DNA from: Styela clava | Lineage: Eukaryota | Length of the DNA stretch: 64,000 bases | Assembly: GCF_964204865.1 (NCBI RefSeq) | Contig: NC_135260.1 | Location: 496,001 to 560,000 of the forward strand | Direction: 5' to 3' | Shown here: piece after piece, positions 1-64,000 of the stretch | How the letters are laid out: each line of letters begins with the position of its first letter | Numbering within the stretch: the stretch's first letter is position 1 | Position numbers and translations under genes: made by a program | The notes under the pieces: generated by a model | The model's database searches: none | What the model saw: only the letters and a program-made list of their open reading frames with translations | Told to the model about the DNA's origin: nothing

Positions 1-726
1 TAACCAACTTCTATTGTAGATACAGTATTTGAAAGTGAGCTTAATTTAGTCTTGAACCAATTTCTTGTCTTCGTTTAGCAGGTGTTCTCATTGGTGATTA
101 TGCTCCCATCAATGTAATGAGATGTCTACGGTTTAGGAAATAGCCATTTTCATGTCAATGCTGTGCAGTCGATAGTGCCTGTTTGGCGTGGAATAAATAC
201 CTGCATCTCTGAATAAATATGTGCTTATTTTTGTAATTGAGTAGGCCTACTACAATTTGAGAATTAGCTGTGTCAATAAAACATCAAAAATGCATATTTC
301 GAGCTGTTTAGCATTATTAGCGCGAACAAGGGCCGCGCAAAATTTTAATATATTGAAAAGGGCCACGAGCTCAAAAGTTTGGGAAGCCCTGCTCTGAATC
401 TCTCCCCTTTCTCTATATCTTGTAATAAATACAAAGCACGTCTCTCAAACTCCCGGTATTTATAACAGACCAATGAATACCGGCCTTTTCTCACAATCAA
501 TATTGTCTCTCGTTGTGAGCGCCAATTATCAACAGGTCGTTACCAGGCTGTGGAGTCGACAATCTCAATTCACCGGAGTCGGAATTGCATTCTTTCAATG
601 GCGATAAATAAACTCAAAAAGCATTAATTTCACAATGAGTTCTTAATAGCCTATTAGTGAAGGCTTTTTCAAAATATTCTATTCTCAAACCAGAACTGAA
701 GTCAATATCAAATTTTTGGTACTCCC

Positions 727-927
727 GTAGTATTTGAACCAAGATGGCGGACACTGGAGCGTAGTATTTGTACCAGGTTAGGCCATAACTTTAGTCCCAT
801 TTTGCTCATTTAGTTCTATTACAAGTTCAGGGACTGGCTAAGTGACTCGCGTAGTATTTGTACCTGAATTTATGGCCTAACCCTAACACATTACGTTCCC
901 GTGTCCGCATCTTTATTTACATACTAC
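727..927. mobile_element. MITE family 1 (AAGATGGCGGACACC... TIRs)
   Basis: Long TIRs; homologous copies at 4545, 14955, 24072, 27383, 38119, 40632, 51534 and 63407. Confidence 0.8.
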
Positions 928-1439
928 CAAGTTTTTCACGACCTGGACTCGTGACCTTGTGCCCCTATTTTTTTAACCCCAGCTAATTGCAAATTTTCTC
1001 CACAGCCCTGTTACCCGAGTATTAGAAAGTTTCCTAAAAAGCGTTTGACATGCAAGCCCAAAACACATGCCCAACATGATGAATTCGCACATATCGGCAA
1101 ATGTTAATATTGAATCGATGAAAACTACAATGGCAACATATGGCGGGACGAGATAAAAGATCCGACGACCGTACTTGTCCATTAGTTACAAATCTGACCT
1201 GGTATCTTCAAATAATCTAATAGCTTTCTATGACGTCGCGACCTAATTAATGGGGATATTTATTCACCCCAAAGTACAGAGAATAACCTTGCTAATACAT
1301 GCAACCCGATGTTTATTAGGATGTTTTCTGGTAACTTTACATTAAAACCTGGCCTTCTTCGCTAGTTTTGAAGTTTGAAGTTTGAAAAAATCATATTTAA
1401 AGCCCCAATGAAGTGAAGTGTCTTTGTATAAACGATTAA

Positions 1440-2290
1440 ATAACTCAAAGAAATATTCCTATGTATTGCCTGATGAAAATATTCAATTAAATAGTTGTGT
1501 CTCTCAACAAAAATATTTCTATTCAATGACGTGATGAAATGGTATTATATGAACATTCGAAATGCTTTATTAAAAAGACATTCCAATATATCGTCCTGAT
1601 GAAGTGTTATTGTATGAACATTCAAACATTTTTATTAAAGAACTATTCCTATATATTGCCTGATGAAAATATTTAATTAAACAGTTGTGTCTCAACATAA
1701 ATATTTATAAATGTATGTATATGTATAAGCATTCGAAAGTTTCTCTCAACAGAAATAATGCTATTGAAAGTCGTGATGAAATGTTATTATATAAACATTC
1801 AAAATGTTCTATTGAAGAAGTTGAAACGGTTTATAAGAAGTATTCCTATATATTGCCTATAATTCCTATAATGAAGTGTTATTAAATAAACATTCAAAAC
1901 TCTTTGTTATTGAAGCATTTCTATATATTGTCGTGAGGAAATGTTGTTATATAAACATTCAAAACTCTTTGTTAATGAAGCATTCCTATATATTGTCTCG
2001 ATGAAATGTTGTTGTATAAACATTCGAAATGCTTTAATAATAGCATAAGTATTCCTATATATTGCCCTGATGAAAATATTTAATTAAGTAGTTTAAACGT
2101 GTCTCTCAGCGAAAACATTTCTTTTCATTGACCCAACAATATGTGTCTGGCAAACAGTCGAAACGTTCTATTAGGAAGATTTCCTCTATAATGTCTGATG
2201 AAAATATTTATGAAATAATTGAAACGTGTCTCTCAGCAGAAATATATTTTTTGCCTTGACAAAGTATTATTGTATAAACAAAATCTGTCA
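1440..2290. repeat. Degenerate AT-rich minisatellite, ~58-60 bp unit
   Basis: Recurrent TATTCCTATATATTG(C/T)C..GATGAAAT.TT.TT.TATAAACATTC.AAA. Confidence 0.7.
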
Positions 2291-3327
2291 GGGTAAACAA
2301 TCCAAACATTCATTCACACGAAACTTTTCATTCAATTCCTCAATGAAAGGTTCTGGGTAACCATTTCAAACGTTTTTCTCGACAGAAAAATTCCAAATAC
2401 TTTTTCCACCTTAGAATGTTTCACTTCTAAAATATCCACAAAATAGGACATAACCATCTCCAAACTTGCTTATGGGAATGCTCAAACCAAATCTTGTTTG
2501 ATCTCGGCCACTGGTTCGCAACCTCTCAGGACGATAATGGCCTGGACACAATGTAAATGCGAACACAATCAACAAACCTAGAAATCTGCTTGCCTGTCTC
2601 GGGTGCCCTGTGTTCCAGTATCAGTATCAGTAGTTTATTTTTACACATGCCGAAAATACACATTGTACACATTGTTTGGTTTTGGGCCGCGAGATCCTCT
2701 CGGATGTTCAAGATCAGAATTTCGTTCGAATACTGCAGCGTTTTAAACACGAATTTTTGGTCGACTACCGGGGCATCACTGTATATATAATTTTATTGTA
2801 CTGAATGAACTAGGGATTTCTTTGACGTTGATATCTTGAAAAGAATCTTGGTTGGTAGCATTGTGATAAAGCGAAGTCAGTGATGTAAAAACAGATCAAA
2901 TTTGTATGACTAATTCGTAACAAAAATACAAATCAAAACTAAATATAATCGGGCAGTTTGAAACACTTTCCCTGGCCGTGGATTGCTGTGATATTTCATA
3001 GTAATGTTCACAATTTGTCGACGCAACCGCAGGTTACATTAAACACACAATTAAATTAATAAAGCAATAAATTATAAATAGACTCGTATTGGTCGTCAAT
3101 GGAATACTATCCGCAACTGCAAAATTAATACTCGACAACATAAAATAAAAGTAAAAAAACATTATCCGTCGAACTGCCTAATTGCGGCGACAGTTGCATG
3201 AAAATTTTCGGAACTTTCCCCTCACTTTTGGTAATCGCAACCTAAATTTTATCGAACCTTCCTTTTGAGATGTTGGGTCGGCTAATATTCAAAATTCTAG
3301 TTAATAGTGCCTCAGATAAGTATTTCG

Positions 3328-3558
3328 GGATCCTTTCTACAAAGCCCCCGCAAAAAAAAAAAAAACACACCGCTCCGCTCAAAATAAAAAAAATAAAAAT
3401 AAATAACCCAATTACGTTTTTAGGCTGGGTCTAAGAATGTAGATTGTTTCGGAAATTCAAATCGCCAAATCATTCCTAACCCGAACTGCAAATGAACAAT
3501 TACTTATTTGTTATTTCAGAATTTTACATTAGTGGTGGGGTCATTGTACAAAAGATCC
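3328..3558. mobile_element. MITE with 8-bp target-site duplication
   Basis: GGATCCTTTCTACAA...TTGTACAAAAGATCC flanked by GTATTTCG on both sides. Confidence 0.7.
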
Positions 3559-4544
3559 GTATTTCGCAAGCCTTCGGATACAGAAAATATAGACGAATCC
3601 ATCATGTCACGATTCACCGATTTTTGAAACGTAGGCATTTTTTAAGATTTTTCATTGTTTTAATCATGTAACCTAAGTTATAAACTTTTTACTACTTTCA
3701 AATATGCCGTGTATCGTGATCAAAAACATTACATTTTCATAAATTAAGGCCACTCCTTCTCCAAACCGCGTGCGTTTGCCGATAAGACGTAATTATGCTA
3801 ATACAATGGTTCTTTTGATCCATTGTTTAAGGTATCGATGATCCAACAAAAATAGATGTAGCCTATCGTTGCCAGTAATATAAATAAAAATAACACTGGC
3901 GCCCCCCTTTTTTCTGTATAGTTACTAAAGGTTCATGATTTTACGACAAACATACACTGAATCGCCTGAATTCTTCGCAGGCCGCACGAAATTCCTTGGC
4001 GGGCCGCATCGGGCGCAGGTTCGTCACCTCTGACTTAGACCAATCCATTCCATATTAACAGTGGTGTGTGATGGGAATGGTCAGTGAACATTATTTTATT
4101 CTCTTCTGGGTCGCTAACTTATAACTTTTGTTGTGTTTGAATGTAATATGCGCTTCTACATGAATTTCTCGATGATATATTTTGTCGAAGTCGCACACAA
4201 CAAGTGGTTCACGGTACTGTTAACACCTTTTAATCTCTCTAAAAAATGGAATTGGACAACCAGCGGCACTGGTGGTATTGGCCAGAATATTTTTCGCCTG
4301 ACCCGATTCATTACACTCTGTTTCTTTTCAAACTCAAGTGTTTTGTTTTTCTATTCTAATATATCAAGTCAGTGCATCTGAAACAAATAACTGTTACTAA
4401 TTCAATTCCTATCATGGACTGGCAATTAGATGAGAGTCCGTGGTCCGCCATATATTTATGCCATCTTATCGGCTTTCTTCTCCTCGGATTGAAAATATAT
4501 GAATTTTATCCTATATTTATATTCTACATTGGGTAGGCCTACTC

Positions 4545-4747
4545 CTGTAGTGTGCGAATCAAGATGGCGGACACGCGAACGTAGTATGTGTATCAAGTAA
4601 GGCCATAATTCTATTCCGATTTCCTTATTTTAGTACTATTACGAGTTCGGGGACTAGCCAAGTGACTTCCGCAGTAACTTTGATGTTCCGTAACCGGGTA
4701 CACACACTAAGTTCCAGTATCCGCCATCTTGTTTCGCATAACAACAG
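4545..4747. mobile_element. MITE family 1 copy
   Basis: AAGATGGCGGACACG...TCCGCCATCTTG inverted ends. Confidence 0.8.
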
Positions 4748-6969
4748 GACTTCCCTACAATGCGCCATGCTCTGGATCACTCCTAGAAAATTTTGTCTTA
4801 TTTTGACAATTTGGATGGAACTGTTTTCTGAGAAATACATTTAACTCATCATATTCAAAATAAATCGATGACGTTTTGCAAGACAATTTTATTCACACAA
4901 ATTAGCAAATAATATTTTTGCACTGAAAGTTCAAATTATTTTTCATGAATTTCATTTGTTAAGTTCAGTTCGTGAAAAATAATTTGAACTTTTACTGACA
5001 AAATAGTTGTTCTATGAAATAATAAAATTCAGAAACTAATTTAGGAAATAAAATACCTGAGCAAAGTTAATGAACAAAAATTGTAGTTAATGAAAAATAT
5101 TGTATATCACACTAATTCCCACACAAGAATGAAAAGCAAAAAAAATGATTTTCTTGTCATGTTTCATACGAAATATTAAACTCGCTCATTCTCAAGACAA
5201 TTTTTTTTCAGTTTCAAGAAATTTCTTACATTTCTTTACATTTTGTTCAGGCCACACCAGAATTTCTTTCTATTTTTCAGCTTTTTTACCTATTTAAATA
5301 ACCAGGAAACAATTTTTTTTTGAAAAATATCCAATCCAATGGCATGGTTCAGAACAATTCAAACAATAGCGAATATCATAAAAAAATCCTCAATCCTTAT
5401 AATTCACGCACAAGAAAAATAAAATATTAACATGGGTGAGTAATGAAATTTGTCTATTTTAAAGCAAAGACAATGCTGTAATTGATTTTCATTTTCATGA
5501 ATTTTGTAACAATTGAAAACTCAGACCCAAAATTTTGGATGAATCAACCTTATATTTGTAAAAGATTTCAAGGCAAAAAATTTTTCCGAATAATGTGGTT
5601 ATTTTATTTGGGAGAAATAAATCCATTAAAATAAACATGGCAATTAAATTAAGGTATGAATGCTTAAAATATCGACAATATGGACTGTTGGAGTTATCAG
5701 AAATAAATGTGAAAACTATGTGCAAAATATTTTAGTCAAGAACAATTAACAACAATTATACAGCTTTTACTTTAAAATAGCAAAAACAAAAATAATTATA
5801 CAAAATAACGAAGTAAATTAATATAAATCCACTCCGGCCAATTATGTTTATATCAAAACTATTCTGTACTTTTGTTTGTGGTTATTTTGAATTTAAGTTT
5901 TCTAAATGAATCGAATTTGTATAAAACGATTCATCGTAAAATACAAGGCTGTGGAATAGAAGATGAGCAAGTTCCCACATGATCAGAAGTCTTAATTAGT
6001 TAGAATTGCAGATTTTCAATGTTTTCAAAATAAGTCAAAACTTCCTTATAAATTCAAAAAGCAATATTTTATTGAGCGTTCGTAACTGTCTATCAAAGAA
6101 AGTTTGCATTTACCAAGACTTCATTATCAAAAGTAGATTTTTCGGAATCGATTATGATTTTTCTCCGATTCCACAGCCTTATCGAAATAAAGTTCAATGA
6201 CAAATATCTGAAGACGATGTCTATTTGTAATTTTTGAAACTTTCTTTTTGATTATTCAGTGGTTACAGATTAGCCGTTATTTAGAAAGTATCAAACATTT
6301 TTGTAATTTACTGAGATTTCTTGAACATGAAATATATATTTGAATAAACCGATTCGCTAACATTTCAAGATTATTTTTAATCACTCAGAAACAAATTGAA
6401 TAAAATATTAAATTCAAACATTTCTTGAACACATCTAAGAAATAAAAAAGAGTTTGTTTGATGGAAATATAAAAATTAATGCAGTTTCATTGAAATTCCT
6501 ACCCAAGAAAAGCACGCCAGAAAGACAATTTGAATAAGTGAGCATAAAATAGCATCGGTTCAATTCAGTGGAATTCATGTGTGAAGTAAATAAGAGAACA
6601 TGGTCACCAATTCCTCGGCTGGTCTTTTTTCAATATAATTTCAAATCTTATTCCAAATGTCATGCGAACATACAATATTCTAAGAGGCCGATTGCGACCC
6701 ATGTATTTCAGGCTGATTGTGATCTATGTATCACAGTTCGTGTACCTTGTTCAGACTGAGGTATTGGAACATCGTGAAAATAATAATTTGGGGTGTAAAT
6801 TAAGCTGCATGTGTGGCTGACGAATATTCGGGAATACAATAGCATACTCTTGTTCAACTGTGGAAATAGTAATTCAAAGTTTTAATTAAGCTACTAGGGT
6901 GAATAACCATTACTCTTATTTAAAGTCAAGTAATTCTACATTTTCTGTTTATCAATTCAATGGACACAA

Positions 6970-7972
6970 TTATAATTCATTTTCACAGATGGCTCCGTGA
7001 AATTTAGTGGAAGGAGAATCATTATAAATCCATTGATATTTCGGATTTCGATCGACCTCAAAAACAACAGTTGCGTGCAATACACCGGAATCCGTAGTAT
7101 CAGGAGACCAAACCGCAGTTGGCAGAGTCATAGCTTGGCCCGTCGTTGTATACAGCTGACCGTTCTGTTGAAATAAAAATATGTTTTGAGGAATATAACA
7201 AATGACAGTTAGAGAATATAACAGTTGGGTAAAGTTGAACCAGTAATCCATACCATATGATCTGACAAAGCAAAACAAACTCTTCTGATCTCCAGTAAGA
7301 AACTAAATGAAGCGTGACACCATTCCGCGATTTTTCTGGTCAGCCACACTTCAGTGATTACCATTGGTGGATAAGAATTGAATGGAACAGACACATAAAT
7401 CAAACTGTTTGGATTAGTCTCCTCTGATTCAGTATCAGAGCCGTAAAGTCGAAGCGTTTCACTGATGCTGGAGTCAAATTGTTGAATTACCCGGAAATAT
7501 TACATAAAATTTTGTGACTCAATTTTTCGATAAAAACTGAAAAACGGCTGGCAAACGAATTTTTTTAATCCTGTTAGGAAAACAAATGCAATAGCAGACT
7601 GGATTAGTCAGTGTTATAAATGTCTCGATTTTAACTTCTCTCCTATGATAAAGCTATATGGGTTTAACCTCAACATAAAATTTATATGGTAATTCGGTAA
7701 CAATATCCGCCACATTTTATAATGATTTCATGTATGGCCGTATGAGCAACATGATTCAGATTCAATCTACCTTGTAAGTCATTCCCGTACGAACAGTAAT
7801 CCATGACTTTCCATCAGGAATCATTGATCGTAAATAATCTCGAAGCATGTTGTAGTGTGTGACGTCATAAATGTTAGCCAGTTTTTTTCCACAAAGAGTT
7901 TCAGCGACGCTTGATGTGACGTTCCTCGTTTTATAAAATATTGCTCGAAAACATTTTGCATCATAGACAATG
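6970..7972 (-). CDS. Gene A C-type lectin-like domain exons (7771-7972, 6970-7164)
   Basis: IVYDAKCFRAIFY...AETLCGKKLANIYDVTHYNMLRDYLR...WITVRTGMTYK|NGQLY...VWSPD...IYNDSPSTKFHGAICENEL*; Cys pattern and A-x-x-x-C...LA-x-I helix of a CTLD. Confidence 0.75.
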
Positions 7973-8479
7973 CTGAAAGAAAAATGACATTTAAAAGAGT
8001 TTATAGTAAGATAATTGTGAAACAATTATTGAGGAGAATTTATAATTTCAAGTTCAAATTAACAACTTTTATTCATTTTATTCAGGATAATTGTCTTTTG
8101 TAGTTTTTTACCATAATATGATTGTGAGCACTTCATAAGTTTTGATCATACCTCATTTTTTTTTATTTCAAGAAAAGACATGCAAACTCACTCACAATTC
8201 AATTAAACGTTTTTCAGAGCAAAGTCGCGCAGCCACTGAGGTTTTGAAGCTAAACAAATGTAACAGATTTAGGGAAAATAAACACCAACGTAAAGGTGTT
8301 TTAAAGGCTTCACGGGGTTTAGACTTGTTTGTTAAATTGTTTGTTCTTTGAGTATTAGCTTATTGCAAGCCTAAGATAATCCCCATTCACATGAATAGGG
8401 ATATTGAGCTGCTATATAGACAGCAGGTTAGAGATGAGGATGGTTGAATGATCTTTATCGCTATGGGAAAGAAACTTAC

Positions 8480-8653
8480 TTGTGCACACTGGTGTCGTGG
8501 ACCATGAACCGTCAGCGTTGCATGTTCCCGTCAGTCCCCCTTCCAAAATGGAACCATTGCTGCAAAAGTAACTGACCTCCTGATCCTCACTATACAAGTC
8601 CTGCTCAGGAGAAATTGTTCCGTTCTCAAGATTTTTCTTCGCACATGGCGTAG
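8480..8653 (-). CDS. Gene A CCP/sushi exon
   Basis: 174-nt phase 1-1 exon TPCAKKNLENGTIS...YFCSNGSILEG...TCNADGSWSTTPVCT; four Cys plus the Trp of a CCP module. Confidence 0.85.
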
Positions 8654-8904
8654 CTGCAAATAAATCAAATAATAAAAAAAAAGTATAACTTGACTTGCAG
8701 GGTATTTGTTTGAAATTATTTTAAATTTCTGAAATTTTTCTTCACTCTAAGTAAGGCTTTGTAAAATCAGCCACTGATACAGCAGCATTGTCTAACCCAA
8801 TTTATCGACATGACTGAAATGGGGTTTAAACCCGAGACTATCCGAGAGATCATTTGAAGCTCCGACAACTTTGCCATTGACTAAATAAGTCCTGATGTAC
8901 TTAC

Positions 8905-10291
8905 CTAGACTATAACATTCGGCGGAATTCAAAGTTTTTATGTTGTCTAACTCAACATTTCCGCATGCCTCGAGCTCAAGTTGGACCTGAATGAAAAAAG
9001 ATTGATGTTTGAGCAGGGCTGCGAGGTAGAGTCTAGAGTGGAAGTTAAGAATGCATTCATTGAAAAGTTAAAATCGAACTACGAAGTAAGCAACTTGGAT
9101 TTCTAGGTTTGAGTAAGGAATCAGAATCAAAAATATTTTTTTTGAGATTTATACATGCGGTGAGGAAAGGTGATAACACGGCTAATAGGTGTTTCCAGTT
9201 TGTAAAGGGATTCTAGAGAAACTACAATAATGCAAAGTAATGATTAGAACCTCTGCCTGCTGATGAAGCTGGACTATTATCCACCAAAATCTTAAAAAAA
9301 CATTTGCATGTTAGATGGGATTCGCATCCAAAGCAATTCCGAGTCAAATTGATTTTCGCTATCAAGTGTGTTGCAAACCATGGTATCTGTTGAGTTCGCT
9401 TTCTTTAAAATGAATTTCTCGGTCTTCCAGTTTCGGTTTCCAGCAGAAAATGGCCAGATTGCTGTCCTAAAAATTACAAAACATATCATTGCTGCATTCA
9501 CATAGACTTCCAAAATAAATCAAAATTAGTTATATTCTGCTTTTTTCAGGAAACTCATTTATATGGAATCTATTATAATAGCTGCTATCCTGAGCGCATC
9601 AACTTTAACTGCCTGAAGTTTCATGCCAGAATTTGGCTCACAGATGATAATCAAAGAAAATTATTTTTTTTGGAATGATCTAAAACAAGGGTGTGCAACC
9701 TTTAATAAAAGGGCCAAATATAAATACCTGGATGAAGCAGCTTGCCGCACCTTGATAAATAGGCTTTGCGTGACAACATGGCATGGGTTGTTTATAGTCA
9801 TAGATATTAATTTGGACAGAGGTATAGGTTTTGCTACGCAAAGAGATTGGAATTACTTGCAAGTATCAGATTAAACAAAAATGAAAAATTTGTTTCCAGT
9901 GCCGCACATTTGTCAAAACTGGCACTATTTCCCAGGTTCGCACAAATTTTTTACTGGGGGGGGGGGGGGGGGGGGGCATTTTGCCCGCTGGCGACAGGTT
10001 GTACAACCCTAAAACACTAAATTTCAAATTCCGTTTATGGTTTTTAAAAATAATAATTCTTTACTTAACAGTGAATGCCTATACAAAGCATGCTCCGGAG
10101 TGAAAGCGACGATTAGTCGGGTAAAAAAATAAATGCAGTGTTAGCTACTTACGCTACAGTACCATTGTAAGCCTTAGCCACCAGTTCTCCATCAGATCTC
10201 CCTTTTATGTCGACACTCATGCATAGTTCCTCATTGCCAGCCAAAGTTTTGGGTAAAGATCTGACTGTACCATTACCAGCAAGTACGTAAC
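8905..10291 (-). CDS. Gene A MAM-like domain exons (10153-10291, 9379-9466, 8905-8986)
   Basis: LCMSVDIK..GELVAK...AIWPFSAG..WKT...VQLELEACGNVELDNI..C resembles the MAM pattern CLxF...GxLxV...LW...W...FEA...IALDDI...C. Confidence 0.6.
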
Positions 10292-11363
10292 CTAGGTTGA
10301 ATAAAAAAAACGAGAGGGTAACTGGTGTGTGATTCGGGATCATGCTCAAGTATTTTTCGACACAAGTTGTTTCAATTCTTTTTCAATTATCAGTTTGGCT
10401 CAACATGCTAAGCATTAGAAATGCGCGTGACATCGCACGTCTAATTAGCCTGAGTGTGTTCGCAGTTTTGAATCCTGTGGGGAATAATTTTAACGACAGG
10501 ATTCTCTTCACCGTTCATGCTATCAATAGTTGGTTAGATTTTCTCAACCATCATGTCTATGGCCTAACCCTAATCTGGCAATATTTATCACATGTGAGTA
10601 GAAAGCCAATAAGACAGTTTAATCATATAATGAACCACATCAGTGATCTCACTATCAGTTCATATTGGATTCAGAAATAGTTAAGTAGTTATTTGTTTCA
10701 GATACACAGACTAGATAGTGATTTTCCCGATGATTAAGCCATCTTTCACTTCCCCGGAATTAATTTGTAAATCCTATTCTTCATTCCGCCAAAATACAAA
10801 TCACCTACCGGAAATGAACAAAAAACAACGTGAGTAACGGTGATTTCTGGGTCTTTTGTAGTTTAATATCACATGTACTTCTAATGGGCGTGGCTTAAAC
10901 AACTTTGCATATGGTATTCCCAATCCCCACGTAAAACCGATGTTTCTTGGATATTTTTTTGTATGATGTAGTCATATGAGGGTCAGAAATAACACATGAC
11001 AAAATGGTTATGCTACGCTCACTAGAATTACATGCGGTACTATATTAGATATATATATATAACAAACCAGACCCAGATTTTTCGAGTCTCGCAGCGAAAC
11101 GGCAACGCCAAAGAGCATAAAGCCAGGCAAAGCCCAGACTATGGATGCCATCTTGAGGCGATTTTGCTATGTCATGTATTCGAACGTCTTGCGGAGAGTA
11201 AGAAGTCATTTCTCAAATACATTCCGTGGTTCGTATTTACATCCCACTCCAAACAAGACGCTAGAAAAGACAATTACTAATACATAAAGATCTACTTTTC
11301 TGAAAATGACTATTATAATATCTATTCTAGTGCATACGATACTAAAAGACATAGATTTGATAC

Positions 11364-11489
11364 CCTGGGGAGTGGTCGTTCCTTTGACATCTACAACAGA
11401 GGGCGGCACTGAGTTTGTCTCTGATTTTTCCATCGTCTTTTTCATTTTAAAGAGCTTACTTTCCATTTCGTCCAACTTTTCCGTTAAAG
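11364..11489 (-). CDS. Gene A coiled-coil plus S/T/P linker exon
   Basis: 126-nt phase 1-1 exon ALTEKLDEMESKLFKMKKTMEKSETNSVPPSVVDVKGTTTPQG with heptad pattern. Confidence 0.75.
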
Positions 11490-13133
11490 CTGCGAAACAT
11501 AAACGAAAACAGAATTTAAATTGAATCCTCAGTTTTACAGTCCGTATTCAGTAAATATTCTGTAAGAAGATATGTACCCCACTCTCTCTCTGGTTGAAAA
11601 TAGGAATATGAGATGGGTATTGCTTAATTACACGTTATGATGTGGTTGTTGAAAATAGCGCCATAAAAATATGAAAGGATTTATATTCTTATAATAAAAC
11701 GATTGTTAGAAGACATGTACAAGACCGTTTGACGAATATAAAAAAATTGCAAACGTATTTCAAAGGAAAATATATCGTGGACACAAACCTTCCAAAGCCT
11801 TCTCTTCTTCTTTTGTGCACGGTCCTTCCTGAAATGGAACAAAAGAGAAATGTTTAAATATATGGATATGAAGGCTGCACATCCGTGCAGTAATGTCTTA
11901 GCTGAGCAGAGGTTTCCCGTGAAAAACTGTTCCCACGGAATGAAGTGAAAACAAAAAATCTGGGATTATAGTATGTTTTGAACCTTCAGTACTTATAGAT
12001 GTAAGAAATTGCTAGAAAGTTCAATATATAATTTTTGTTTTCAGATTTCAAGCAAAACAGTTTAATTTCTAATTTCTATAAATAATACCAACAATATGAA
12101 ACTACTACTGAAGCTCTCACCGTAACGTTTTTTCAAGTAGGTTTTCCGTCGCGAACCATAGGAATCCAGCATTTCTCACCTGTCAATTAAAATTAGAAAT
12201 CGAGCAAAATAATCATTTTAAAATAGGGTCATACCAGATAAACGGAAGGTATGTTACTGAACTTTTTTCACATCGAGACAAATTCAGTACCTATTTACTT
12301 ATGGCGCACATTCGCTCATTCCATATTTAATTTCATAATGCTGCGCCCGTCATGCGAACGCACTATTTTTCCTCGATGATGATTGATCGAATCAAATTTG
12401 AACTATTATGCCCGCCATAGGGAAACCTAATGATGTTTAACGTTACTGCAAGCATGGTCTAAGATCTGTTCGATACCCGCGATTCAGTTTCGAGAATCTG
12501 AGTATCGTAACAATTCTTTCAGGCTAACAATGAACTCAGGAATAAACAATAAACTCAAATTCACTCATAGTTTGCTGCTCTGGACCTTCTTCAGGATTCA
12601 CATAGTTCCGAGTATTTCTGTAGTTTATTCAACATCTTTCGATGAGATTTATTTGACGTTTTGCACGTCTTTCCACCCGAACAAGACTCTGTGTTAACGG
12701 CCACTGATACGTTATTAGCTGATATATTTTAGACGGGCACAATCTTGTTGATTCGGCATTACTTATTCAGTTTACAACAATGTATATTACGATACAAAAT
12801 TTTAGGTTTAAAAACTGAAACATTCCGTATGAGGTAATCCTCTCATCGAAGATTTAAAACCAAAGCGCTGTATTGCATACTCGTATATATATTATGATGA
12901 AGGAACGGCCATTTGGCACAATCATCATTTATTTTTATAGTGGCCCCCGCTTTTGGAGTGCAACAAAGGTCTAGTTAGAATTTCTCCGTAACTAATTCAA
13001 CTTTTAAAGAGAGATCGATGTTTGCCATGTTATTACACCGCCATACTGACTTCCTCTATGCTGGAACAAACTTAAAAATTATACATAGATACGTTGGCTA
13101 CGTATAATAAACAACAAATCCGGAATCTGAGTC

Positions 13134-13256
13134 TTTCTTTCCTGCCCTCAATTTCATTCTGTCGCAATTTCTGAAAGATGTTCTGATTTATCTACAACCA
13201 CAGAAGCAACATCTTTCAAAAATTGCGACAGAATGAAATTGAGGGCAGGAAAGAAA
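13134..13256. repeat. Near-perfect inverted repeat, 49-bp arms and 25-nt loop
   Basis: TTTCTTTCCTGCCCTCAATTTCATTCTGTCGCAATTTCTGAAAGATGTT and its reverse complement, one mismatch. Confidence 0.92.
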
Positions 13257-13369
13257 AATGAACGCAGGTCAGTCAGTCAGTTCCATGGCAAGTTTACTGA
13301 AAGGTTGCGAATGGGGTCGGTACTTTAGTTCAAGACAATTTCTTCCAAGCAAGATTACGTAGATTCACT

Positions 13370-13900
13370 ATGAATTAGTGAAAACTCATCTTTGAGAAAC
13401 GCCACGCGCTTTCACTCAGAAGTAGAGTAGATTTCAGAGAAAGAATTAAGAGGATACGTTTCGTGCAATCATCCAGAAGTACGGGAAAATCATCTCTGAG
13501 CATGGTTATGGGCGACTACTGAAATTCAAGGGCTGCAGCAACTACGTGAAATTATGGGAATCAGGAGTAAAGGAGAAATGTTACAGGCGACCACTAAAGT
13601 GCCAAGAGCTTCTCAAAGCAAAAACAATATAGTATTAAAATAATGCGTTATGCGCACTCACTTGAAAGTAAAGGAGACTCGTCTCAGAGTAAATTTACAG
13701 GCACTCACTCAAAAGTGATTGAGACTTGTTTCTGAGAAAAGTTACGGACACTCACTCAGAAGTGAAGGACACCCATCTATGGAAAAAGTTACGGGCACTC
13801 ACTCAGAAGTAAATGAAACTCATCTCTGAGAAATGTTACAGGCACTCACTCAGACACTCAGAAGTGAAGGAGTCTCATTGGTAAAGTTACGGGCACTCTG
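13370..13900. repeat. Degenerate array of the same 47-bp satellite between genes A and B
   Basis: Repeated CACTCACTCAGAAGTGAAGGA..CTCATCTCTGAGAAA.GTTAC.GG, clearest at 13655-13900. Confidence 0.8.
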
Positions 13901-14954
13901 ATGGCGTTTTGATAAAATTTCAATTGGGAAGCGCGGACTCTGCCCACATATGGTCTTCGGATAGGGTACTTTCCTCTTTACTTTCTTCGACCGGTACTTT
14001 AACACCTGATGTGAATACAAATACAGACTGATGTATAGCTTGAAAACATAAAATTGTAAATATAAACTTACTTGAAGTTGTGCTCTCAAGCACCGTCAAG
14101 CAGTAACTTTAAATCACAATAACTTGACTGAATTATGCATAGTTATGCCTATCATTGCCCATAGATTTCTTCTGAGAGAGAAACCTATTATTAAAGAATT
14201 GAATAAAGATGACTTGAATGTAGAATGGAAGTTGGCCAACTGGATTCACACGAACACCCTCAAAGATTTCAACAAGGTGCGAGATGACAGCAAAAAATTG
14301 TTTCGCATGATTGACCTCATGGGGATGACAAAGGAATAAACACGTTTTATTTATTGTGCCAGCCGTTGGTAGGGACAGGTGGGAATGTGTTTTCATTATT
14401 GTTGTTTCGTGAAACTAATGCAGGCAATTTTATGCTCAGTTTTTTTTTTTGTTTGCTTTTTTCTTTCTCAATCTTATACGATCTTGTTCCATTAGCATTG
14501 ATCGAACTTTTCAAAAAATCGTGGCCGCGAGGTGGAGCTATGGATCAATATACTAATTACCTGCTGCTATGCTCATATGAAAATAAATCGATTTTCTCTT
14601 CAACTATTAGACCACTCCATTTCATATTTCCAAAGGTGCGTGGCGGTCAGTTAATATTATTTTTATCTTCCCTGGGTCGCTAACTAATAACTTATGTTGT
14701 GTTTGAATGTAAAGTGCGCTTTTACGTGGATTTCCCGATGATATATTTTGTCGAAGTCGGACTCAACAAGCGGTTCACGGTCCTGTTAACACCTCCTAAT
14801 CTCTCTGAACAAGGATTTAGACAAGCAGCGACACTGCTGATATTGAAAGAACCAGAATATTTTCTGCCAGACCTGGCCAACCGGATTCTTCTCGTATTGG
14901 CACTATGTGAATTTTATCCCGTAATTATATTCTACAATGGGCCCTTTCCCCCTA

Positions 14955-15146
14955 CACCGGAACGTAGTATGTGTACCAGGTTTGGGTTGGGCCATAATTT
15001 GATTCCAATTTTTTCTTATTTCAGTTCTACTACAAGTTTAGGAACTAGCCAATTGACTCCCATAGGATCTATATCTAAAATGATGGCTTAACCTGGTACT
15101 TATACTACGTTCCGCCCTCCGCCATCTTGCTTCATATAACTACAGG
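14955..15146. mobile_element. MITE family 1 copy (5' truncated; same position as the 4545 copy in the duplicate)
   Basis: CACCGGAACGTAGTATGTGTACCAGG...CCGCCATCTTG. Confidence 0.75.
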
Positions 15147-15966
15147 ACTTTCCTACAATGCGCCATGCTCGGGATTACTCCTAGAAAATTTTGTCGTATT
15201 TGGACAATTTGAATAGAACTGTTTTTAAATTCCAATTCTCCGATTGAGCTAATTTCTTAGTTTTCTGAGAAATACATTTAACTCATCATATTCAAAATAA
15301 ATCGATAACGTTTTGCAAGACAATTTTATTCACACAAAGTAGCAAATAATATTTTTGCACTGAAAGTTCAAATTATTTTTCATAAATTTCATTTATTAAG
15401 TTCAGTTCGTGAAAAATAATTTGAACTTTCATTGACAAAATATTTTGCCGAAAAATGATAGGATTCAGAAACACATCTAAGAAATAAAATACCGGAGTGA
15501 AGTAAATAAAATAATAGTATATCACCCTAATTCACACACAAGAAAAATGAAATGCGAAAAAAGTTTTCGCCTTGTTTTGATAGCCATAGAGGGAAGGTGT
15601 TACGAAATATAAAACTTGCTTATTTTAAGAAAAGACAATGCTGTAATTTATTTCAACTTTGATAAATTTCTAACATTTTCTTATATTTCAAGTTACACTG
15701 AAATTTTGGCGTTTCAAAAGTATGTGCACCAAGATGACGCACAACCTGAAAACCCCAACCTGGTACACATACTATGTTCAGGTTGTGCGCAATCTTGAAA
15801 AAAACACCCAAATTTCAAGTTATTGTGAGTTTTTTTTAACTATTAGATAACCAGGAATAAATATGTTTGGAAAAAATAAGTTAACAGCGTGATTCAGAAC
15901 AATTCAAAGATATCATATACCACAGCAAATATAATAAAAAATATCATCAATCCTTATAATTCACAC

Positions 15967-16247
15967 TAGAGCTAAGATCTGGAGCCCGAGCCCCTGCCCG
16001 ACCCGATATTTCGAGTCGGGTCGGGCCTGAAATATCAAGCATTGCGTTCGGGTCGGGCCTATATTGTTAATCATTACGTTCGGGCCGGGTCTAAAATGTC
16101 AAACATTGCGTTTGAGTTAGGTCGGGCCCGAAAAGTCAATAATTGCGTTCGGGTCGGGCCTGATTTGTCAATCATTAGGTTCGGGTCGGGCCTGAAATGA
16201 CAATCATTACGTTCGGGTCGGGCTTATATATTGCTGGATTTTCATTC
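15967..16247 (+). mobile_element. One-ended fragment of a TAGAGCTAAGATCT-terminated element with ~33-bp subterminal repeats
   Basis: CATTGCGTTCGGGTCGGGCCTGA repeated ~7 times; same terminus in reverse complement at 62303-62353. Confidence 0.7.
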
Positions 16248-16688
16248 TAAGTTAACAGCGTGATTCAGAACAATTCAAAGATATCATATACCAGAGCAAA
16301 TATAATAAAAAATATCATCAATCCTTATAATTCACACACAAGAGAAATAAAATACAAAATTCATTGTAAAGAGGAGACAATGCTGTAATTGATTATGATA
16401 CCTTCTTGAATTTTTTATATTTCCTTCGGGTCACAACGAAACTTTAATTTAAGGAAAATCGAAAAATATGTCAAATTCAAATATAAAAGACAAGAAAAAA
16501 CTCTAGACTCAACAGTTGGGTAAATCAACCTAATATTTGTAAAAGATTTCACAGAAAAATCTTCTAAGTAATGTGGTTTTTCTATCTGGATGGAATATGT
16601 GGACCTAGGAATTTATATAAAAAGATATGGGTCTTAAAATATCAATTATTATGTGCTCTTGAACTTATGTCAAAACTATGTGCAAAAT

Positions 16689-16858
16689 CAACTTTGGAAA
16701 ATTCGCCCCATAGGAAATTTTGCCGCGTACGAAAAATCGCAAAAGTATCAAGTATTTATGAATAAAACAGTCAGGTTTATAGGGTTAGAGTATGCTCTTA
16801 AATAACGAATCTTTTTTTAAATAAGTGGATTTTTCCTACGGTGAATTTTCCTAGAACC
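16689..16858. mobile_element. MITE with 9-bp TSD (Mutator-like), absent from unit A
   Basis: TSD GTGCAAAAT at 16680-16688 and 16859-16867; empty site at ~5720. Confidence 0.75.
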
Positions 16859-19119
16859 GTGCAAAATATTTTAGTCAAGAAAAATTAACAACAATTACAC
16901 AGCTTTTACTTAAAGTGCTTTTAATCATGCGACAACCTTCTGAAAAGGTATTCGTCAATAAAAAGTTAAAATAGCAAAAACAAAAGAAATTCTGCAAAAC
17001 AATGAAGGAAAGTAATAAAAAATCTATTCCGGTCAAAGATGTTCAAATCAAAATTATTCAGAATCTTTATTTTATGTTAATTTTTTTTTTCAAGGTTGCT
17101 AAATTAATCTAGTTTGCTTAAAACGATTCATCGTAAAATAACAAATTTCACAAACTACAGGTCTGTCGAATAGGAGTTGAGCAATTCCCCAAGATGAATT
17201 GGAGTCTGAATTTGTTAGAATTGCAGATTTTCAAAGATTTCAAAATAAATCGAAACTTCCTTATAAATTCTAAAAGCATTATTTTACTGAGCATTCGTTA
17301 CTGTCTATTAAAGAAAGTTTGCATTTACCAAAGGTTTCATTATCAAAAGTAAATTTTTTCAGAGTCGATTGTGATTTTTCTCTGATTCCACAGCTTTATC
17401 ATAAAAAGGTTCAATGAAAAATATCTGAAGACGATGTCTTTTCATTATTTTAGAAACTTTATTTTCAAAGATTTAGAAGTTACAGATACGAAGCCGTTAT
17501 TTAGTAAGTATCAAACGTTTTTGTAATTTACTGAAATTTCTTGATCATGGAATATATATTTAAATAAACCAAATCGCCAACATTTCAAGAACATTTACAT
17601 TCACTCAGATACAAATTGGGTTAAAACAATAAATTCAAAAATTTCTTGAACACATCTAAGAAATAAAAAAATAGTTTGTCCGGTAGAAATCTAACAATGA
17701 ATGCAGTTTTATTGGAATTCCTACCCAAGACGGCAGACACACAATTTGAATAAGTTCGCAATTAATCGCATCGTTTCAACATACATACTTCCGGGGTCAA
17801 AACCCCCTCTTTTAAATTTTTTTAAAAAACTGAAAAAGTCGTCAAAATAAAACCGTAAACAATATAGGTTTTGTTAAGGGTCGCGTCAATCTCAAAACGC
17901 ATTTCCAGTCATTGAAAACCGCAAAATTTCGTGTGCCTGTACTGCACAGACTCTTGTTTGGTCGGCGTTTACAAACATATCGTCCATATAATCGAAACAC
18001 GGTTAATTGTGGGCGATATTTGCCTTTTTATCTATTACTTTAAAATTGCCGTCAAAATTTTTTGTGTTGAACAAGGTTGAGAACGCGACATCATAATCAA
18101 TCTGGAGTATATTTGATCAATTTTTATTGTACGGAAATAAATTTCGCTCCGTGACATTTTACACCAGATGTACGGATTTTTTGAAAAGATTTATCTTTAA
18201 AAATAATCGTAGCATTGGGATTGAGCGGAGTCAGTAATACAAGCACATCTCTAATTTGTCAAATTCGCAATATAGAAAAAATACGAATCAAAACAATATA
18301 TAATCGGGCAGTTTACCACACGTTTTTATTTTCATGTCCGCGGATTGCCGTGGTGTTTTAGGGGGGCTCTTGTTTTGTCGACGCAACCGCAGGTTAAATT
18401 GAAGACAATTAAATTAAGAAAGTGAGAGTCTTTTCATTGATAAAGTCGGCTCTTTGAACAAGTGGCGCAATCGCGGCGGCTGTTCGGCGTGGATTTCGAG
18501 ACGATGAATATGTATTTTTGATTTACTGGTATACTTTCTATATATTTCCTATGTATGAAGTAACATTGTACTATACGGGATTTTATATCAGATTTCGAGA
18601 TTTGCCAACGGCGATTACGATTTCGCAAGATTCCAAAAACACGAATCAAAACTAAATACATCAGGCAGTTTATCTCATATATTTATGTCTACAGATCGTT
18701 GTGGTATTTTACTATAGTAATGTTTTTTGAAGTCGCAACCGCGAGTTACGTTGGACACAATTAAATCAATATATAAAGACATTTAAGAATCTCGTAGTTG
18801 TCATGGATTAAATATTTTACACGACAGAAAAATTATTATGCGCTGGAAGAGCGACTGTTTTAAAGAGAGCGTAATCGCGGTGACTGTTACAGACGATAAT
18901 GGAAATTTCCGATTTTGAAACCCCCTCTTTTGAAAATCCTGACTGCGCGCCTGAGTCGGGGTGTAAATTAAGCTGTATGTGTGGCTAACTAATATTCGGG
19001 AATACAAGAGCATATGCTTGATCAACTGTGGACATAGTAATTAAGCTACTAGGGTGAATAACAATTACTCTCAAACTCAAGTAATTCTACAGTTTTTTTT
19101 TATCAATCAATCAATAAAG

Positions 19120-20113
19120 TTATAATTCACTTTCACAGATGGCTCCGTTATATTCAGAGGAAGGACGAACATTATAAATCCCTTGATATATGTTTTCCGG
19201 GTTAAGATTGACAAGAACAACAACAGATGTCCACGATGCATAGGGCTTCGGATAATTAGGATACCAAACCTCTTTTGGCAGAGACATAGCTTGACCTGTC
19301 GTTGAATACAGCTGACTGTTCTGTGAAATAAAAATATGTTTTGAGAAATATAACAAATGGCAGTTTGAGAATATACTGGTTGAACCAGTAATCCTTGTCA
19401 TATGATCTGACAAAGCAAAACAAACTCATTTGATCTCCAGTAAGATACTGAATGAAGCGTGACACCATCACGTGATTATTCTGCTTAGTCACACTTCAGT
19501 GATTACCGTTGGTGAATGAGAATTGAATGACATAGACACATAAATCAAATTCTTCTCTGATTCAGTATCAGAGCTGTAAAGTTGAAGCCCTGGTGTTTGA
19601 GTCAAATTGTTGAATTACCCGGAAATATTACATGGAAACGAAAGTTTGTGGTTGAATTTAAAATAAAAACTGGAAAAGGCTGGCAAACAAACTTTTTAAA
19701 TTTGTATGAAAGTCAAATTTGATATCAGCTTGGATTAGTCAGTGTTATAAATGGCCCGATTTGAACTTCTCTCCTATGCTAAAGCTATATGAATTTAACC
19801 TCAAGATAAAATGAAATAGTAGTACATGGTAATGCAGAAACAATATCGGCTTCATTATATAATGATTTCATGTATGGCCGCACAAGCAACATGATTCAGA
19901 CTCGACCTACCTTGTAAGTCATTCCTGTATAAACATAAATGTATGACCATCCATCAGGAATCATTGGTCGTAAATAATCTAGAAGCAGATTGTAGTGTGT
20001 GACGTCATAAATGTTAGCAAGTTTGTTTTTGCAAAGAGATTCAGCGACGCTTAATGTGACGTTCTGTGCTTTGTAAACGATAGCTCGAATACATTCCAAA
20101 TTATAGCCACATT
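19120..20113 (-). CDS. Gene B C-type lectin-like domain exons (19911-20113, 19120-19320)
   Basis: CGYNLECIRAIVY...AESLCKNKLANIYDVTHYNLLLDYLR...TGMTYK|NSQLY...VWYPNYP...GIYNVRPSSEYNGAICESEL*. Confidence 0.8.
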
Positions 20114-23100
20114 CTGAAATAAAAATAATAGTCATAATAGTTTGGAGTCAGATATTTATGAAACAATTATTAAAGAGAATATTTATTTCTATGTGTTACT
20201 TAATAACCTTTATTTATTTCATTCATAATAATTGTCTTTTGTAGTTTTGTTACAATAATATTCTTGTGAGCCTTCAGTAGCTTTGATCATACGTCATCTT
20301 ATTTGCTTCAAGAAAGGTCATGCGAACTCACCCAGAAATAAAGTAAAATTTTCTCTGCGCAAAGTACGGGCAACCACTGAGGTATTAAAGCTTAAAAAAA
20401 ATGTAACAGTGAGATTTTGAAAAACATTTTTGTCTCAATGACGCGAGTTCATAGAGAACCGACACCGACACTATCGCCAGTGGATGCCGCGATTAATCAC
20501 CAGTATCAGTGTTCCTTGCACAGTAGGGATTCGACAAGCTTCGGACTCGTTCTCGGATTCGTGGCCGAATCTCTCGTGATTTGATACTCGGATTCGGCCC
20601 AAGCCTTTGATGATTTTACCCGAGTCTGTGACATCATACGTCACGCGATAGTCACTCGCAGCATGGCGCATTCGATGGGAAATTCATCTTTTTCGTTCTA
20701 TTTTGCCACGGGAGTGTTCTCTCTTTTATCCATCGCTTACGGCAAGAGTGCAATTCAAAACGACGTAAGGTGTTTAAAAAATATTTTTAAAATCTACTAA
20801 TTGACCATTAATCCGTAATCAGTGTACCCACATTTAGAAATAAAACAATAAAAATCGTGAATATTAATTTTAGAGGGAAGTGCAACTCGCAGATGTCAGT
20901 GGCGGTATAATAGTTTAAGGTTTTATGTACAAATACACGCTGGCATGTAGCAATCAAATGCATGAAATGTGAAATTATTAGTTAATGTTAATCAAGTCGA
21001 TTTCTATTGTCATTCAATGAGTATTTACATGTGCCATGCTTAGTTTCCAATCGAATTATTCTAATATTTTAAACAAATACCGGATTGTGAAATATGATCA
21101 AAACTCTTTCGAAATTTACTAGAAGACTGAAAACTTGGTAACAAAACTGCGTTTTTTATTTCATAATTTTGTCATAATTGATTATTATTTGTCACCGCGA
21201 CATTCCAGATAATGCTGGTAATCTATATTAAAGCACTTTTTTATTCACAAGTAAATATTGATTCTCATGCAACGGCAGACATCCTAGTTTGGTTTTTATA
21301 TTTCGGACAGAATTGTGAGTTTACATCGGTGAAGATGAGCTATCAATGAGTGAATTTACAACACAAATTAATTTTATTTCCACCTCCTTTGTAGGATTTG
21401 ATCCTCCATATCACAATTTGTAAATTACGGTCTCAATTTTAAGCGAACAATATTATCATTACTGTCCCTGGGATGCTATATTTTTGAAGCTGATAGTTGG
21501 TTTTTCATGTTTTTTAATTTTATATCGTGTTCGTGTTATTTACGTATTATAATAATAATTAAAACTTCGCAAATTGGTAATGTACTCATCTTTGGGCTAA
21601 AACAATGATACAAAATACAACTACAATGGTAAATCGGCAATAATGGCATTTATATTTGGTCAAAATGATATTTTTCCCTAAAATCTCGAGAAATTCCCAT
21701 AAATTACATTATAATTTGTCGTACTTATCTGTTTCGACGTTGCTGACTTTAAAAAAGCGATGTTGACGGGCTTTATGCAAAATTAGAATTAGAATTACTT
21801 ATCATTATCAGCGCCAATTACAAAGATGATTGTCCCGAAAGCAATGGTCTTTATGTGCAACGTTTTGAATTACCGGTACATAGTCTTATCTTACAAAGTG
21901 TTTAATTTAAGGCCAAAATACACGAACAACAGCATCACTTAGGTATTTATTTCGGAGCGATGTGTGAAAGTATTGGACTCAAGACTCGGACGCGAGTCCA
22001 ACGCAAATACTCGGATTCGGCCGAGCCAAACCTTCTTGGATTCGTCGCATCCCTATTGCACATTGTCTTATTCGCATTTAATGTGTAAAATCCCTCAGGC
22101 ATTTTAGAAATAAGAGCTCGTTGCCTATCTGTGGCCGCTTGTGCGAAGTCTTTTTCTGAAAGAATGTGTGCAAACTACCGGTAAGAACAGCATCCGCTTA
22201 CATATCAGTAATTGATTGTAAATGGCACATTCGGAATAAATGTGTTTTTAACGTCAGCTCTTGACGACGCAATAGTTGTTTGTGTAGAATGTTGTTCAGA
22301 GTGAAAGCATGAAAACCGGAAGGTATCTCCATTTTTGAGTGAGTGCGATGCCAGCGGTAATGGCTCGCGAGTCACATACGAATCAGGAGAAAGCACCTGA
22401 ATTTAATTATCAAGCGGAGGCAACAGGGATTCCCTGAGTAATCACGAATGAACTGGAAAGAGTCTGGCATTTGAATCTGCGAGCTGGCAGCAAGAATACG
22501 GTTGCAATAGGGATGGATATATAGACAGCAGGTTAGGAATAAGGATGGACATATGGTGCCAATACCCATTTAAATGGCTTATTCCTTACAGGGCTATTGG
22601 GCTGTCATATAGACAGTAGGTTAGGAATAAGGATGGATATATGGTCTCAATCACCATTCAAATGGCCTCCTCCATATAGGGTGATTGGACTGCTATATAG
22701 ACAACATGTTAGAAATGGAGGTTGAATGGTACTGATCGCTAAAGAAAAAAACTTACTTGGAGTGCACACTGGTGTTGTGGACCATGAGCCGTCAGCGTTG
22801 CATGTTCCCGTCTGTCCCCCTTCCAAAGTGAAACCATTTCTGCAAGAGTACCTGACCTCCTGATCCTCACTGTACAAGTCTTGCTCGGGAGAAATTGTTC
22901 CGTTCGCAAGATTTTGCTTCACGCACGGTGTATCTGCAAGAAAATCAAATGATAAAAAAAGCTTAACTTGACTTTCAGATTATTTGTTTGTGATTATTTT
23001 AAATTTATGAAAGTTTTCTTCACTTCAAACAAGGCTTCGTGGAAGCGACCACTGATACACACACACTCCAAGCAAGGGTTTGTGGCATTGTACAGCAGCA

Positions 23101-26100
23101 TTGTCTACCTCAATTTATCAACCTGACTGAAATAAGGTTTGAACCCGAGAATATCGGAGAGAACATTCAATGCTCCAACAACTTTCGCATTGACAAAATA
23201 AATCTTGATGTACTTACCTAGATCATAACATTCGGAAGAGTTTAAAGTTGTGATGTTGTCTAACTCTACATTCCCGGATGCCTCAAGCTCAAGCTGGACC
23301 TGAATGAAAAAAGATCCAAGTTTAAGCACCGCTGCGAGGTAAAGTCTAGAGTGGAAGTCGAGAGTGCTTCCAGTGTGAAATCGGAATTGAACTTTCTAAC
23401 TACGAAGTCAGCAACCGGAATTCCAGATTTCTAAATGTGATAATCGAAGACAATTTTCAGACAGATCGCGAAAAGCATTACGTTCACTAAGCATTTTCAA
23501 CATGCTTGCATGAAATTAAGTTTTTGTGGAAAAATTTTGGTTTTCTTGGTTTGACCTAGACTGCAATGTTTCCCAAACTTTTTGAGCCGCGGACCGCTGT
23601 TTGTGAATCTTAATTTTGATGCCTTAATAAAATGAATAAAAATATTAAAATGAAAATGGCGTTTTCTGGAAGCTATGAATATTCATCGGCAACACTCAAC
23701 CAAAATATGCAATGGCTTTTTGATTGAAATCAATCATTAAAATCGATTACTCATTTCATATCGTTGCGGATCCCCTGCGCAATCATCATGGACCACCAGG
23801 GGTCCGCGGACCCTAGTTTGGGAATCCCTGACTTAAAGTAAGGTAAATAGATTCAGAAATTGTTGTTGATTTGGAGTCAGTCCTTGAATGGATCAGAATT
23901 GCGAGAGGATTCTCATAGAGTCAAAAAATCTACATTTGAGGTTTATACATGCGAAGAGAATTCTAGAGAAACTCCAATTATGCAAAGAAATGACTGAAAC
24001 CCTCTGCACGCTGATCAAACAAGACTATGTCCTACCAATATCAACCAAACGCCCATGTGAGGTGGGATTCCTGTAGTATGTGTACCAGGTTAGACATAAT
24101 TTTGTTTCGATTTTCCTTATTTTATTTCCACTACGTGTTCGGGAACTGTCTGTGTTAGCCAAGTGACTAACCCCTTTCCTTACATGTCAGTCATTTTACG
24201 CAACTTTGTGTAAAATAGGCGAACAAAATTAGTTACCTCCATATTGGTACACACACGTCTGGAACGCCAAAACTTTTGCATAATGTGGGATGGGATTCAT
24301 TTTTAAAGCAATTCTGATTTAAAAAGATTTTTGCTAACAAATGTGTTGCAAACCTCTGTATCTGTAGAGTTCACTTTCTTTAAAATGAATTTCTCGGTTT
24401 TCCAGGTAGTCGAGGCAGAAAACGGCCAGATTGCTTTCCTAAAAAAAACGAAACATATCATTGCTGTCTTCACATAGACTTACAAAATAAATCACAATCA
24501 GCTATATTTTTCGTTTTCCTGTAACCTCATTTATATGCAATCCATTATTCAGCTTTTGTACTGAGCGGATCAACTTTAAAGTACCTAAAGCCTCCCATTA
24601 ATCAGTATTTTCTAATGTGTAATGCACAGATATAGTTTCGGCAGCTCTTCACATTACAGTGGTTGTCAGTAATTCTGTTCACAGATGATCCTCGGATGGA
24701 AAATTTTTAAAAAGGGGGTGTGCAACCTTTAATACTAAGGGCCAAATACAAATAACTGGGTGAAGCCACGGGCCGCATCTTTATTTAACATTGGCTTTGC
24801 GTGACAACATGACATGCGTTGTTCATAGCATAGATAATATATTGGACCGAGGTATAGGTTTTGCAAAGGGATTGGAATCACTCCCACGTATCAGATTAAA
24901 CTAAATTAAACATTTTGTTTTGCGTGTCGCACATTAGTAAAATCTGGCAATATTTTGCAGGTCGCACAATTTTTTTTGTGGGCCGCATTTTGCATGCTGG
25001 CGACAGGTTGCACATCCCTGAAACACTGAATTTCAAATTCCGTTATTGGTTTTTAAAAATAATAATTCTTTACTGTACAGTGACTGCCAATACAAACATG
25101 CTCTAGAGCAGGGGAGTGACTGCCAATACAAATGCTCTAGAGCAGGGGTTCCCAAGCTTTTTCAGGACGACCCCAAAGACAACTTTCAAGTGTCCAGTGC
25201 GACCCCAGGTCAATAGATATATTTTTCATACAACTTTACAGCTTTTCTCACTGGACTTTTGAGTCTGGTCAAGTGATATTATTAGGTAAAATAAGCTAAA
25301 ACCAAACAGTGATGTCACAATAAGCACCTACATTTTCTATAGCATAATCATAGAGCGATGCTTATAGGCCTGTTTTACAGTAAGCCATGGTACAAACTGC
25401 TAAATTTAACATGGTTTGTCAAATCTTAGATGTTTTGTACATCCATCCTCTACCATACATCAGCGCCCCACCGACCTGTTTGCGACTCTACCTACTTATG
25501 ACTCGACTCAATTTGGGGTCCCGACGGTCCTGGGCCTTGGGAACTCCTGCTCAAAAGTGAAAGCAGCAAATGGTCACATAAAAAAATGAATACAGTGTTA
25601 GCTACTTACGTTACAGTTCCATTGTGAGCCTTGGCCACCAGTTCTCCATCAGATGTATTTTTTATGTCGACACTCATGCATAGTTCCTCATTGCCAGCCA
25701 AAGCCTTAGGTAAAGATCTGATTGTACCATTACCAGCAAGAACATAACCTAAGATGAATTAGAATAAAACAATTAGAGTGTATCTGGTGGGAGAGATGGA
25801 AAAACAGCATCTTTCAATTCTTGTGTGAGAGAATCTGAAATCTGACCGCGCAATGACACGGCATAGTTTGGCGCATCATGCTAAGCGGTAGAAATGCGCG
25901 TTTTATCGAGAGGCCGTGGTTCGCCGTATAATTGAGTCGTCTCGTCAGCTTTCTTCATCTCACTCACTCACTCATAAGTAAAGGAGACTCATTTGTAAGC
26001 GAAGTTACAGGTAATCACTCAGAAGTAAAGGAGACTCATTTGTAAGCGAAGTTACAGGCACTCACTCAGAAGTAAAGGAGACTCAGTTGTAAGCAAAGTT

Positions 26101-29100
26101 ACAGGCACTCACTAAGAAGTAGAGGAGACTCATCTCTGAGCAAAGTTACGGGTACTCACTCAGGAGTAAAGGAGACTCATTTGTAAGCAAAGTTACAGGT
26201 AATCACTCAGAAGTAAGGGAGACTCATTTGTAAGCGAAGTTACAGGCACTCACTCAGAAGTAAAGGAGACTCAGTTGTAAGCAAAGTTACAGGCACTCAC
26301 TAAGAAGTAGAGGAGACTCATCTCTGAGCAAAGTTACGGGTACTCACTCAGGAGTAAAGGAGACTCATTTGTAAGCAAAGTTACAGGTGATCACTCAGAA
26401 GTAAAGGAGACTAATTTGTAAGCGAAGTTACAGGCACTCACTCAGAAGTAAAGGAGACTCAGTTGTAAGCAAAGTTACAGGCACTCACTCAGAAGTAAAG
26501 GAGACTCAGTTGTAAGCAAAGTTACAGGCACTCACTAAGAAGTAGAGGAGACTCATCTCTGAGCAAAGTTACGGGTACTCACTCAGGAGTAAAGGAGACT
26601 CATTTGTAAGCGAAGTTACAGGTAATCACTCAGAAGTAAAGGAGACTCATTTGTAAGCGAAGTTATAGGCACTCACTCAGAAGTAAAGGAGACTCAGTTG
26701 TAAGCAAAGTTACAGGCACTCACTAAGAAGTAGAGGAGACTCATCTCTGAGCAAAGTTTCGGGTACTCACTCAGGAGTAAAGGAGACTCATTTGTAAGCG
26801 AAGTTATAGGCACTCACTCAAAAGTAAGAAGACTCATTTGTAAGCAAAGTTACGAGTACTCACTCAGAAATGAAATTGACTCATTTCTGTCATTTGTAAG
26901 CAAATTTACTCAGAAGTAAAGGTGACTCATCCAAGCGTTTAATATAGAAACAATACCTGTAACGCCATTATCTCTGTATTCTCTCTGAAATGTTCCATTA
27001 ACTCTAGTGTAGCCGCATGTAGGGTTGGTTGAAGACTCAAAATCACATGTAAGGTCGACTGAAAAACACAAAAACCTTTTTTAGAGTCCGAGCCTCATAT
27101 TCTGGCCTAAACCGACTATTATTTCATTCTGAACAGGTCTGTAAAATCGGATGAAATTCACATCGACATCGGGTTGAAACAATTTCAATACCGACTCAGA
27201 TTTGAAGTCCAAAGATAATCAAATGTCAGAATGTCAGACTTTCAATGGTGACAAGTCAAAATTAGCTATCAAAATTTAAAAAGTAAGTTTGCTAAACAGT
27301 GTATTTAGAGGCTTGAATGGATTGGACTTAAAGAGCAAACTTCTTTTAAATATCAGTCAGATTAGGAGTTAGCTCCACCCCTGGAGTATGCGTACCAAGA
27401 TGGCGGACACCGAAGCGTAGTATGTGTACCAAGTCATAATTTTAGGTTAAAATAGCCTACTACGGGAGTCACTTGGTTAGTCCCCGAACTCATAATAGAA
27501 CTGATAATAAATGAGGAAAATTGGAATAAAATTATCCTAAACCTAACCTGGTACACCGTTGTGTTGAATGATAGGGATCCCGTGCGAAGAGATATGAGCG
27601 AAAATATCGCCAGACTCCGCGCCGACGCTGGTAAGTTACGGCTCTGATTCAGTGCATTTTTTATCTAATAGTTTTAAGCAAAAACACTCTCAAAATTAAC
27701 GTCAAAGTATAAAAATAAAGTCAAAGGTCAAACGTCCATTTTTGCTCTGATTCAACTATTTTTGTAACCAGCAATTTTATGCGGATGTACTAAATAGTAC
27801 CGATATTTAAAGTCGCACAAACACTCTTAAAATTAATAGCAAAAGCATAACATTGGGGGTCAAAGGTCAAACGTCAATTTTTGTTGTGATTCAACAATAT
27901 TTTTATCCAATAATTTTACGAGGATGCATTGAACAGCATAGCATCTAAAGTCAAAGTCAGTTGCACGCGAGCGCAGTCGTTTTGCACGCCGTTAGCTATA
28001 ATTGCACGCCTGGAATTCTGATTTGCACGCAGGATTTTCTGATTGCACGCCCGATTTCTCGTTCAAAAAGGCCATGAAATTCATGTTGGATTTAGAAATA
28101 TTTACTAGTTAATTGTTTCAGATACACAGACTAGATGGCAAGAAAGCCGTGAACGACCAGCGGTTATGTGATAACGAGGGGTCCAGCAATACTCTCGCAC
28201 ATAATTATCCCTTGATGGAACCACCGAACACCTCGAAGTTTTGAAAATTATCCACAATTAAACAGCGCTATGTGAACACTTACCTATGCAAGTGGGCACT
28301 TCACCCCAGGTTCCATTTTCTCCGCATTTTCCAATGTTTGATCCTTGAATAACGTATCCAGCATTGCATGAATATTCGATAGTCTGATTGACATCTAAGG
28401 CAGTTGCGGTGTCTACAGTCCCGTTGTCTGGAGCTTTAGGGGCTGGGCAGGTACGTACTGTAATAGAATATTGAAACAAGTATTGGAGAAAGTTGTGTAA
28501 ATTTTTTATGACTACATACAGAAATTAAAATTGTTTTTAAACTTAAATAAATAATCTAAACAATGTCAGCAACCATTCAATTTGCAAAAAAAACGTCACC
28601 CACCCCCTCTTCTATAGTTTCCTACTTGAGGTACTAAACTACATGAAACCCTAATTTTTTACAGGGGGGAGTGGGTTCGTACTTCAAGTATTCTAGTGGC
28701 GTAGCAAAACAATTTTTACATAGGTCAATAAGGTGACCAGACTTCACAACAGACATGGTTTTTGGAGCTGAGGCCCGAAATTTTTGCCCAACTGGTCTGG
28801 CGGGCCATAAAAGTGTGACGCAAAAAGTTACATTTTATGCACAATATTTACAGTGTTACGAAAGCAAAATGGTAAAACAATAAGCCTCGTGTCAAAACTA
28901 AATTAAATAGCAATCTCAACAAATTCCTTGAGCTATTTTCAACTGAAACAGTAAAATTTGGTTTTATATTGGTGGGCCAGATGAAATTACCCATCAGGCC
29001 TGATTTGGCCCGCAAGCCGTAGGCTGCCCATGTCAGATTAAGATACTGGATGGGGAAAACTACAACTCGGCACAGCCTTTCGTTCGGTCAATCAGGTCTT

Positions 29101-32100
29101 GGAGAAATTTGTGAAAACTACATACAGAAATTAGATTTGTTTTTAAACTCAAGTTAATTAAAAGATGATAAGTAATTGTGAACGTCACATGCGGTTTTCT
29201 GAATGAGGCCCTTGCAAAAAAACTTTGCCTCCCGCGCTCCCTCCTTTAGACAAGGTATTATCAATATATGCGGACTCACTATTCTGACTATCCTGCAGGC
29301 TGGATTCCATGGCAGGTGGACGCCCGAGATCGCTAGCGCTTCGCAATAATGCACGAGAGCAAATTCAATTCTGCTCGCCGAAAATTTGCAATTGCTCACC
29401 AATGAAAATCGATTCAAATGGTTTTTAAATCAATAATCCAGTAATATAAAGATGGCAACAAATTGCAGCTCCACAATTGTCAACTACATACTAGCTTGCA
29501 ACAATTTGGCCTGATCAAAAAATGCGAAGCAAAAAAGAATGTCGTGTTGAATGATAGGGATCACATGAGAATAGTTATGGGCGAAAAGATCGCCAGACTC
29601 CCCGCCGACGCTGGTAAGTTACGGCTCTGATTCAGCGCATTTTTTATTCAATAGTTTTACGCAAAACACTCCCAAAATAATGTCAAATTATAAAAATAAT
29701 GTTTGGGGGTCATAGGTCAAACGTCCATTTTTGCTTTGATTCAACGTTTTTTTTTAACCAGCAATTTTACGGGGATTTATTAAACAGTACCAGTATTTAA
29801 AGTCGCACAAACACTCTTATTAAAATTAATAGCAAAGCATAAAAATAATGTTGGGGGTCAAAGATCAAACGTCCATTTTATCCAATAATTTTATGAGGCT
29901 GTATTGAACAGCATTGCATCTAAAGTCAAAGTCAGTTGCACGCGAGTGCAGTCGTTTTGCACGCCATTAGCTATAATTGCACGTTGTGAATTCTGATTTG
30001 CATGCGAGAATTGCTGATTGCACGCCCGATTTCTCGTTCAAAAAGGCCATGAAATCCAGACTGGTGCCATTACCCGTTCATGTTGGGTTTAGAGATAATT
30101 ACTAGTTAATTGTTTCAGATACACAGACTAGATGGTGAGAAAGCCGTAAACGACCAGCGGTTATGTGATAGCGAGGGGTCCATCAATACTCTCGCACATA
30201 ATTATCCCTTAATGAAACCACCGAACACCTCGGAGTTTGAAAAATTATCCACGATTAAACAGCGCTATGTGAACACTTACCTACGCAAGTGGGCACCTCA
30301 CCCCAGGTTCCATTTTCTCTGCATTTTCCAATGTCTGATCCTTGAAGAACGTATCCAGCATTGCATGAATATTCGATAGTCTGATTGACCTCTAAGGCAG
30401 TTGCGGTGTCTACAGTCCCGTTGTCTGGAGCTTCAGGGGCTGGGCAGGTACGTACTGTAATAGAATATTGAAACAGGTATTGGAGAAAGTTGTGAAAAAT
30501 TTTTATGACTACATACAGAAATTAAAATTGTTTTTAAACTTAAATAAAAGATCTAAACAATGTCAGCAACCATTCAATTTGCAAAAAAAACGTCACCCAC
30601 CCCCTCTTCTATAGTTTCCTACTTGAGGTACTAAACTACATGAAACCCTAATTTTTCACAGTGTGGTGACCAAACTTCACAACAGACATGGTTTTGGAGC
30701 GAGGGTAAAAAATATTTCCCACCTGGTCTGGCGGGCCATAAAAGTGTGACGTAAAAAGTTACATTTTATGAATAATATTTACAGTGTTACAAAAGCAAAA
30801 GTGGAAACAATAGGCCTTGTGTCAAAACTAAATTAAATAGCAATATCAACAAATTCCTTGAGCTATTTTTAACTGAAACAGTAAAATTTGGTTTTATTTT
30901 GGGGGACCAGATGAAATTACCCATCAGGCCTGATTTGTCCCGCAAGCCGCAGGTTGCCCATGTCAGATTATTAAGATACTGGATGGGGAAAACTACAACT
31001 CGTCACAGCCTTTCGTGCGGTCAATTAGGTCTTGGAGAAATTTGTGGAAACTACATACAGAAATTAGATTTGTTTTTTAAGCTTAAGATGAAACACTCCC
31101 AAAATTAATGTCAGAGTAAAAAAATAATGTTTGGGGTCAAAGGTCAAACGTCCATTTTTGCCCTTGATTCAAAGTATTTTTTTTAGCCAGCAATTTTACG
31201 CGAATGTACTAAACAGTACAGGTATTTATAGTCGCACAAACACTCTTAAAATTAATAGCAAAGTATAAAAATATTGTTGGGGGTCAAAGATCAAACCTCC
31301 ATTTTTGCTCTGATTCAACAATTTTTTATCCAATAATTCTACGAGGATGTATTGAACAGCATAGCATCTAAAGTCAAAGTCAGTTGCACGCGGGCGCAGT
31401 CGTTTTGCGTGCCGTTAGCTATAATTGCACACCGGGTATTCGGATTTGCATGTGAGAATTTCTGATTGCACGCCCGATTTCTCGTTCAAAAAAGGCCTTG
31501 AAATCCAGACTGGTGCCATTACCCGTTCATGTTGGGTTTAGAGATAGTTACTAGTTAATTGTTTCAGATACACAGACTAGATGGTGAGAAAGCCGTAAAC
31601 GACCAGCGGTTATGTGATAGCGAGGGGTCCAGCAATACTCTCGCACATAATTATCCCTTAATGGAACCACCGAACACCTCGGAGTTTGGAAAATTATGCA
31701 CGATTAAACAGCGCTATGTGAACACTTACCTACGCAAGTGGGCACCTCACCCCAGGTTCCATTTTCTCTGCATATTCCAATGTTTGATCCTTGAAGAACA
31801 TACCCAGCATTGCATGAATATTCGATAGTCTGATTGACCTCGAAGGCAGTTGCGATGTTTACAGTCCCGTTGTCTGGAGCTTTAGGGGCTGGGCAGGTAC
31901 GTACTGTAACAGAATATTGAAACAAGTATTGGAGAGAGTTGTGAAATTTTTTATGACTACATACAAAAATTAAAATTGTTTTCAAACTTAATTAAATAAT
32001 CTAAACAATGTCAGCAACCATTCAATTTGCAACAAAAAAATGTCACCCACCCCCTCTTCTATAGTTTCGTACTTGAGGTACTAAACTACACGAAACCCTA

Positions 32101-35100
32101 ATTTTTTACAGGGGGGAGGGGGTTCGCACCTCAAGTATTCTAGTGGCGTAGCAAAACAATTTTTCCATTGGTGTGGTGACCAGACTTCACAACAGACATG
32201 GTTTTTGAAGCAAGGGCCAAAAATTTTGCCCGACTGGTCTGGCGGGCCATAAAAGTGTGACGTAAAAAGTTACATTTTATGAACAATATTTACAGTGTTA
32301 CAAAAGCAAAAGTGGAAAACAATAAGCCTCGTGTCAAAACTAAATTAAACAGAAATCTCAACAATATCCTCGAGCTATTTTCAACTAAATCATCAAAATT
32401 AGGTTTTATTTTGATTGTGGCATAACTAGGTGGGCCAGATTAAATTACCCAACAGGCAGACAGGCCGGATTTGGCCCGCAGGCCGTAGGTCGCCCATGTC
32501 AGATTAAAATCCTGGATGGGAAAACTACAACCCCATAGCGTTTTGCTGTTTTGTGGCGTCAGTCAAGTCTTGGAGAAAGTCTGAAAGTTGTGAAAACTAC
32601 ATACAGAAATTAGATTTGTTTTTAAACTCAAAAATGTCCCGTCATTTTGTTCAATAAAACAAACACTCCCATGTGTCTCACAAACGAGGGGCATCTGGCA
32701 CCACGTCAGATGCGTCCTATCAAGCCATGCTTGTCTCAATAATAATCTAAACTAATCTCGGTTGTCACATGACCAAAATTGCCTGTTTTTTGTTAAAAGC
32801 TCTCGAATGCCACGGTAAAATTTTTTTTCCTTGGGCAAATCGGATCACTTTTTCCCCCCGAGGAATTCAATGATGACGTTTTTAGATTGCACTTTTTTTA
32901 GTATTTTGCGCAAATTCAACAATGTCCAGACGTCTCCCAAAGGAGGGGTGTCTGATCATCAGTAAAATGGGTTTTTCTGAAACGAGACAATGTCGCTCAA
33001 TCTGTATAATGTGCTGCACGGTACTGAAAGGTAAAATATAGTACGGTAAGTATAGAAGTTATTGTGATGTCACATGCGGGTTTTACGAATGCAGGAATGA
33101 GCCTTTGCAAAAAAAACTTTGCCTCCCCCACTCCCCCCTTCTAGACAAGGTGTTATCAATATATATGGAGCTACCATTCCAGCATTATGACTATTCCTGA
33201 ATCTCAAGTTATCTTTCCTCTTTCTGCTGTTCTGTCTTTGGGGCCTTAGGTGCTTATCAATACTGTACCTTGAATAGATTGACTAAATTTGGGCATATGT
33301 TATTTCTGCCCTTTTTTGACCCATCTGACTGCGGCATCCAAAAATTATGTCACTACGACTCCACGGTGACGTAACAAGCACCCAGAATATACAGACGGGC
33401 ACCCAAAACGCACAGAAAATTAGCCGAAATCGAGCAAGCTGCATTGGCGTCTCATGTAGTTTCTTACCTATTTAACCTATTTCTTACCTAACATACTTCT
33501 AGTGGGCGTAGCATGAAAATTTTTTCACGTATCAATCCTAACCCCCATCTGACTACACCATCCAAAAATTACGTCATTACGACGTCACAGTGACGTAATA
33601 GAGCCCTTCAAACTATATGAACTGCCATCCAAGACGCGCAAATGAGCACCCGAAATCGAACAGTTAGTTCTCTCGTTTTCTCGTCGCAACGATTCCAATA
33701 GGAGAGAGACCGATAACGTCAGTCAGTTTTTTATCGTCGGCGCCAATCTCGTTTCGGCCGATCGTGCGTATATTTGGCAAGCTCTATGCCGTGATTGTGA
33801 TGTCGTAGTGATTTAATTTTTGGATGGCGTAATCAGATGGGGGTTAGGATTGACATATCAAAAAATTGTTATGCTACGCCCACTAGAAGTACGTTAGGTA
33901 CAAAACTACACAAGACAAATGCATTGTATACAAGTCATTCTCATAGTTGGATCATTTTGTAGAGCTCAAATGAACAGAAGTTTAAATTAAACATTTTGAG
34001 GTTTGCGAAGTGATCGAACGACAAGAAAACGACAGAAAAAAAGTATGACACCTAATTCGGCATAGCTTGCTCGATTCGGGGTTATCATAAGCACGTTTTG
34101 GACGACCGTCCACATTAAATCACTGTGATTTTTGAATGGCGTAGTCAGATTATCGGTAGTCATATGGGGGTTCGGATAGACATATGCAAAAATGGTTATA
34201 CCACGACCACTAGAAGTACTAAACTAAAGTTCAAGCTGGACTTGCTATGGAAAAGCTTAACTTTTTATTTGTAAGAAAACAACTCACCTACCAAAACTGA
34301 ACAAAAAAAAAACGTGAGTAACAGCGATTTCTGGGTCTAGTACCGGTACAGTTCAGTTTAGTCCCACAAGATGGCGTACATAGTCCGAGCGTTGCCTCGC
34401 TTTATGACCTTCTGACCTTTGTCGTTTTGCTGTGAGACTCGAGAAATCGCGGCCTGGTATAGTTGAGTACCAAAAGTACTTCTAGTGGGCGTAGCATAAC
34501 CATTTTGGCATGTGGTATTCCTCCCCCCGACATGCAAATTTAAACCATTTAATACGTCATCCAGAAAAGACCCGCCAAAATATACGAACGTTTTTGCAAG
34601 AATTTATTTTTTTTGGATGACGTAGTCAGATGATGGTCGGGAATGACGAATGCCAAAATGATATGCTACGCCCGAAGTACTTGTTGTACTAAACTACACT
34701 ACACCCCGATTTCTCGAATCGCAGAGCGAACGACAGCACCAAAGGTCAGAAGGTCATGAAGCGAGGCAACGCTCAGACTATGTACGCCATCTTGTGGGAA
34801 TAAATAAAATCATTTTTCAAGAATAATCTTTTAGGCGAATGTTAATAACTTATAATCAAGTAAATACATTTAGTGTTTTTGGGATTCGTTTTCACATCTC
34901 ACTCCAAGCAAGTCGCTAGAGAAGACAATTACTAGTACATAAGGATCTACTTTTCTTGGAAGTGTCACAATTTACCTTTACTGGACCTCAGGTATTGAGG
35001 AATTCCTACTTAATATATTTGACGCGTACTAAAAAGCGCTTAGAGGAGAAATATTCTCCGAGTGAAAAACGAGAAAGAGGAGGCCACACCAACCTGTACT

Positions 35101-36195
35101 CTGTTCGACTTTTGTAGTTTGTGGGCGAAAAGTAGAGAAAAAGGCTTCCTTAGTTGACCACGGGGATGTAGCAGGGGCGGTAGTTTTCTTGTCTTTGTAT
35201 CCTGTGTGAAAAAGTGAGTTGATATTACAATTTTAAAGCAAGATTCATAGTTTTAGGTGCTTTAAGGAAAGAATGAGATACTGATTGGCAGTGCAAACTT
35301 TTTGTTTTTCAATGTTTTCGCATAATCGCCGTATTACTAATTACTATGACTGAAGAGGACTTTTTGTTCTAGTGCTTGAAAGACTTAGATTTTCTCACCC
35401 TGGGGAGTGGTCGTTTCTTTGACATCTACAACCGAGGGCTGCACTGAGTTCGTACTTAAATCTTCCAACCTCTTTTGTAATTGATCGAGCATACTTTCCG
35501 TCTCGTGTACTTGTTCCGTTAAAGCTGGGAAACATAAATATAAACAAATATTCAATTGAGCCATCAGTTTCACAGTCCATTATCAGTGAATTTTTTGTTG
35601 GAAGATATGTACCCTCACTCTCTGGGTAAAAATAAGAATATGAGACGGGTATTGCTAAACTACACGCCATGATTCAATTCTTCAAAATGGCGCAATAAAA
35701 ATATAAAATATTTGAATTTTTCAATAGAACGATTGTTTGACAAATATGAAAACATGGCAAACGTATTTCGAAGAAAACTATATTGTGAACACGAACCTTC
35801 CAGAGCCTTCTCTTGTTCTTTTGTGCACTGTCTCTCCTGAAATAGAACAAGAGAGAAATATTTAAATATATGGATATGAAGGCTGCACATCCGTGCAGTA
35901 AGGGCTCAGCAGAGCAAGTGTTATCATATGCCGTGAAAAAGTGTCTCCATGAATTAAATGAAAAACGTAAAATCTGGGATGAGGTATCGATTAAGATGAG
36001 TTTCGGTACTTATAGAATGATGGAAGAAATTTCTAGAAAATTCAATTTTTTCATTTTATTTTCAGATTGCAAACAAAACAGTTCAATTCCTGCAATAATA
36101 CCACCAGTATGAATCTACTACTACAGCTCTCACCGTAATAACGTCTCTCCAAGTAGGTTGATCGTCGCAAATCATAGGCATCCAGCATTGCTCAC
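19120..36195 (-). CDS. Gene B: multi-exon mosaic protein (Cys-rich N-terminus, coiled coil, 3x CCP/sushi, MAM-like, CCP, C-type lectin-like domain); signal-peptide exon not located
   Basis: Exons in transcript order, all GT-AG with matching phases: 36134-36195, 35797-35836, 35399-35524, 34288-34296 (microexon), 31730-31903, 30281-30454, 28284-28457, 25610-25748, 24354-24438, 23218-23299, 22757-22933, (optional 20332-20376), 19911-20113, 19120-19320 (TAA). The frame is open throughout; many NxS/T sites. Confidence 0.85.
20524..22055. mobile_element. Non-autonomous hAT-like element, 1.5 kb, in a gene B intron
   Basis: TAGGGAT.CGAC...GTCGCATCCCTA termini, TSD TTGCACA(G/T), subterminal CTCGGATTCG repeats. 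Confidence 0.8.
22515..22725. repeat. ~88-bp intronic tandem repeat x2-3 (single copy in gene A)
   Basis: ATATAGACAGCAGGTTAGGAATAAGGATGG recurs near 22520, 22607 and 22695. Confidence 0.7.
22757..22933 (-). CDS. Gene B CCP/sushi exon (fourth CCP)
   Basis: 177-nt phase 1-1 exon TPCVKQNLANG...YSCRNGFTLEG...TCNADGSWSTTPVCTP. Confidence 0.88.
23218..25748 (-). CDS. Gene B MAM-like domain exons (25610-25748, 24354-24438, 23218-23299)
   Basis: Phases 1-2, 2-0, 0-1 are consistent; homologous to the gene A exons; ends VQLELEASGNVELDNITTLNSSEC. Confidence 0.65.
23563..23830. mobile_element. hAT-like MITE
   Basis: CAATGTTTCCCAAACT...AGTTTGGGAATCCCTG termini; absent from the gene A intron. Confidence 0.65.
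25143..25549. mobile_element. hAT-like MITE in a gene B intron
   Basis: CAGGGGTTCCCAAG...CTTGGGAACTCCTG with degenerate 8-bp TSD CTCTAGAG/CTCAAAAG; empty site in gene A at ~10093; related copy at ~49972-50347. Confidence 0.75.
25965..26930. repeat. 47-bp tandem satellite (~20 units) in a gene B intron
   Basis: Unit GCACTCACTCAGAAGTAAAGGAGACTCATTTGTAAGCAAAGTTACAG with exact 47-bp spacing. Confidence 0.95.
27383..27557. mobile_element. MITE family 1 copy, truncated at the edge of the sushi triplication
   Basis: GTACCAAGATGGCGGACACC...AACCTAACCTGGTACAC. Confidence 0.7.
28284..28457 (-). CDS. Gene B CCP/sushi exon copy 3
   Basis: 174 nt, CAG/GTAAGT, VRTCPAPKAPDNG...YSCNAGYVIQG...CGENGTWGEVPTCI. 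Confidence 0.88.
30281..30454 (-). CDS. Gene B CCP/sushi exon copy 2
   Basis: 174 nt, CAG/GTAAGT, VRTCPAPEAPDNG...YSCNAGYVLQG...CRENGTWGEVPTCV; not shown in the ORF track. Confidence 0.88.
31730..31903 (-). CDS. Gene B CCP/sushi exon copy 1
   Basis: 174 nt, CAG/GTAAGT, VRTCPAPKAPDNGTVNIATAFEV...CRENGTWGEVPTCV. Confidence 0.88.
34288..34296 (-). CDS. Gene B candidate 9-nt microexon
   Basis: Minus strand TACTCAC-G-T10-GTTCAG|TTTTGGTAG|GTGAGT; frame-preserving; positionally conserved in gene A. Confidence 0.6.
   Translation of the reverse strand, partial: FW
34362..34799. mobile_element. Foldback element with long TIRs; related nested copies at 33320-34220 and 10877-11160
   Basis: TCCCACAAGATGGCGTACATAGTC...GACTATGTACGCCATCTTGTGGGA with an inner TACTTCTAGTGGGCGTAGCAT inverted repeat. 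Confidence 0.8.
35399..36195 (-). CDS. Gene B N-terminal Cys exons and coiled-coil exon (36134-36195, 35797-35836, 35399-35524)
   Basis: EQCWMPMICDDQPTWRDVIT|ERQCTKEQEKALE|ALTEQVHETESMLDQLQKRLEDLSTNSVQPSVVDVKETTTPQ; phases consistent. Confidence 0.75.
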
Positions 36196-36734
36196 CTGTT
36201 AAGAGAAAATTAGAATTAGAGTCGAGCGAAATAATAGTTTAAAAATAAGTTTATGACAGATAAACGAAAGTTATGTTACTGAACTTTTTTCATAACGAGA
36301 CTAGTTCAGTACCTATTTCCTTATGGCGCGCATTCGCTCATTCCATATTTAATTTCATACTGCTACCCACGTCATGCGAACGCACTATTTTCCTCGATGA
36401 TGATTGGTCGAATCAAATTTGTAAAATTACGCCCGCCATTGGGAAACCTAACAATGTTTAGCGGTCTTGAGGGCGTGGGCGAAAATCCGACCGATCACCG
36501 CGATTCAATTTCTGGTTTCTGAGAATCGTTTCAATTTTTCTAGCAAGCAATAAACTCGGGAAAGTTGAATTTCCCCCTAGTTTGCTGCTACCTCTATACG
36601 CCTTTCTACCCGAACAAGACTCTCTGTGAACGAACGGCCACTGATACGTAACTATCTGCTATATTTTGGATCGGCAGCGATGTTGTTGATTCGGCATTGC
36701 TTAATCAGTTAACAACACCCTGGGTGAGGTGGTG

Positions 36735-36817
36735 GGTATGAAGTTGAACCCAACATTCTAACTCGCGATGCCAGAATATCTGAGTCAAACGCTTTACCAA
36801 TGGGCCACCACACCCGC
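36735..36817 (-). mobile_element. tRNA-like SINE head fragment
   Basis: Minus strand TGGCCCATTGGTAAAGCG (A box) ... GGGTTCAAC (B box); no complete cloverleaf. Confidence 0.45.
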
Positions 36818-37710
36818 TAATCTATAAGCGATTTTTCACTTCTAAACATTTGAGCGTACGTGACGATATTTAAAATGTAAGTTTAAAAACAAAAAAATTC
36901 TTTCATAGGAGATTTCGAAGCCAAAAAAAGTTTTACAATGAAGGAGGGATCATTTAGTAAGATCCACGGTCAGGACGGAACTTCGACGATAAGAGGCCCT
37001 AGACTGCGCTGTTTGTGAGGCTCCTCTTATATTATGGCGTCATAAATGAATCGCGTGGCATTTTAGCTGCTGGCAAAATACGTAGCAAATCGTCCAAGTA
37101 GATTGGGTATTTGATTTAGAAACTCTGGCCGTAACAAAATACCACGAAACCGGAGCACCGTTTTTCAAATTTATACAAATTCATTATTTCACAGTTTTTA
37201 ATTTTCAAAACGGTAAATATTCGGGACGAGAATTTATTTGATTAATATCTGCTTTAAAAAATAAATTCTAACCCTGTTTTACTCTGGAACAATCCTTTAC
37301 AATTTAAAAACGACTTGAAACTAATAATAGTTTTAAAATGGAATGCCGAGGCCCCTAAGATTTGAGGCCCATATTCTTTAGCTTACGTTGCCTGGTAAAT
37401 CCGGCCTTTTTACGGTACAGCAACGCATTCAATACGTGGCAAAATAAACGAGGTGTTCGAGGAAAAAAGCTATCAGATAAAATATCATTATTTTAAAAAT
37501 AAATGTCGGTTTAACCGTCATCGAAAGACCGAGGTTTGTCATAGCATTACACCGCCATACCGGCTTCCTCTACGTCGTAATAAATAAATATTCCCCCAGA
37601 TACAAATATGCCAGCCGTGACGCGAGAAACAGATAAGAAATTTGTCAATAGAACTATGTCAATTCACAGTGTCGCCATGCCGCATATATTAGCTAAAGCG
37701 CTGATCAACG

Positions 37711-37823
37711 GGTGTTCCCCGAAGTATTCGTACCAAGATGGCACACAACCTGAACATAGTATGTGTACCAGATTGAGGTTGTTCAGGTTGTGCGTCATCT
37801 TGGTACGAATACTCCCGGAGCGC
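37711..37823. mobile_element. MITE family 2 (related ~110-bp palindrome); further copies at 15708-15798, 44725-44835, 50875-50983, 61596-61695
   Basis: AGTAT.TG.ACCAAGATGGCGCACAACCTGAAC...GTTCAGGTTGTGCG.CATCTTGGT.CA.ATACT. Confidence 0.8.
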
Positions 37824-38118
37824 CAAAAATTGTGCAAAAAGGCGAAGAAGAAACACTTTATTTCTAGAATTTAACAAATTTTAACATCTTATAAATGTAC
37901 TCGTTAATCTGGATTCGATAGTTAGAAGAGAATAAAGCGTTCATGCCGTTTAAATATTAATGGCCTGATTTTTGGAGTCTTCATATAATTTTCAGATAAC
38001 TAATCCTCTGTACAAATCAATAATTTTCATGTTTGAAAATCGCTGAGGAGGTTTTCAATGTTTATTTTACTTTTTGCTTTAGTAGAATCAGCAATTAATA
38101 CTACCCGATTAAAAAAAC

Positions 38119-38261
38119 GGCGCTCCAGAAGTATGTGCACCAAGATGGCGGACACCGGAACGTCGTATGTGTGCCAGGTTAGGCCATAATTTTTAACCTA
38201 ACCTGGTACACATACGGCGTTTCGGTGCCCACCATCTTGCTGCACATACTTCTGAAGTGCC
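38119..38261. mobile_element. MITE family 1, short palindromic copy
   Basis: GGCGCTCCAGAAGTATGTGCACCAAGATGGCGG...CATACTTCTGAAGTGCC. Confidence 0.8.
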
Positions 38262-39192
38262 AAAAACAGCGTTAACACTATGGAATAAAGTAAGGAGTAC
38301 CTCACCAGCTGGTATTAAATATTCGAAGAAAATACTACAGTGCGCCCCAAAAAACAAAACACAGGCAAGCAAGCAAACCAACAAAGCATGCACGGTTACA
38401 CTGACCTTTAATCAATAAATACGCCTCCACCAACAGTATTAGTCCGATGAAACTGGGTCGAATCGGAATCTGCATTTCGAATGCAAAAATTTCGTCTTTT
38501 TTTTTCTTCAATGAGAGTCGATGTTCGAACAACGTAGGTTAAAATGAAGCTTCAGTCTATTTGCATCGGAATATATCTCATGCAAGCTCACTCACTACTC
38601 TAAAACGGAAAGATAAATTGTTTTCTCTCTTTTAAATTTTAGGATACGTGTTGCGTCACAAAAAAGAGAGCTTGTTAAATGCTGCTCTTTCTATCTTTAT
38701 GAAACGATGACGACGTCACAACCACGCCCGTCAGAGCAATATTTGGTGGAATTTTGCGCGATATGGCGATATATTATATATGCGCGATATATTAGCCGCC
38801 ACCATGTTTCCTAATTTATGAGAATACAGGCCAAACATGTCTTGCCCGCTCCCAATATTGCCCTTGGCGAAACGGATTTTGCTGGCGCATTCTGGGTAGA
38901 TATAAGTATATTAACTAAAAATTAAAAGTTTAGGCTCAATAATGATTCTGAATTCCTAGCCTTCACCCTAACTGGATATTTACTGATTATTTTATTTTGA
39001 GCGGTGGCGGATAAATTTTTTTTTTTGACCAAAATTTCCTTCTCTAATGTTTTCAATGCACGGCCCTATTTTCTTAGCGTAATGCACGAATCGTCACCAA
39101 GATCGTGGCGTTTGGTAACTATCGGTGTCAAAAGTCTGATGCTTCTGGTCTCGGAATTTCCTCTCGAATAACAGTTTAGCGGTGTTCACCAG

Positions 39193-39346
39193 TCGAATAT
39201 AGGATTTCGGAGGTCGAATATAGAATTTTGAACGTCGAATATAGGATGTTGGACGTCGAATATAAGATTTTGGACGTCGAATATAGGATTTCAAACGTCA
39301 AATATAGAATTTTGAACGTCGAATATAGGATTTTGGACGTCGAATA
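39193..39346. repeat. 21-bp tandem repeat (~7 units)
   Basis: GTCGAATATAGGATTTTGGAC repeated. Confidence 0.9.
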
Positions 39347-40631
39347 CTCGGTTCACCTGCTTTGGAAGAGCAGAACAAGAAATCGCCACCTTGAACGCCG
39401 CGTCGCCAACTTCCAGTCGTTATGAAATAGAGATTTGAACAACCTTGGATTCGCTACACGCAAAGCTTGTAAAGTAACTTTAATCATGATTTTGTACCAA
39501 GTTAAAAAGCTAGTAAAAGGATAAAACGACTTCTTGGTTGTACAAAGTTATTTATTCATCCGCGAAATTTTTGAAGCGACTTCTGGCTGATTCGAGCAAG
39601 TCAGTATGCCGTATTTTACGGACCACAAGGCGCACACAAAATCTTTTTATGAACCAGTTACACAAATGTATGGATCAGCTAAAGCTACACTCAACACTAG
39701 TTCTGGTACCGGCTGCGTCTTTTAACTCAGTGCAAATTATGTACGGAGAAGCCTCAGCCCTCGCATTTAATGACGGTGCCCCCTAACCCCGGTTCGCCAT
39801 ATATCAATGTAGAGTAGCAGATGTCACATGAACTTGTTCGGCGTTACGTGAGTTGATTTCATAGATGGGCAAGCGATTTGAGTCGCATATGTCTGTTCAG
39901 TTGATCACAATATTCCATGGCCATGTGTTAGTGCGATGAACTTATGTTTGTGCCACAGTTGAACTAGGATAAATAAGTTAGATTGGCTTCCAAATGGATG
40001 TATAGACCTTTGCCCCAAGCCTGGCACTAGATAACATTTATCAAATATGTAGGTATAGTATAGCATATGACGCTGAAAACCTGATCATCAAAACTTCCTG
40101 TGCAATTCCAGCTACAGATCGTTCGACCTAATTTTCTTTGTATTGTTCATAGGTGACGCCATGATTTCAAAGTATCGCATTTCCAAAACTCAATCGTGAT
40201 TATACGAGATCATTATCGTTTAAAAAATCGCGAAAGCTCACGTCAATCATTTACTTTCTGTGCAAACAGCCCATTAACACTAAATATATCACTAAGATGT
40301 TCTGATTATAATTTTAATCAAAGTCTTCATTATATTTTCAAAAATTGACATATCACACGTAGTCGAAATGCATTGAAATACCGCGAATCAGGGACTAAAA
40401 CGAGTTGGATTTTGCTACTATGAAAATTTGCAATGTTTACGCTTTATCATGTGATTTGTCAAGAGTCGGAATTTCATTGACGAAAAAATTACTTAAAAAT
40501 TTTGATAAATTGAAAAAAACATGAATTTTACCTTCCACACATGGCACTTATTTACGGCGATTGCTCTGAATAAGGCCTTACATCAACTACCGCTGATAGG
40601 TAACGGCTACTAGTATTCGGGAATTATGCCC

Positions 40632-40850
40632 AAGTATGTGAACCAAAATGGCGGACACCGGAACGTAGTATGTGTACCAGGCTACGGTTTGGCCATAATT
40701 TTATTCCAATTTTCCTTGTTTCAGTTCTATTACGAGTTTGGGGACTAGACAAATGACTCTCTTGCAGAATTTGTACTTAAAATTATGGCCTAATCTTAAC
40801 CTGGTATACATACTAGGTTTCAATGTCCGCCATCTTGGTTCACATACTTC
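40632..40850. mobile_element. MITE family 1 copy
   Basis: AAGTATGTGAACCAAAATGGCGGACA...TGTCCGCCATCTTGGTTCACATACTT. Confidence 0.85.
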
Positions 40851-41064
40851 GAGAATAACTTATTGGGTGCATTGGGGGTGAATCTAGTAATCTAAGTAAA
40901 GAGCTAAAGAGGTAATAAGCGCTAGTATAAAGTGATATAGTGGCACTCGAGTAAGATTCCCCCTTGTAATTCCCACACATGGTAGATTTCCCACAAAAAT
41001 ATTGTTCGCGTGTGTTTCATCCGGGCTACCTGTGTCTGCTTAAATTATGATTATATAAACGTTA

Positions 41065-44000
41065 GCCTAGCTGTTGTAAATGAACTTTTTTTTTTTCATA
41101 TTGAGTTCGGCCCAGTAACCAAGTCTTTTACTTGTAAGGGCTTACTCGAAAACATTATTGCCCACCCCTGGACGTTAGTCAATCAAATTTAAAATCGGAG
41201 TACTGAATCACGTGACAATATTTGTGACATACAGAATATTTAAAAGTATGGAAAAAAGTTTGTGTGAGTATGAACGAAAAGGTTGCACAATCACCTATAT
41301 TTCTAGCTCCTGTGTGTGTGATCATTGCCTGATTCATTATTGAGTAATTACCATAAACACTAATTAAACTTTATTCCCACTTTTAGAATCCATACTCTCA
41401 ACGCATGATAGCTGTTAACAAAAAAAGTAAATTTACCACACAACTCACTGTTAGAGTTGTCTTTGCCACAGCTATTTCCGGGTGATTGACGTCGGCACAA
41501 TGTTTTAGAAGGCGCAATGGCCAAGCTGTTGAAGCGTTTGACTTAATATATACTATACTAAGCTTGTTAGGGTCTTTCGCTCCGAATAAGGCCCTGTGCA
41601 AGCAGCCATTGATATCTAACGATATTTAACGGGCTATTGTCATTTGGAAGGACCGGGATTATCCAGGGTTGACAGAGACTTCGGAATATACGTAACCTTA
41701 TTTGCTTAAAATAATTTGTGTAAAATATTAGTAGCGTTGCGCTATGGAATATCTCGTATATCGTTTCGAATATCTCACATTGAATAGTTTTCTCTATTAC
41801 GTTGTCTCATTTATTGGCGATTGGTGCATCTTGCTGTGCGGATACGCTTACCATCACATCTCTGGTTACCCTGCGTGGAGGCGAGAGGATTCCTGGGTGG
41901 TTTAATTCAACGCTGGTCGGTTCCAGCTTTCTCCATCATTAAGTCCATGCATATGAAAACAAATAATAGCTGACTAATCTCATATTTTATGTGGACTGGT
42001 AATTGGACGAGAGGCCGTGGATCGCCACATGATTAGTCCGTCTTATCGACTTTCTTCTCCTCCGAATTTAATATTTAATAAATCCCATGTTATGATTTCG
42101 AAGTTTGACATGAATAATGGAAATGTATCCCGAATTTGTGTTATCAAAACAGGTATTGAAGAACTTTAAACAATAAACGTAACCTCATTTGCTTAAATTA
42201 TTTTGTGTAAAATATGGTGCGAAAATAAGCTAAAAATCTCCGTGGCAACTCAAAATTAAATAATTTTAAAAGCGTTTTTAAAATATGGCTTCAATAAAAA
42301 AATTAGGGAATTCATCTCGAACTTTGGCTGCCCAAAAAGATGACGACATTTTGGAATTTTTTTCTGAATAGATTCGAATAATTTACTATTTGATTCGGTT
42401 TGAATATTCGATTCCAAGTGCCCAGCCCTCGTTAGAACCAGACCTGTGGAATGGGAATTTACTGTTGTCAGTGCCGGAGTCGTATTTTCAATTTTCCGGA
42501 TTCGTATGATGGGTTTGAAATTCTGAATTCTTCGTGGTCAAAAATAGAAGTTCCAGAATTTCAGTGGTTATTGTAAAGTCAAATTTCCATTAAGAAGCCA
42601 GAAAGCTTCAAGTTTTCCAAGCGCTTCTAACTATCTATTGAAGAAGGCTTGCACACGCTATGTTTTAATGTTAAAATATGAATTTTCGGTGTTCGGGTCT
42701 CCCCATCCTAAAATCGGGTAATATGAAGGAGATTTATATTGTTTCTAAATCCAAGTTAATACCAAAATGCTTGCTTATTAGTTATTATTTGAAAAATTCG
42801 TTTATGACAGTAGAATATGTCTCACGAAAAAATGACGCCATAATAGATTCCCCGTTTTCCCCGCGCTCTGAGAAAACTTTGAAAAATAGACACCAAAATA
42901 GGCTCTAAGCTTGATTTTAGATTTAGATTTTTTGTTAATTAGGTGTTAGAATTCCCGAGAAATAAATAACAAGCACGGCTTTCAACAAGTAATTTTCAAC
43001 TGATAGTGACTAATGAAGTTACTTGTTCATCTAGCATATGGCATTGAATGGCTACTTATGTCTTGTTACACAAAAAACATGGGGAAATCACTCGATGTGC
43101 CGCGAATATTTAAAGTGCTCATTAGTGTGCCGCGATATAAAAAGGGGTAGGAACCGCTGGGCCGTAGCTGTTGTAATTAAACTTTTTTTTTATAATATTG
43201 AGTTCAAAGAGTCCGGCCCAGAAACCAAGTCTATTATCTGCAGTTGGCCCACTCGGAAAAATTATTTCCCACCTCTGGACGTTAGCCAATCAAATTTAAA
43301 ATCGGAGTACTGAATCACGTGATAATTTTTGTGACATACAGAATATTTAAAAGTATGGAAAAAAGTTTGTGTGAGTGTGAACGAAAAGGTTGCACAATCA
43401 CCTATATTTCTAGCTCCCGTGTGTGTGATCATTGCCTGATTCATTATTGAGTAATTACCATAAACACTACTTAAACTTTATTCCCACTTTTAGAATCCAT
43501 GCTCCCAACGCATGATAGCTGTTAACAAAAAAAGTAAATTAACCACACAACTCACTGTTAGAGTTGTCCGTGCCACAGCAATTTCCGGGTGATTGACGTC
43601 GGCACAATGTTTTAGAGGGCGCAATAACCAAGCTGTTGAAGCGATCGACTATATATTATACTAAGCTTGTTAAGGTCTTTCGCTCCTAACAAGGCCCTGT
43701 GCAAGCAGCCATTGATATCTAACGATATTTAACCGGCAATTGCCCCCCCCCCCAATTTATTTCACCATGATGAGGTGGGGCAAGGAAATTGAACCTGAAA
43801 AAGTAATCTGTCATAGCCTACCAACACATTTAAATCCAAGCACAATGCTATCGAACCGCTCATCAGCGATTTCTACTGAAGCGACAAACATTGTTCATTG
43901 GCGCATATGGCCCGTGGGTCACAGTTTGCCCACGCCTGTTTTATTGCTCAAACATACAAAATACCACTCGGCAGAAGAATCGAGACGATCGTAATCATAC

Positions 44001-45385
44001 CTTGAATATATCCCGAACTTGCCTTATCAAAACACGCATTGTAGAAACTTCGAAAAAACACGCAACCTTATTTTCTAAAATTAATTTGTGCAAAATATAC
44101 GACGCGTCGCACTATAGAATTTCATTTTGAATATCTCGCATTGAAATTACTTTTGGTTTTGTCTATCACATTGTCTCATTTATTGGCGGTTGCCACATCT
44201 TGCTGAGCGGATACGCTTACCATCGCACCTGGTTACCCTGCATGGAGGCGAGAGGATTCCTGGGTGGTTCAATTCAACGCTGGTCGGTTACAGCTTTCTC
44301 CATCATTAAGTCCATGCATATGAAAATAAATAATAGCTGACTAACTAATCTCATATTTTATGTAGACTGGTAATTGGACGATAGACCGTGGTTCGCCATA
44401 TGATTAGTCCGTCTTATCGACTTTCTTCTCCTCCGAATTCAATATGAAAATCTCATCTTATGATTTAGCCATCGATGAAAACATGAAAATCGACAACAAT
44501 GCATTAGTCGTTACCTGAAATCTATTGCCAACATAGTCTGGTTCAGAGCAGTCGAGCCGAAGTTTGACATGAATGATAGAAATGTATCCCGAACTTGTGT
44601 TATCAAAACAGATGTTGCAGAGATTTAAACAAAAAACGTAACCATATTTGCCTAAATTATTTTGTGTAAAAATATGGTGCGAAACTAAGATAAAAATCTG
44701 CATGTAAACTCAAAAAGAATTAATGGCGCTCCAGAAATATGTGTACCAGATGACACACAACCTGATAACCATAGCCTGGTACACATACTATGTTCAGGTT
44801 GTGCGTCATCTTGGTACACATACTTCTGGAGCACCGAATTCATTTTACAAAGCGTTTTCTTACAATATGGCTTGAATATTAAAATTGGGGAATTCATTTC
44901 GAACTTTGGCTGCTAAAAAATGGCGACATTTTGAAATTTTTGTCTGAATTGATTCGAATAATTTACTATTTGGTTCCAGATCCCCAGCCCTAGTTAGAAC
45001 CAGAGTTGTGGAATTGGAGTTCACTGTAGCCAATGCCAAGGCGATATTTTCAATTTTCCGGAGTCGTAGGATGGATTTGAAATTCTGAATTCCTCGTGGC
45101 CAAGAGTAGAAGTTTTAGAATTTCAGTTGTGATTGTACAAGTCAAATTTTCCCCAAGAAGCCAGAAAGCTTTAAATTTTCTGGGCGCTTCTAACTATCTC
45201 TTAAAGAAGGTTCGCCCACGGTATGTTTTAATGTTAAAATGTAAATTTTCGATGTTCGGGTCTTCTCTTCCTAAAATCGGGTAATATGAAGGAGATTTAT
45301 ATTGTTTCTAAATCCAAGAAATGCTTGCTTATTAGTTATTATTTGAAAAATTCGTTTATGACAGCAAAATATGTCTCACGAAAAT
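41065..45385. repeat. Tandem duplication of a ~1.8-2.2 kb non-coding block
   Basis: 41065-42835 aligns with 43165-45385; copy 2 has extra inserts (43740-44020; MITE 44725-44835). Confidence 0.9.
41815..42088 (+). mobile_element. Probable tRNA-derived SINE; other copies or fragments at 44183-44458, 4405-4515, 10395-10510, 25865-25961
   Basis: Shared body GGACTGGTAATTGGACGAGAGGCCGTGGTTCGCCA...CGTCTTATCGACTTTCTTCTCC; the 10395 piece shows A-box/B-box-like motifs. Confidence 0.55.
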
Positions 45386-45457
45386 ATGCCGAACTCTTAT
45401 ATGACGACAGTACATTCCCTGTTATGTATAATACAAGGTATGACATCGTATTATGAC

Positions 45458-46122
45458 TAGGGCTGGAAATGGTCGACTGGTTAATCGGTTAACCGATTTT
45501 AGATGGTTAACGGTTACGATTTATTTTAACCGTTAACTGACATCTCATGTACAAATCATCTTTATAATGTACAATTCCTTCAAAAATGATTACGTCATCA
45601 CACATTTATCTTCTGTGGCGTTTAGTTCAAAAGAATATCACTAACTGTATTGGTAAGGACTCAATAAATGTGAAAAATAATTTGAAGTACCAAGATTGCT
45701 GAGTATGCAAAATTTGACAATGATAAGTTCAATCATAAGTTTTATTGCAAAATCGTATATTCAATGTCATCCAACAAGTGCGCAGTTGATGCTGTTTTTC
45801 TTTATGAGATCTCAAAGTAGAATTTGCAAATCGATCACTAAAAATTAATCACATAAATGACATTTAATAACGGAATCTGGTTTTACTAAAATACTACCAT
45901 ATGTTCGAACCACGCTGCATATCTCTTGCAGCAGAGCGATCATCAAACTATCTTGATTCGTGAATAATTTTGAGCGATACCGGGATAAGATCAAGCGAAA
46001 GTTCTTTGTAACCATTGTGACGTAACAAGCTAAAATTATAAATTATTACGTGAAGCGCTACGCCGCGGTTAACCAGTTAATTTTAACCAGTTACATTGTT
46101 TTTCCTGAAATTCCCAGCCCTA
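45458..46122. mobile_element. Non-autonomous hAT-like element
   Basis: TAGGGCTGG...CCAGCCCTA termini, perfect 8-bp TSD ATTATGAC. Confidence 0.88.
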
Positions 46123-49100
46123 ATTATGACAACTCACTTTTTTAATTTTTAAAGGGCAGCCTATCGCGGAAACGGAGGCCAATAGTGTCAACTAGCGACA
46201 AGGATTTTTCGAGATGAGACTAAAATGAATAAATAGCGCTCCTCACATACCGTTAGATATCAGTGGCTGACTGTACTCGGCCTTGTTCGGAGCGAAAGAT
46301 GTTTATAGCCGTAATAAAAATCTATATCTATGATTTTTTATCTTCGGAGAGAGAAAAGGTGATAAGTTGGTCATAATCAACCATTTCTTTTGTAATGTCG
46401 TTTGTGCCGTAAACAAAGACGACAATTTTTAATTATATACATATGTATTGTGACGCATCATAGTATTTATACAAATGTATTATGATGTAACATGAGAACT
46501 ATTGTTACACAATAAACGAACGATACAATGATATGCGAGTGTTAGAAACCAGAAATCATGCTTGGGTCGGGCATGCCTAAGTTGTTTGTATATGTAGCCT
46601 ATCTTTGTTAGATTGTAACATAGTTAACTTAGCTTTCAGCTTTCCTAGAGGTAAAATCAGGAGAATTATTTAGTGTAGAAACTTAAAGTGTAGAGAAGTT
46701 CTTAGATAGTGTTAGGTCGGGTGTAGTGTGATTTATCATAACTCGCTCTGAAATAGACCTTAGACAAGAGCGTACTAATATGTAGAAGCTGTGATGTTTT
46801 TGAAATACCGAAATCTTACATCAGGAGGGACACTGGAAACAGGCTGTCCAAAGAAGTCTTTAATAACTGTTGAGAATGCTCAGGTGAGAAGCATACTCGT
46901 GAGTATTTGCAGCTTTTATTTAAAAATATTCAGTAGTTTAGTAAGTAAACGAATATCTCGCGGGCCATGGATTTCTTTCGCGGAAAGAACCTATGATTTG
47001 CTACTGGTACGGCGGTTAGATGCCAGACCCTCATGTCCAGATATTTGAGCATTTCTCTCGTTTGTTGCACATATCAGTATCAACAGAAAAGGTCTCATAT
47101 GATAAAACGAATCTCTGTGTTCGATCAATAAATTTTAGATTATTCTGCGAGTCTTTATTACTTACGTTTATTTTAAGATTCTTTCCGCGAGTTGGCGCTT
47201 ACAACCCGTGTTTATGTGATCATAATCCTAAATTTAACCACCTGTCAGATAACTAATTTTAAACCAAGTCTATTGAAGTATTTTTTAGAAACTAATTTTT
47301 GAAATTACATTAAAACTATCGGCCCCAGAGAATCGCCCCGTGGAGGGCGGAGGGTCTAGCCCGGGCTGGTCCAAGATTGGCAACTCCGCGGGCCACAAAA
47401 TTATTTTTGCATTGTTCGCGGGCCACAATAGTGCCAAGAACTTTACCCATTTAACTTCGCTAGTTGCCTCAGCAAGCCATAGCACTAGTCAATTCAGTGA
47501 CATTAGGGATGCAACCATATGTCAGAAGATATTCTGGTTAATTTTATGACGAAACAACACAAAATGCGATTTTTAATTCCTCTCCGAATGTGACGCGGGC
47601 CACAGATAATGAAACGGCGGGCCACATCTGGCCCGCGGGCCTGGGTTTGGACCACCCTGGTCTAGCCCTAATTTAAGAAACTCTTTCGTAAAACGTTCTG
47701 TCTTAGAAGAGGGGATTGCAATGAATGAATGACTTTTGACTTCCGTAACATTGAACAATCAGCTAGATGCCAATCGTGACGTACAGGCACTCGTCATTAA
47801 AACAGATTTGCAAGCATGGTTGTGAACATTAGCTCGTTTTCGTTGTGGTGCGCAAGTTATTTGCCGGTCTGTAGGTGCGGTTCCGAAATTCGGGTATAAA
47901 TCAAACAAATAACTCAAAAGTTATTTTACAGCTACGGCATTTGTAGCTGAAAGATGGGCGGGCAAGCGTGGCGGATTGAAGTGTTAATAAAATAAAACTG
48001 CAAAAATTCTGGAGGAACTTCAGCTCTTATAGCACCAGTGGTAAAATTCAGCGAGTTCGCGCGAACCTGTTTCTGGGATGTCGTGATAATTAGCGGCTCG
48101 TTTATGTTCCAGGCGTCAGCAGATACTGGGCATCGTGCAATGATTTCCCTACACCCAATAACCCCTTCCCCCTAAAATTTCAAACTGTCAGTTGGACAGA
48201 GTTTGCTAAAATTGTAGATGGACAAAAGCGACGGCATAAGGTGGATTAAAACAACACAGAAACTTCGATGATAATTAAGCGTCAGATCTACCGCGTGTAG
48301 AGATAATACGAGGGTAAACCCCATGCTGAAGTGCGCCAGACCTTACGCTAAAGTAGCACCAAAAATATATTTGGTGAAATATGAGGTTCCGCAGACGCAG
48401 ATTGAACTTGAAAAAATAGTGACGCGTTCCGTCTTTAAGTTGTTCCATTATGTGCGCAGAAAACCGTTTTTTATCACAGCCATACCAACCCAAACAATTT
48501 GTCAAAACGATCGAAGTACCGTGACGTAACTTCTCTGGTAGAAGAGTGTATCCATTGACCACTGTCGTTAAATGACCAACATGATTGTTTGATAACAAAT
48601 AGAGTATTATTCCGTCATAAGTTGGATTGTGTAAACGTAACAGTAGATTCCATTGTCAGTTTAGTATAGTTTGTTTACTCATAACAGATATGAAATTCTC
48701 AAGCGATATGGATAGTTGTTACCATAGTCTATGGTGTTACGGGGAGTACTGTATTGGCATTTACGTTTTATGCGGATTTCACTCCGAATAAGGCTCTGTA
48801 CAAGCTGCCACTTACATGTAAGGGGATACTGTTTCAGGTAGAACCGTAATCTTTCCGTTTCAGCGTTGCTGCTCAATTTATTTTACCATGGGTGATAAGT
48901 ATGGAATTCGAACCGAAGAGTTTTAACTAAGATGGCTAAATAGTTATTCAACCGCTAAGCCATAGCGATATTTTGTAGTAAAATGTGCACTGGCAGCAAG
49001 ACAACAATATCATCAATATCTTGTTCAGATAGACATCGTAAAAAATATGTACAATGGTCATTATTGGACACGAAATGACTAATTGCATTGGTCAGGGGTG

Positions 49101-51542
49101 AAATTTTCAGTTGTGAAAAATTGTTGTCGCTAGAAGGCTTTTTATTAGTTTTATTCATTTCAAAAATGGCATGGTTGTAAACATTGCCTCGTTTCCGTGA
49201 TTTTACGTGTTATTTGTTTGTAAGTCTTCAGTTGAGTTTCTAAAAATTACTTATAAATCAAGTACGTTTTATCAAGTATGTTAATTGTTATTATGCCTAC
49301 CGAGGAGCTATAGTTTAGTTACACTAATGAAAATTAGTACCGAAAAGGCTGCTATAGTGTGTTAGCAATCAGTACCCGCGGGCGACACGTGGTTGAATGA
49401 TTTTTTGGCACGTCAGTGTACATAACGATCGTTTCAATATTATGTTGTTGTTCTTGTTAGTATTAATATTAATATTCTCTTTCGTCATGATGAAATCGCT
49501 TTTTTCTTCAAATACTAGACCAATTGCTTTGAAATTTTCAGTGGTAAAGATTGTTTTTTTTTGCCAGAAGGCTATTACTTTTACTTATTTCAAAAATTTC
49601 TGTGAACTTCAAGAGATTCGTTTTTTATGTGTCAGAATAAAAAATAGCAACACCTTGTGACGTGTCCATATATTTGAGCACAGCTCTCTTGTTGCAACGG
49701 TGAAGCACGGAATGAATTTTATAGGGGTCAAGGGTTAGAATTAGAAGGTAAAGATTATAATTTATAAAAGTTGACCATAGAAACCCAGCGTATATTTACA
49801 CCCCAAATCAGTTTCTATGGAAGTGCGGAACCCAATGTGGCCGCATGCATTGCATGTCCATAGGCCTTCTTTTAGAGAATCTGCAAAACTTTCCATATAA
49901 ATTAGACACATCAAATATCCTTAGTGAACGAGTGTAAGTATGTGATTTTAGTATGACCTTTACCTTAACCCAGTGGGTCTCAAGCTTTTTTCAAACGACC
50001 CAAATTAAAAAAATAAATTCTCGACCCAACCCAAGAATAATCTCGCATACTGAACTGATACATGCATACTGATTTTATGGCCGCGAAATTGAATGGCTAC
50101 TACAAAACAGTCATTTTTACATAATATCCATTTCAACATAAAAAATTGTAGTTAGTAAGTTGCACTTGTTTGGCATCAGCGAGTTTTTGAAAAGCATGGG
50201 TTCACTTGAGTAAAATAGATGCTGCTAAGTTGTAATGCTGTGATATTTCCCACGTACAAAATTCACAACAAAAATATTTGTCAGGCGACCCAAGAGGATC
50301 TTCGACGACCCAGTTTTGGGTCACGACCCATAAGTTGAGGAACACTACCCCCAACCCAGTGATTACAGAGCTTAAAACTGAAATCTATGAGAAAATCTTT
50401 GTGAGAATAAACGCATACCAAAGTGTCAATTAGTTGAGCAAGGCGAGATTGCCTATCAAAGTGGCATCCGTATTTCTTTATATACGACGCTTATCCACTC
50501 TTTCCGCTTAAAGCGAGGCCACATACCAGTGGTTTTCAACTGAGGTTCCGCCAGTACAGTCCAAGAGTTCCGTAAGTTTTCATACAAATTCCTTGAGTCT
50601 ATATCAATATATTTTGTTCAACTAAAATTGAAAGATCATTTTGTTTTGCCAGTATCAGGTTTGCTTTTATAAATATTTATATTTTGTGCAATTTAGACAA
50701 TAAAAACAATTAAACTATTGCATAGGGATTCCCCGAGTCTCTGGAATGTTATATCGAGGTATTACCCCACCATAAAGATTGAAAACCACCACTCCATGTC
50801 GCCCCCAACCCTTGCCAGTGCCTAGTAACCAGATTAAATGCTAAGAAAGTAACGACATTCACGTTCAAAAATTGGAGCTTCGGAAGTATGTGCACCAAGA
50901 TGGCGCACAACCTTGCATCTAACCTGGTACACATGTTATGTTCAGGTTGTGCACCTTCTTGGTGCACATACTTCGAGGGCACCCCAATTTGTTGCGTAAC
51001 AGCTCAATAAGAGTCGTCTGCAAGTGCAAACTTGGTTTGTTTATCATTGTGGCAGAACAATGGTTTGTTTGTGATGAAACAACTACACAAATAATTTAGA
51101 AACAATGACAATTTACGACATCTGTATTTGTTCATACGCCAACAAGAACACTCGAAGCACGCGAAATTTTTTTTGAAAATTACTTTGAATTAAGCGTGGA
51201 TCGATGATAAATCCTGCCATTCAGTTTTGCTTTATAGTCGGATCAGACCTGGCCTAAGTTATTGCTAGTCGATCGTGTTTATTCTTAAATTGAAAGAACT
51301 TTTATTGGTTTTCAAACGCTTAGCCTGTATTATGGGTTGTTTGTGGGATTTCAAGGGTTTTCACGAGTGCTGAACGTGCCCGCGGTTACATAAGTGAGAC
51401 AAGAAAGGGAATTGTGGGCTGTGAGATATAACGGTGTGAGACTTTAATGCAATTTAAAGCAGTGTTTTCAATTCGAGGATATTTGAAAGGGTTTGAAGAT
51501 TTCATTGGACCTGTACAGTAGGCCTCAGGAAAAGGCATTCCC

Positions 51543-51670
51543 AAAGTATGTGAACCAAGATGGCGGACACCGGAACGTATTATGCGTACCAGGTTAGGCC
51601 CTATTTCAGGTACAAATACCACGGAAGTCACTTAACCCTAGCCTGGTACACATACTACATATTACGTTCC
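51543..51670. mobile_element. MITE family 1, partial copy
   Basis: AAGTATGTGAACCAAGATGGCGGACACCGGAACG. Confidence 0.75.
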
Positions 51671-53246
51671 AAGAAAAATGTATGGCTGATATTGAACAAA
51701 AGTTTGTAATTTCAACTTGACAAATATACGCAAGGACTAATTTGGTCATGGACCATTTTATTGCATTGTTTACTGTACCACACTACAAGCCAAAAAAGTG
51801 TTAAGATGCCTAAATTTAAATTTTCGGAGGGGTGGAAGTATACAAGCGCACAATTTTGTTTTTGAGGGGGTGCACCTGGCTACGCTTATGCTACAAACGA
51901 GATTTTTGTCTCAACCAGAATTTCAAAGAAGCCGAGGCGACATAGATTGATGAACATGGAATCACCTTTTGTTTCCATGTTGAGTGTTGGTTTAGCTTGA
52001 CCACCCTGGAATGGCTCAAGACGTGAAGTATCGCCCGGTTAGTCGCACTTAATGTCATAAAGAATTGCTCGAAATATACAGGCAGATTTGAAATGTGTTT
52101 GATGAGGTTATAATTTCATCTTGGGGAAAGGAAAGCTGATAAGACAGTGCCTACTTAAGAATATAAATAAGAATGACATAAAATCTCTCACCACGAAATA
52201 GCAAGTATATTAGTCTGCCTTCTTTTGATTATAGTATAACGTCTTCAAATGTTTTGTTGTCAGCTTTCTTACCACCCGGGAATCGTTGAAGCATGATTGC
52301 AGCATCGATGTCTATGGTTTTAAATATCGAGTCTTCTGACAAGTCACGCTTTAATGACTATTAGCAATATTTACAAAATATTCGAATATCATTATAAGCT
52401 GAATCGTTGAGACATTGAGGAAGCAGCATCGGCGCATATCCTTTTCAACAACATTATTCTGCCAAGTCATGTCTCATTGATTACCGGTGGCATTTACGAA
52501 ATAATCGGTGTTAGTAATTTCAACCAGATCGATGTTTAGTCCGCTTAGATTTTTCCCGGAATCGTTGAGGCATAAAAACAGCATCGGTGCGTGTGCTTTT
52601 GAGTTACCTCATTCTGGCCAGATATGCTCCAATGTCTTTCGGTGGCATTTTAGGTAATAATAGAATAGATGACAATTTCAAGCAATTTGTCGAATTTTTC
52701 TATAAACGACTCTTATTCGCTCTGAACAAAGCCCTGTACAAGGGGTCATTGATGAGATCCAACGATGTCTAAGGAGTTACTATCGTTTTGACGGGCAGAA
52801 ACTTTTCCGGTTCGAGATTACCTACGCTCATTTATTACACATTGGGTCAGGATAGGCATGATATTCGCATTGTGACGCCGAAACAGTCAGTCCTTGACTT
52901 GCAAGGTCATCGCGTCTCCCAAAGAAATGATTTTCGAAATTTATTCTTTTTAATACTTTAAATATTATTGTAGTAGGAATAGACAAATCTATGGCGGCGA
53001 AGTATAAACAAGGAAAAGACATTTTAAACTTCCCATTTCATCACCTTGCTGTGTTTCCTTTAGAACAATATTTATTCACGTCTCACAACCTTTCGGTGTC
53101 AATTCATTTTTTTTTTTTTCGTAATTATGAAATTTTGTTTTTTAGTGACTTGAATTTTCCCGGTCTGTCATTGCCTGTCACGCAATTGTTCACGTCTTTG
53201 ATAATGTTTGGTTGAGCAGAGCCCTATTCGGAGCTATATATATATA

Positions 53247-54668
53247 CAGGGTGATTGAAAGGTAACTCCCTATTTTAAAAAAACTATAGTTTATTTTTAA
53301 AATATAATTTCTACAATTAATGAATATGAGAAGGAAGTATAATGCATGGGCTTATTGAAAAGTAACTCCCTATTTTAAAAAAACTATAGTTTATTTTTAA
53401 AATATAATTTCTACAATTAATGAATATGAGAAGGAAGTATAATGCATGGGCTTTTATTTAAAATTCAATATGGGCGCCTTTATTTGCCACCAGCTTCTCA
53501 AGTCGACCAGGAATCGCATCAACTGATTTCGCAAGAAACTCTTGCGGGATGGAAGTCATAACTTCACGTATTCGCCCCTCAAGTTCTTCCAAATTTCTTG
53601 GTTTGGTTGAGTAGACTTCCTCTTTCAGCCAACCCCAGAGAAAAAAGTCGCAGGGTGTTAAGTCAGGACTTCTGGCAGGCCATTCGTGCGAACCGCGACG
53701 ACCCATCCATCTTCCAGGAAATTGAGCATTTAGCCATTCACGAACAACAATAGCAAAGTGTGGAGGAGCTCCATCTTGCATGAAAATCAAATCTTCAATA
53801 TTTTCCCAAGCACTGATAATTGGCCAAATTTCATCTTTCAACATAGCGAGGTACCTTTCGGCATTCATGGTATCGCGAAGAATGAAGGGACCCACAATCC
53901 TATCAAAAGTAATTCCACACCATACCGTTACTTTGGATCGATTTTGCATTTTTTCACAGGTAACACGAGGAACTTCTTCCGCCCAGTAGTGGCAGTTATG
54001 ACGGTTCACAAATCCACCTATGTGGAATACAGCTTCATCACTCCATAGAATATTTTTAAAAAGGTTGGGCCAATCTCTAAACCAAGCCAACATTATTTCA
54101 CCAAACTCCATACGAATGTCAAAGTCTTCTGCAGAGAGTGCTTGACAGTAATGCGGCTTCCAAGCACGCCATTTAAGCTCGTTTTTTAGCACATTACGTA
54201 CACAATGAAAGGAGAGCCCACTTTCTCTTGTTGCTTGACGAATTGACTTATCTGGATTTGGAAGGACGACCGCTTCTTTGAGTATCAGCCACAGATCCTG
54301 TGGTCATAAGTTTTTTATGACAATTCTTGATCGTCTTCGGGTCAATTTGGGCATGTTTTCCCTTAATAGTTCTCCACCATCTTTGCACTTGAACAATGCA
54401 TCCCCAAACTTCATAACGCGCGGCTATCTGGGCACGTTCCTGTAGAGTAAGACGTCCAGCCATTTTTGTAGGGTTTTGAAATAAAATAAATTTGAAAAGA
54501 TTGAAATTGAACAATATTTAAACAAATCTGAAAGGAAAACAAGAACATAAATTAAATTGCCATATATTAAGTAATATATACACATAAATTTAGAAACATG
54601 AAACATGATATAGCATTTGAATAAATTGTATTTATTTTAAAATAGGGAGTTACTTTTCAATCACCCTG
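53247..54668 (-). mobile_element. Tc1/mariner superfamily transposon, DD41D (rosa/Visitor-type), inactivated
   Basis: TIRs CAGGGTGATTGAAA(G/A)GTAACTCCCTATTTTAAAA at both ends, inserted in a TA run; encloses a transposase. Confidence 0.92.
53458..54463 (-). pseudogene. DD41D transposase, frameshifted near 54250
   Basis: MAGRLTLQERAQIAARYE...RSGRP N-terminal HTH, then in another frame PDKSIRQ...WSDEAVFH...FMQDGAPPH...WPARSPDLTPCDFFLWG; 41 residues between D2 and D3. Confidence 0.9.
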
Positions 54669-55132
54669 TATATATATCGTTTGAGTTATATAAATGGAAG
54701 CTATTATTATCGCCAACTGTTATTTGAACGTGACTCGGTTACTTCAGAGAACTGTTGGATATTGATACAATAGGTGCGGGGTTCGGCATAGTCTGGTCTG
54801 GTGACAGAGTCTGTTTACACAAGCGACACGGTGAGACTGAGAAGTCGTAAACGAAATAAAACTAGACTAGTGTAAGATTTTGGTAATACAGGATTATAAG
54901 TGAAAAAACATGAGGAAATACTCTTTAGCACAGTGGTTCTCAAAATTTTTAAGCCGCGAATCTCGTGGCCCACCTCAAAAATAACTAGCTAACAATAAGC
55001 TACAAATAACAGATAGTAAGGCAAAAGTATGTTTTATTCAAATTCAATTGGAATGAGTTAAAATATGCCTTAAAACAGCATTTCGTGGAGTGGAATTTCG
55101 ATGTTGTCGTTAATTAACAGAATAAACTAGTA

Positions 55133-55549
55133 CCGTATTTCCCGACGAAAAGTCTACCCGGTCAATAGGACGAGGCCTGTTTTCAAGCCTGGTTTTCGCA
55201 TAAAACCTGCCAATAAGTCGGGGTAGTGAAATCGCATCAACATCGGAATCTCAAATTACCATGCAATGCGGTCGCCGCGTTTGCGCAATGGGTAAAATAG
55301 CCTATAATGACGTTTTCTTGTAGCGTAATATTCAATCCATAATAACTACGGGAATTCAAACTGTCTTTCTATTTTAATCTAATTGTGTTCAACTCCCAAT
55401 TGTGTCCACCATAAAAGAACATTACCTAATACATTATAAGGGGACACCAAAAAATTGAAAATTACCATACCCGCCTAATAAGACGACCCCCCCAAAGTCA
55501 AGCCAAAAATTTGGGTCTAGAAAAGCGACTTATTCGCCAGGAAATACGG
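55133..55549. mobile_element. pogo/Tigger-like MITE
   Basis: TA|CCGTATTTCC...GGAAATACGG|TA termini. Confidence 0.75.
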
Positions 55550-55825
55550 TATATTGTATAATCGAGTTTAGCTATATGGAATGAGCTATACGTTTCAAAC
55601 TTGAAGCAGCGTTTCAGGGAGTGGGATTCTGATGGGTCGTCAACGAAATAAAACTGATATAGTGTATAACCGGGTTTGGCTTCATGGAATGAGTTACATG
55701 TCTTAGAGTAGCGTTTCACTGAGAGAAATTTCGCTGTTTGTGGAAAGGAAATTTTACTGTACTATATTTGAGTATAGTATCACTAAAATTCATTTATTAT
55801 TATTATTGCAATGCATGCTTATGAC

Positions 55826-56028
55826 GGTTCCATTACATTTGAACCCACGTACATTTGAACCCATGGCAATTGCACCTGTATGCTATTGCACCTATGGATT
55901 TTCTTCTGTTTCACGGATAGTTAAACCCATACTAACCCTAACCCATGGGTTTTAGCACCCGCATATAGATTGAACCCGTGGATATACCCATGGGTTCAAA
56001 TGTACATGGGTTCAAATGTACGGTCACC
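55826..56028. mobile_element. Mutator-like MITE with 9-bp TSD
   Basis: GG...CC ends, TACATTTGAACCCA repeats in inverted orientation, perfect TSD GCTTATGAC. Confidence 0.85.
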
Positions 56029-58871
56029 GCTTATGACATACATTAATTATTAACTGTTTAAACGGTAGAAAAGCCGGAATGTAAGTTGCACGCGATAATA
56101 ATCTAAGGGTCCGTTAAAGATTGAAAATGGAATTTTTTATGCACAGTGAGGAGGAATTGAGAATTCCAAAATACACAGAACGAGAAATAGATTCAAAAAG
56201 GTTGAGAATCACTAACGTAAGCAAAGATAGTCAGCTGTATAATTGAGTTGGGCTTTATGAAATATGTTGTATGTCCGAAAGCAGCGTTTCACGGGTAGGA
56301 TTTGTGTTGCTTTAGGCAGAAATTCTACTTCGTGTTTTAATGTAGTATTACTAATATTATTTGATTATTCAGTATTATTTTAATACTATTTGGGCACACA
56401 TTAAAATTTCTACAAAACAATGCGAGTTGTGCGTAACACTAGACTAGGGGTTCATTGAAGTAAAACTACAACGTTGCATAAGTATCCGTAAGCACGACTC
56501 TTGAAATACTTACTCATGCTACAGCGTCCTTGTATTATAAGCATAATATACGTATTCACCAGCACAAATAGAATAAAAGTAGGCAGTGAGTCTCGCACAA
56601 GCCCAATCGATGGCAGAAAAACGCCTATTATTCCGCCACGCTTGTCGATTATTACAGCAAACCCAGTCAGTGCTAACTTTATCGGAAAGACCTTGCCAAA
56701 ATATAACGCTCGCCACCGCTCAAAATAAATAATAGTGGATATCCAGTTAGGTTGATAATACAGATTGCGCTCGAAATTCAAATTATTACTAACCCGAATC
56801 CTAACATTAGCATCACTAATTTGTTATTTTGAAACCCAGCGAGGTGTTTTTCTCAAATCTTATATTTTGCATTGGTGGCGGGAGCTTTGTACAAAAGAAC
56901 CCTGTACCGTGTCGGTGAGTCATATTTTCGATTTTATATTTTCATTTTGGCCGTTGTTTTCTGGTGGTTGGTGTCGTGGTTTGACGAGAACCATTCAATA
57001 ATCCTTCCCGACTTTCAACTGATGACAATGTTTACTTTCACCCATTGTTGAACTTGGATGATATATAGTGTCGTGACAATGACAATTGTTCCTACCTTTT
57101 TGTGATGAAATAATCCTGTCTGAGATTTTTTTCATGTCCGATTGTACTTGAGAATCGTGAGAAAGTCGTGACGCCACAATGATCAAAAGATGACTAAAAC
57201 AACAACATGTGAATTGCTATGATTGTGACATTTGAATTCATTTATGTGACGTAACAGACACACTCGAAAAAGGGTTTATCGGCGAATAATTCGATCAAAT
57301 GTGGGTCGCCAGTTGTTGAGATGTCGCGAATTTCGCACGGTAGTAGAATTTAGAGTGAACGAAAATCAGGCCAATACGGTTACCTGAAGGTGTTCGGAGT
57401 AGATATGGATGGCGATTAGAAGATGGTTGTGATAGAGCAACGATGGGAAGAATTTCTTCGTTATTGGAGGGGGAGGGGGGGCGTATTTTTGATATATAGT
57501 GGGGTAGTTTCACATTCTAGGGGTTCTGCAAGTTTAAATGTAAATCTTTTTTATGATATGTATATAATTTTTTATTGTATTCAGATATAATATATTTATA
57601 TAATACACAGTTGAACTCAGGTAGAAAAAATCTAGCACGTGGGGGGGGGGGGGGGTCATTATCTATGAGGGTAGGGTTCCACGCATAAAATCAGGCCGCT
57701 GTGGTTTCATTCAGCATCAGAATTGAAAAATGGAGAAAAGGTCCTAAATTATAGGCTTCATATATGGCTTAGCTCATTTTCTGCCTCTGTGTAAGACGCA
57801 GTAATACTGTGACGAGATTAAAAAAACATTAACGAATATTTACTAGCAGTACGTATGAGCATGTTGAGAGTTTGAGAACAATAGATTATTGTCAGTGAAT
57901 CCGCATGCACTGGACTGAAGGATTTTCTATTAAATGGTTGATTAGCGTGACAACATCTACTCTCACTCCGCCTTTATGTCAGAAGATCTGTGTGCATTGA
58001 CTGCAAGAATACTGTAATCAAACGACTGTTTTTAGTGGTTCATTTTTATAAATTGTTCACACGGAAAAGTCTGATTTTGGTGGAGGATTTTAAATCACCC
58101 AATACCAAGGCTTCCTGTGGAAACCTAATCGATATCGTTTTTCAATTATTTCTTCGTAGTGCTTATGTGTTAGTAGATACGTATGCACTAACCGCAAGGA
58201 TAATATAACAATAATCAAAACTGCTATATTGGGTGGTTGAAAGATCTTTATCACACGTCTCGTTTGGCCAAAGCGTTCCAGATTGATATGGTCATTTCGA
58301 GTTCACCAAAAATCAATCAAAGCTGTATATTGGAAGAAATGATCATAACGATTTTTGCGATAATTTAAGACGGGTTTTATCGATTCCTAAATATAATCAT
58401 ATAATGGTCAAATCGATGGGCGTATCTGCAAATGATAGCAACGCGAAATGGAATGATTGAATTTGACGGATGAGTGGGTAGGCGGGTTTCAATAAATACA
58501 TAGGTCAATCTAGAGCTCTTTTCTTTAATCTATGTTAATCAAGAGTCTTGCTGCACACAAACACAAATGTATTTCTGTAACGTGGTCAGATATTCCCTAT
58601 AGTAGTATTATGCAGTCCTGTATATATTATATTCCAAGTCAGCGATCAATATTCGGATCGCAGGCCAAATGCGGCCGGCGGACAAAATTTTGTGTCTCCC
58701 GAACAGTTTCACTTTTAAAACAAAAATTGCTCATAAATTCATTGTTTTCGTCGACATTCCAGAAAACAAGCGAACGAGGCGGTGACGTGGTTTAAATAAT
58801 ATATTTGCAATAAATTCACAGTTGGCAATCATTAAAATAGCATATTAGGACATCGATAAATAATTATCAAC

Positions 58872-61800
58872 ATGCGGGAAAGAAAAGCTTGTCGCACGGC
58901 GTCCATTCCTTCGAAGAGCCGGGTTCGAAGTGCTGGCAATGAGATGCGTGGATCTTTGGTTGTTCGTAAATTACATGGTGTTACGTCACCACTAGGTATG
59001 ACGTCATCGATGGATGGAGTGGTTCTTCCAAACGGCGAAGCTTTATCCAATATGAGCTCTTCGAGATTGAGAGAGGATTTGAAACATAAATTAAGGTCAG
59101 TTGCCAAAAATATACATTTACTTTAAGTAAGTTCCTCAAGATCTTTGATACATTCCTTCCTTTCCTAATTTTCAAACTATTCTTTCCATCTTACTATGAA
59201 TGGAAACTTCGTTTTGTTTGCTTGTAAATCATTAGCTAGTGATGAGCGCAACCCGCAACTTTTGTACATTTTGAATAGTTTATAATGTCCGCGTAAAAAC
59301 ACGTATATCAGTAATACGTATATTAGTAATACTAAATAAGTCATTATTGGTAATACTACACCAGAGTTCCCCGACCCGTGGCCCCCCAAGAGGGCCATAG
59401 AGCGGTTGGAAGGGCCACAATTCTAGACGCGAAACTGATTTTACTTTTCCCTTTACAAGAAAACTGCCTGTTCTCCCAAGTTTCATTGCCTGACAACGTT
59501 ATTTAAAGGATGTTATCACTTTATCAAGCGTGAATTGTTTGAACCTAATGGAATTCGGAATATAACAATGAAAATAACCCAATAAAAAATATTGTAATGA
59601 CAAACAGGGATCCACGAGGGCTAAAGACCTCCGGAATTAGGCCACGAGCTGAAAAAAAAGGTTGAGGACCAATTAAATACAGAATAAACTTTCTTTTCAA
59701 AAATGGTAAAATAGCTACCCGGCTAAATGTTGCGTTAACTTTTCTACAAATTATACTTATTTGGATGAGCGTACCCTTGTACTTTGCCAGGGTCGGCCTT
59801 TGCCAGGGTCGGCCTTCACTACAGTGGGGTCCAGTCGGAGAATAAATAATAATCTTGTGATGAAATTGAATTAGCGCCACCTAATATGGCCAACGTGGCA
59901 CCATCGACGAGCGATCTGAAATGTTTAATAGTCGGGTGGCAAATATTGGGGGTTTTATTTGGTTAGCGTGCGTCAAGGTTGCTACATCTTGTGAATTGTT
60001 CTTTTTCTTGTTTTAGTATAGTAGTAATCTTTAAGTTAATAAAAGCCTGGAAAACAGTCTAAATGAGTTTTCCTCGAATGGTTTCGCTACAAAGCTTCTA
60101 CATTCAACACTTTTTAATTGGATACGGAATCACGATTAAGATACGTCACGAGCCTTGTGTGCAGAATAAAGTGCTGATCAATACACGATAATAATTTGAA
60201 TTTCATAATATACACCCAAAATTAACGCGGGACGGGTCAGTGGATTGCAGTGGTTTAAGGTCGGTTCTATATTTGGCAATACCCCTTAACACTTACTTGC
60301 CCTACCTACGTACGTCTCCAGTCCAGTGAGATTATGCAAGAAAATAGGGGAGAGACAGAAATACTTATCAAAACACGACAATTTTTTTTATGAGCCCGCG
60401 ATAGATGATAAATGCACGATATTGCAAGTTGTATTTTTTTTATCAACGTTGATGTTAGCATTTCATCATTTATTAGGTGCGGGAAGATAAAAAAAATAAT
60501 TTCATGGAAATGGATTGGTATTTCGCGACGCATTTATTATCTGACGTACAAGAACGTCGTGACGCACAGTTTAAGAATTACAATGTTAGACTGCGAATAA
60601 TCAAGAAAGGGCCCTTCTATATTTTCAACCATAATTGAAAGATTTGAAGAGCTCTAGAAGAACCTCTTAAGAATGAGTTTGTATGTGGGGAAATTATACT
60701 TTAAATAGTATAAGTACTCTTCTATGAAGTCATGCTTTTGTGTTGCAATGACGTCACCAGTCGTGACGTAACAGAGTATTTGACGAATTTTCTCCTTAAT
60801 TGGCTGTCATTGATCTTTGATCATAGCTAGTGTAATCAGTTGTGATCACCTTACTCCTGAAGGCTCTGCCCTAACCTGACTATATGGATACTAGTATGTT
60901 AATGCCCCACCACTAATTTTTGATTTGTTCTCTGTGACTGTTTTTATCTCAGGTTAGGTAGAATGAGTTAGTTTTTGTCTCACTTCCAACTTCTCCTAAC
61001 CTAACCAGAATCCAACAAAAAGGACCACGAATTAGTGTGCAGAGCATCCCTAGAGGCGGATTTTTTTATTTAGGGAATACGTCACAATATCCGACTTTGA
61101 TATACAAGTTAAAATGTCCATAACCCTATCCCCAGGCTCAATTTACACTAGCATGCTCACAATCTCATGAATATCTTATTATTATGTTTACAGTAACGTC
61201 GAATACGACCAACGATCACTCGAACTGCTAGTCAGGCTTCTAAGGACAGGACCATTCGTTCGCGAAGTCGTTAATGACGAAAACAGGTGAGACGAAAATC
61301 AAAATTCTTTCTATTCGACAGTCTACCCAGTGGCGTATCTAGGGCTGGGCTACTCAACTATTTTATACAAAACTCGAAAATTCCTGGGGTCCGGTCTGAT
61401 GGGAAAATGTATTCATACTGCGCCTAACTATATTTTAGTGACTCTATCTTTTCGGCTAAAAAATTAAGGGAACGCGAGGTATGGAAAACTGAGTAACCGC
61501 AAAATATTCCACATCCTTTTGCATATCCAAAGTTAAATGAAGACAATCCTCCAAAATAAAATAAAATCAGACGCACTACGAATTGGGACCTCATCAAGTA
61601 TGCGCACCAAGATGGCGCACAACCTGAACTCAGGTTGTGTACCAGATTACGGTTCAGGTTGTGCGACATCTTGGTGCGCATACTTCAGGAGTACCACGAT
61701 TCGAATATTTTGAAGGTCCGGATTCGGACTGCGGTCCGCCAGTTGAGTAGCCCTGATCTAGGATGTGGTAGCCATGGCTTGTTCCATAATCGCTGTTTAG

Positions 61801-63208
61801 GCAGATGAGCAAAAACGGCGAAAAGTTTTAATCGTAATATATTTCAATAAAATAATTTCAAATTGGAGACAACTCGCATTTTTACTTGAATAATAACGTA
61901 CGGGTATAGTATTTCAATAACAGTCATTATAAATCGTTAACCAACTATCAAGCGGCGCATTTTTCAACTTTGCCATGGGCGCCATTTTACGTAAAATACG
62001 CCGCCGAGTCTACCTTCTTACCGAAATGTCTGTTTTCAAGGCGAATGCATCGGGTACGAGCGAGTCGCTGCTCGATAACCACTATTGGTTGCTCGCGGGT
62101 CCTATTATTTTGAAAATCCCATTTTTTAATTTTTTTGTTTCGGAAATTTCATAGTTTATTTAGGAGTTCTTTGAATTGTCAGAGTTTAGTACAGTATGTG
62201 TCGTGTTGATGAGACAACTTTTGTTTATTTGCAAACCACGGTCTCTCATGGCCAAAACACAGCCGAAACGCCTCATTTAAAAAAAAGTCAGCGATAGAGA
62301 AGCCCGAATTTGGAGTCGGGTCGGGCTGGGCTCGGGCTCCAGATCTTAGCTCTACCCAGTATGCTGAGAGTTCCTCATAATGCGTTTATTTAACTAAAAC
62401 TGCTTTATTTTACCCGAAACATTGGATAGCAAAGCGAATGACGGTTGTGCACCTAACCCGGGCGCTTCTGCTTCCCCAAGATATCAGTCTGCAACGCACA
62501 TACTTGGAATACCCAGCAAAAACATTATCGCTCGGAACAGTATTTCTTTTTTTAAAACAAGCGACTTCAGGGAATAACACAGGCGCCCTCCTGACGTGCT
62601 TAAAATCATTTGTCATGTATACTGTATATTCTATACTATATATATTATGAACTCTATTCCAGTTCCCTGGGACTTTTTCTGCCTAACGCGTTATTACAGG
62701 TTCCCATTTTTTGTATTTAAAATGTATCTCTTAGACCTACGATGTCAGCATATAATTATTTAATAATTATTCTTGGTATTCTAATATTTAGGAGAAATAA
62801 AAAGCAAAAATAGAAAAAAACTTTTTGGAATTGACGACGAATTGCGGGTGTGCTTGGCACATCCTTGTTTCAATCTCATTTAATAATAAAAACAGGCACA
62901 TATATCGAATTAGTCGTGAAAAATAAGTATGTTATAAAAATGGTTTTTTAATGAATCGTAAGCTGAAAATGAAGTACTTGAAAATTTGTATTGTTGGTTC
63001 ATATATTCACTATATTTTGATTTGCAGACGACCAGACATTTCGCCGCCCCCGCCTTCAATCGATGATCTTTCTGAATCTACAAATTTCGTCAGCGAATAC
63101 GTGGTAGGAAGAAGTCCTTCATCTAAGAATGTGTCGCCGCGATTCAGACAGCGTCCAGTTACCACAGACCCTTCTGTCAGATTTAGAAAAAGTATTGAAG
63201 AACTGAAG
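58872..63208 (+). CDS. Gene C: first two coding exons (58872-59095, 63028-63208) of an unidentified protein with a low-complexity S/R/P-rich N-terminus; continues beyond the window
   Basis: ATG at 58872 with an in-frame TAA just upstream; donor AG|GTCAGT (phase 2) matches acceptor TTTGCAG|A (phase 2); second donor AAG|GTAAGC; frame open across the join. Confidence 0.65.
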
Positions 63209-63406
63209 GTAAGCGGGTGTTCATGATCTTAGTATTGGTGGCTGCCTATCCAAAGATTTGTTCAGAGTGAATACAGAATCGTAAAAAATATACTTTAACC
63301 TCCAAGGATCCGTGGCCGAACTTCTTCCTATACCACGCGTATTCACGCCTTTGTTATCAAATAATTGGTACTTCACGCCTTTGTTATCGAATAATTGGTA
63401 CTCCCT

Positions 63407-63632
63407 AGTATGTGAACCAAGAGGGAGGTTAAGCTATAATTTAATTCCAATTTTCCATATTCTAGTTCTATTACGAGTTTGGGGACTAGCCAAGTGACTC
63501 CCGTAGTATTTGTACCAAAATTATCGCCTAACCCTGTCCTGGTACACATACTACGTTCTGATGTACACCATGTTGGATCACATATTACGGGAGTACTACG
63601 TTTCGGTGTCCGCCATCTTGGTTCACATACTA
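63407..63632. mobile_element. MITE family 1 copy in a gene C intron
   Basis: TAGTATGTGAACCAAG...CCGCCATCTTGGTTCACATACTA. Confidence 0.8.
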
Positions 63633-63803
63633 TGGAACGGAAGTACCGAATAATTGGCCAGAGGTATCTGGAAGTAGAGAGCTACTATTAGCAGGAGTGG
63701 CCGGGATTTTTCCGTTCGGCATTGTCTTTCCAATTTATTACACCATGGGATTTGATTCGGGATGTCCGGCGGAAACATGCCAGACACCGAATCGAGTTAT
63801 AAC

Positions 63804-64000
63804 TAGGGCTGGCAATTTCGGGAAAAACGCTTTAATCGTTAACCGGGTAAAATTAACCGGTTAACCGCAGCGTGAAGTTCGACGTAATTTATCATTTTAG
63901 CTTTTCAATTTCACAATGGTTACAAAGCAATTTCGCGTGATCTTATTCACGAATCGAGATGGTTTTATGATCGCTCTGCTGCAAGAGCTATGCAGCGTGC
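63804..64000. mobile_element. Second copy (inverted) of the 45458 hAT-like element, cut by the window end
   Basis: Reverse complement of ~45915-46122. Confidence 0.8.

What the first reader, a model, noticed from the sequence alone, without database searches (positions are those of the whole stretch)
4040..37580. Tandem pair of mosaic lectin genes with an unusual architecture: Cys/coiled coil, CCPn, MAM-like, CCP, CTLD
Seen: two paralogous gene models whose exon phases close consistently. Known: N-terminal Cys plus coiled coil plus C-terminal CTLD is the oligomerisation plan of collectins and tetranectin; CCP modules typify complement regulators and selectins. Inference: a collagen-free, collectin-like recognition protein with complement-type modules as the stalk. 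I do not recognise this domain order from any named protein. It is diversifying by gene duplication, exon copy number, splice rewiring and ligand-loop change, as innate-immune or allorecognition families do.
Basis: partly seen in the sequence, partly recalled or inferred. Interest (0 to 1): 0.8.

Follow-up and report, generated by a model that had tools for sequence, protein, structure and literature searches.

The report
Sea-squirt coiled-coil CCP-MAM-CTLD family
The window holds one intact, transcribed gene and one decayed copy of a roughly 35-40-member family found so far only in the sea squirt Styela clava. The family encodes secreted mosaic proteins with a probable oligomerising stalk, complement-type modules, a conserved MAM domain and a C-type-lectin-like head whose binding face is evolving unusually fast.

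Summary
The architecture is real, but only for the upstream copy. The window is Styela clava, G000:C14:496001-560000.

**Gene B (minus strand, 38475-19123)**
- It has 15 exons with canonical splice sites and closing phases, giving 637 codons.
- Domain order: signal peptide, Cys-rich piece, three-heptad coiled coil, S/T/P linker, 3 CCP, divergent MAM, CCP, non-canonical CTLD.
- Transcript contigs from three studies confirm four of its 3' junctions exactly.

**Gene A (12179-6970)** is a pseudogene. It has a TGA stop and a Cys-to-Arg change in exon 2, no signal-peptide, linker, N-terminal CCP or first MAM exon, and a 7-nt frameshifting deletion at the first CTLD exon.

**Family context.** The pair belongs to about 38 loci. 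All true relatives among 1.8 billion representative proteins are S. clava proteins, with names such as "SVEP1-like" or "P-selectin-like".

**Domain tests**
- Pfam sees only Sushi.
- MAM and CTLD identity rests on fold matches (CTLD Z 13-15; MAM Z about 12, Foldseek E 3e-7) and a profile hit to a solved MAM (E 4e-4).
- The CTLD lacks EPN/QPD/WND, so sugar binding is unproven.

**Selection.** In the CTLD loop region dN is 0.42 against dS 0.15, while the MAM exon shows ω 0.38.

**Shared cassette.** The same N-terminal cassette is also fused to CTLD alone and to a fibrinogen domain.

An earlier scan note (s1-814912) saw this architecture on other DNA.

The parts
38406..38475 (-). Gene B exon 1: ATG at 38475, signal peptide MQIPIRPSFIGLILLVEAYLLIK, donor phase 1.
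   Evidence: Sequence reading. tblastn of RefSeq paralogues. At least 40 copies of this exon in the genome.
36134..36195 (-). Gene B exon 2: Cys-rich piece EQCWMPMICDDQPTWRDVIT, with 2 Cys, phase 1-0.
35797..35836 (-). Gene B exon 3: ERQCTKEQEKALE, carrying the third Cys and the start of the helix, phase 0-1.
35399..35524 (-). Gene B exon 4: heptad-repeat helix (LTEQVHETESMLDQLQKRLEDL, hydrophobic a/d spacing 4-3-4-3-4-3), then the Thr-rich start of the stalk, phase 1-1.
   Evidence: AF2 helix at residues 46-78 of paralogue P0053. Weak Sec2p coiled-coil hits.
35094..35201 (-). Gene B exon 5: S/T/P-rich linker GYKDKKTTAPATSPWSTKEAFFSTFRPQTTKVEQST, phase 1-1.
   Evidence: 100% tblastn match to RefSeq paralogues. 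Boundaries read.
31730..31903 (-). Gene B CCP1 exon, 174 nt, phase 1-1.
   Evidence: Pfam Sushi E 1e-12. Splice sites read.
30281..30454 (-). Gene B CCP2 exon, 174 nt, phase 1-1.
   Evidence: Pfam Sushi E 3.5e-12..
28284..28457 (-). Gene B CCP3 exon, 174 nt, phase 1-1.
   Evidence: Pfam Sushi E 3.1e-11..
26957..27058 (-). Gene B MAM exon 1 (VDLTCDFESSTNPTCGY...), phase 1-1.
   Evidence: About 37 copies in the genome. MAM identity.
25610..25748 (-). Gene B MAM exon 2 (YVLAGNGTIRSLP...LCMSVDIK...NGTVT), phase 1-2, donor AC|GTAAGT.
   Evidence: 38 copies. A loose end at 24438 carries this exon's 3' end (K-A-N-N rather than B's K-A-H-N, so likely from a paralogue or allele). ω 0.38.
24354..24438 (-). 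Gene B MAM exon 3 (KAIWPFSASTTWKTEKFILKKVNSTDTE), phase 2-0.
   Evidence: Joint 24354|23299 in 4 runs.
23218..23299 (-). Gene B MAM exon 4 (VQLELEASGNVELDNITTLNSSECYDL), phase 0-1.
   Evidence: Joints on both sides in 4 runs.
22757..22933 (-). Gene B CCP4 exon, 177 nt, phase 1-1.
   Evidence: Pfam Sushi E 1.7e-9. Joints 23218|22933 (4 runs) and 22757|20113 (2 runs).
19911..20113 (-). Gene B CTLD exon 1 (beta0-beta1, alpha1, alpha2, beta2), phase 1-0. It carries a 6-nt in-frame deletion relative to most paralogues.
   Evidence: Contig with no differences at 19990-20103. At least 150 related exons in the genome.
19123..19320 (-). Gene B CTLD exon 2, the hypervariable loop region plus beta3-beta5, with stop TAA at 19125-19123.
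   Evidence: Joint 19911|19320. dN/dS 1.76.
18900..19122 (-). Gene B 3' UTR, reaching at least this far.
   Evidence: Transcript contigs cover 18900-19146 in all four runs.
12121..12179 (-). Gene A relic of exon 2, with an in-frame TGA at 12135-12133 and Cys to Arg at 12153-12151.
11789..11828 (-). Gene A relic of exon 3 (EGPCTKEEEKALE).
11364..11489 (-). Gene A relic of the coiled-coil exon.
10153..10291 (-). Gene A MAM exon 2. MAM exon 1, the linker exon and the N-terminal CCP exons are deleted between here and 11364.
9379..9466 (-). Gene A MAM exon 3.
8905..8986 (-). Gene A MAM exon 4.
8480..8653 (-). Gene A CCP exon.
   Evidence: Pfam Sushi E 2.6e-6..
7771..7972 (-). Gene A CTLD exon 1. 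A 7-nt deletion at the acceptor removes the first Cys codon and shifts the frame relative to the phase-1 CCP donor.
   Evidence: Alignment with 9 paralogues.
6970..7164 (-). Gene A CTLD exon 2 with its stop codon.
25965..26869 (.). 47-bp satellite of 19 copies that inflates the intron between B's MAM exons 1 and 2. Four copies lie at 13654-13854.

Best explanation
Gene B is an intact, transcribed member of a family of about 35-40 genes seen so far only in Styela clava. It encodes a secreted mosaic protein of 637 codons.

Domain order:
- signal peptide
- a three-cysteine segment
- a coiled coil of about three heptads
- an S/T/P-rich, probably O-glycosylated linker
- three CCP modules
- a divergent but true MAM domain
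- one CCP
- a C-terminal non-canonical C-type-lectin-like domain

Gene A is a decayed duplicate.

Inferred mechanism:
- The Cys plus coiled-coil cassette bundles chains into disulfide-linked oligomers, most likely trimer-based.
- The linker and CCPs act as a spacer.
- The strongly conserved MAM domain provides a constant interaction surface, either self-association or a shared partner.
- The CTLD face encoded by the last exon is the variable ligand-binding part.

On this reading the family forms a germline repertoire of soluble multivalent recognition molecules. It works like collectins, ficolins or tetranectin without being one of them.

Shown: gene structure, transcription of the 3' half, the domain folds, family size, and the contrast in selection. 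Inferred: secretion, oligomeric state, ligand type and immune role.
For: Structure and phases. Exact junctions in transcript contigs from 3 studies.

Paralogous RefSeq proteins with the same order.

Sushi.

MAM:
- Foldseek top hit is LAST-MAM 8a28, E 3e-7, 25% identity.
- VIA gives neuropilin-1 MAM Z 12.3, RPTPmu Z 11.7 and SR-C MAM Z 11.7.
- A sequence profile hits the 8a28 MAM at E 4.3e-4 with the CDFE, TGY, CMSVD and W.T..F.LK motifs aligned.
- Atlas neighbours are MAM clusters.

CTLD:
- Z 13-15 to more than 40 CTLD structures, including CL-K1 and tetranectin.
- Pfam Lectin_C hits 8 of 20 small paralogues.

Family size: 38 MAM-exon copies and at least 40 signal-peptide exons.

Selection:
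- MAM exon ω 0.38.
- CTLD exon 2 ω 1.76. Its middle 37 codons show dN 0.42 against dS 0.15 and intron distance 0.16.
- Mean pairwise identity is 87% for MAM and 61% for CTLD exon 2.

The same N-terminal cassette sits on CTLD alone (P0010) and on a fibrinogen domain (P0072, PF00147).
Against: - No canonical Ca2+/sugar motif occurs in any family CTLD, so lectin activity may be absent.
- The coiled coil is short and modelled at only pLDDT about 60. No multimer model or biochemistry exists.
- Only the 3' 6 kb of B was laid with reads. The 5' exons and the CCP1-3 and MAM exon 1-2 joins of B itself rest on paralogue models and splice logic.
- Some contigs come from paralogues or alleles.
- No RefSeq protein identical to B's exon set was among those retrieved.
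- The dN/dS pairs are not independent, and gene conversion is evident in the family.
- Tissue and inducibility are unknown.
Confidence: 0.6

Rival explanations
1. The family is a structural or adhesive component of mucus, tunic or extracellular matrix, for example the endostyle mucus net. The MAM domain and coiled coil would build a polymer, and the CTLD would bind matrix partners rather than foreign ligands.
For: MAM domains in meprins, RPTPmu and neuropilin mediate oligomerisation or adhesion (established knowledge; structural hits). The proteins have a mucin-like S/T/P linker. The CTLD is non-canonical. In an S. clava endostyle transcriptome, genes auto-named 'SVEP1' and 'P selectin' are enriched in the anterior endostyle (PMC9953650). 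These are the names RefSeq gives this family, but the identity of those genes was not checked.
Against: A structural role does not predict dN of 2.6 times dS and intron divergence confined to the CTLD loop face, nor about 38 rapidly turning-over copies with pseudogenes.
Confidence: 0.2
2. The family mediates self/non-self discrimination between individuals or gametes, such as self-sterility or sperm-egg recognition in this hermaphrodite. The hypervariable CTLD would be the specificity determinant.
For: Positive selection on one face, high copy number and copy-number dynamics. Differences between the two assemblies: P0053 from the older annotation is intact, whereas the window's gene A, its closest match at the CTLD exon 2, is broken.
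Against: Nothing links the family to gonads or gametes. Diversity here is between paralogues, and allelic polymorphism was not measured. The known ascidian self-sterility loci that I recall use other domain types (recollection, not tested).
Confidence: 0.08
3. The apparent architecture is an artefact of stringing together exons of neighbouring genes or pseudogene fragments.
For: It holds for gene A, which has multiple disabling lesions. Other copies are also broken: L010 has a stop and L011 a frameshift. RefSeq models in these arrays contain internally duplicated N-terminal modules (P0028).
Against: B has 15 open exons with closing phases. Four junctions linking MAM to CCP to CTLD are observed in transcript contigs. 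Many independent RefSeq paralogues show the same order. The near-identical 5' exons of LOC120347599 have their own copy at C14:415271, so that model is not a chimera with B.
Confidence: 0.05

Closest known systems
Collectins (MBL, SP-A, SP-D, CL-K1) and tetranectin
   Same: The overall plan matches: N-terminal cysteines, an alpha-helical coiled coil and a C-terminal CTLD. The CTLD model aligns best to CL-K1 (Z 15.0) and tetranectin (Z 14.6).
   Different: There is no collagen region. Linker, CCPs, MAM and another CCP lie between the coiled coil and the CTLD, so the coil is not a neck directly under the head. The EPN/QPD and WND motifs are absent and only 4 cysteines are present. No sequence-level hit to any solved CTLD was found.
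Halocynthia roretzi glucose-binding lectin, the MASP-associated C-type lectin of the ascidian lectin complement pathway
   Same: It comes from a stolidobranch ascidian. As I recall it, it is a soluble C-type lectin whose collagen region is replaced by an alpha-helical segment. A review cites a C-type lectin that interacts with MASP and activates C3 in H. roretzi (PMC5465252).
   Different: No homology was shown. Word and HMM searches returned only S. clava proteins, and I did not have its sequence. It has no CCP or MAM modules as far as I recall.
Insect scavenger receptor class C (SR-C)
   Same: It combines CCP modules with a MAM domain and a mucin-like region. The Spodoptera SR-C MAM is among the best structural matches (Z 11.7). 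S. clava proteins P0032 and P0023 carry the same MAM subtype in a WAP-CCPn-MAM-CCP arrangement, and P0032 adds a mucin region, a transmembrane segment and a tail.
   Different: Gene B is secreted, has a coiled-coil N-terminus and ends in a CTLD. It has no somatomedin B domain and no transmembrane segment.
Selectins, SVEP1 and C4b-binding protein (the automatic RefSeq names of the family)
   Same: They share CCP modules and, for selectins, a CTLD.
   Different: Selectins run CTLD-EGF-CCPn-TM, which is the reverse order, and have EGF and a membrane anchor. SVEP1 has VWA, EGF and pentraxin domains that are absent here. Similarity outside S. clava is confined to the CCP repeats, at 24-31% identity.
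Ficolins
   Same: A family relative (P0072) puts the same N-terminal Cys and coiled-coil cassette in front of a fibrinogen-related domain (PF00147). That is an oligomerising stalk plus an FBG head.
   Different: There is no collagen stalk, and it is not the gene in the window.

Membership tests
Sushi/CCP (PF00084) | Pfam HMM above the gathering score; four Cys and a Trp in about 60 residues; phase 1-1 exon | tested here: met
   38-49 bits against a cut-off of 20.7 for four B exons, and 28.2 bits for the A exon. Exons of 174-177 nt in phase 1-1.
MAM domain (PF00629) | Match to the Pfam MAM HMM | tested here: not met
   No PF00629 hit at E up to 10 on five isolated domains, and none at E up to 0.01 on nine full-length paralogues.
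MAM domain (PF00629) | Sequence homology to a solved MAM domain | tested here: met
   A profile of 5 family domains hits residues 236-348 of 8a28_A (Limulus LAST-MAM), E 4.3e-4, with CDFE, TGY, CMSVD and W.T..F.LK aligned.
MAM domain (PF00629) | MAM jelly-roll fold with four conserved cysteines | tested here: met
   Foldseek rank 1 is 8a28, E 3e-7, with meprins also listed. VIA gives neuropilin-1 MAM Z 12.3, rmsd 3.2 over 138 residues, but CBM jelly rolls tie within 1 Z. The Atlas structure search gives neuropilin-2, TM 0.80. Four invariant Cys are present. The model pLDDT is about 75-82.
C-type lectin-like domain (PF00059) | Match to the Pfam Lectin_C HMM | tested here: inconclusive
   No hit on window exons or on an open frame spanning both exons, and none on full-length paralogues. 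However, 8 of 20 small paralogues of the same CTLD subtype hit, the best at 28.1 bits against a cut-off of 22.6. Exons were not joined, as the operators ruled.
C-type lectin-like domain (PF00059) | CTLD fold | tested here: met
   Residues about 300-434 of the P0053 model (pLDDT about 90) align to more than 40 CTLD structures at Z 12-15, rmsd 2.1-3.0.
Ca2+-dependent carbohydrate-recognition CTLD (true C-type lectin) | EPN or QPD motif plus WND, and the beta3-beta4 disulfide | tested here: not met
   None of 73 family CTLDs has EPN, QPD, EPD, QPN, WND or WSD. The modal Cys count is 4.
Collectin | Gly-X-Y collagen-like region between the N-terminal Cys and the neck | tested here: not met
   No Gly-X-Y repeats appear in B's exons or in any paralogue sequence. 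No collagen Pfam hit.
Collectin / tetranectin | Trimeric alpha-helical coiled coil directly preceding the CTLD | tested here: not met
   A heptad helix exists, but it is separated from the CTLD by the linker, CCPs and MAM. The oligomeric state cannot be tested with these tools.
Selectin | N-terminal CTLD, then EGF, CCP repeats, a transmembrane segment and a tail | tested here: not met
   The CTLD is C-terminal. There is no EGF hit and no hydrophobic segment after the signal peptide in B's exons.

The most novel reading that the evidence does not exclude
S. clava may have built a collagen-free counterpart of the collectin/ficolin system. In this reading one exon-shuffled oligomerisation cassette (signal peptide, three Cys, short coiled coil, mucin-like linker; at least 40 copies) is placed in front of interchangeable heads: CTLD alone, a fibrinogen domain, or CCPn-MAM-CCP-CTLD. 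The CTLD binding face is driven to differ between copies. That would give a germline repertoire of multivalent recognition molecules, which might feed the lectin complement pathway through the conserved MAM/CCP part or the cassette.
Probability: 0.25. Interest if true: 0.75.

Novelty: new variant of a known kind. Interest (0 to 1): 0.55.

Why it matters
Tunicates are the closest living relatives of vertebrates and rely on innate recognition. This family shows how a recognition repertoire can be assembled by exon shuffling from standard modules. An oligomerising cassette, a conserved MAM core and a fast-evolving CTLD face are combined in an order not found in named proteins.

The family is invisible to routine annotation. 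Pfam sees only Sushi, and RefSeq calls the genes SVEP1-, selectin- or C4BP-like. Transcriptome studies in S. clava may therefore be misreading these genes as orthologues of vertebrate proteins.

If the oligomeric-receptor reading holds, the family offers a testable, collagen-free analogue of collectins and ficolins.

It is one of several expanded lectin-type families in this genome. That tempers the surprise but adds to a coherent picture.

Tried and rejected
**Pfam and sequence searches that found nothing**
- Pfam on single exons sees only Sushi. It also finds nothing on an open frame (L013:677-1330) that reads through the CTLD intron.
- A profile of 20 small CTLD paralogues against PDB sequences gives no hit at E up to 10.

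**Exon candidate rejected**
- I considered a further MAM exon at 24738-24890 (A: 9683-9865). It was rejected because RefSeq paralogues and the reads join MAM exon 2 directly to 24438.

**Chimera idea rejected**
- I tested whether RefSeq LOC120347599 (P0028, P0039, P0103-P0105) is a chimera starting at B's promoter. It is not: a 99% identical copy of exon 1 lies at C14:415271, and that gene maps to 371-409 kb.

**RefSeq model of B or A not found**
- None of the retrieved proteins matches the window's exon set exactly.
- P0053, from the older annotation, is the closest to A and is intact.

**Cross-species relatives not found**
- Searches with the MAM exon, a full-length paralogue and a cassette-plus-CTLD paralogue gave only S. 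clava for the specific domains. Other species matched through CCP repeats only.

**High read depth explained**
- Rfam on the region of very high read depth found nothing. The region is a dispersed repeat of about 200 bp.

Stored natural paralogues were used instead.

Full report
**Origin and layout**

- The window is AT-rich animal DNA with no N runs.
- A word search with a paralogous open frame returned only RefSeq proteins of the ascidian Styela clava. Their contig lengths equal those of G000, so the genome is S. clava. The window is G000:C14:496001-560000.
- Local blastn shows two collinear units on the minus strand: A at about 4620-12780 and B at about 15010-36720. They are about 79% identical over exons and introns alike, which indicates a tandem segmental duplication.
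- Hits on C14 at 261-345 kb mirror those at 443-525 kb with an offset of about 180 kb. The pair therefore sits inside a larger duplicated block.

**Gene B**

I worked exon by exon. As the operators ruled, I never joined the exons into a spliced protein for a search or a fold. Natural stored RefSeq paralogues served for whole-protein work.

Splice sites were read on the minus strand, guided by tblastn of the paralogues. This gives 15 coding exons:

| Exon | Coordinates | Content |
|---|---|---|
| E1 | 38475-38406 | signal peptide |
| E2 | 36195-36134 | EQCWMPMICDDQPTWRDVIT |
| E3 | 35836-35797 | ERQCTKEQEKALE |
| E4 | 35524-35399 | heptad helix |
| E5 | 35201-35094 | S/T/P linker |
| CCP1 | 31903-31730 | Sushi module |
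| CCP2 | 30454-30281 | Sushi module |
| CCP3 | 28457-28284 | Sushi module |
| MAM 1 | 27058-26957 | MAM exon |
| MAM 2 | 25748-25610 | MAM exon |
| MAM 3 | 24438-24354 | MAM exon |
| MAM 4 | 23299-23218 | MAM exon |
| CCP4 | 22933-22757 | Sushi module |
| CTLD 1 | 20113-19911 | first half of the CTLD |
| CTLD 2 | 19320-19123 | second half of the CTLD, with stop |

- All boundaries are AG/GT and the phases close. The total is 1914 nt, or 637 codons plus the stop.
- An exon-like open frame at 24738-24890 is not an exon.

**Transcription of B**

- One run search on 18900-24899 found nine runs from three studies holding 7-19% of the sampled words, which is the exonic share.
- I laid four of them. 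Depth falls on the predicted exons and the 3' UTR, and is near zero in the introns.
- The joints are exactly those predicted, with CT..AC ends on the plus strand, which is GT..AG on the minus strand:
  - 24354|23299, in 4 runs
  - 23218|22933, in 4 runs
  - 22757|20113, in 2 runs
  - 19911|19320, in 1 run
- A loose end at 24438 carries the 3' end of MAM exon 2.
- Contigs with no differences cover 19990-20103 and 22801-22935, so B itself or an allele is expressed. Other contigs with a few differences, and two odd joints at 20064/20065, come from paralogues.
They rest on splice logic and paralogue models.

**Gene A**

A is a pseudogene in this assembly.
- Exon 2 reads GEKCWIPMVRDGKPT*KNVT. There is a TGA at 12135-12133 at the conserved Trp, and an Arg codon at a conserved Cys.
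- No copy of the signal-peptide exon lies between A and B.
- The linker exon, the N-terminal CCP exons and MAM exon 1 are deleted.
- An alignment with nine paralogues shows a 7-nt deletion at the acceptor of CTLD exon 1. It removes the first Cys codon and puts the CTLD out of frame with the phase-1 CCP donor.
- An intact close relative (P0053, LOC120346973) exists in the older annotation but has no exact copy in G000.

**Domains**

Pfam confirms Sushi on five exons. It sees nothing else, even in full-length paralogues.

I folded the A-like RefSeq protein P0053 with a 31-row family alignment. The mean pLDDT is 72.5: about 90 for the CTLD, about 85 for the CCP and about 75-82 for the middle domain.

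*CTLD*
- VIA against 48,161 chains aligns residues about 300-434 to more than 40 CTLDs at Z 12-15. The best are CL-K1 (15.0), tetranectin (14.6) and codakine (14.3).
- Pfam Lectin_C hits 8 of 20 small paralogues of the same CTLD subtype.
- A profile of those paralogues finds no solved CTLD by sequence.
- None of 73 family CTLDs has EPN, QPD or WND, and most have only four cysteines.
- This is therefore a CTLD, not a demonstrated C-type lectin.

*Middle domain (residues 104-245)*
- VIA's best matches are MAM domains: neuropilin-1 (Z 12.3), RPTPmu (11.7), Spodoptera SR-C (11.7) and enteropeptidase (11.6). Bacterial CBM jelly rolls tie within one Z unit.
- Foldseek's top hit is the MAM of Limulus LAST-MAM, E 3e-7 with 25% identity. 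Meprins also appear.
- A profile of five family domains finds that same MAM by sequence, E 4.3e-4.
- The Atlas neighbours are MAM clusters.
- The Pfam MAM model is silent.
- I file it as a divergent MAM.

*Helix*
- The helix of E3/E4 has hydrophobic residues in a 4-3-4-3-4-3 spacing over about three heptads, read directly from the sequence.
- AF2 models it as one helix at modest confidence.
- Three cysteines precede it.

**Family**
- The MAM exons occur about 38 times in G000. They cluster on C14 and C16, with further copies on C1, C3, C4, C8, C9, C13 and C18.
- The CTLD exon occurs at least 150 times, from 409 candidates. The signal-peptide exon occurs at least 40 times.
- HMMER with MAM exon 2 against 1.84 billion representatives found 11 proteins. 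Nine named ones are S. clava, one is a chance Leishmania hit, and one, P0030 (1954 aa), was not examined.
- Word searches with full-length paralogues found other species only through CCP repeats.
- RefSeq names include 'SVEP1-like', 'P-/E-selectin-like', 'C4b-binding protein alpha chain-like' and 'ZP3 receptor-like'.
- CCP copy number runs from 0 to 7 before the MAM and from 0 to 4 after it. Some isoforms skip the CCP after the MAM.
- The N-terminal cassette also precedes a CTLD alone (P0010) and a fibrinogen domain (P0072, PF00147).
- The same MAM subtype sits in WAP-CCP-MAM-CCP proteins, one of which (P0032) also has a mucin region and a transmembrane segment.
- Further copies are broken: L010 has a stop and L011 a frameshift.

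**Selection**

Mean pairwise identity among about 22 paralogues:

| Region | Identity |
|---|---|
| MAM | 87% |
| CCP | 79% |
| CTLD exon 1 | 71% |
| CTLD exon 2 | 61% |

Nei-Gojobori estimates, made exon by exon:

| Region | Copies | dN | dS | ω |
|---|---|---|---|---|
| MAM exon 2 | 22 | 0.056 | 0.148 | 0.38 |
| CTLD exon 1 | 8 intact | 0.136 | 0.269 | 0.51 |
| CTLD exon 2 | 8 intact | 0.266 | 0.152 | 1.76 |
| CTLD exon 2, middle 37 codons | 8 intact | 0.42 | 0.15 | 2.78 |

- For CTLD exon 2, dN exceeds dS in 28 of 28 pairs.
- The intron between the CTLD exons has a distance of 0.16.
- The middle 37 codons encode the long-loop region and beta3-beta4, which is the usual ligand face of CTLDs (established knowledge).
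- Caveats: the pairs are not independent, there are few sites, and gene conversion is present.

**Interpretation**

The best reading is a secreted, disulfide-linked, coiled-coil-bundled multivalent recognition protein with a constant MAM/CCP body and a variable CTLD face. It works like collectins, ficolins or tetranectin, but it fails their membership tests: it has no collagen, the coil is not adjacent to the head, and it has no sugar motif.

The rivals are a structural mucus or matrix role, a gamete or individual recognition role, and annotation artefact. The last holds only for A.

A paper on the S. clava endostyle lists 'SVEP1' and 'P selectin' as enriched anteriorly (PMC9953650). This is a lead only, because the identity of those genes was not checked. 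A review records a MASP-interacting C-type lectin in Halocynthia (PMC5465252). I could not test homology to it.

**Earlier scan notes**
- Two first-reader notes on this window agree with what I found: CCP copy number of 3 against 0, and hypervariable lectin loops.
- Note s1-814912 describes the same architecture on another piece of this genome, and s1-814918 the same contrast in conservation. The scan has therefore seen this family before on other DNA.
- Several other expanded lectin families in S. clava were reported by other agents.

**Limits**
- Other tunicate genomes could not be searched.
- The joined spliced protein of B was not built, by rule.

Noticed in passing
window 24080-24300: A dispersed repeat of about 200 bp, with at least 2,540 candidate copies at about 82-85% identity across all chromosomes, sits in the intron upstream of B's MAM exon 3. 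It accounts for a depth of 19,000-36,000 in the transcript contigs. There is no Rfam match.
   Followed up: partly
window 25965-26869 and 13654-13854: A 47-bp satellite has 19 copies in B's intron between MAM exons 1 and 2, and about 4 copies upstream of the gene A relic. In one paralogue (C14:5008773-5009085) that intron is only about 60 nt.
   Followed up: partly
window 53461-54303 (minus strand): A 281-residue open frame looks like a mariner/Tc1-type transposase (DDE-like motifs by eye). An adjacent 89-residue frame at 54251-54517 may be its N-terminal DNA-binding part.
   Followed up: no
G000:C14 261-345 kb versus 443-525 kb: Family exon hits recur at a constant offset of about 178-185 kb. 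This suggests a large segmental duplication that contains the A/B pair and a second pair.
   Followed up: no
P0072 (LOC120348181, C14) and P0010 (LOC120340383): The same signal-peptide, Cys and coiled-coil cassette is fused to a fibrinogen-related domain (PF00147), giving a ficolin-like plan without collagen. It is also fused to a CTLD alone.
   Followed up: partly
P0032 / P0023 (LOC on a 23.8-Mb contig): These membrane or secreted proteins run WAP, CCPn, the same MAM subtype (once or twice), then CCP. P0032 continues with a mucin region, a transmembrane segment and a tail. The layout recalls insect scavenger receptor C and may be the donor of the MAM module.
   Followed up: no
L010 (G000:C16:103737-106991) and L011 (G000:C16:413452-416688): CTLD exon 2 carries an in-frame stop in L010 and a frameshift in L011. 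These are further pseudogenes in the family.
   Followed up: partly
G000:C14:917715-917882 versus window 26913-27080: The open frame around MAM exon 1 is 100% identical (56 of 56 residues, including intron-coded flanks) to a copy 400 kb away on the other strand. The CTLD exons of the two genes are only 73-80% identical. This suggests mosaic gene conversion or a recent partial duplication.
   Followed up: partly
P0028 / P0039 / P0104 (LOC120347599, G000:C14:371-415 kb): These RefSeq isoforms contain two successive copies of the exon 2-5 cassette and 5-6 CCPs, with alternative CTLD ends. This points to an internal tandem duplication of the cassette within one gene model.
   Followed up: partly

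What the first reader, a model, noticed from the sequence alone, without database searches (positions are those of the whole stretch)
27560..32631. Sushi exon copy number is 3 in gene B and 0 in gene A
Three 174-nt phase 1-1 exons arose by recent tandem duplication with their introns. All keep 4 Cys, Trp and splice sites. By my count copy 2 vs 3 differ at 7 nt (6 non-synonymous) and copy 1 vs 2 at 8 nt (6 non-synonymous). Gene A keeps the flanking intron remnant (TTGTTTCAGATACACAGACTAGAT, ~10693) but not the exon. Symmetric exons allow any subset to be spliced in frame, so stalk length could vary between paralogues, alleles and isoforms.
Basis: partly seen in the sequence, partly recalled or inferred. 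Interest (0 to 1): 0.7.

Follow-up and report, generated by a model that had tools for sequence, protein, structure and literature searches.

The report
Variable Sushi spacer in sea-squirt lectins
A sea-squirt gene carries three intact tandem copies of one Sushi exon, and its many sister genes carry zero to three; the copies likely act as an adjustable spacer, resized by ordinary recombination, in a predicted secreted lectin-fold protein whose tip, not the spacer, shows signs of diversifying selection.

Summary
The triplication is real: three intact 174-nt phase 1-1 Sushi exons, 7, 8 and 11 nt apart, with duplicated introns. The framing needs correcting. Gene A keeps another Sushi exon, has a premature stop and a frameshift, and belongs to a different subfamily. 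The 6-of-7 and 6-of-8 non-synonymous counts match neutrality. Gene B is a predicted secreted 638-aa protein (signal, coil, Ser/Thr stalk, Sushi x3, MAM-like, Sushi, C-type-lectin fold) in a family whose named members are all Styela clava. Among 38 loci fetched, this exon occurs 0 to 3 times. Gene B is a patchwork of paralogues; it differs from a one-copy sister by two units whose ends map to the exon's 3' end, which points to unequal recombination. Contigs of likely RNA runs show normal splice joints and, by geometry only, Sushi-to-Sushi junctions. The selection signal lies in 41 codons of the lectin head: pN/pS 6.1, and 2.2 in 13 other loci, against 0.3-0.4 in the MAM-like part. Known mechanism, undescribed family.

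The parts
31730..31903 (-). Sushi exon copy 1 (174 nt, phase 1-1); 1 nt from the single exon of the paralogue at C14:916k
   Evidence: spliced to the Ser/Thr exon in contigs of 3 of 4 runs
30281..30454 (-). Sushi exon copy 2; 3 nt from the commonest type in the close paralogues
28284..28457 (-). Sushi exon copy 3; carries a private codon-36 letter also seen in a contig that runs on into the MAM-like exon
27558..32631 (.). Three exon-plus-intron units (27558-29152, 29541-31080, 31083-32631); introns between copies are 1823 and 1275 nt
38406..38475 (-). Gene B exon 1, predicted signal peptide
   Evidence: joint to exon 2 in 4 of 4 runs
35399..36195 (-). Gene B exons 2-4 (36134-36195, 35797-35836, 35399-35524): Cys-bearing N-terminus and predicted coiled coil
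35094..35201 (-). Gene B Ser/Thr/Pro-rich exon, phase 1-1; absent from gene A
23218..27058 (-). Gene B MAM-like domain, four exons (26957-27058, 25610-25748, 24354-24438, 23218-23299)
22757..22933 (-). Gene B second-type Sushi exon (0-5 copies across the family)
19120..20113 (-). Gene B C-type-lectin-fold domain, two exons (19911-20113, 19120-19320)
19147..19269 (-). 41 codons in the C-terminal half of the lectin fold with an excess of non-synonymous change
6970..12179 (-). Gene A, likely pseudogene: TGA at about 12133-12135, 7-nt loss at the start of exon 7771-7972, lacks Ser/Thr, first Sushi and first MAM-like exons, keeps Sushi exon 8480-8653
10650..10854 (.). Gene A intron remnants from both sides of the lost exon (10793-10854 upstream, 10650-10721 downstream), about 70 nt apart

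Best explanation
Gene B holds three intact tandem copies of a frame-neutral Sushi exon that were likely gained and exchanged by unequal recombination among near-identical paralogues, are likely spliced in one after another, and likely serve as a spacer of variable length in a predicted secreted, probably trimeric protein that ends in a C-type-lectin fold. Shown: the three exons, the open 638-codon frame, the 0-3 range across paralogues, the patchwork ancestry, the near-neutral differences between copies and the non-synonymous excess in the lectin head. Inferred: one tandem duplication in the gene-B subgroup made a Sushi-to-Sushi intron (downstream-intron part joined to upstream-intron part); crossovers in or beside the exon then added, removed and swapped units; because the exon is phase 1-1 every product stays in frame, so the number drifts. 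Binding specificity is likely set by the lectin head, and the Sushi count would change reach, not target. A role in recognising non-self surfaces is inferred from architecture and the selection pattern; it was not tested. Gene A's zero comes from an older deletion in its subfamily, and gene A itself is likely dead.
For: Mosaic: gene B's intron before copy 1 is 98.2% and its intron after copy 3 is 97.9% identical to the one-copy gene at C14:909-924k; the copy 1-2 intron is 97.3% identical over its whole length to that of the two-copy gene at C14:400-415k; the copy 2-3 intron is 95.7% (71% covered) to that of the three-copy gene at C14:371-390k, while gene B's two internal introns are 93.9% to each other. 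Copy 1 groups with the one-copy gene at 100/100 support; all 12 close copies form one clade at 100/100 among 36 exons. The one-copy exon equals copy 1 except at position 170, where it has copy 3's letter, so the two-unit difference maps to the exon's 3' end. Best match switches paralogue at least six times along gene B. Neutral copies: pN/pS 0.93, 1.87, 0.82; 16 non-synonymous and 7 synonymous distinct changes in 12 copies, ratio 0.71; exons differ about as much as flanking intron. Splicing: GT-AG joints for exon 1-2, 2-3 and 3-4 in 4 of 4 runs, 4-5 in 2 of 4, exon 5 to Sushi in 3 of 4; Sushi to MAM-like exon in 1 of 4. Two contigs (X5 record 9, X6 record 18) leave the exon's end with 28 further letters that are not among the listed loose ends, while depth piles on the exon's first 40 bases, which fits a Sushi-to-Sushi junction. 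No transmembrane stretch. Lectin fold: Z 13.6, rmsd 2.5, 111 aligned to collectin CL-K1; Z 13.4 to tetranectin (model of paralogue P0011). Trimer of residues 24-86 of P0011: score 0.32 against best control 0.09, contacts agreeing at least 81%, pLDDT at least 60; the mark was reached by 21 of 30 solved pairs and 0 of 23 single chains (eukaryotes 17 of 29 and 0 of 30). Lectin head: 41 codons pN/pS 6.1 in 6 close genes (P 0.0005) and 2.2 in 13 other loci (P 0.002); rest of the domain 0.75 and 0.72; MAM control 0.31 and 0.38.
Against: No Sushi-to-Sushi joint was printed (table 5 is empty, 9 loose-end rows were not shown), so tandem inclusion rests on contig geometry; a circular RNA of one exon would give the same junction. 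The runs are only guessed to be RNA, are contigs that collapse paralogues, and their main Sushi contig is the common family type, not a gene-B copy. The direction is open: gene B may have gained two units or the one-copy gene may have lost them. The trimer score sits exactly at the mark, the calibration was on two copies, and trimeric coils are solved many times, so the pass may be by likeness. The 41-codon region was picked after seeing the six-gene alignment (the 13-locus set is the check, and shares ancestry); counts are simple, without a recombination-aware model. The head lacks EPN, QPD and WND in 24 of 24 proteins checked, so sugar binding is not implied. Between distant members the exon is under purifying selection (pN 0.04-0.09 against pS 0.15-0.29 in 6 comparisons), which fits a structural role but also a binding role. 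No expression by tissue, no ligand.
Confidence: 0.68

Rival explanations
1. The copies are alternative cassettes (mutually exclusive or freely skipped) that diversify a binding surface.
For: All subsets are in frame. A database isoform of a paralogue skips the second-type Sushi exon (P0015 against P0011). Splicing that moves domains is described for Botryllus fester genes (PMC12582321, passages).
Against: Differences between copies match neutrality; introns of 1.3-1.8 kb do not force exclusion; contig geometry points to Sushi-to-Sushi junctions; all three acceptors and donors are near identical.
Confidence: 0.12
2. The Sushi array is itself the working part (binding a complement-like or matrix ligand) and copy number tunes avidity, as long homologous repeats do in human CR1.
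For: Closest solved sequences are complement regulators; CR1 alleles differ by repeat number through unequal crossing-over (PMC4842007, passage); the exon is conserved between distant members; two genes have three intact copies.
Against: Sushi hits to CR1 are generic for any Sushi protein; zero-copy members have open frames (P0199; loci at C14:961k and 4021k); the selection signal is in the head.
Confidence: 0.14
3. The triplication is an assembly artefact, or the surrounding 120-180 kb block is a second haplotype placed in tandem.
For: C14:255-437k recurs at 437-557k at 95-98%, close to the 1.72% heterozygosity reported for the species (PMC7540406, passage); no genomic reads were laid across the unit junctions.
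Against: The units differ by 9-13% with private indels; each junction has a 96-97% counterpart in another gene; no N gap in 255-600k. A haplotype placed in tandem would turn paralogues into alleles but would not create the triplication.
Confidence: 0.05

Closest known systems
Class 1-1 module duplication and shuffling (PMC3927616, passages)
   Same: One domain on one exon flanked by phase 1 introns, duplicated with its introns.
   Different: Nothing in mechanism; here it is caught in progress across many paralogues.
Human CR1 size alleles, 3-6 long homologous repeats (PMC4842007, passage)
   Same: Number of Sushi units changes by unequal crossing-over.
   Different: Unit is one exon, not seven domains (recalled); the protein is predicted secreted; exchange is between paralogues; database names such as CR1-like, SVEP1-like and selectin-like rest on Sushi similarity alone.
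Collectins and tetranectin
   Same: Signal peptide, N-terminal Cys, predicted trimeric coil, C-terminal C-type-lectin fold; a relative with the same N-terminus ends in a fibrinogen C domain like ficolins (P0082).
   Different: No collagen repeat, no EPN/QPD/WND motif; Ser/Thr stalk plus Sushi-MAM-Sushi cassette sits between coil and head.
Botryllus fester and fester co-receptor families (PMC12582321, passages)
   Same: Ascidian multigene family with Sushi domains, intergenic recombination, copy-number variation and variation concentrated in one terminal domain.
   Different: Those are membrane proteins with Ig domains; this is a predicted secreted protein with a lectin fold.
Styela clava membrane protein XP_077971489 (P0078; WAP-like, Sushi, MAM-like, Ser/Thr stalk, predicted TM)
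   Same: Shares the Sushi-MAM-Sushi cassette at 64% over 256 aa; four of the five later cassette exons searched hit the C9 locus in order.
   Different: Membrane-anchored, no coil and no lectin head; likely source of the cassette (inferred).

Membership tests
Sushi/CCP module (PF00084) | Profile match above the curated cut-off | tested here: met
   45.7-50.2 bits against cut-off 20.7 for 3 of 3 copies
Sushi/CCP module (PF00084) | Four Cys and the Trp; one phase 1-1 exon | tested here: met
C-type lectin-like domain | CTLD fold | tested here: met
   Predicted model of paralogue P0011, residues 391-520, Z 13.6, rmsd 2.5, 111 aligned; the 50 rows shown match this region. No Pfam hit.
Collectin | Collagen Gly-X-Y region (defining feature recalled) | tested here: not met
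   No run of five Gly-X-Y in the gene B model
Collectin | Ca-dependent sugar motif EPN/QPD with WND (motifs recalled) | tested here: not met
   0 of 24 family proteins
Collectin | Trimeric coiled-coil neck | tested here: inconclusive
   Score 0.32 at the mark, best control 0.09; may be by likeness
Selectin | N-terminal lectin, EGF, Sushi repeats, TM (recalled) | tested here: not met
   Lectin fold is C-terminal; no TM; no EGF above cut-off
CR1 / SVEP1 (database names) | CR1: long Sushi array with TM; SVEP1: vWA, EGF, pentraxin (recalled) | tested here: not met
   Only Sushi passes its cut-off with a matched stretch in 22 of 22 proteins; no TM
MAM domain | MAM jelly-roll fold and profile match | tested here: inconclusive
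   Top Foldseek hit LAST-MAM E 1e-6, 25% identity, meprins follow, but other jelly rolls score alike; no Pfam MAM hit
Fester family | Ig plus Sushi ectodomain and three TM segments | tested here: not met
   PMC12582321 passages
Mutually exclusive exon cluster (Dscam-like) | One copy per transcript | tested here: inconclusive
   Contig geometry suggests Sushi-to-Sushi junctions but no joint was printed
Innate pattern-recognition protein | Binds non-self surfaces, induced or made in haemocytes | not testable with these tools
   No ligand or tissue data

The most novel reading that the evidence does not exclude
This is an undescribed Styela family of secreted, trimeric, lectin-fold recognition proteins, clustered near chromosome ends, that diversifies on two axes: heads under positive selection are shuffled between paralogues, and Sushi spacers expand and shrink (0-3 here, perhaps 7 in another animal), so that each individual carries its own repertoire, a humoral counterpart in a solitary ascidian of the recombining fester receptors.
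Probability: 0.3. Interest if true: 0.72.

Novelty: new variant of a known kind. Interest (0 to 1): 0.42.

Why it matters
The exon triplication alone is textbook. It matters as a marker of a larger thing: a family of several dozen recombining genes with a positively selected lectin-fold head, hidden under misleading names (SVEP1-like, CR1-like, selectin-like) and chained gene models. If it recognises non-self, it is a testable candidate for diversified humoral immunity or allorecognition in a solitary ascidian, and counts of 'complement receptor' genes in this species may need a second look.

Tried and rejected
Positive selection on the three copies: rejected. In-place triplication as the whole story: rejected by nearest-neighbour matches. 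Reading the ATG inside exon 2 as the start: rejected once exon 1 and named proteins were found. A Sushi-like stretch at 22202-22396 is out of frame and treated as a remnant (no Pfam hit). The 7-copy model P0001 and the 5-6-copy models LOC120347599 X1-X5 as proof of allelic variation: not accepted, since X1-X5 string together exons of several paralogues of this genome. No run on record as RNA was listed; contig depth was not used to rank exons. No joint was listed on the narrow stretch. Whole-protein Foldseek and PDB sequence searches returned only Sushi proteins. The protein atlas gave no result. Earlier scan findings: none in 3 look-ups. Nine paper searches found no description of this family in the passages and listings seen. 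Relatives outside Styela clava: none named among 51 hits for the MAM-plus-lectin region; of 20 of the 150 representative hits looked up, 13 were S. clava and 7 were Sushi-rich proteins of other or unnamed origin, one of them a Clavelina cluster matching across Sushi and MAM; this does not prove absence.
Full report
Observation. The window holds two related genes on the minus strand. Gene B has three 174-nt exons at 31730-31903, 30281-30454 and 28284-28457 with intact splice sites, four Cys and the Trp; each hits Pfam Sushi and each is phase 1-1. The surrounding introns are repeated at 87-91%. Gene A has the 24-nt remnant at 10693 and no trace of the exon. The title overstates: both genes carry a second type of Sushi exon.

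Gene B. Fifteen exons give an open frame of 638 codons with one hydrophobic stretch, at the N-terminus: signal, Cys-bearing start and coil, Ser/Thr exon, Sushi x3, four MAM-like exons, Sushi, two lectin-fold exons. The matching database proteins are named Styela clava. A model of the paralogue P0011 matches C-type lectin domains at residues 391-520 (Z 13.6, rmsd 2.5, 111 aligned; whole model pLDDT 55.7, this domain about 75-90). A model of P0037 (pLDDT 77.6) puts a MAM-containing astacin first for the middle domain, with other jelly rolls close behind. Three copies of the N-terminal coil scored 0.32 against a best control of 0.09, at the mark and possibly by likeness. The head lacks the usual sugar motifs in 24 of 24 proteins (motifs recalled).

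Gene A. It has TGA in exon 2, shared with its twin at C14:318k, lacks the Ser/Thr, first Sushi and first MAM-like exons, and has lost 7 nt at the start of the first lectin exon; only a cryptic acceptor 30 nt further on would keep the frame. It is 76-92% identical to gene B in exons, while gene B's close relatives are mostly 89-100%. A relative at C14:961k lacks the same Sushi exon without a flagged stop, and a named 434-aa protein of that type is complete (P0199). So the exon was lost earlier in that subfamily, and gene A is likely a pseudogene.

Family. A search of the own genome gave 139 matches among 150 scored of 478 candidates. I fetched 80 stretches around the close matches and found 38 loci or fragments on 8 contigs, holding 36 exons of this type: 0 in 8, 1 in 26, 2 in 2, 3 in 2; the second Sushi type ranges from 0 to 5. 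Loci were chosen by this exon, so zero-copy loci are under-counted; some loci are fragments or cut by the fetch. Thirty of 38 lie within 1 Mb of a contig end, many in two clusters.

How the number changes. The 12 copies in seven close genes on C14 form one clade (100/100). Copy 1 is 1 nt from the single exon of the gene at C14:916k and 8-11 nt from its neighbours. Gene B's outer introns match that gene at 98%; its inner introns match the two-copy and three-copy genes at 97.3% and 95.7%. The one-copy exon is copy 1 with copy 3's letter at position 170, so the two genes differ by two units with ends in the exon's 3' part. This is what homologous, unequal recombination leaves; the direction is not settled. 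Each Sushi-to-Sushi intron is a downstream-intron part joined to an upstream-intron part, as one first tandem duplication would leave. The whole gene is a patchwork, and lies in a block of C14 repeated in tandem at 95-98%.

Selection. The copies differ as neutral sites would: pN/pS 0.93, 1.87 and 0.82, ratio 0.71 over 12 copies. In contrast 41 codons of the lectin head give pN/pS 6.1 in six close genes (one identical twin dropped) and 2.2 in 13 other loci; for that set I left out loci with flagged stops, frameshifts or missing lectin exons (12 flagged, 7 incomplete or not of this architecture, some both). The rest of the domain gives 0.75 and 0.72 and two MAM exons 0.31 and 0.38. In a sliding scan only the last three lectin windows of 32 reach P below 0.05. 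These are simple counts, and the region was first chosen by eye.

Transcripts. No run on record as RNA was listed. Four runs guessed to be RNA, laid as contigs, show GT-AG joints through exons 1-5 and into the Sushi exon (81 joints not shown). On a narrow stretch, one contig of run X6 with copy 3's private letter runs into the MAM-like exon. Two other contigs leave the exon end with 28 letters that are not listed as loose ends while depth piles at the exon start; I read this as Sushi-to-Sushi junctions, but no joint was printed and 9 loose-end rows were hidden. The contigs collapse paralogues, so isoform patterns of gene B remain open. A database isoform of a paralogue skips the second Sushi type (P0015). 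The 7-copy model P0001 has three variants absent from the 36 exons, but models X1-X5 of LOC120347599 chain exons of several genes, so it is a lead only.

Origin. A membrane protein on C9 shares the Sushi-MAM-Sushi cassette at 64%, and more distant family members have coil and lectin head without it (P0178, P0160); insertion of the cassette is inferred.

Comparison. Class 1-1 shuffling is established (PMC3927616, passages); CR1 alleles vary in Sushi repeats by unequal crossing-over (PMC4842007, passage); fester genes recombine between paralogues and splice stalk exons (PMC12582321, passages). The species genome paper counts 25 MBL, 54 ficolin and 16 CR1 genes by BLAST and does not use the word sushi in its main text (PMC7540406, passages); its supplements, not read, may list these genes. 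An endostyle study names SVEP1 and P-selectin as anterior markers (PMC9953650, passages); whether those are family members is unknown. PMC5465252 and PMC5400394 were seen as passages; other papers only as listings. Nine searches found no description of this architecture.

Verdict. Real feature, known mechanism, wrong comparison gene, no selection on the copies. The interest lies in the family it exposes. Novelty: new variant of a known kind; interest 0.42.

Noticed in passing
window 19147-19269 and paralogues: Excess of non-synonymous change in the C-terminal half of the lectin fold (pN/pS 6.1 and 2.2), the strongest signal in the locus.
   Followed up: yes
G000:C14:255191-437232 and 437235-557334: Tandem block duplication at 95-98%; gene B sits opposite three genes of the other block. 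Could be a real duplication or a second haplotype.
   Followed up: partly
G000:C14:389580-390610 (L009): The three-copy paralogue has an open frame of about 30 repeats of an 11-residue Thr/Val-rich unit upstream of its Sushi exons, a second way to lengthen the stalk; its first exons were not found.
   Followed up: partly
RefSeq LOC120347599 X1-X5 (P0002, P0003, P0023-P0025): Gene models chain exons of several paralogues; none of the 10 proteins examined holds copy 2 or 3 of gene B.
   Followed up: yes
   Followed up: partly
G000:C9:22225356-22232250 (P0078): Membrane protein with the same Sushi-MAM-Sushi cassette; its database cluster has 32 members differing, in the two seen, in the Ser/Thr stalk.
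   Followed up: partly
window 25965-26869 and 13654-13898: 47-bp minisatellite, 19 copies inside gene B's MAM intron and about 4 upstream of gene A; about 6.5 kb long in the paralogue at C14:274-280k.
   Followed up: no
window 22202-22396: Out-of-frame Sushi-like remnant with splice-like ends, shared at 98% with the C14:371k gene.
   Followed up: partly
window 41068-42837 and 43165-45391: Another tandem pair at 83-91% identity upstream of gene B, no gene assigned.
   Followed up: no
G000:C14:472523-489744: Three copies of a 5.7-kb unit at 99.98-99.99% identity, very recent or an assembly artefact.
   Followed up: no
G000:C8:40858-93521: Truncated family fragments in inverted arrangement near the contig end, with near-identical Sushi exons.
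   Followed up: no
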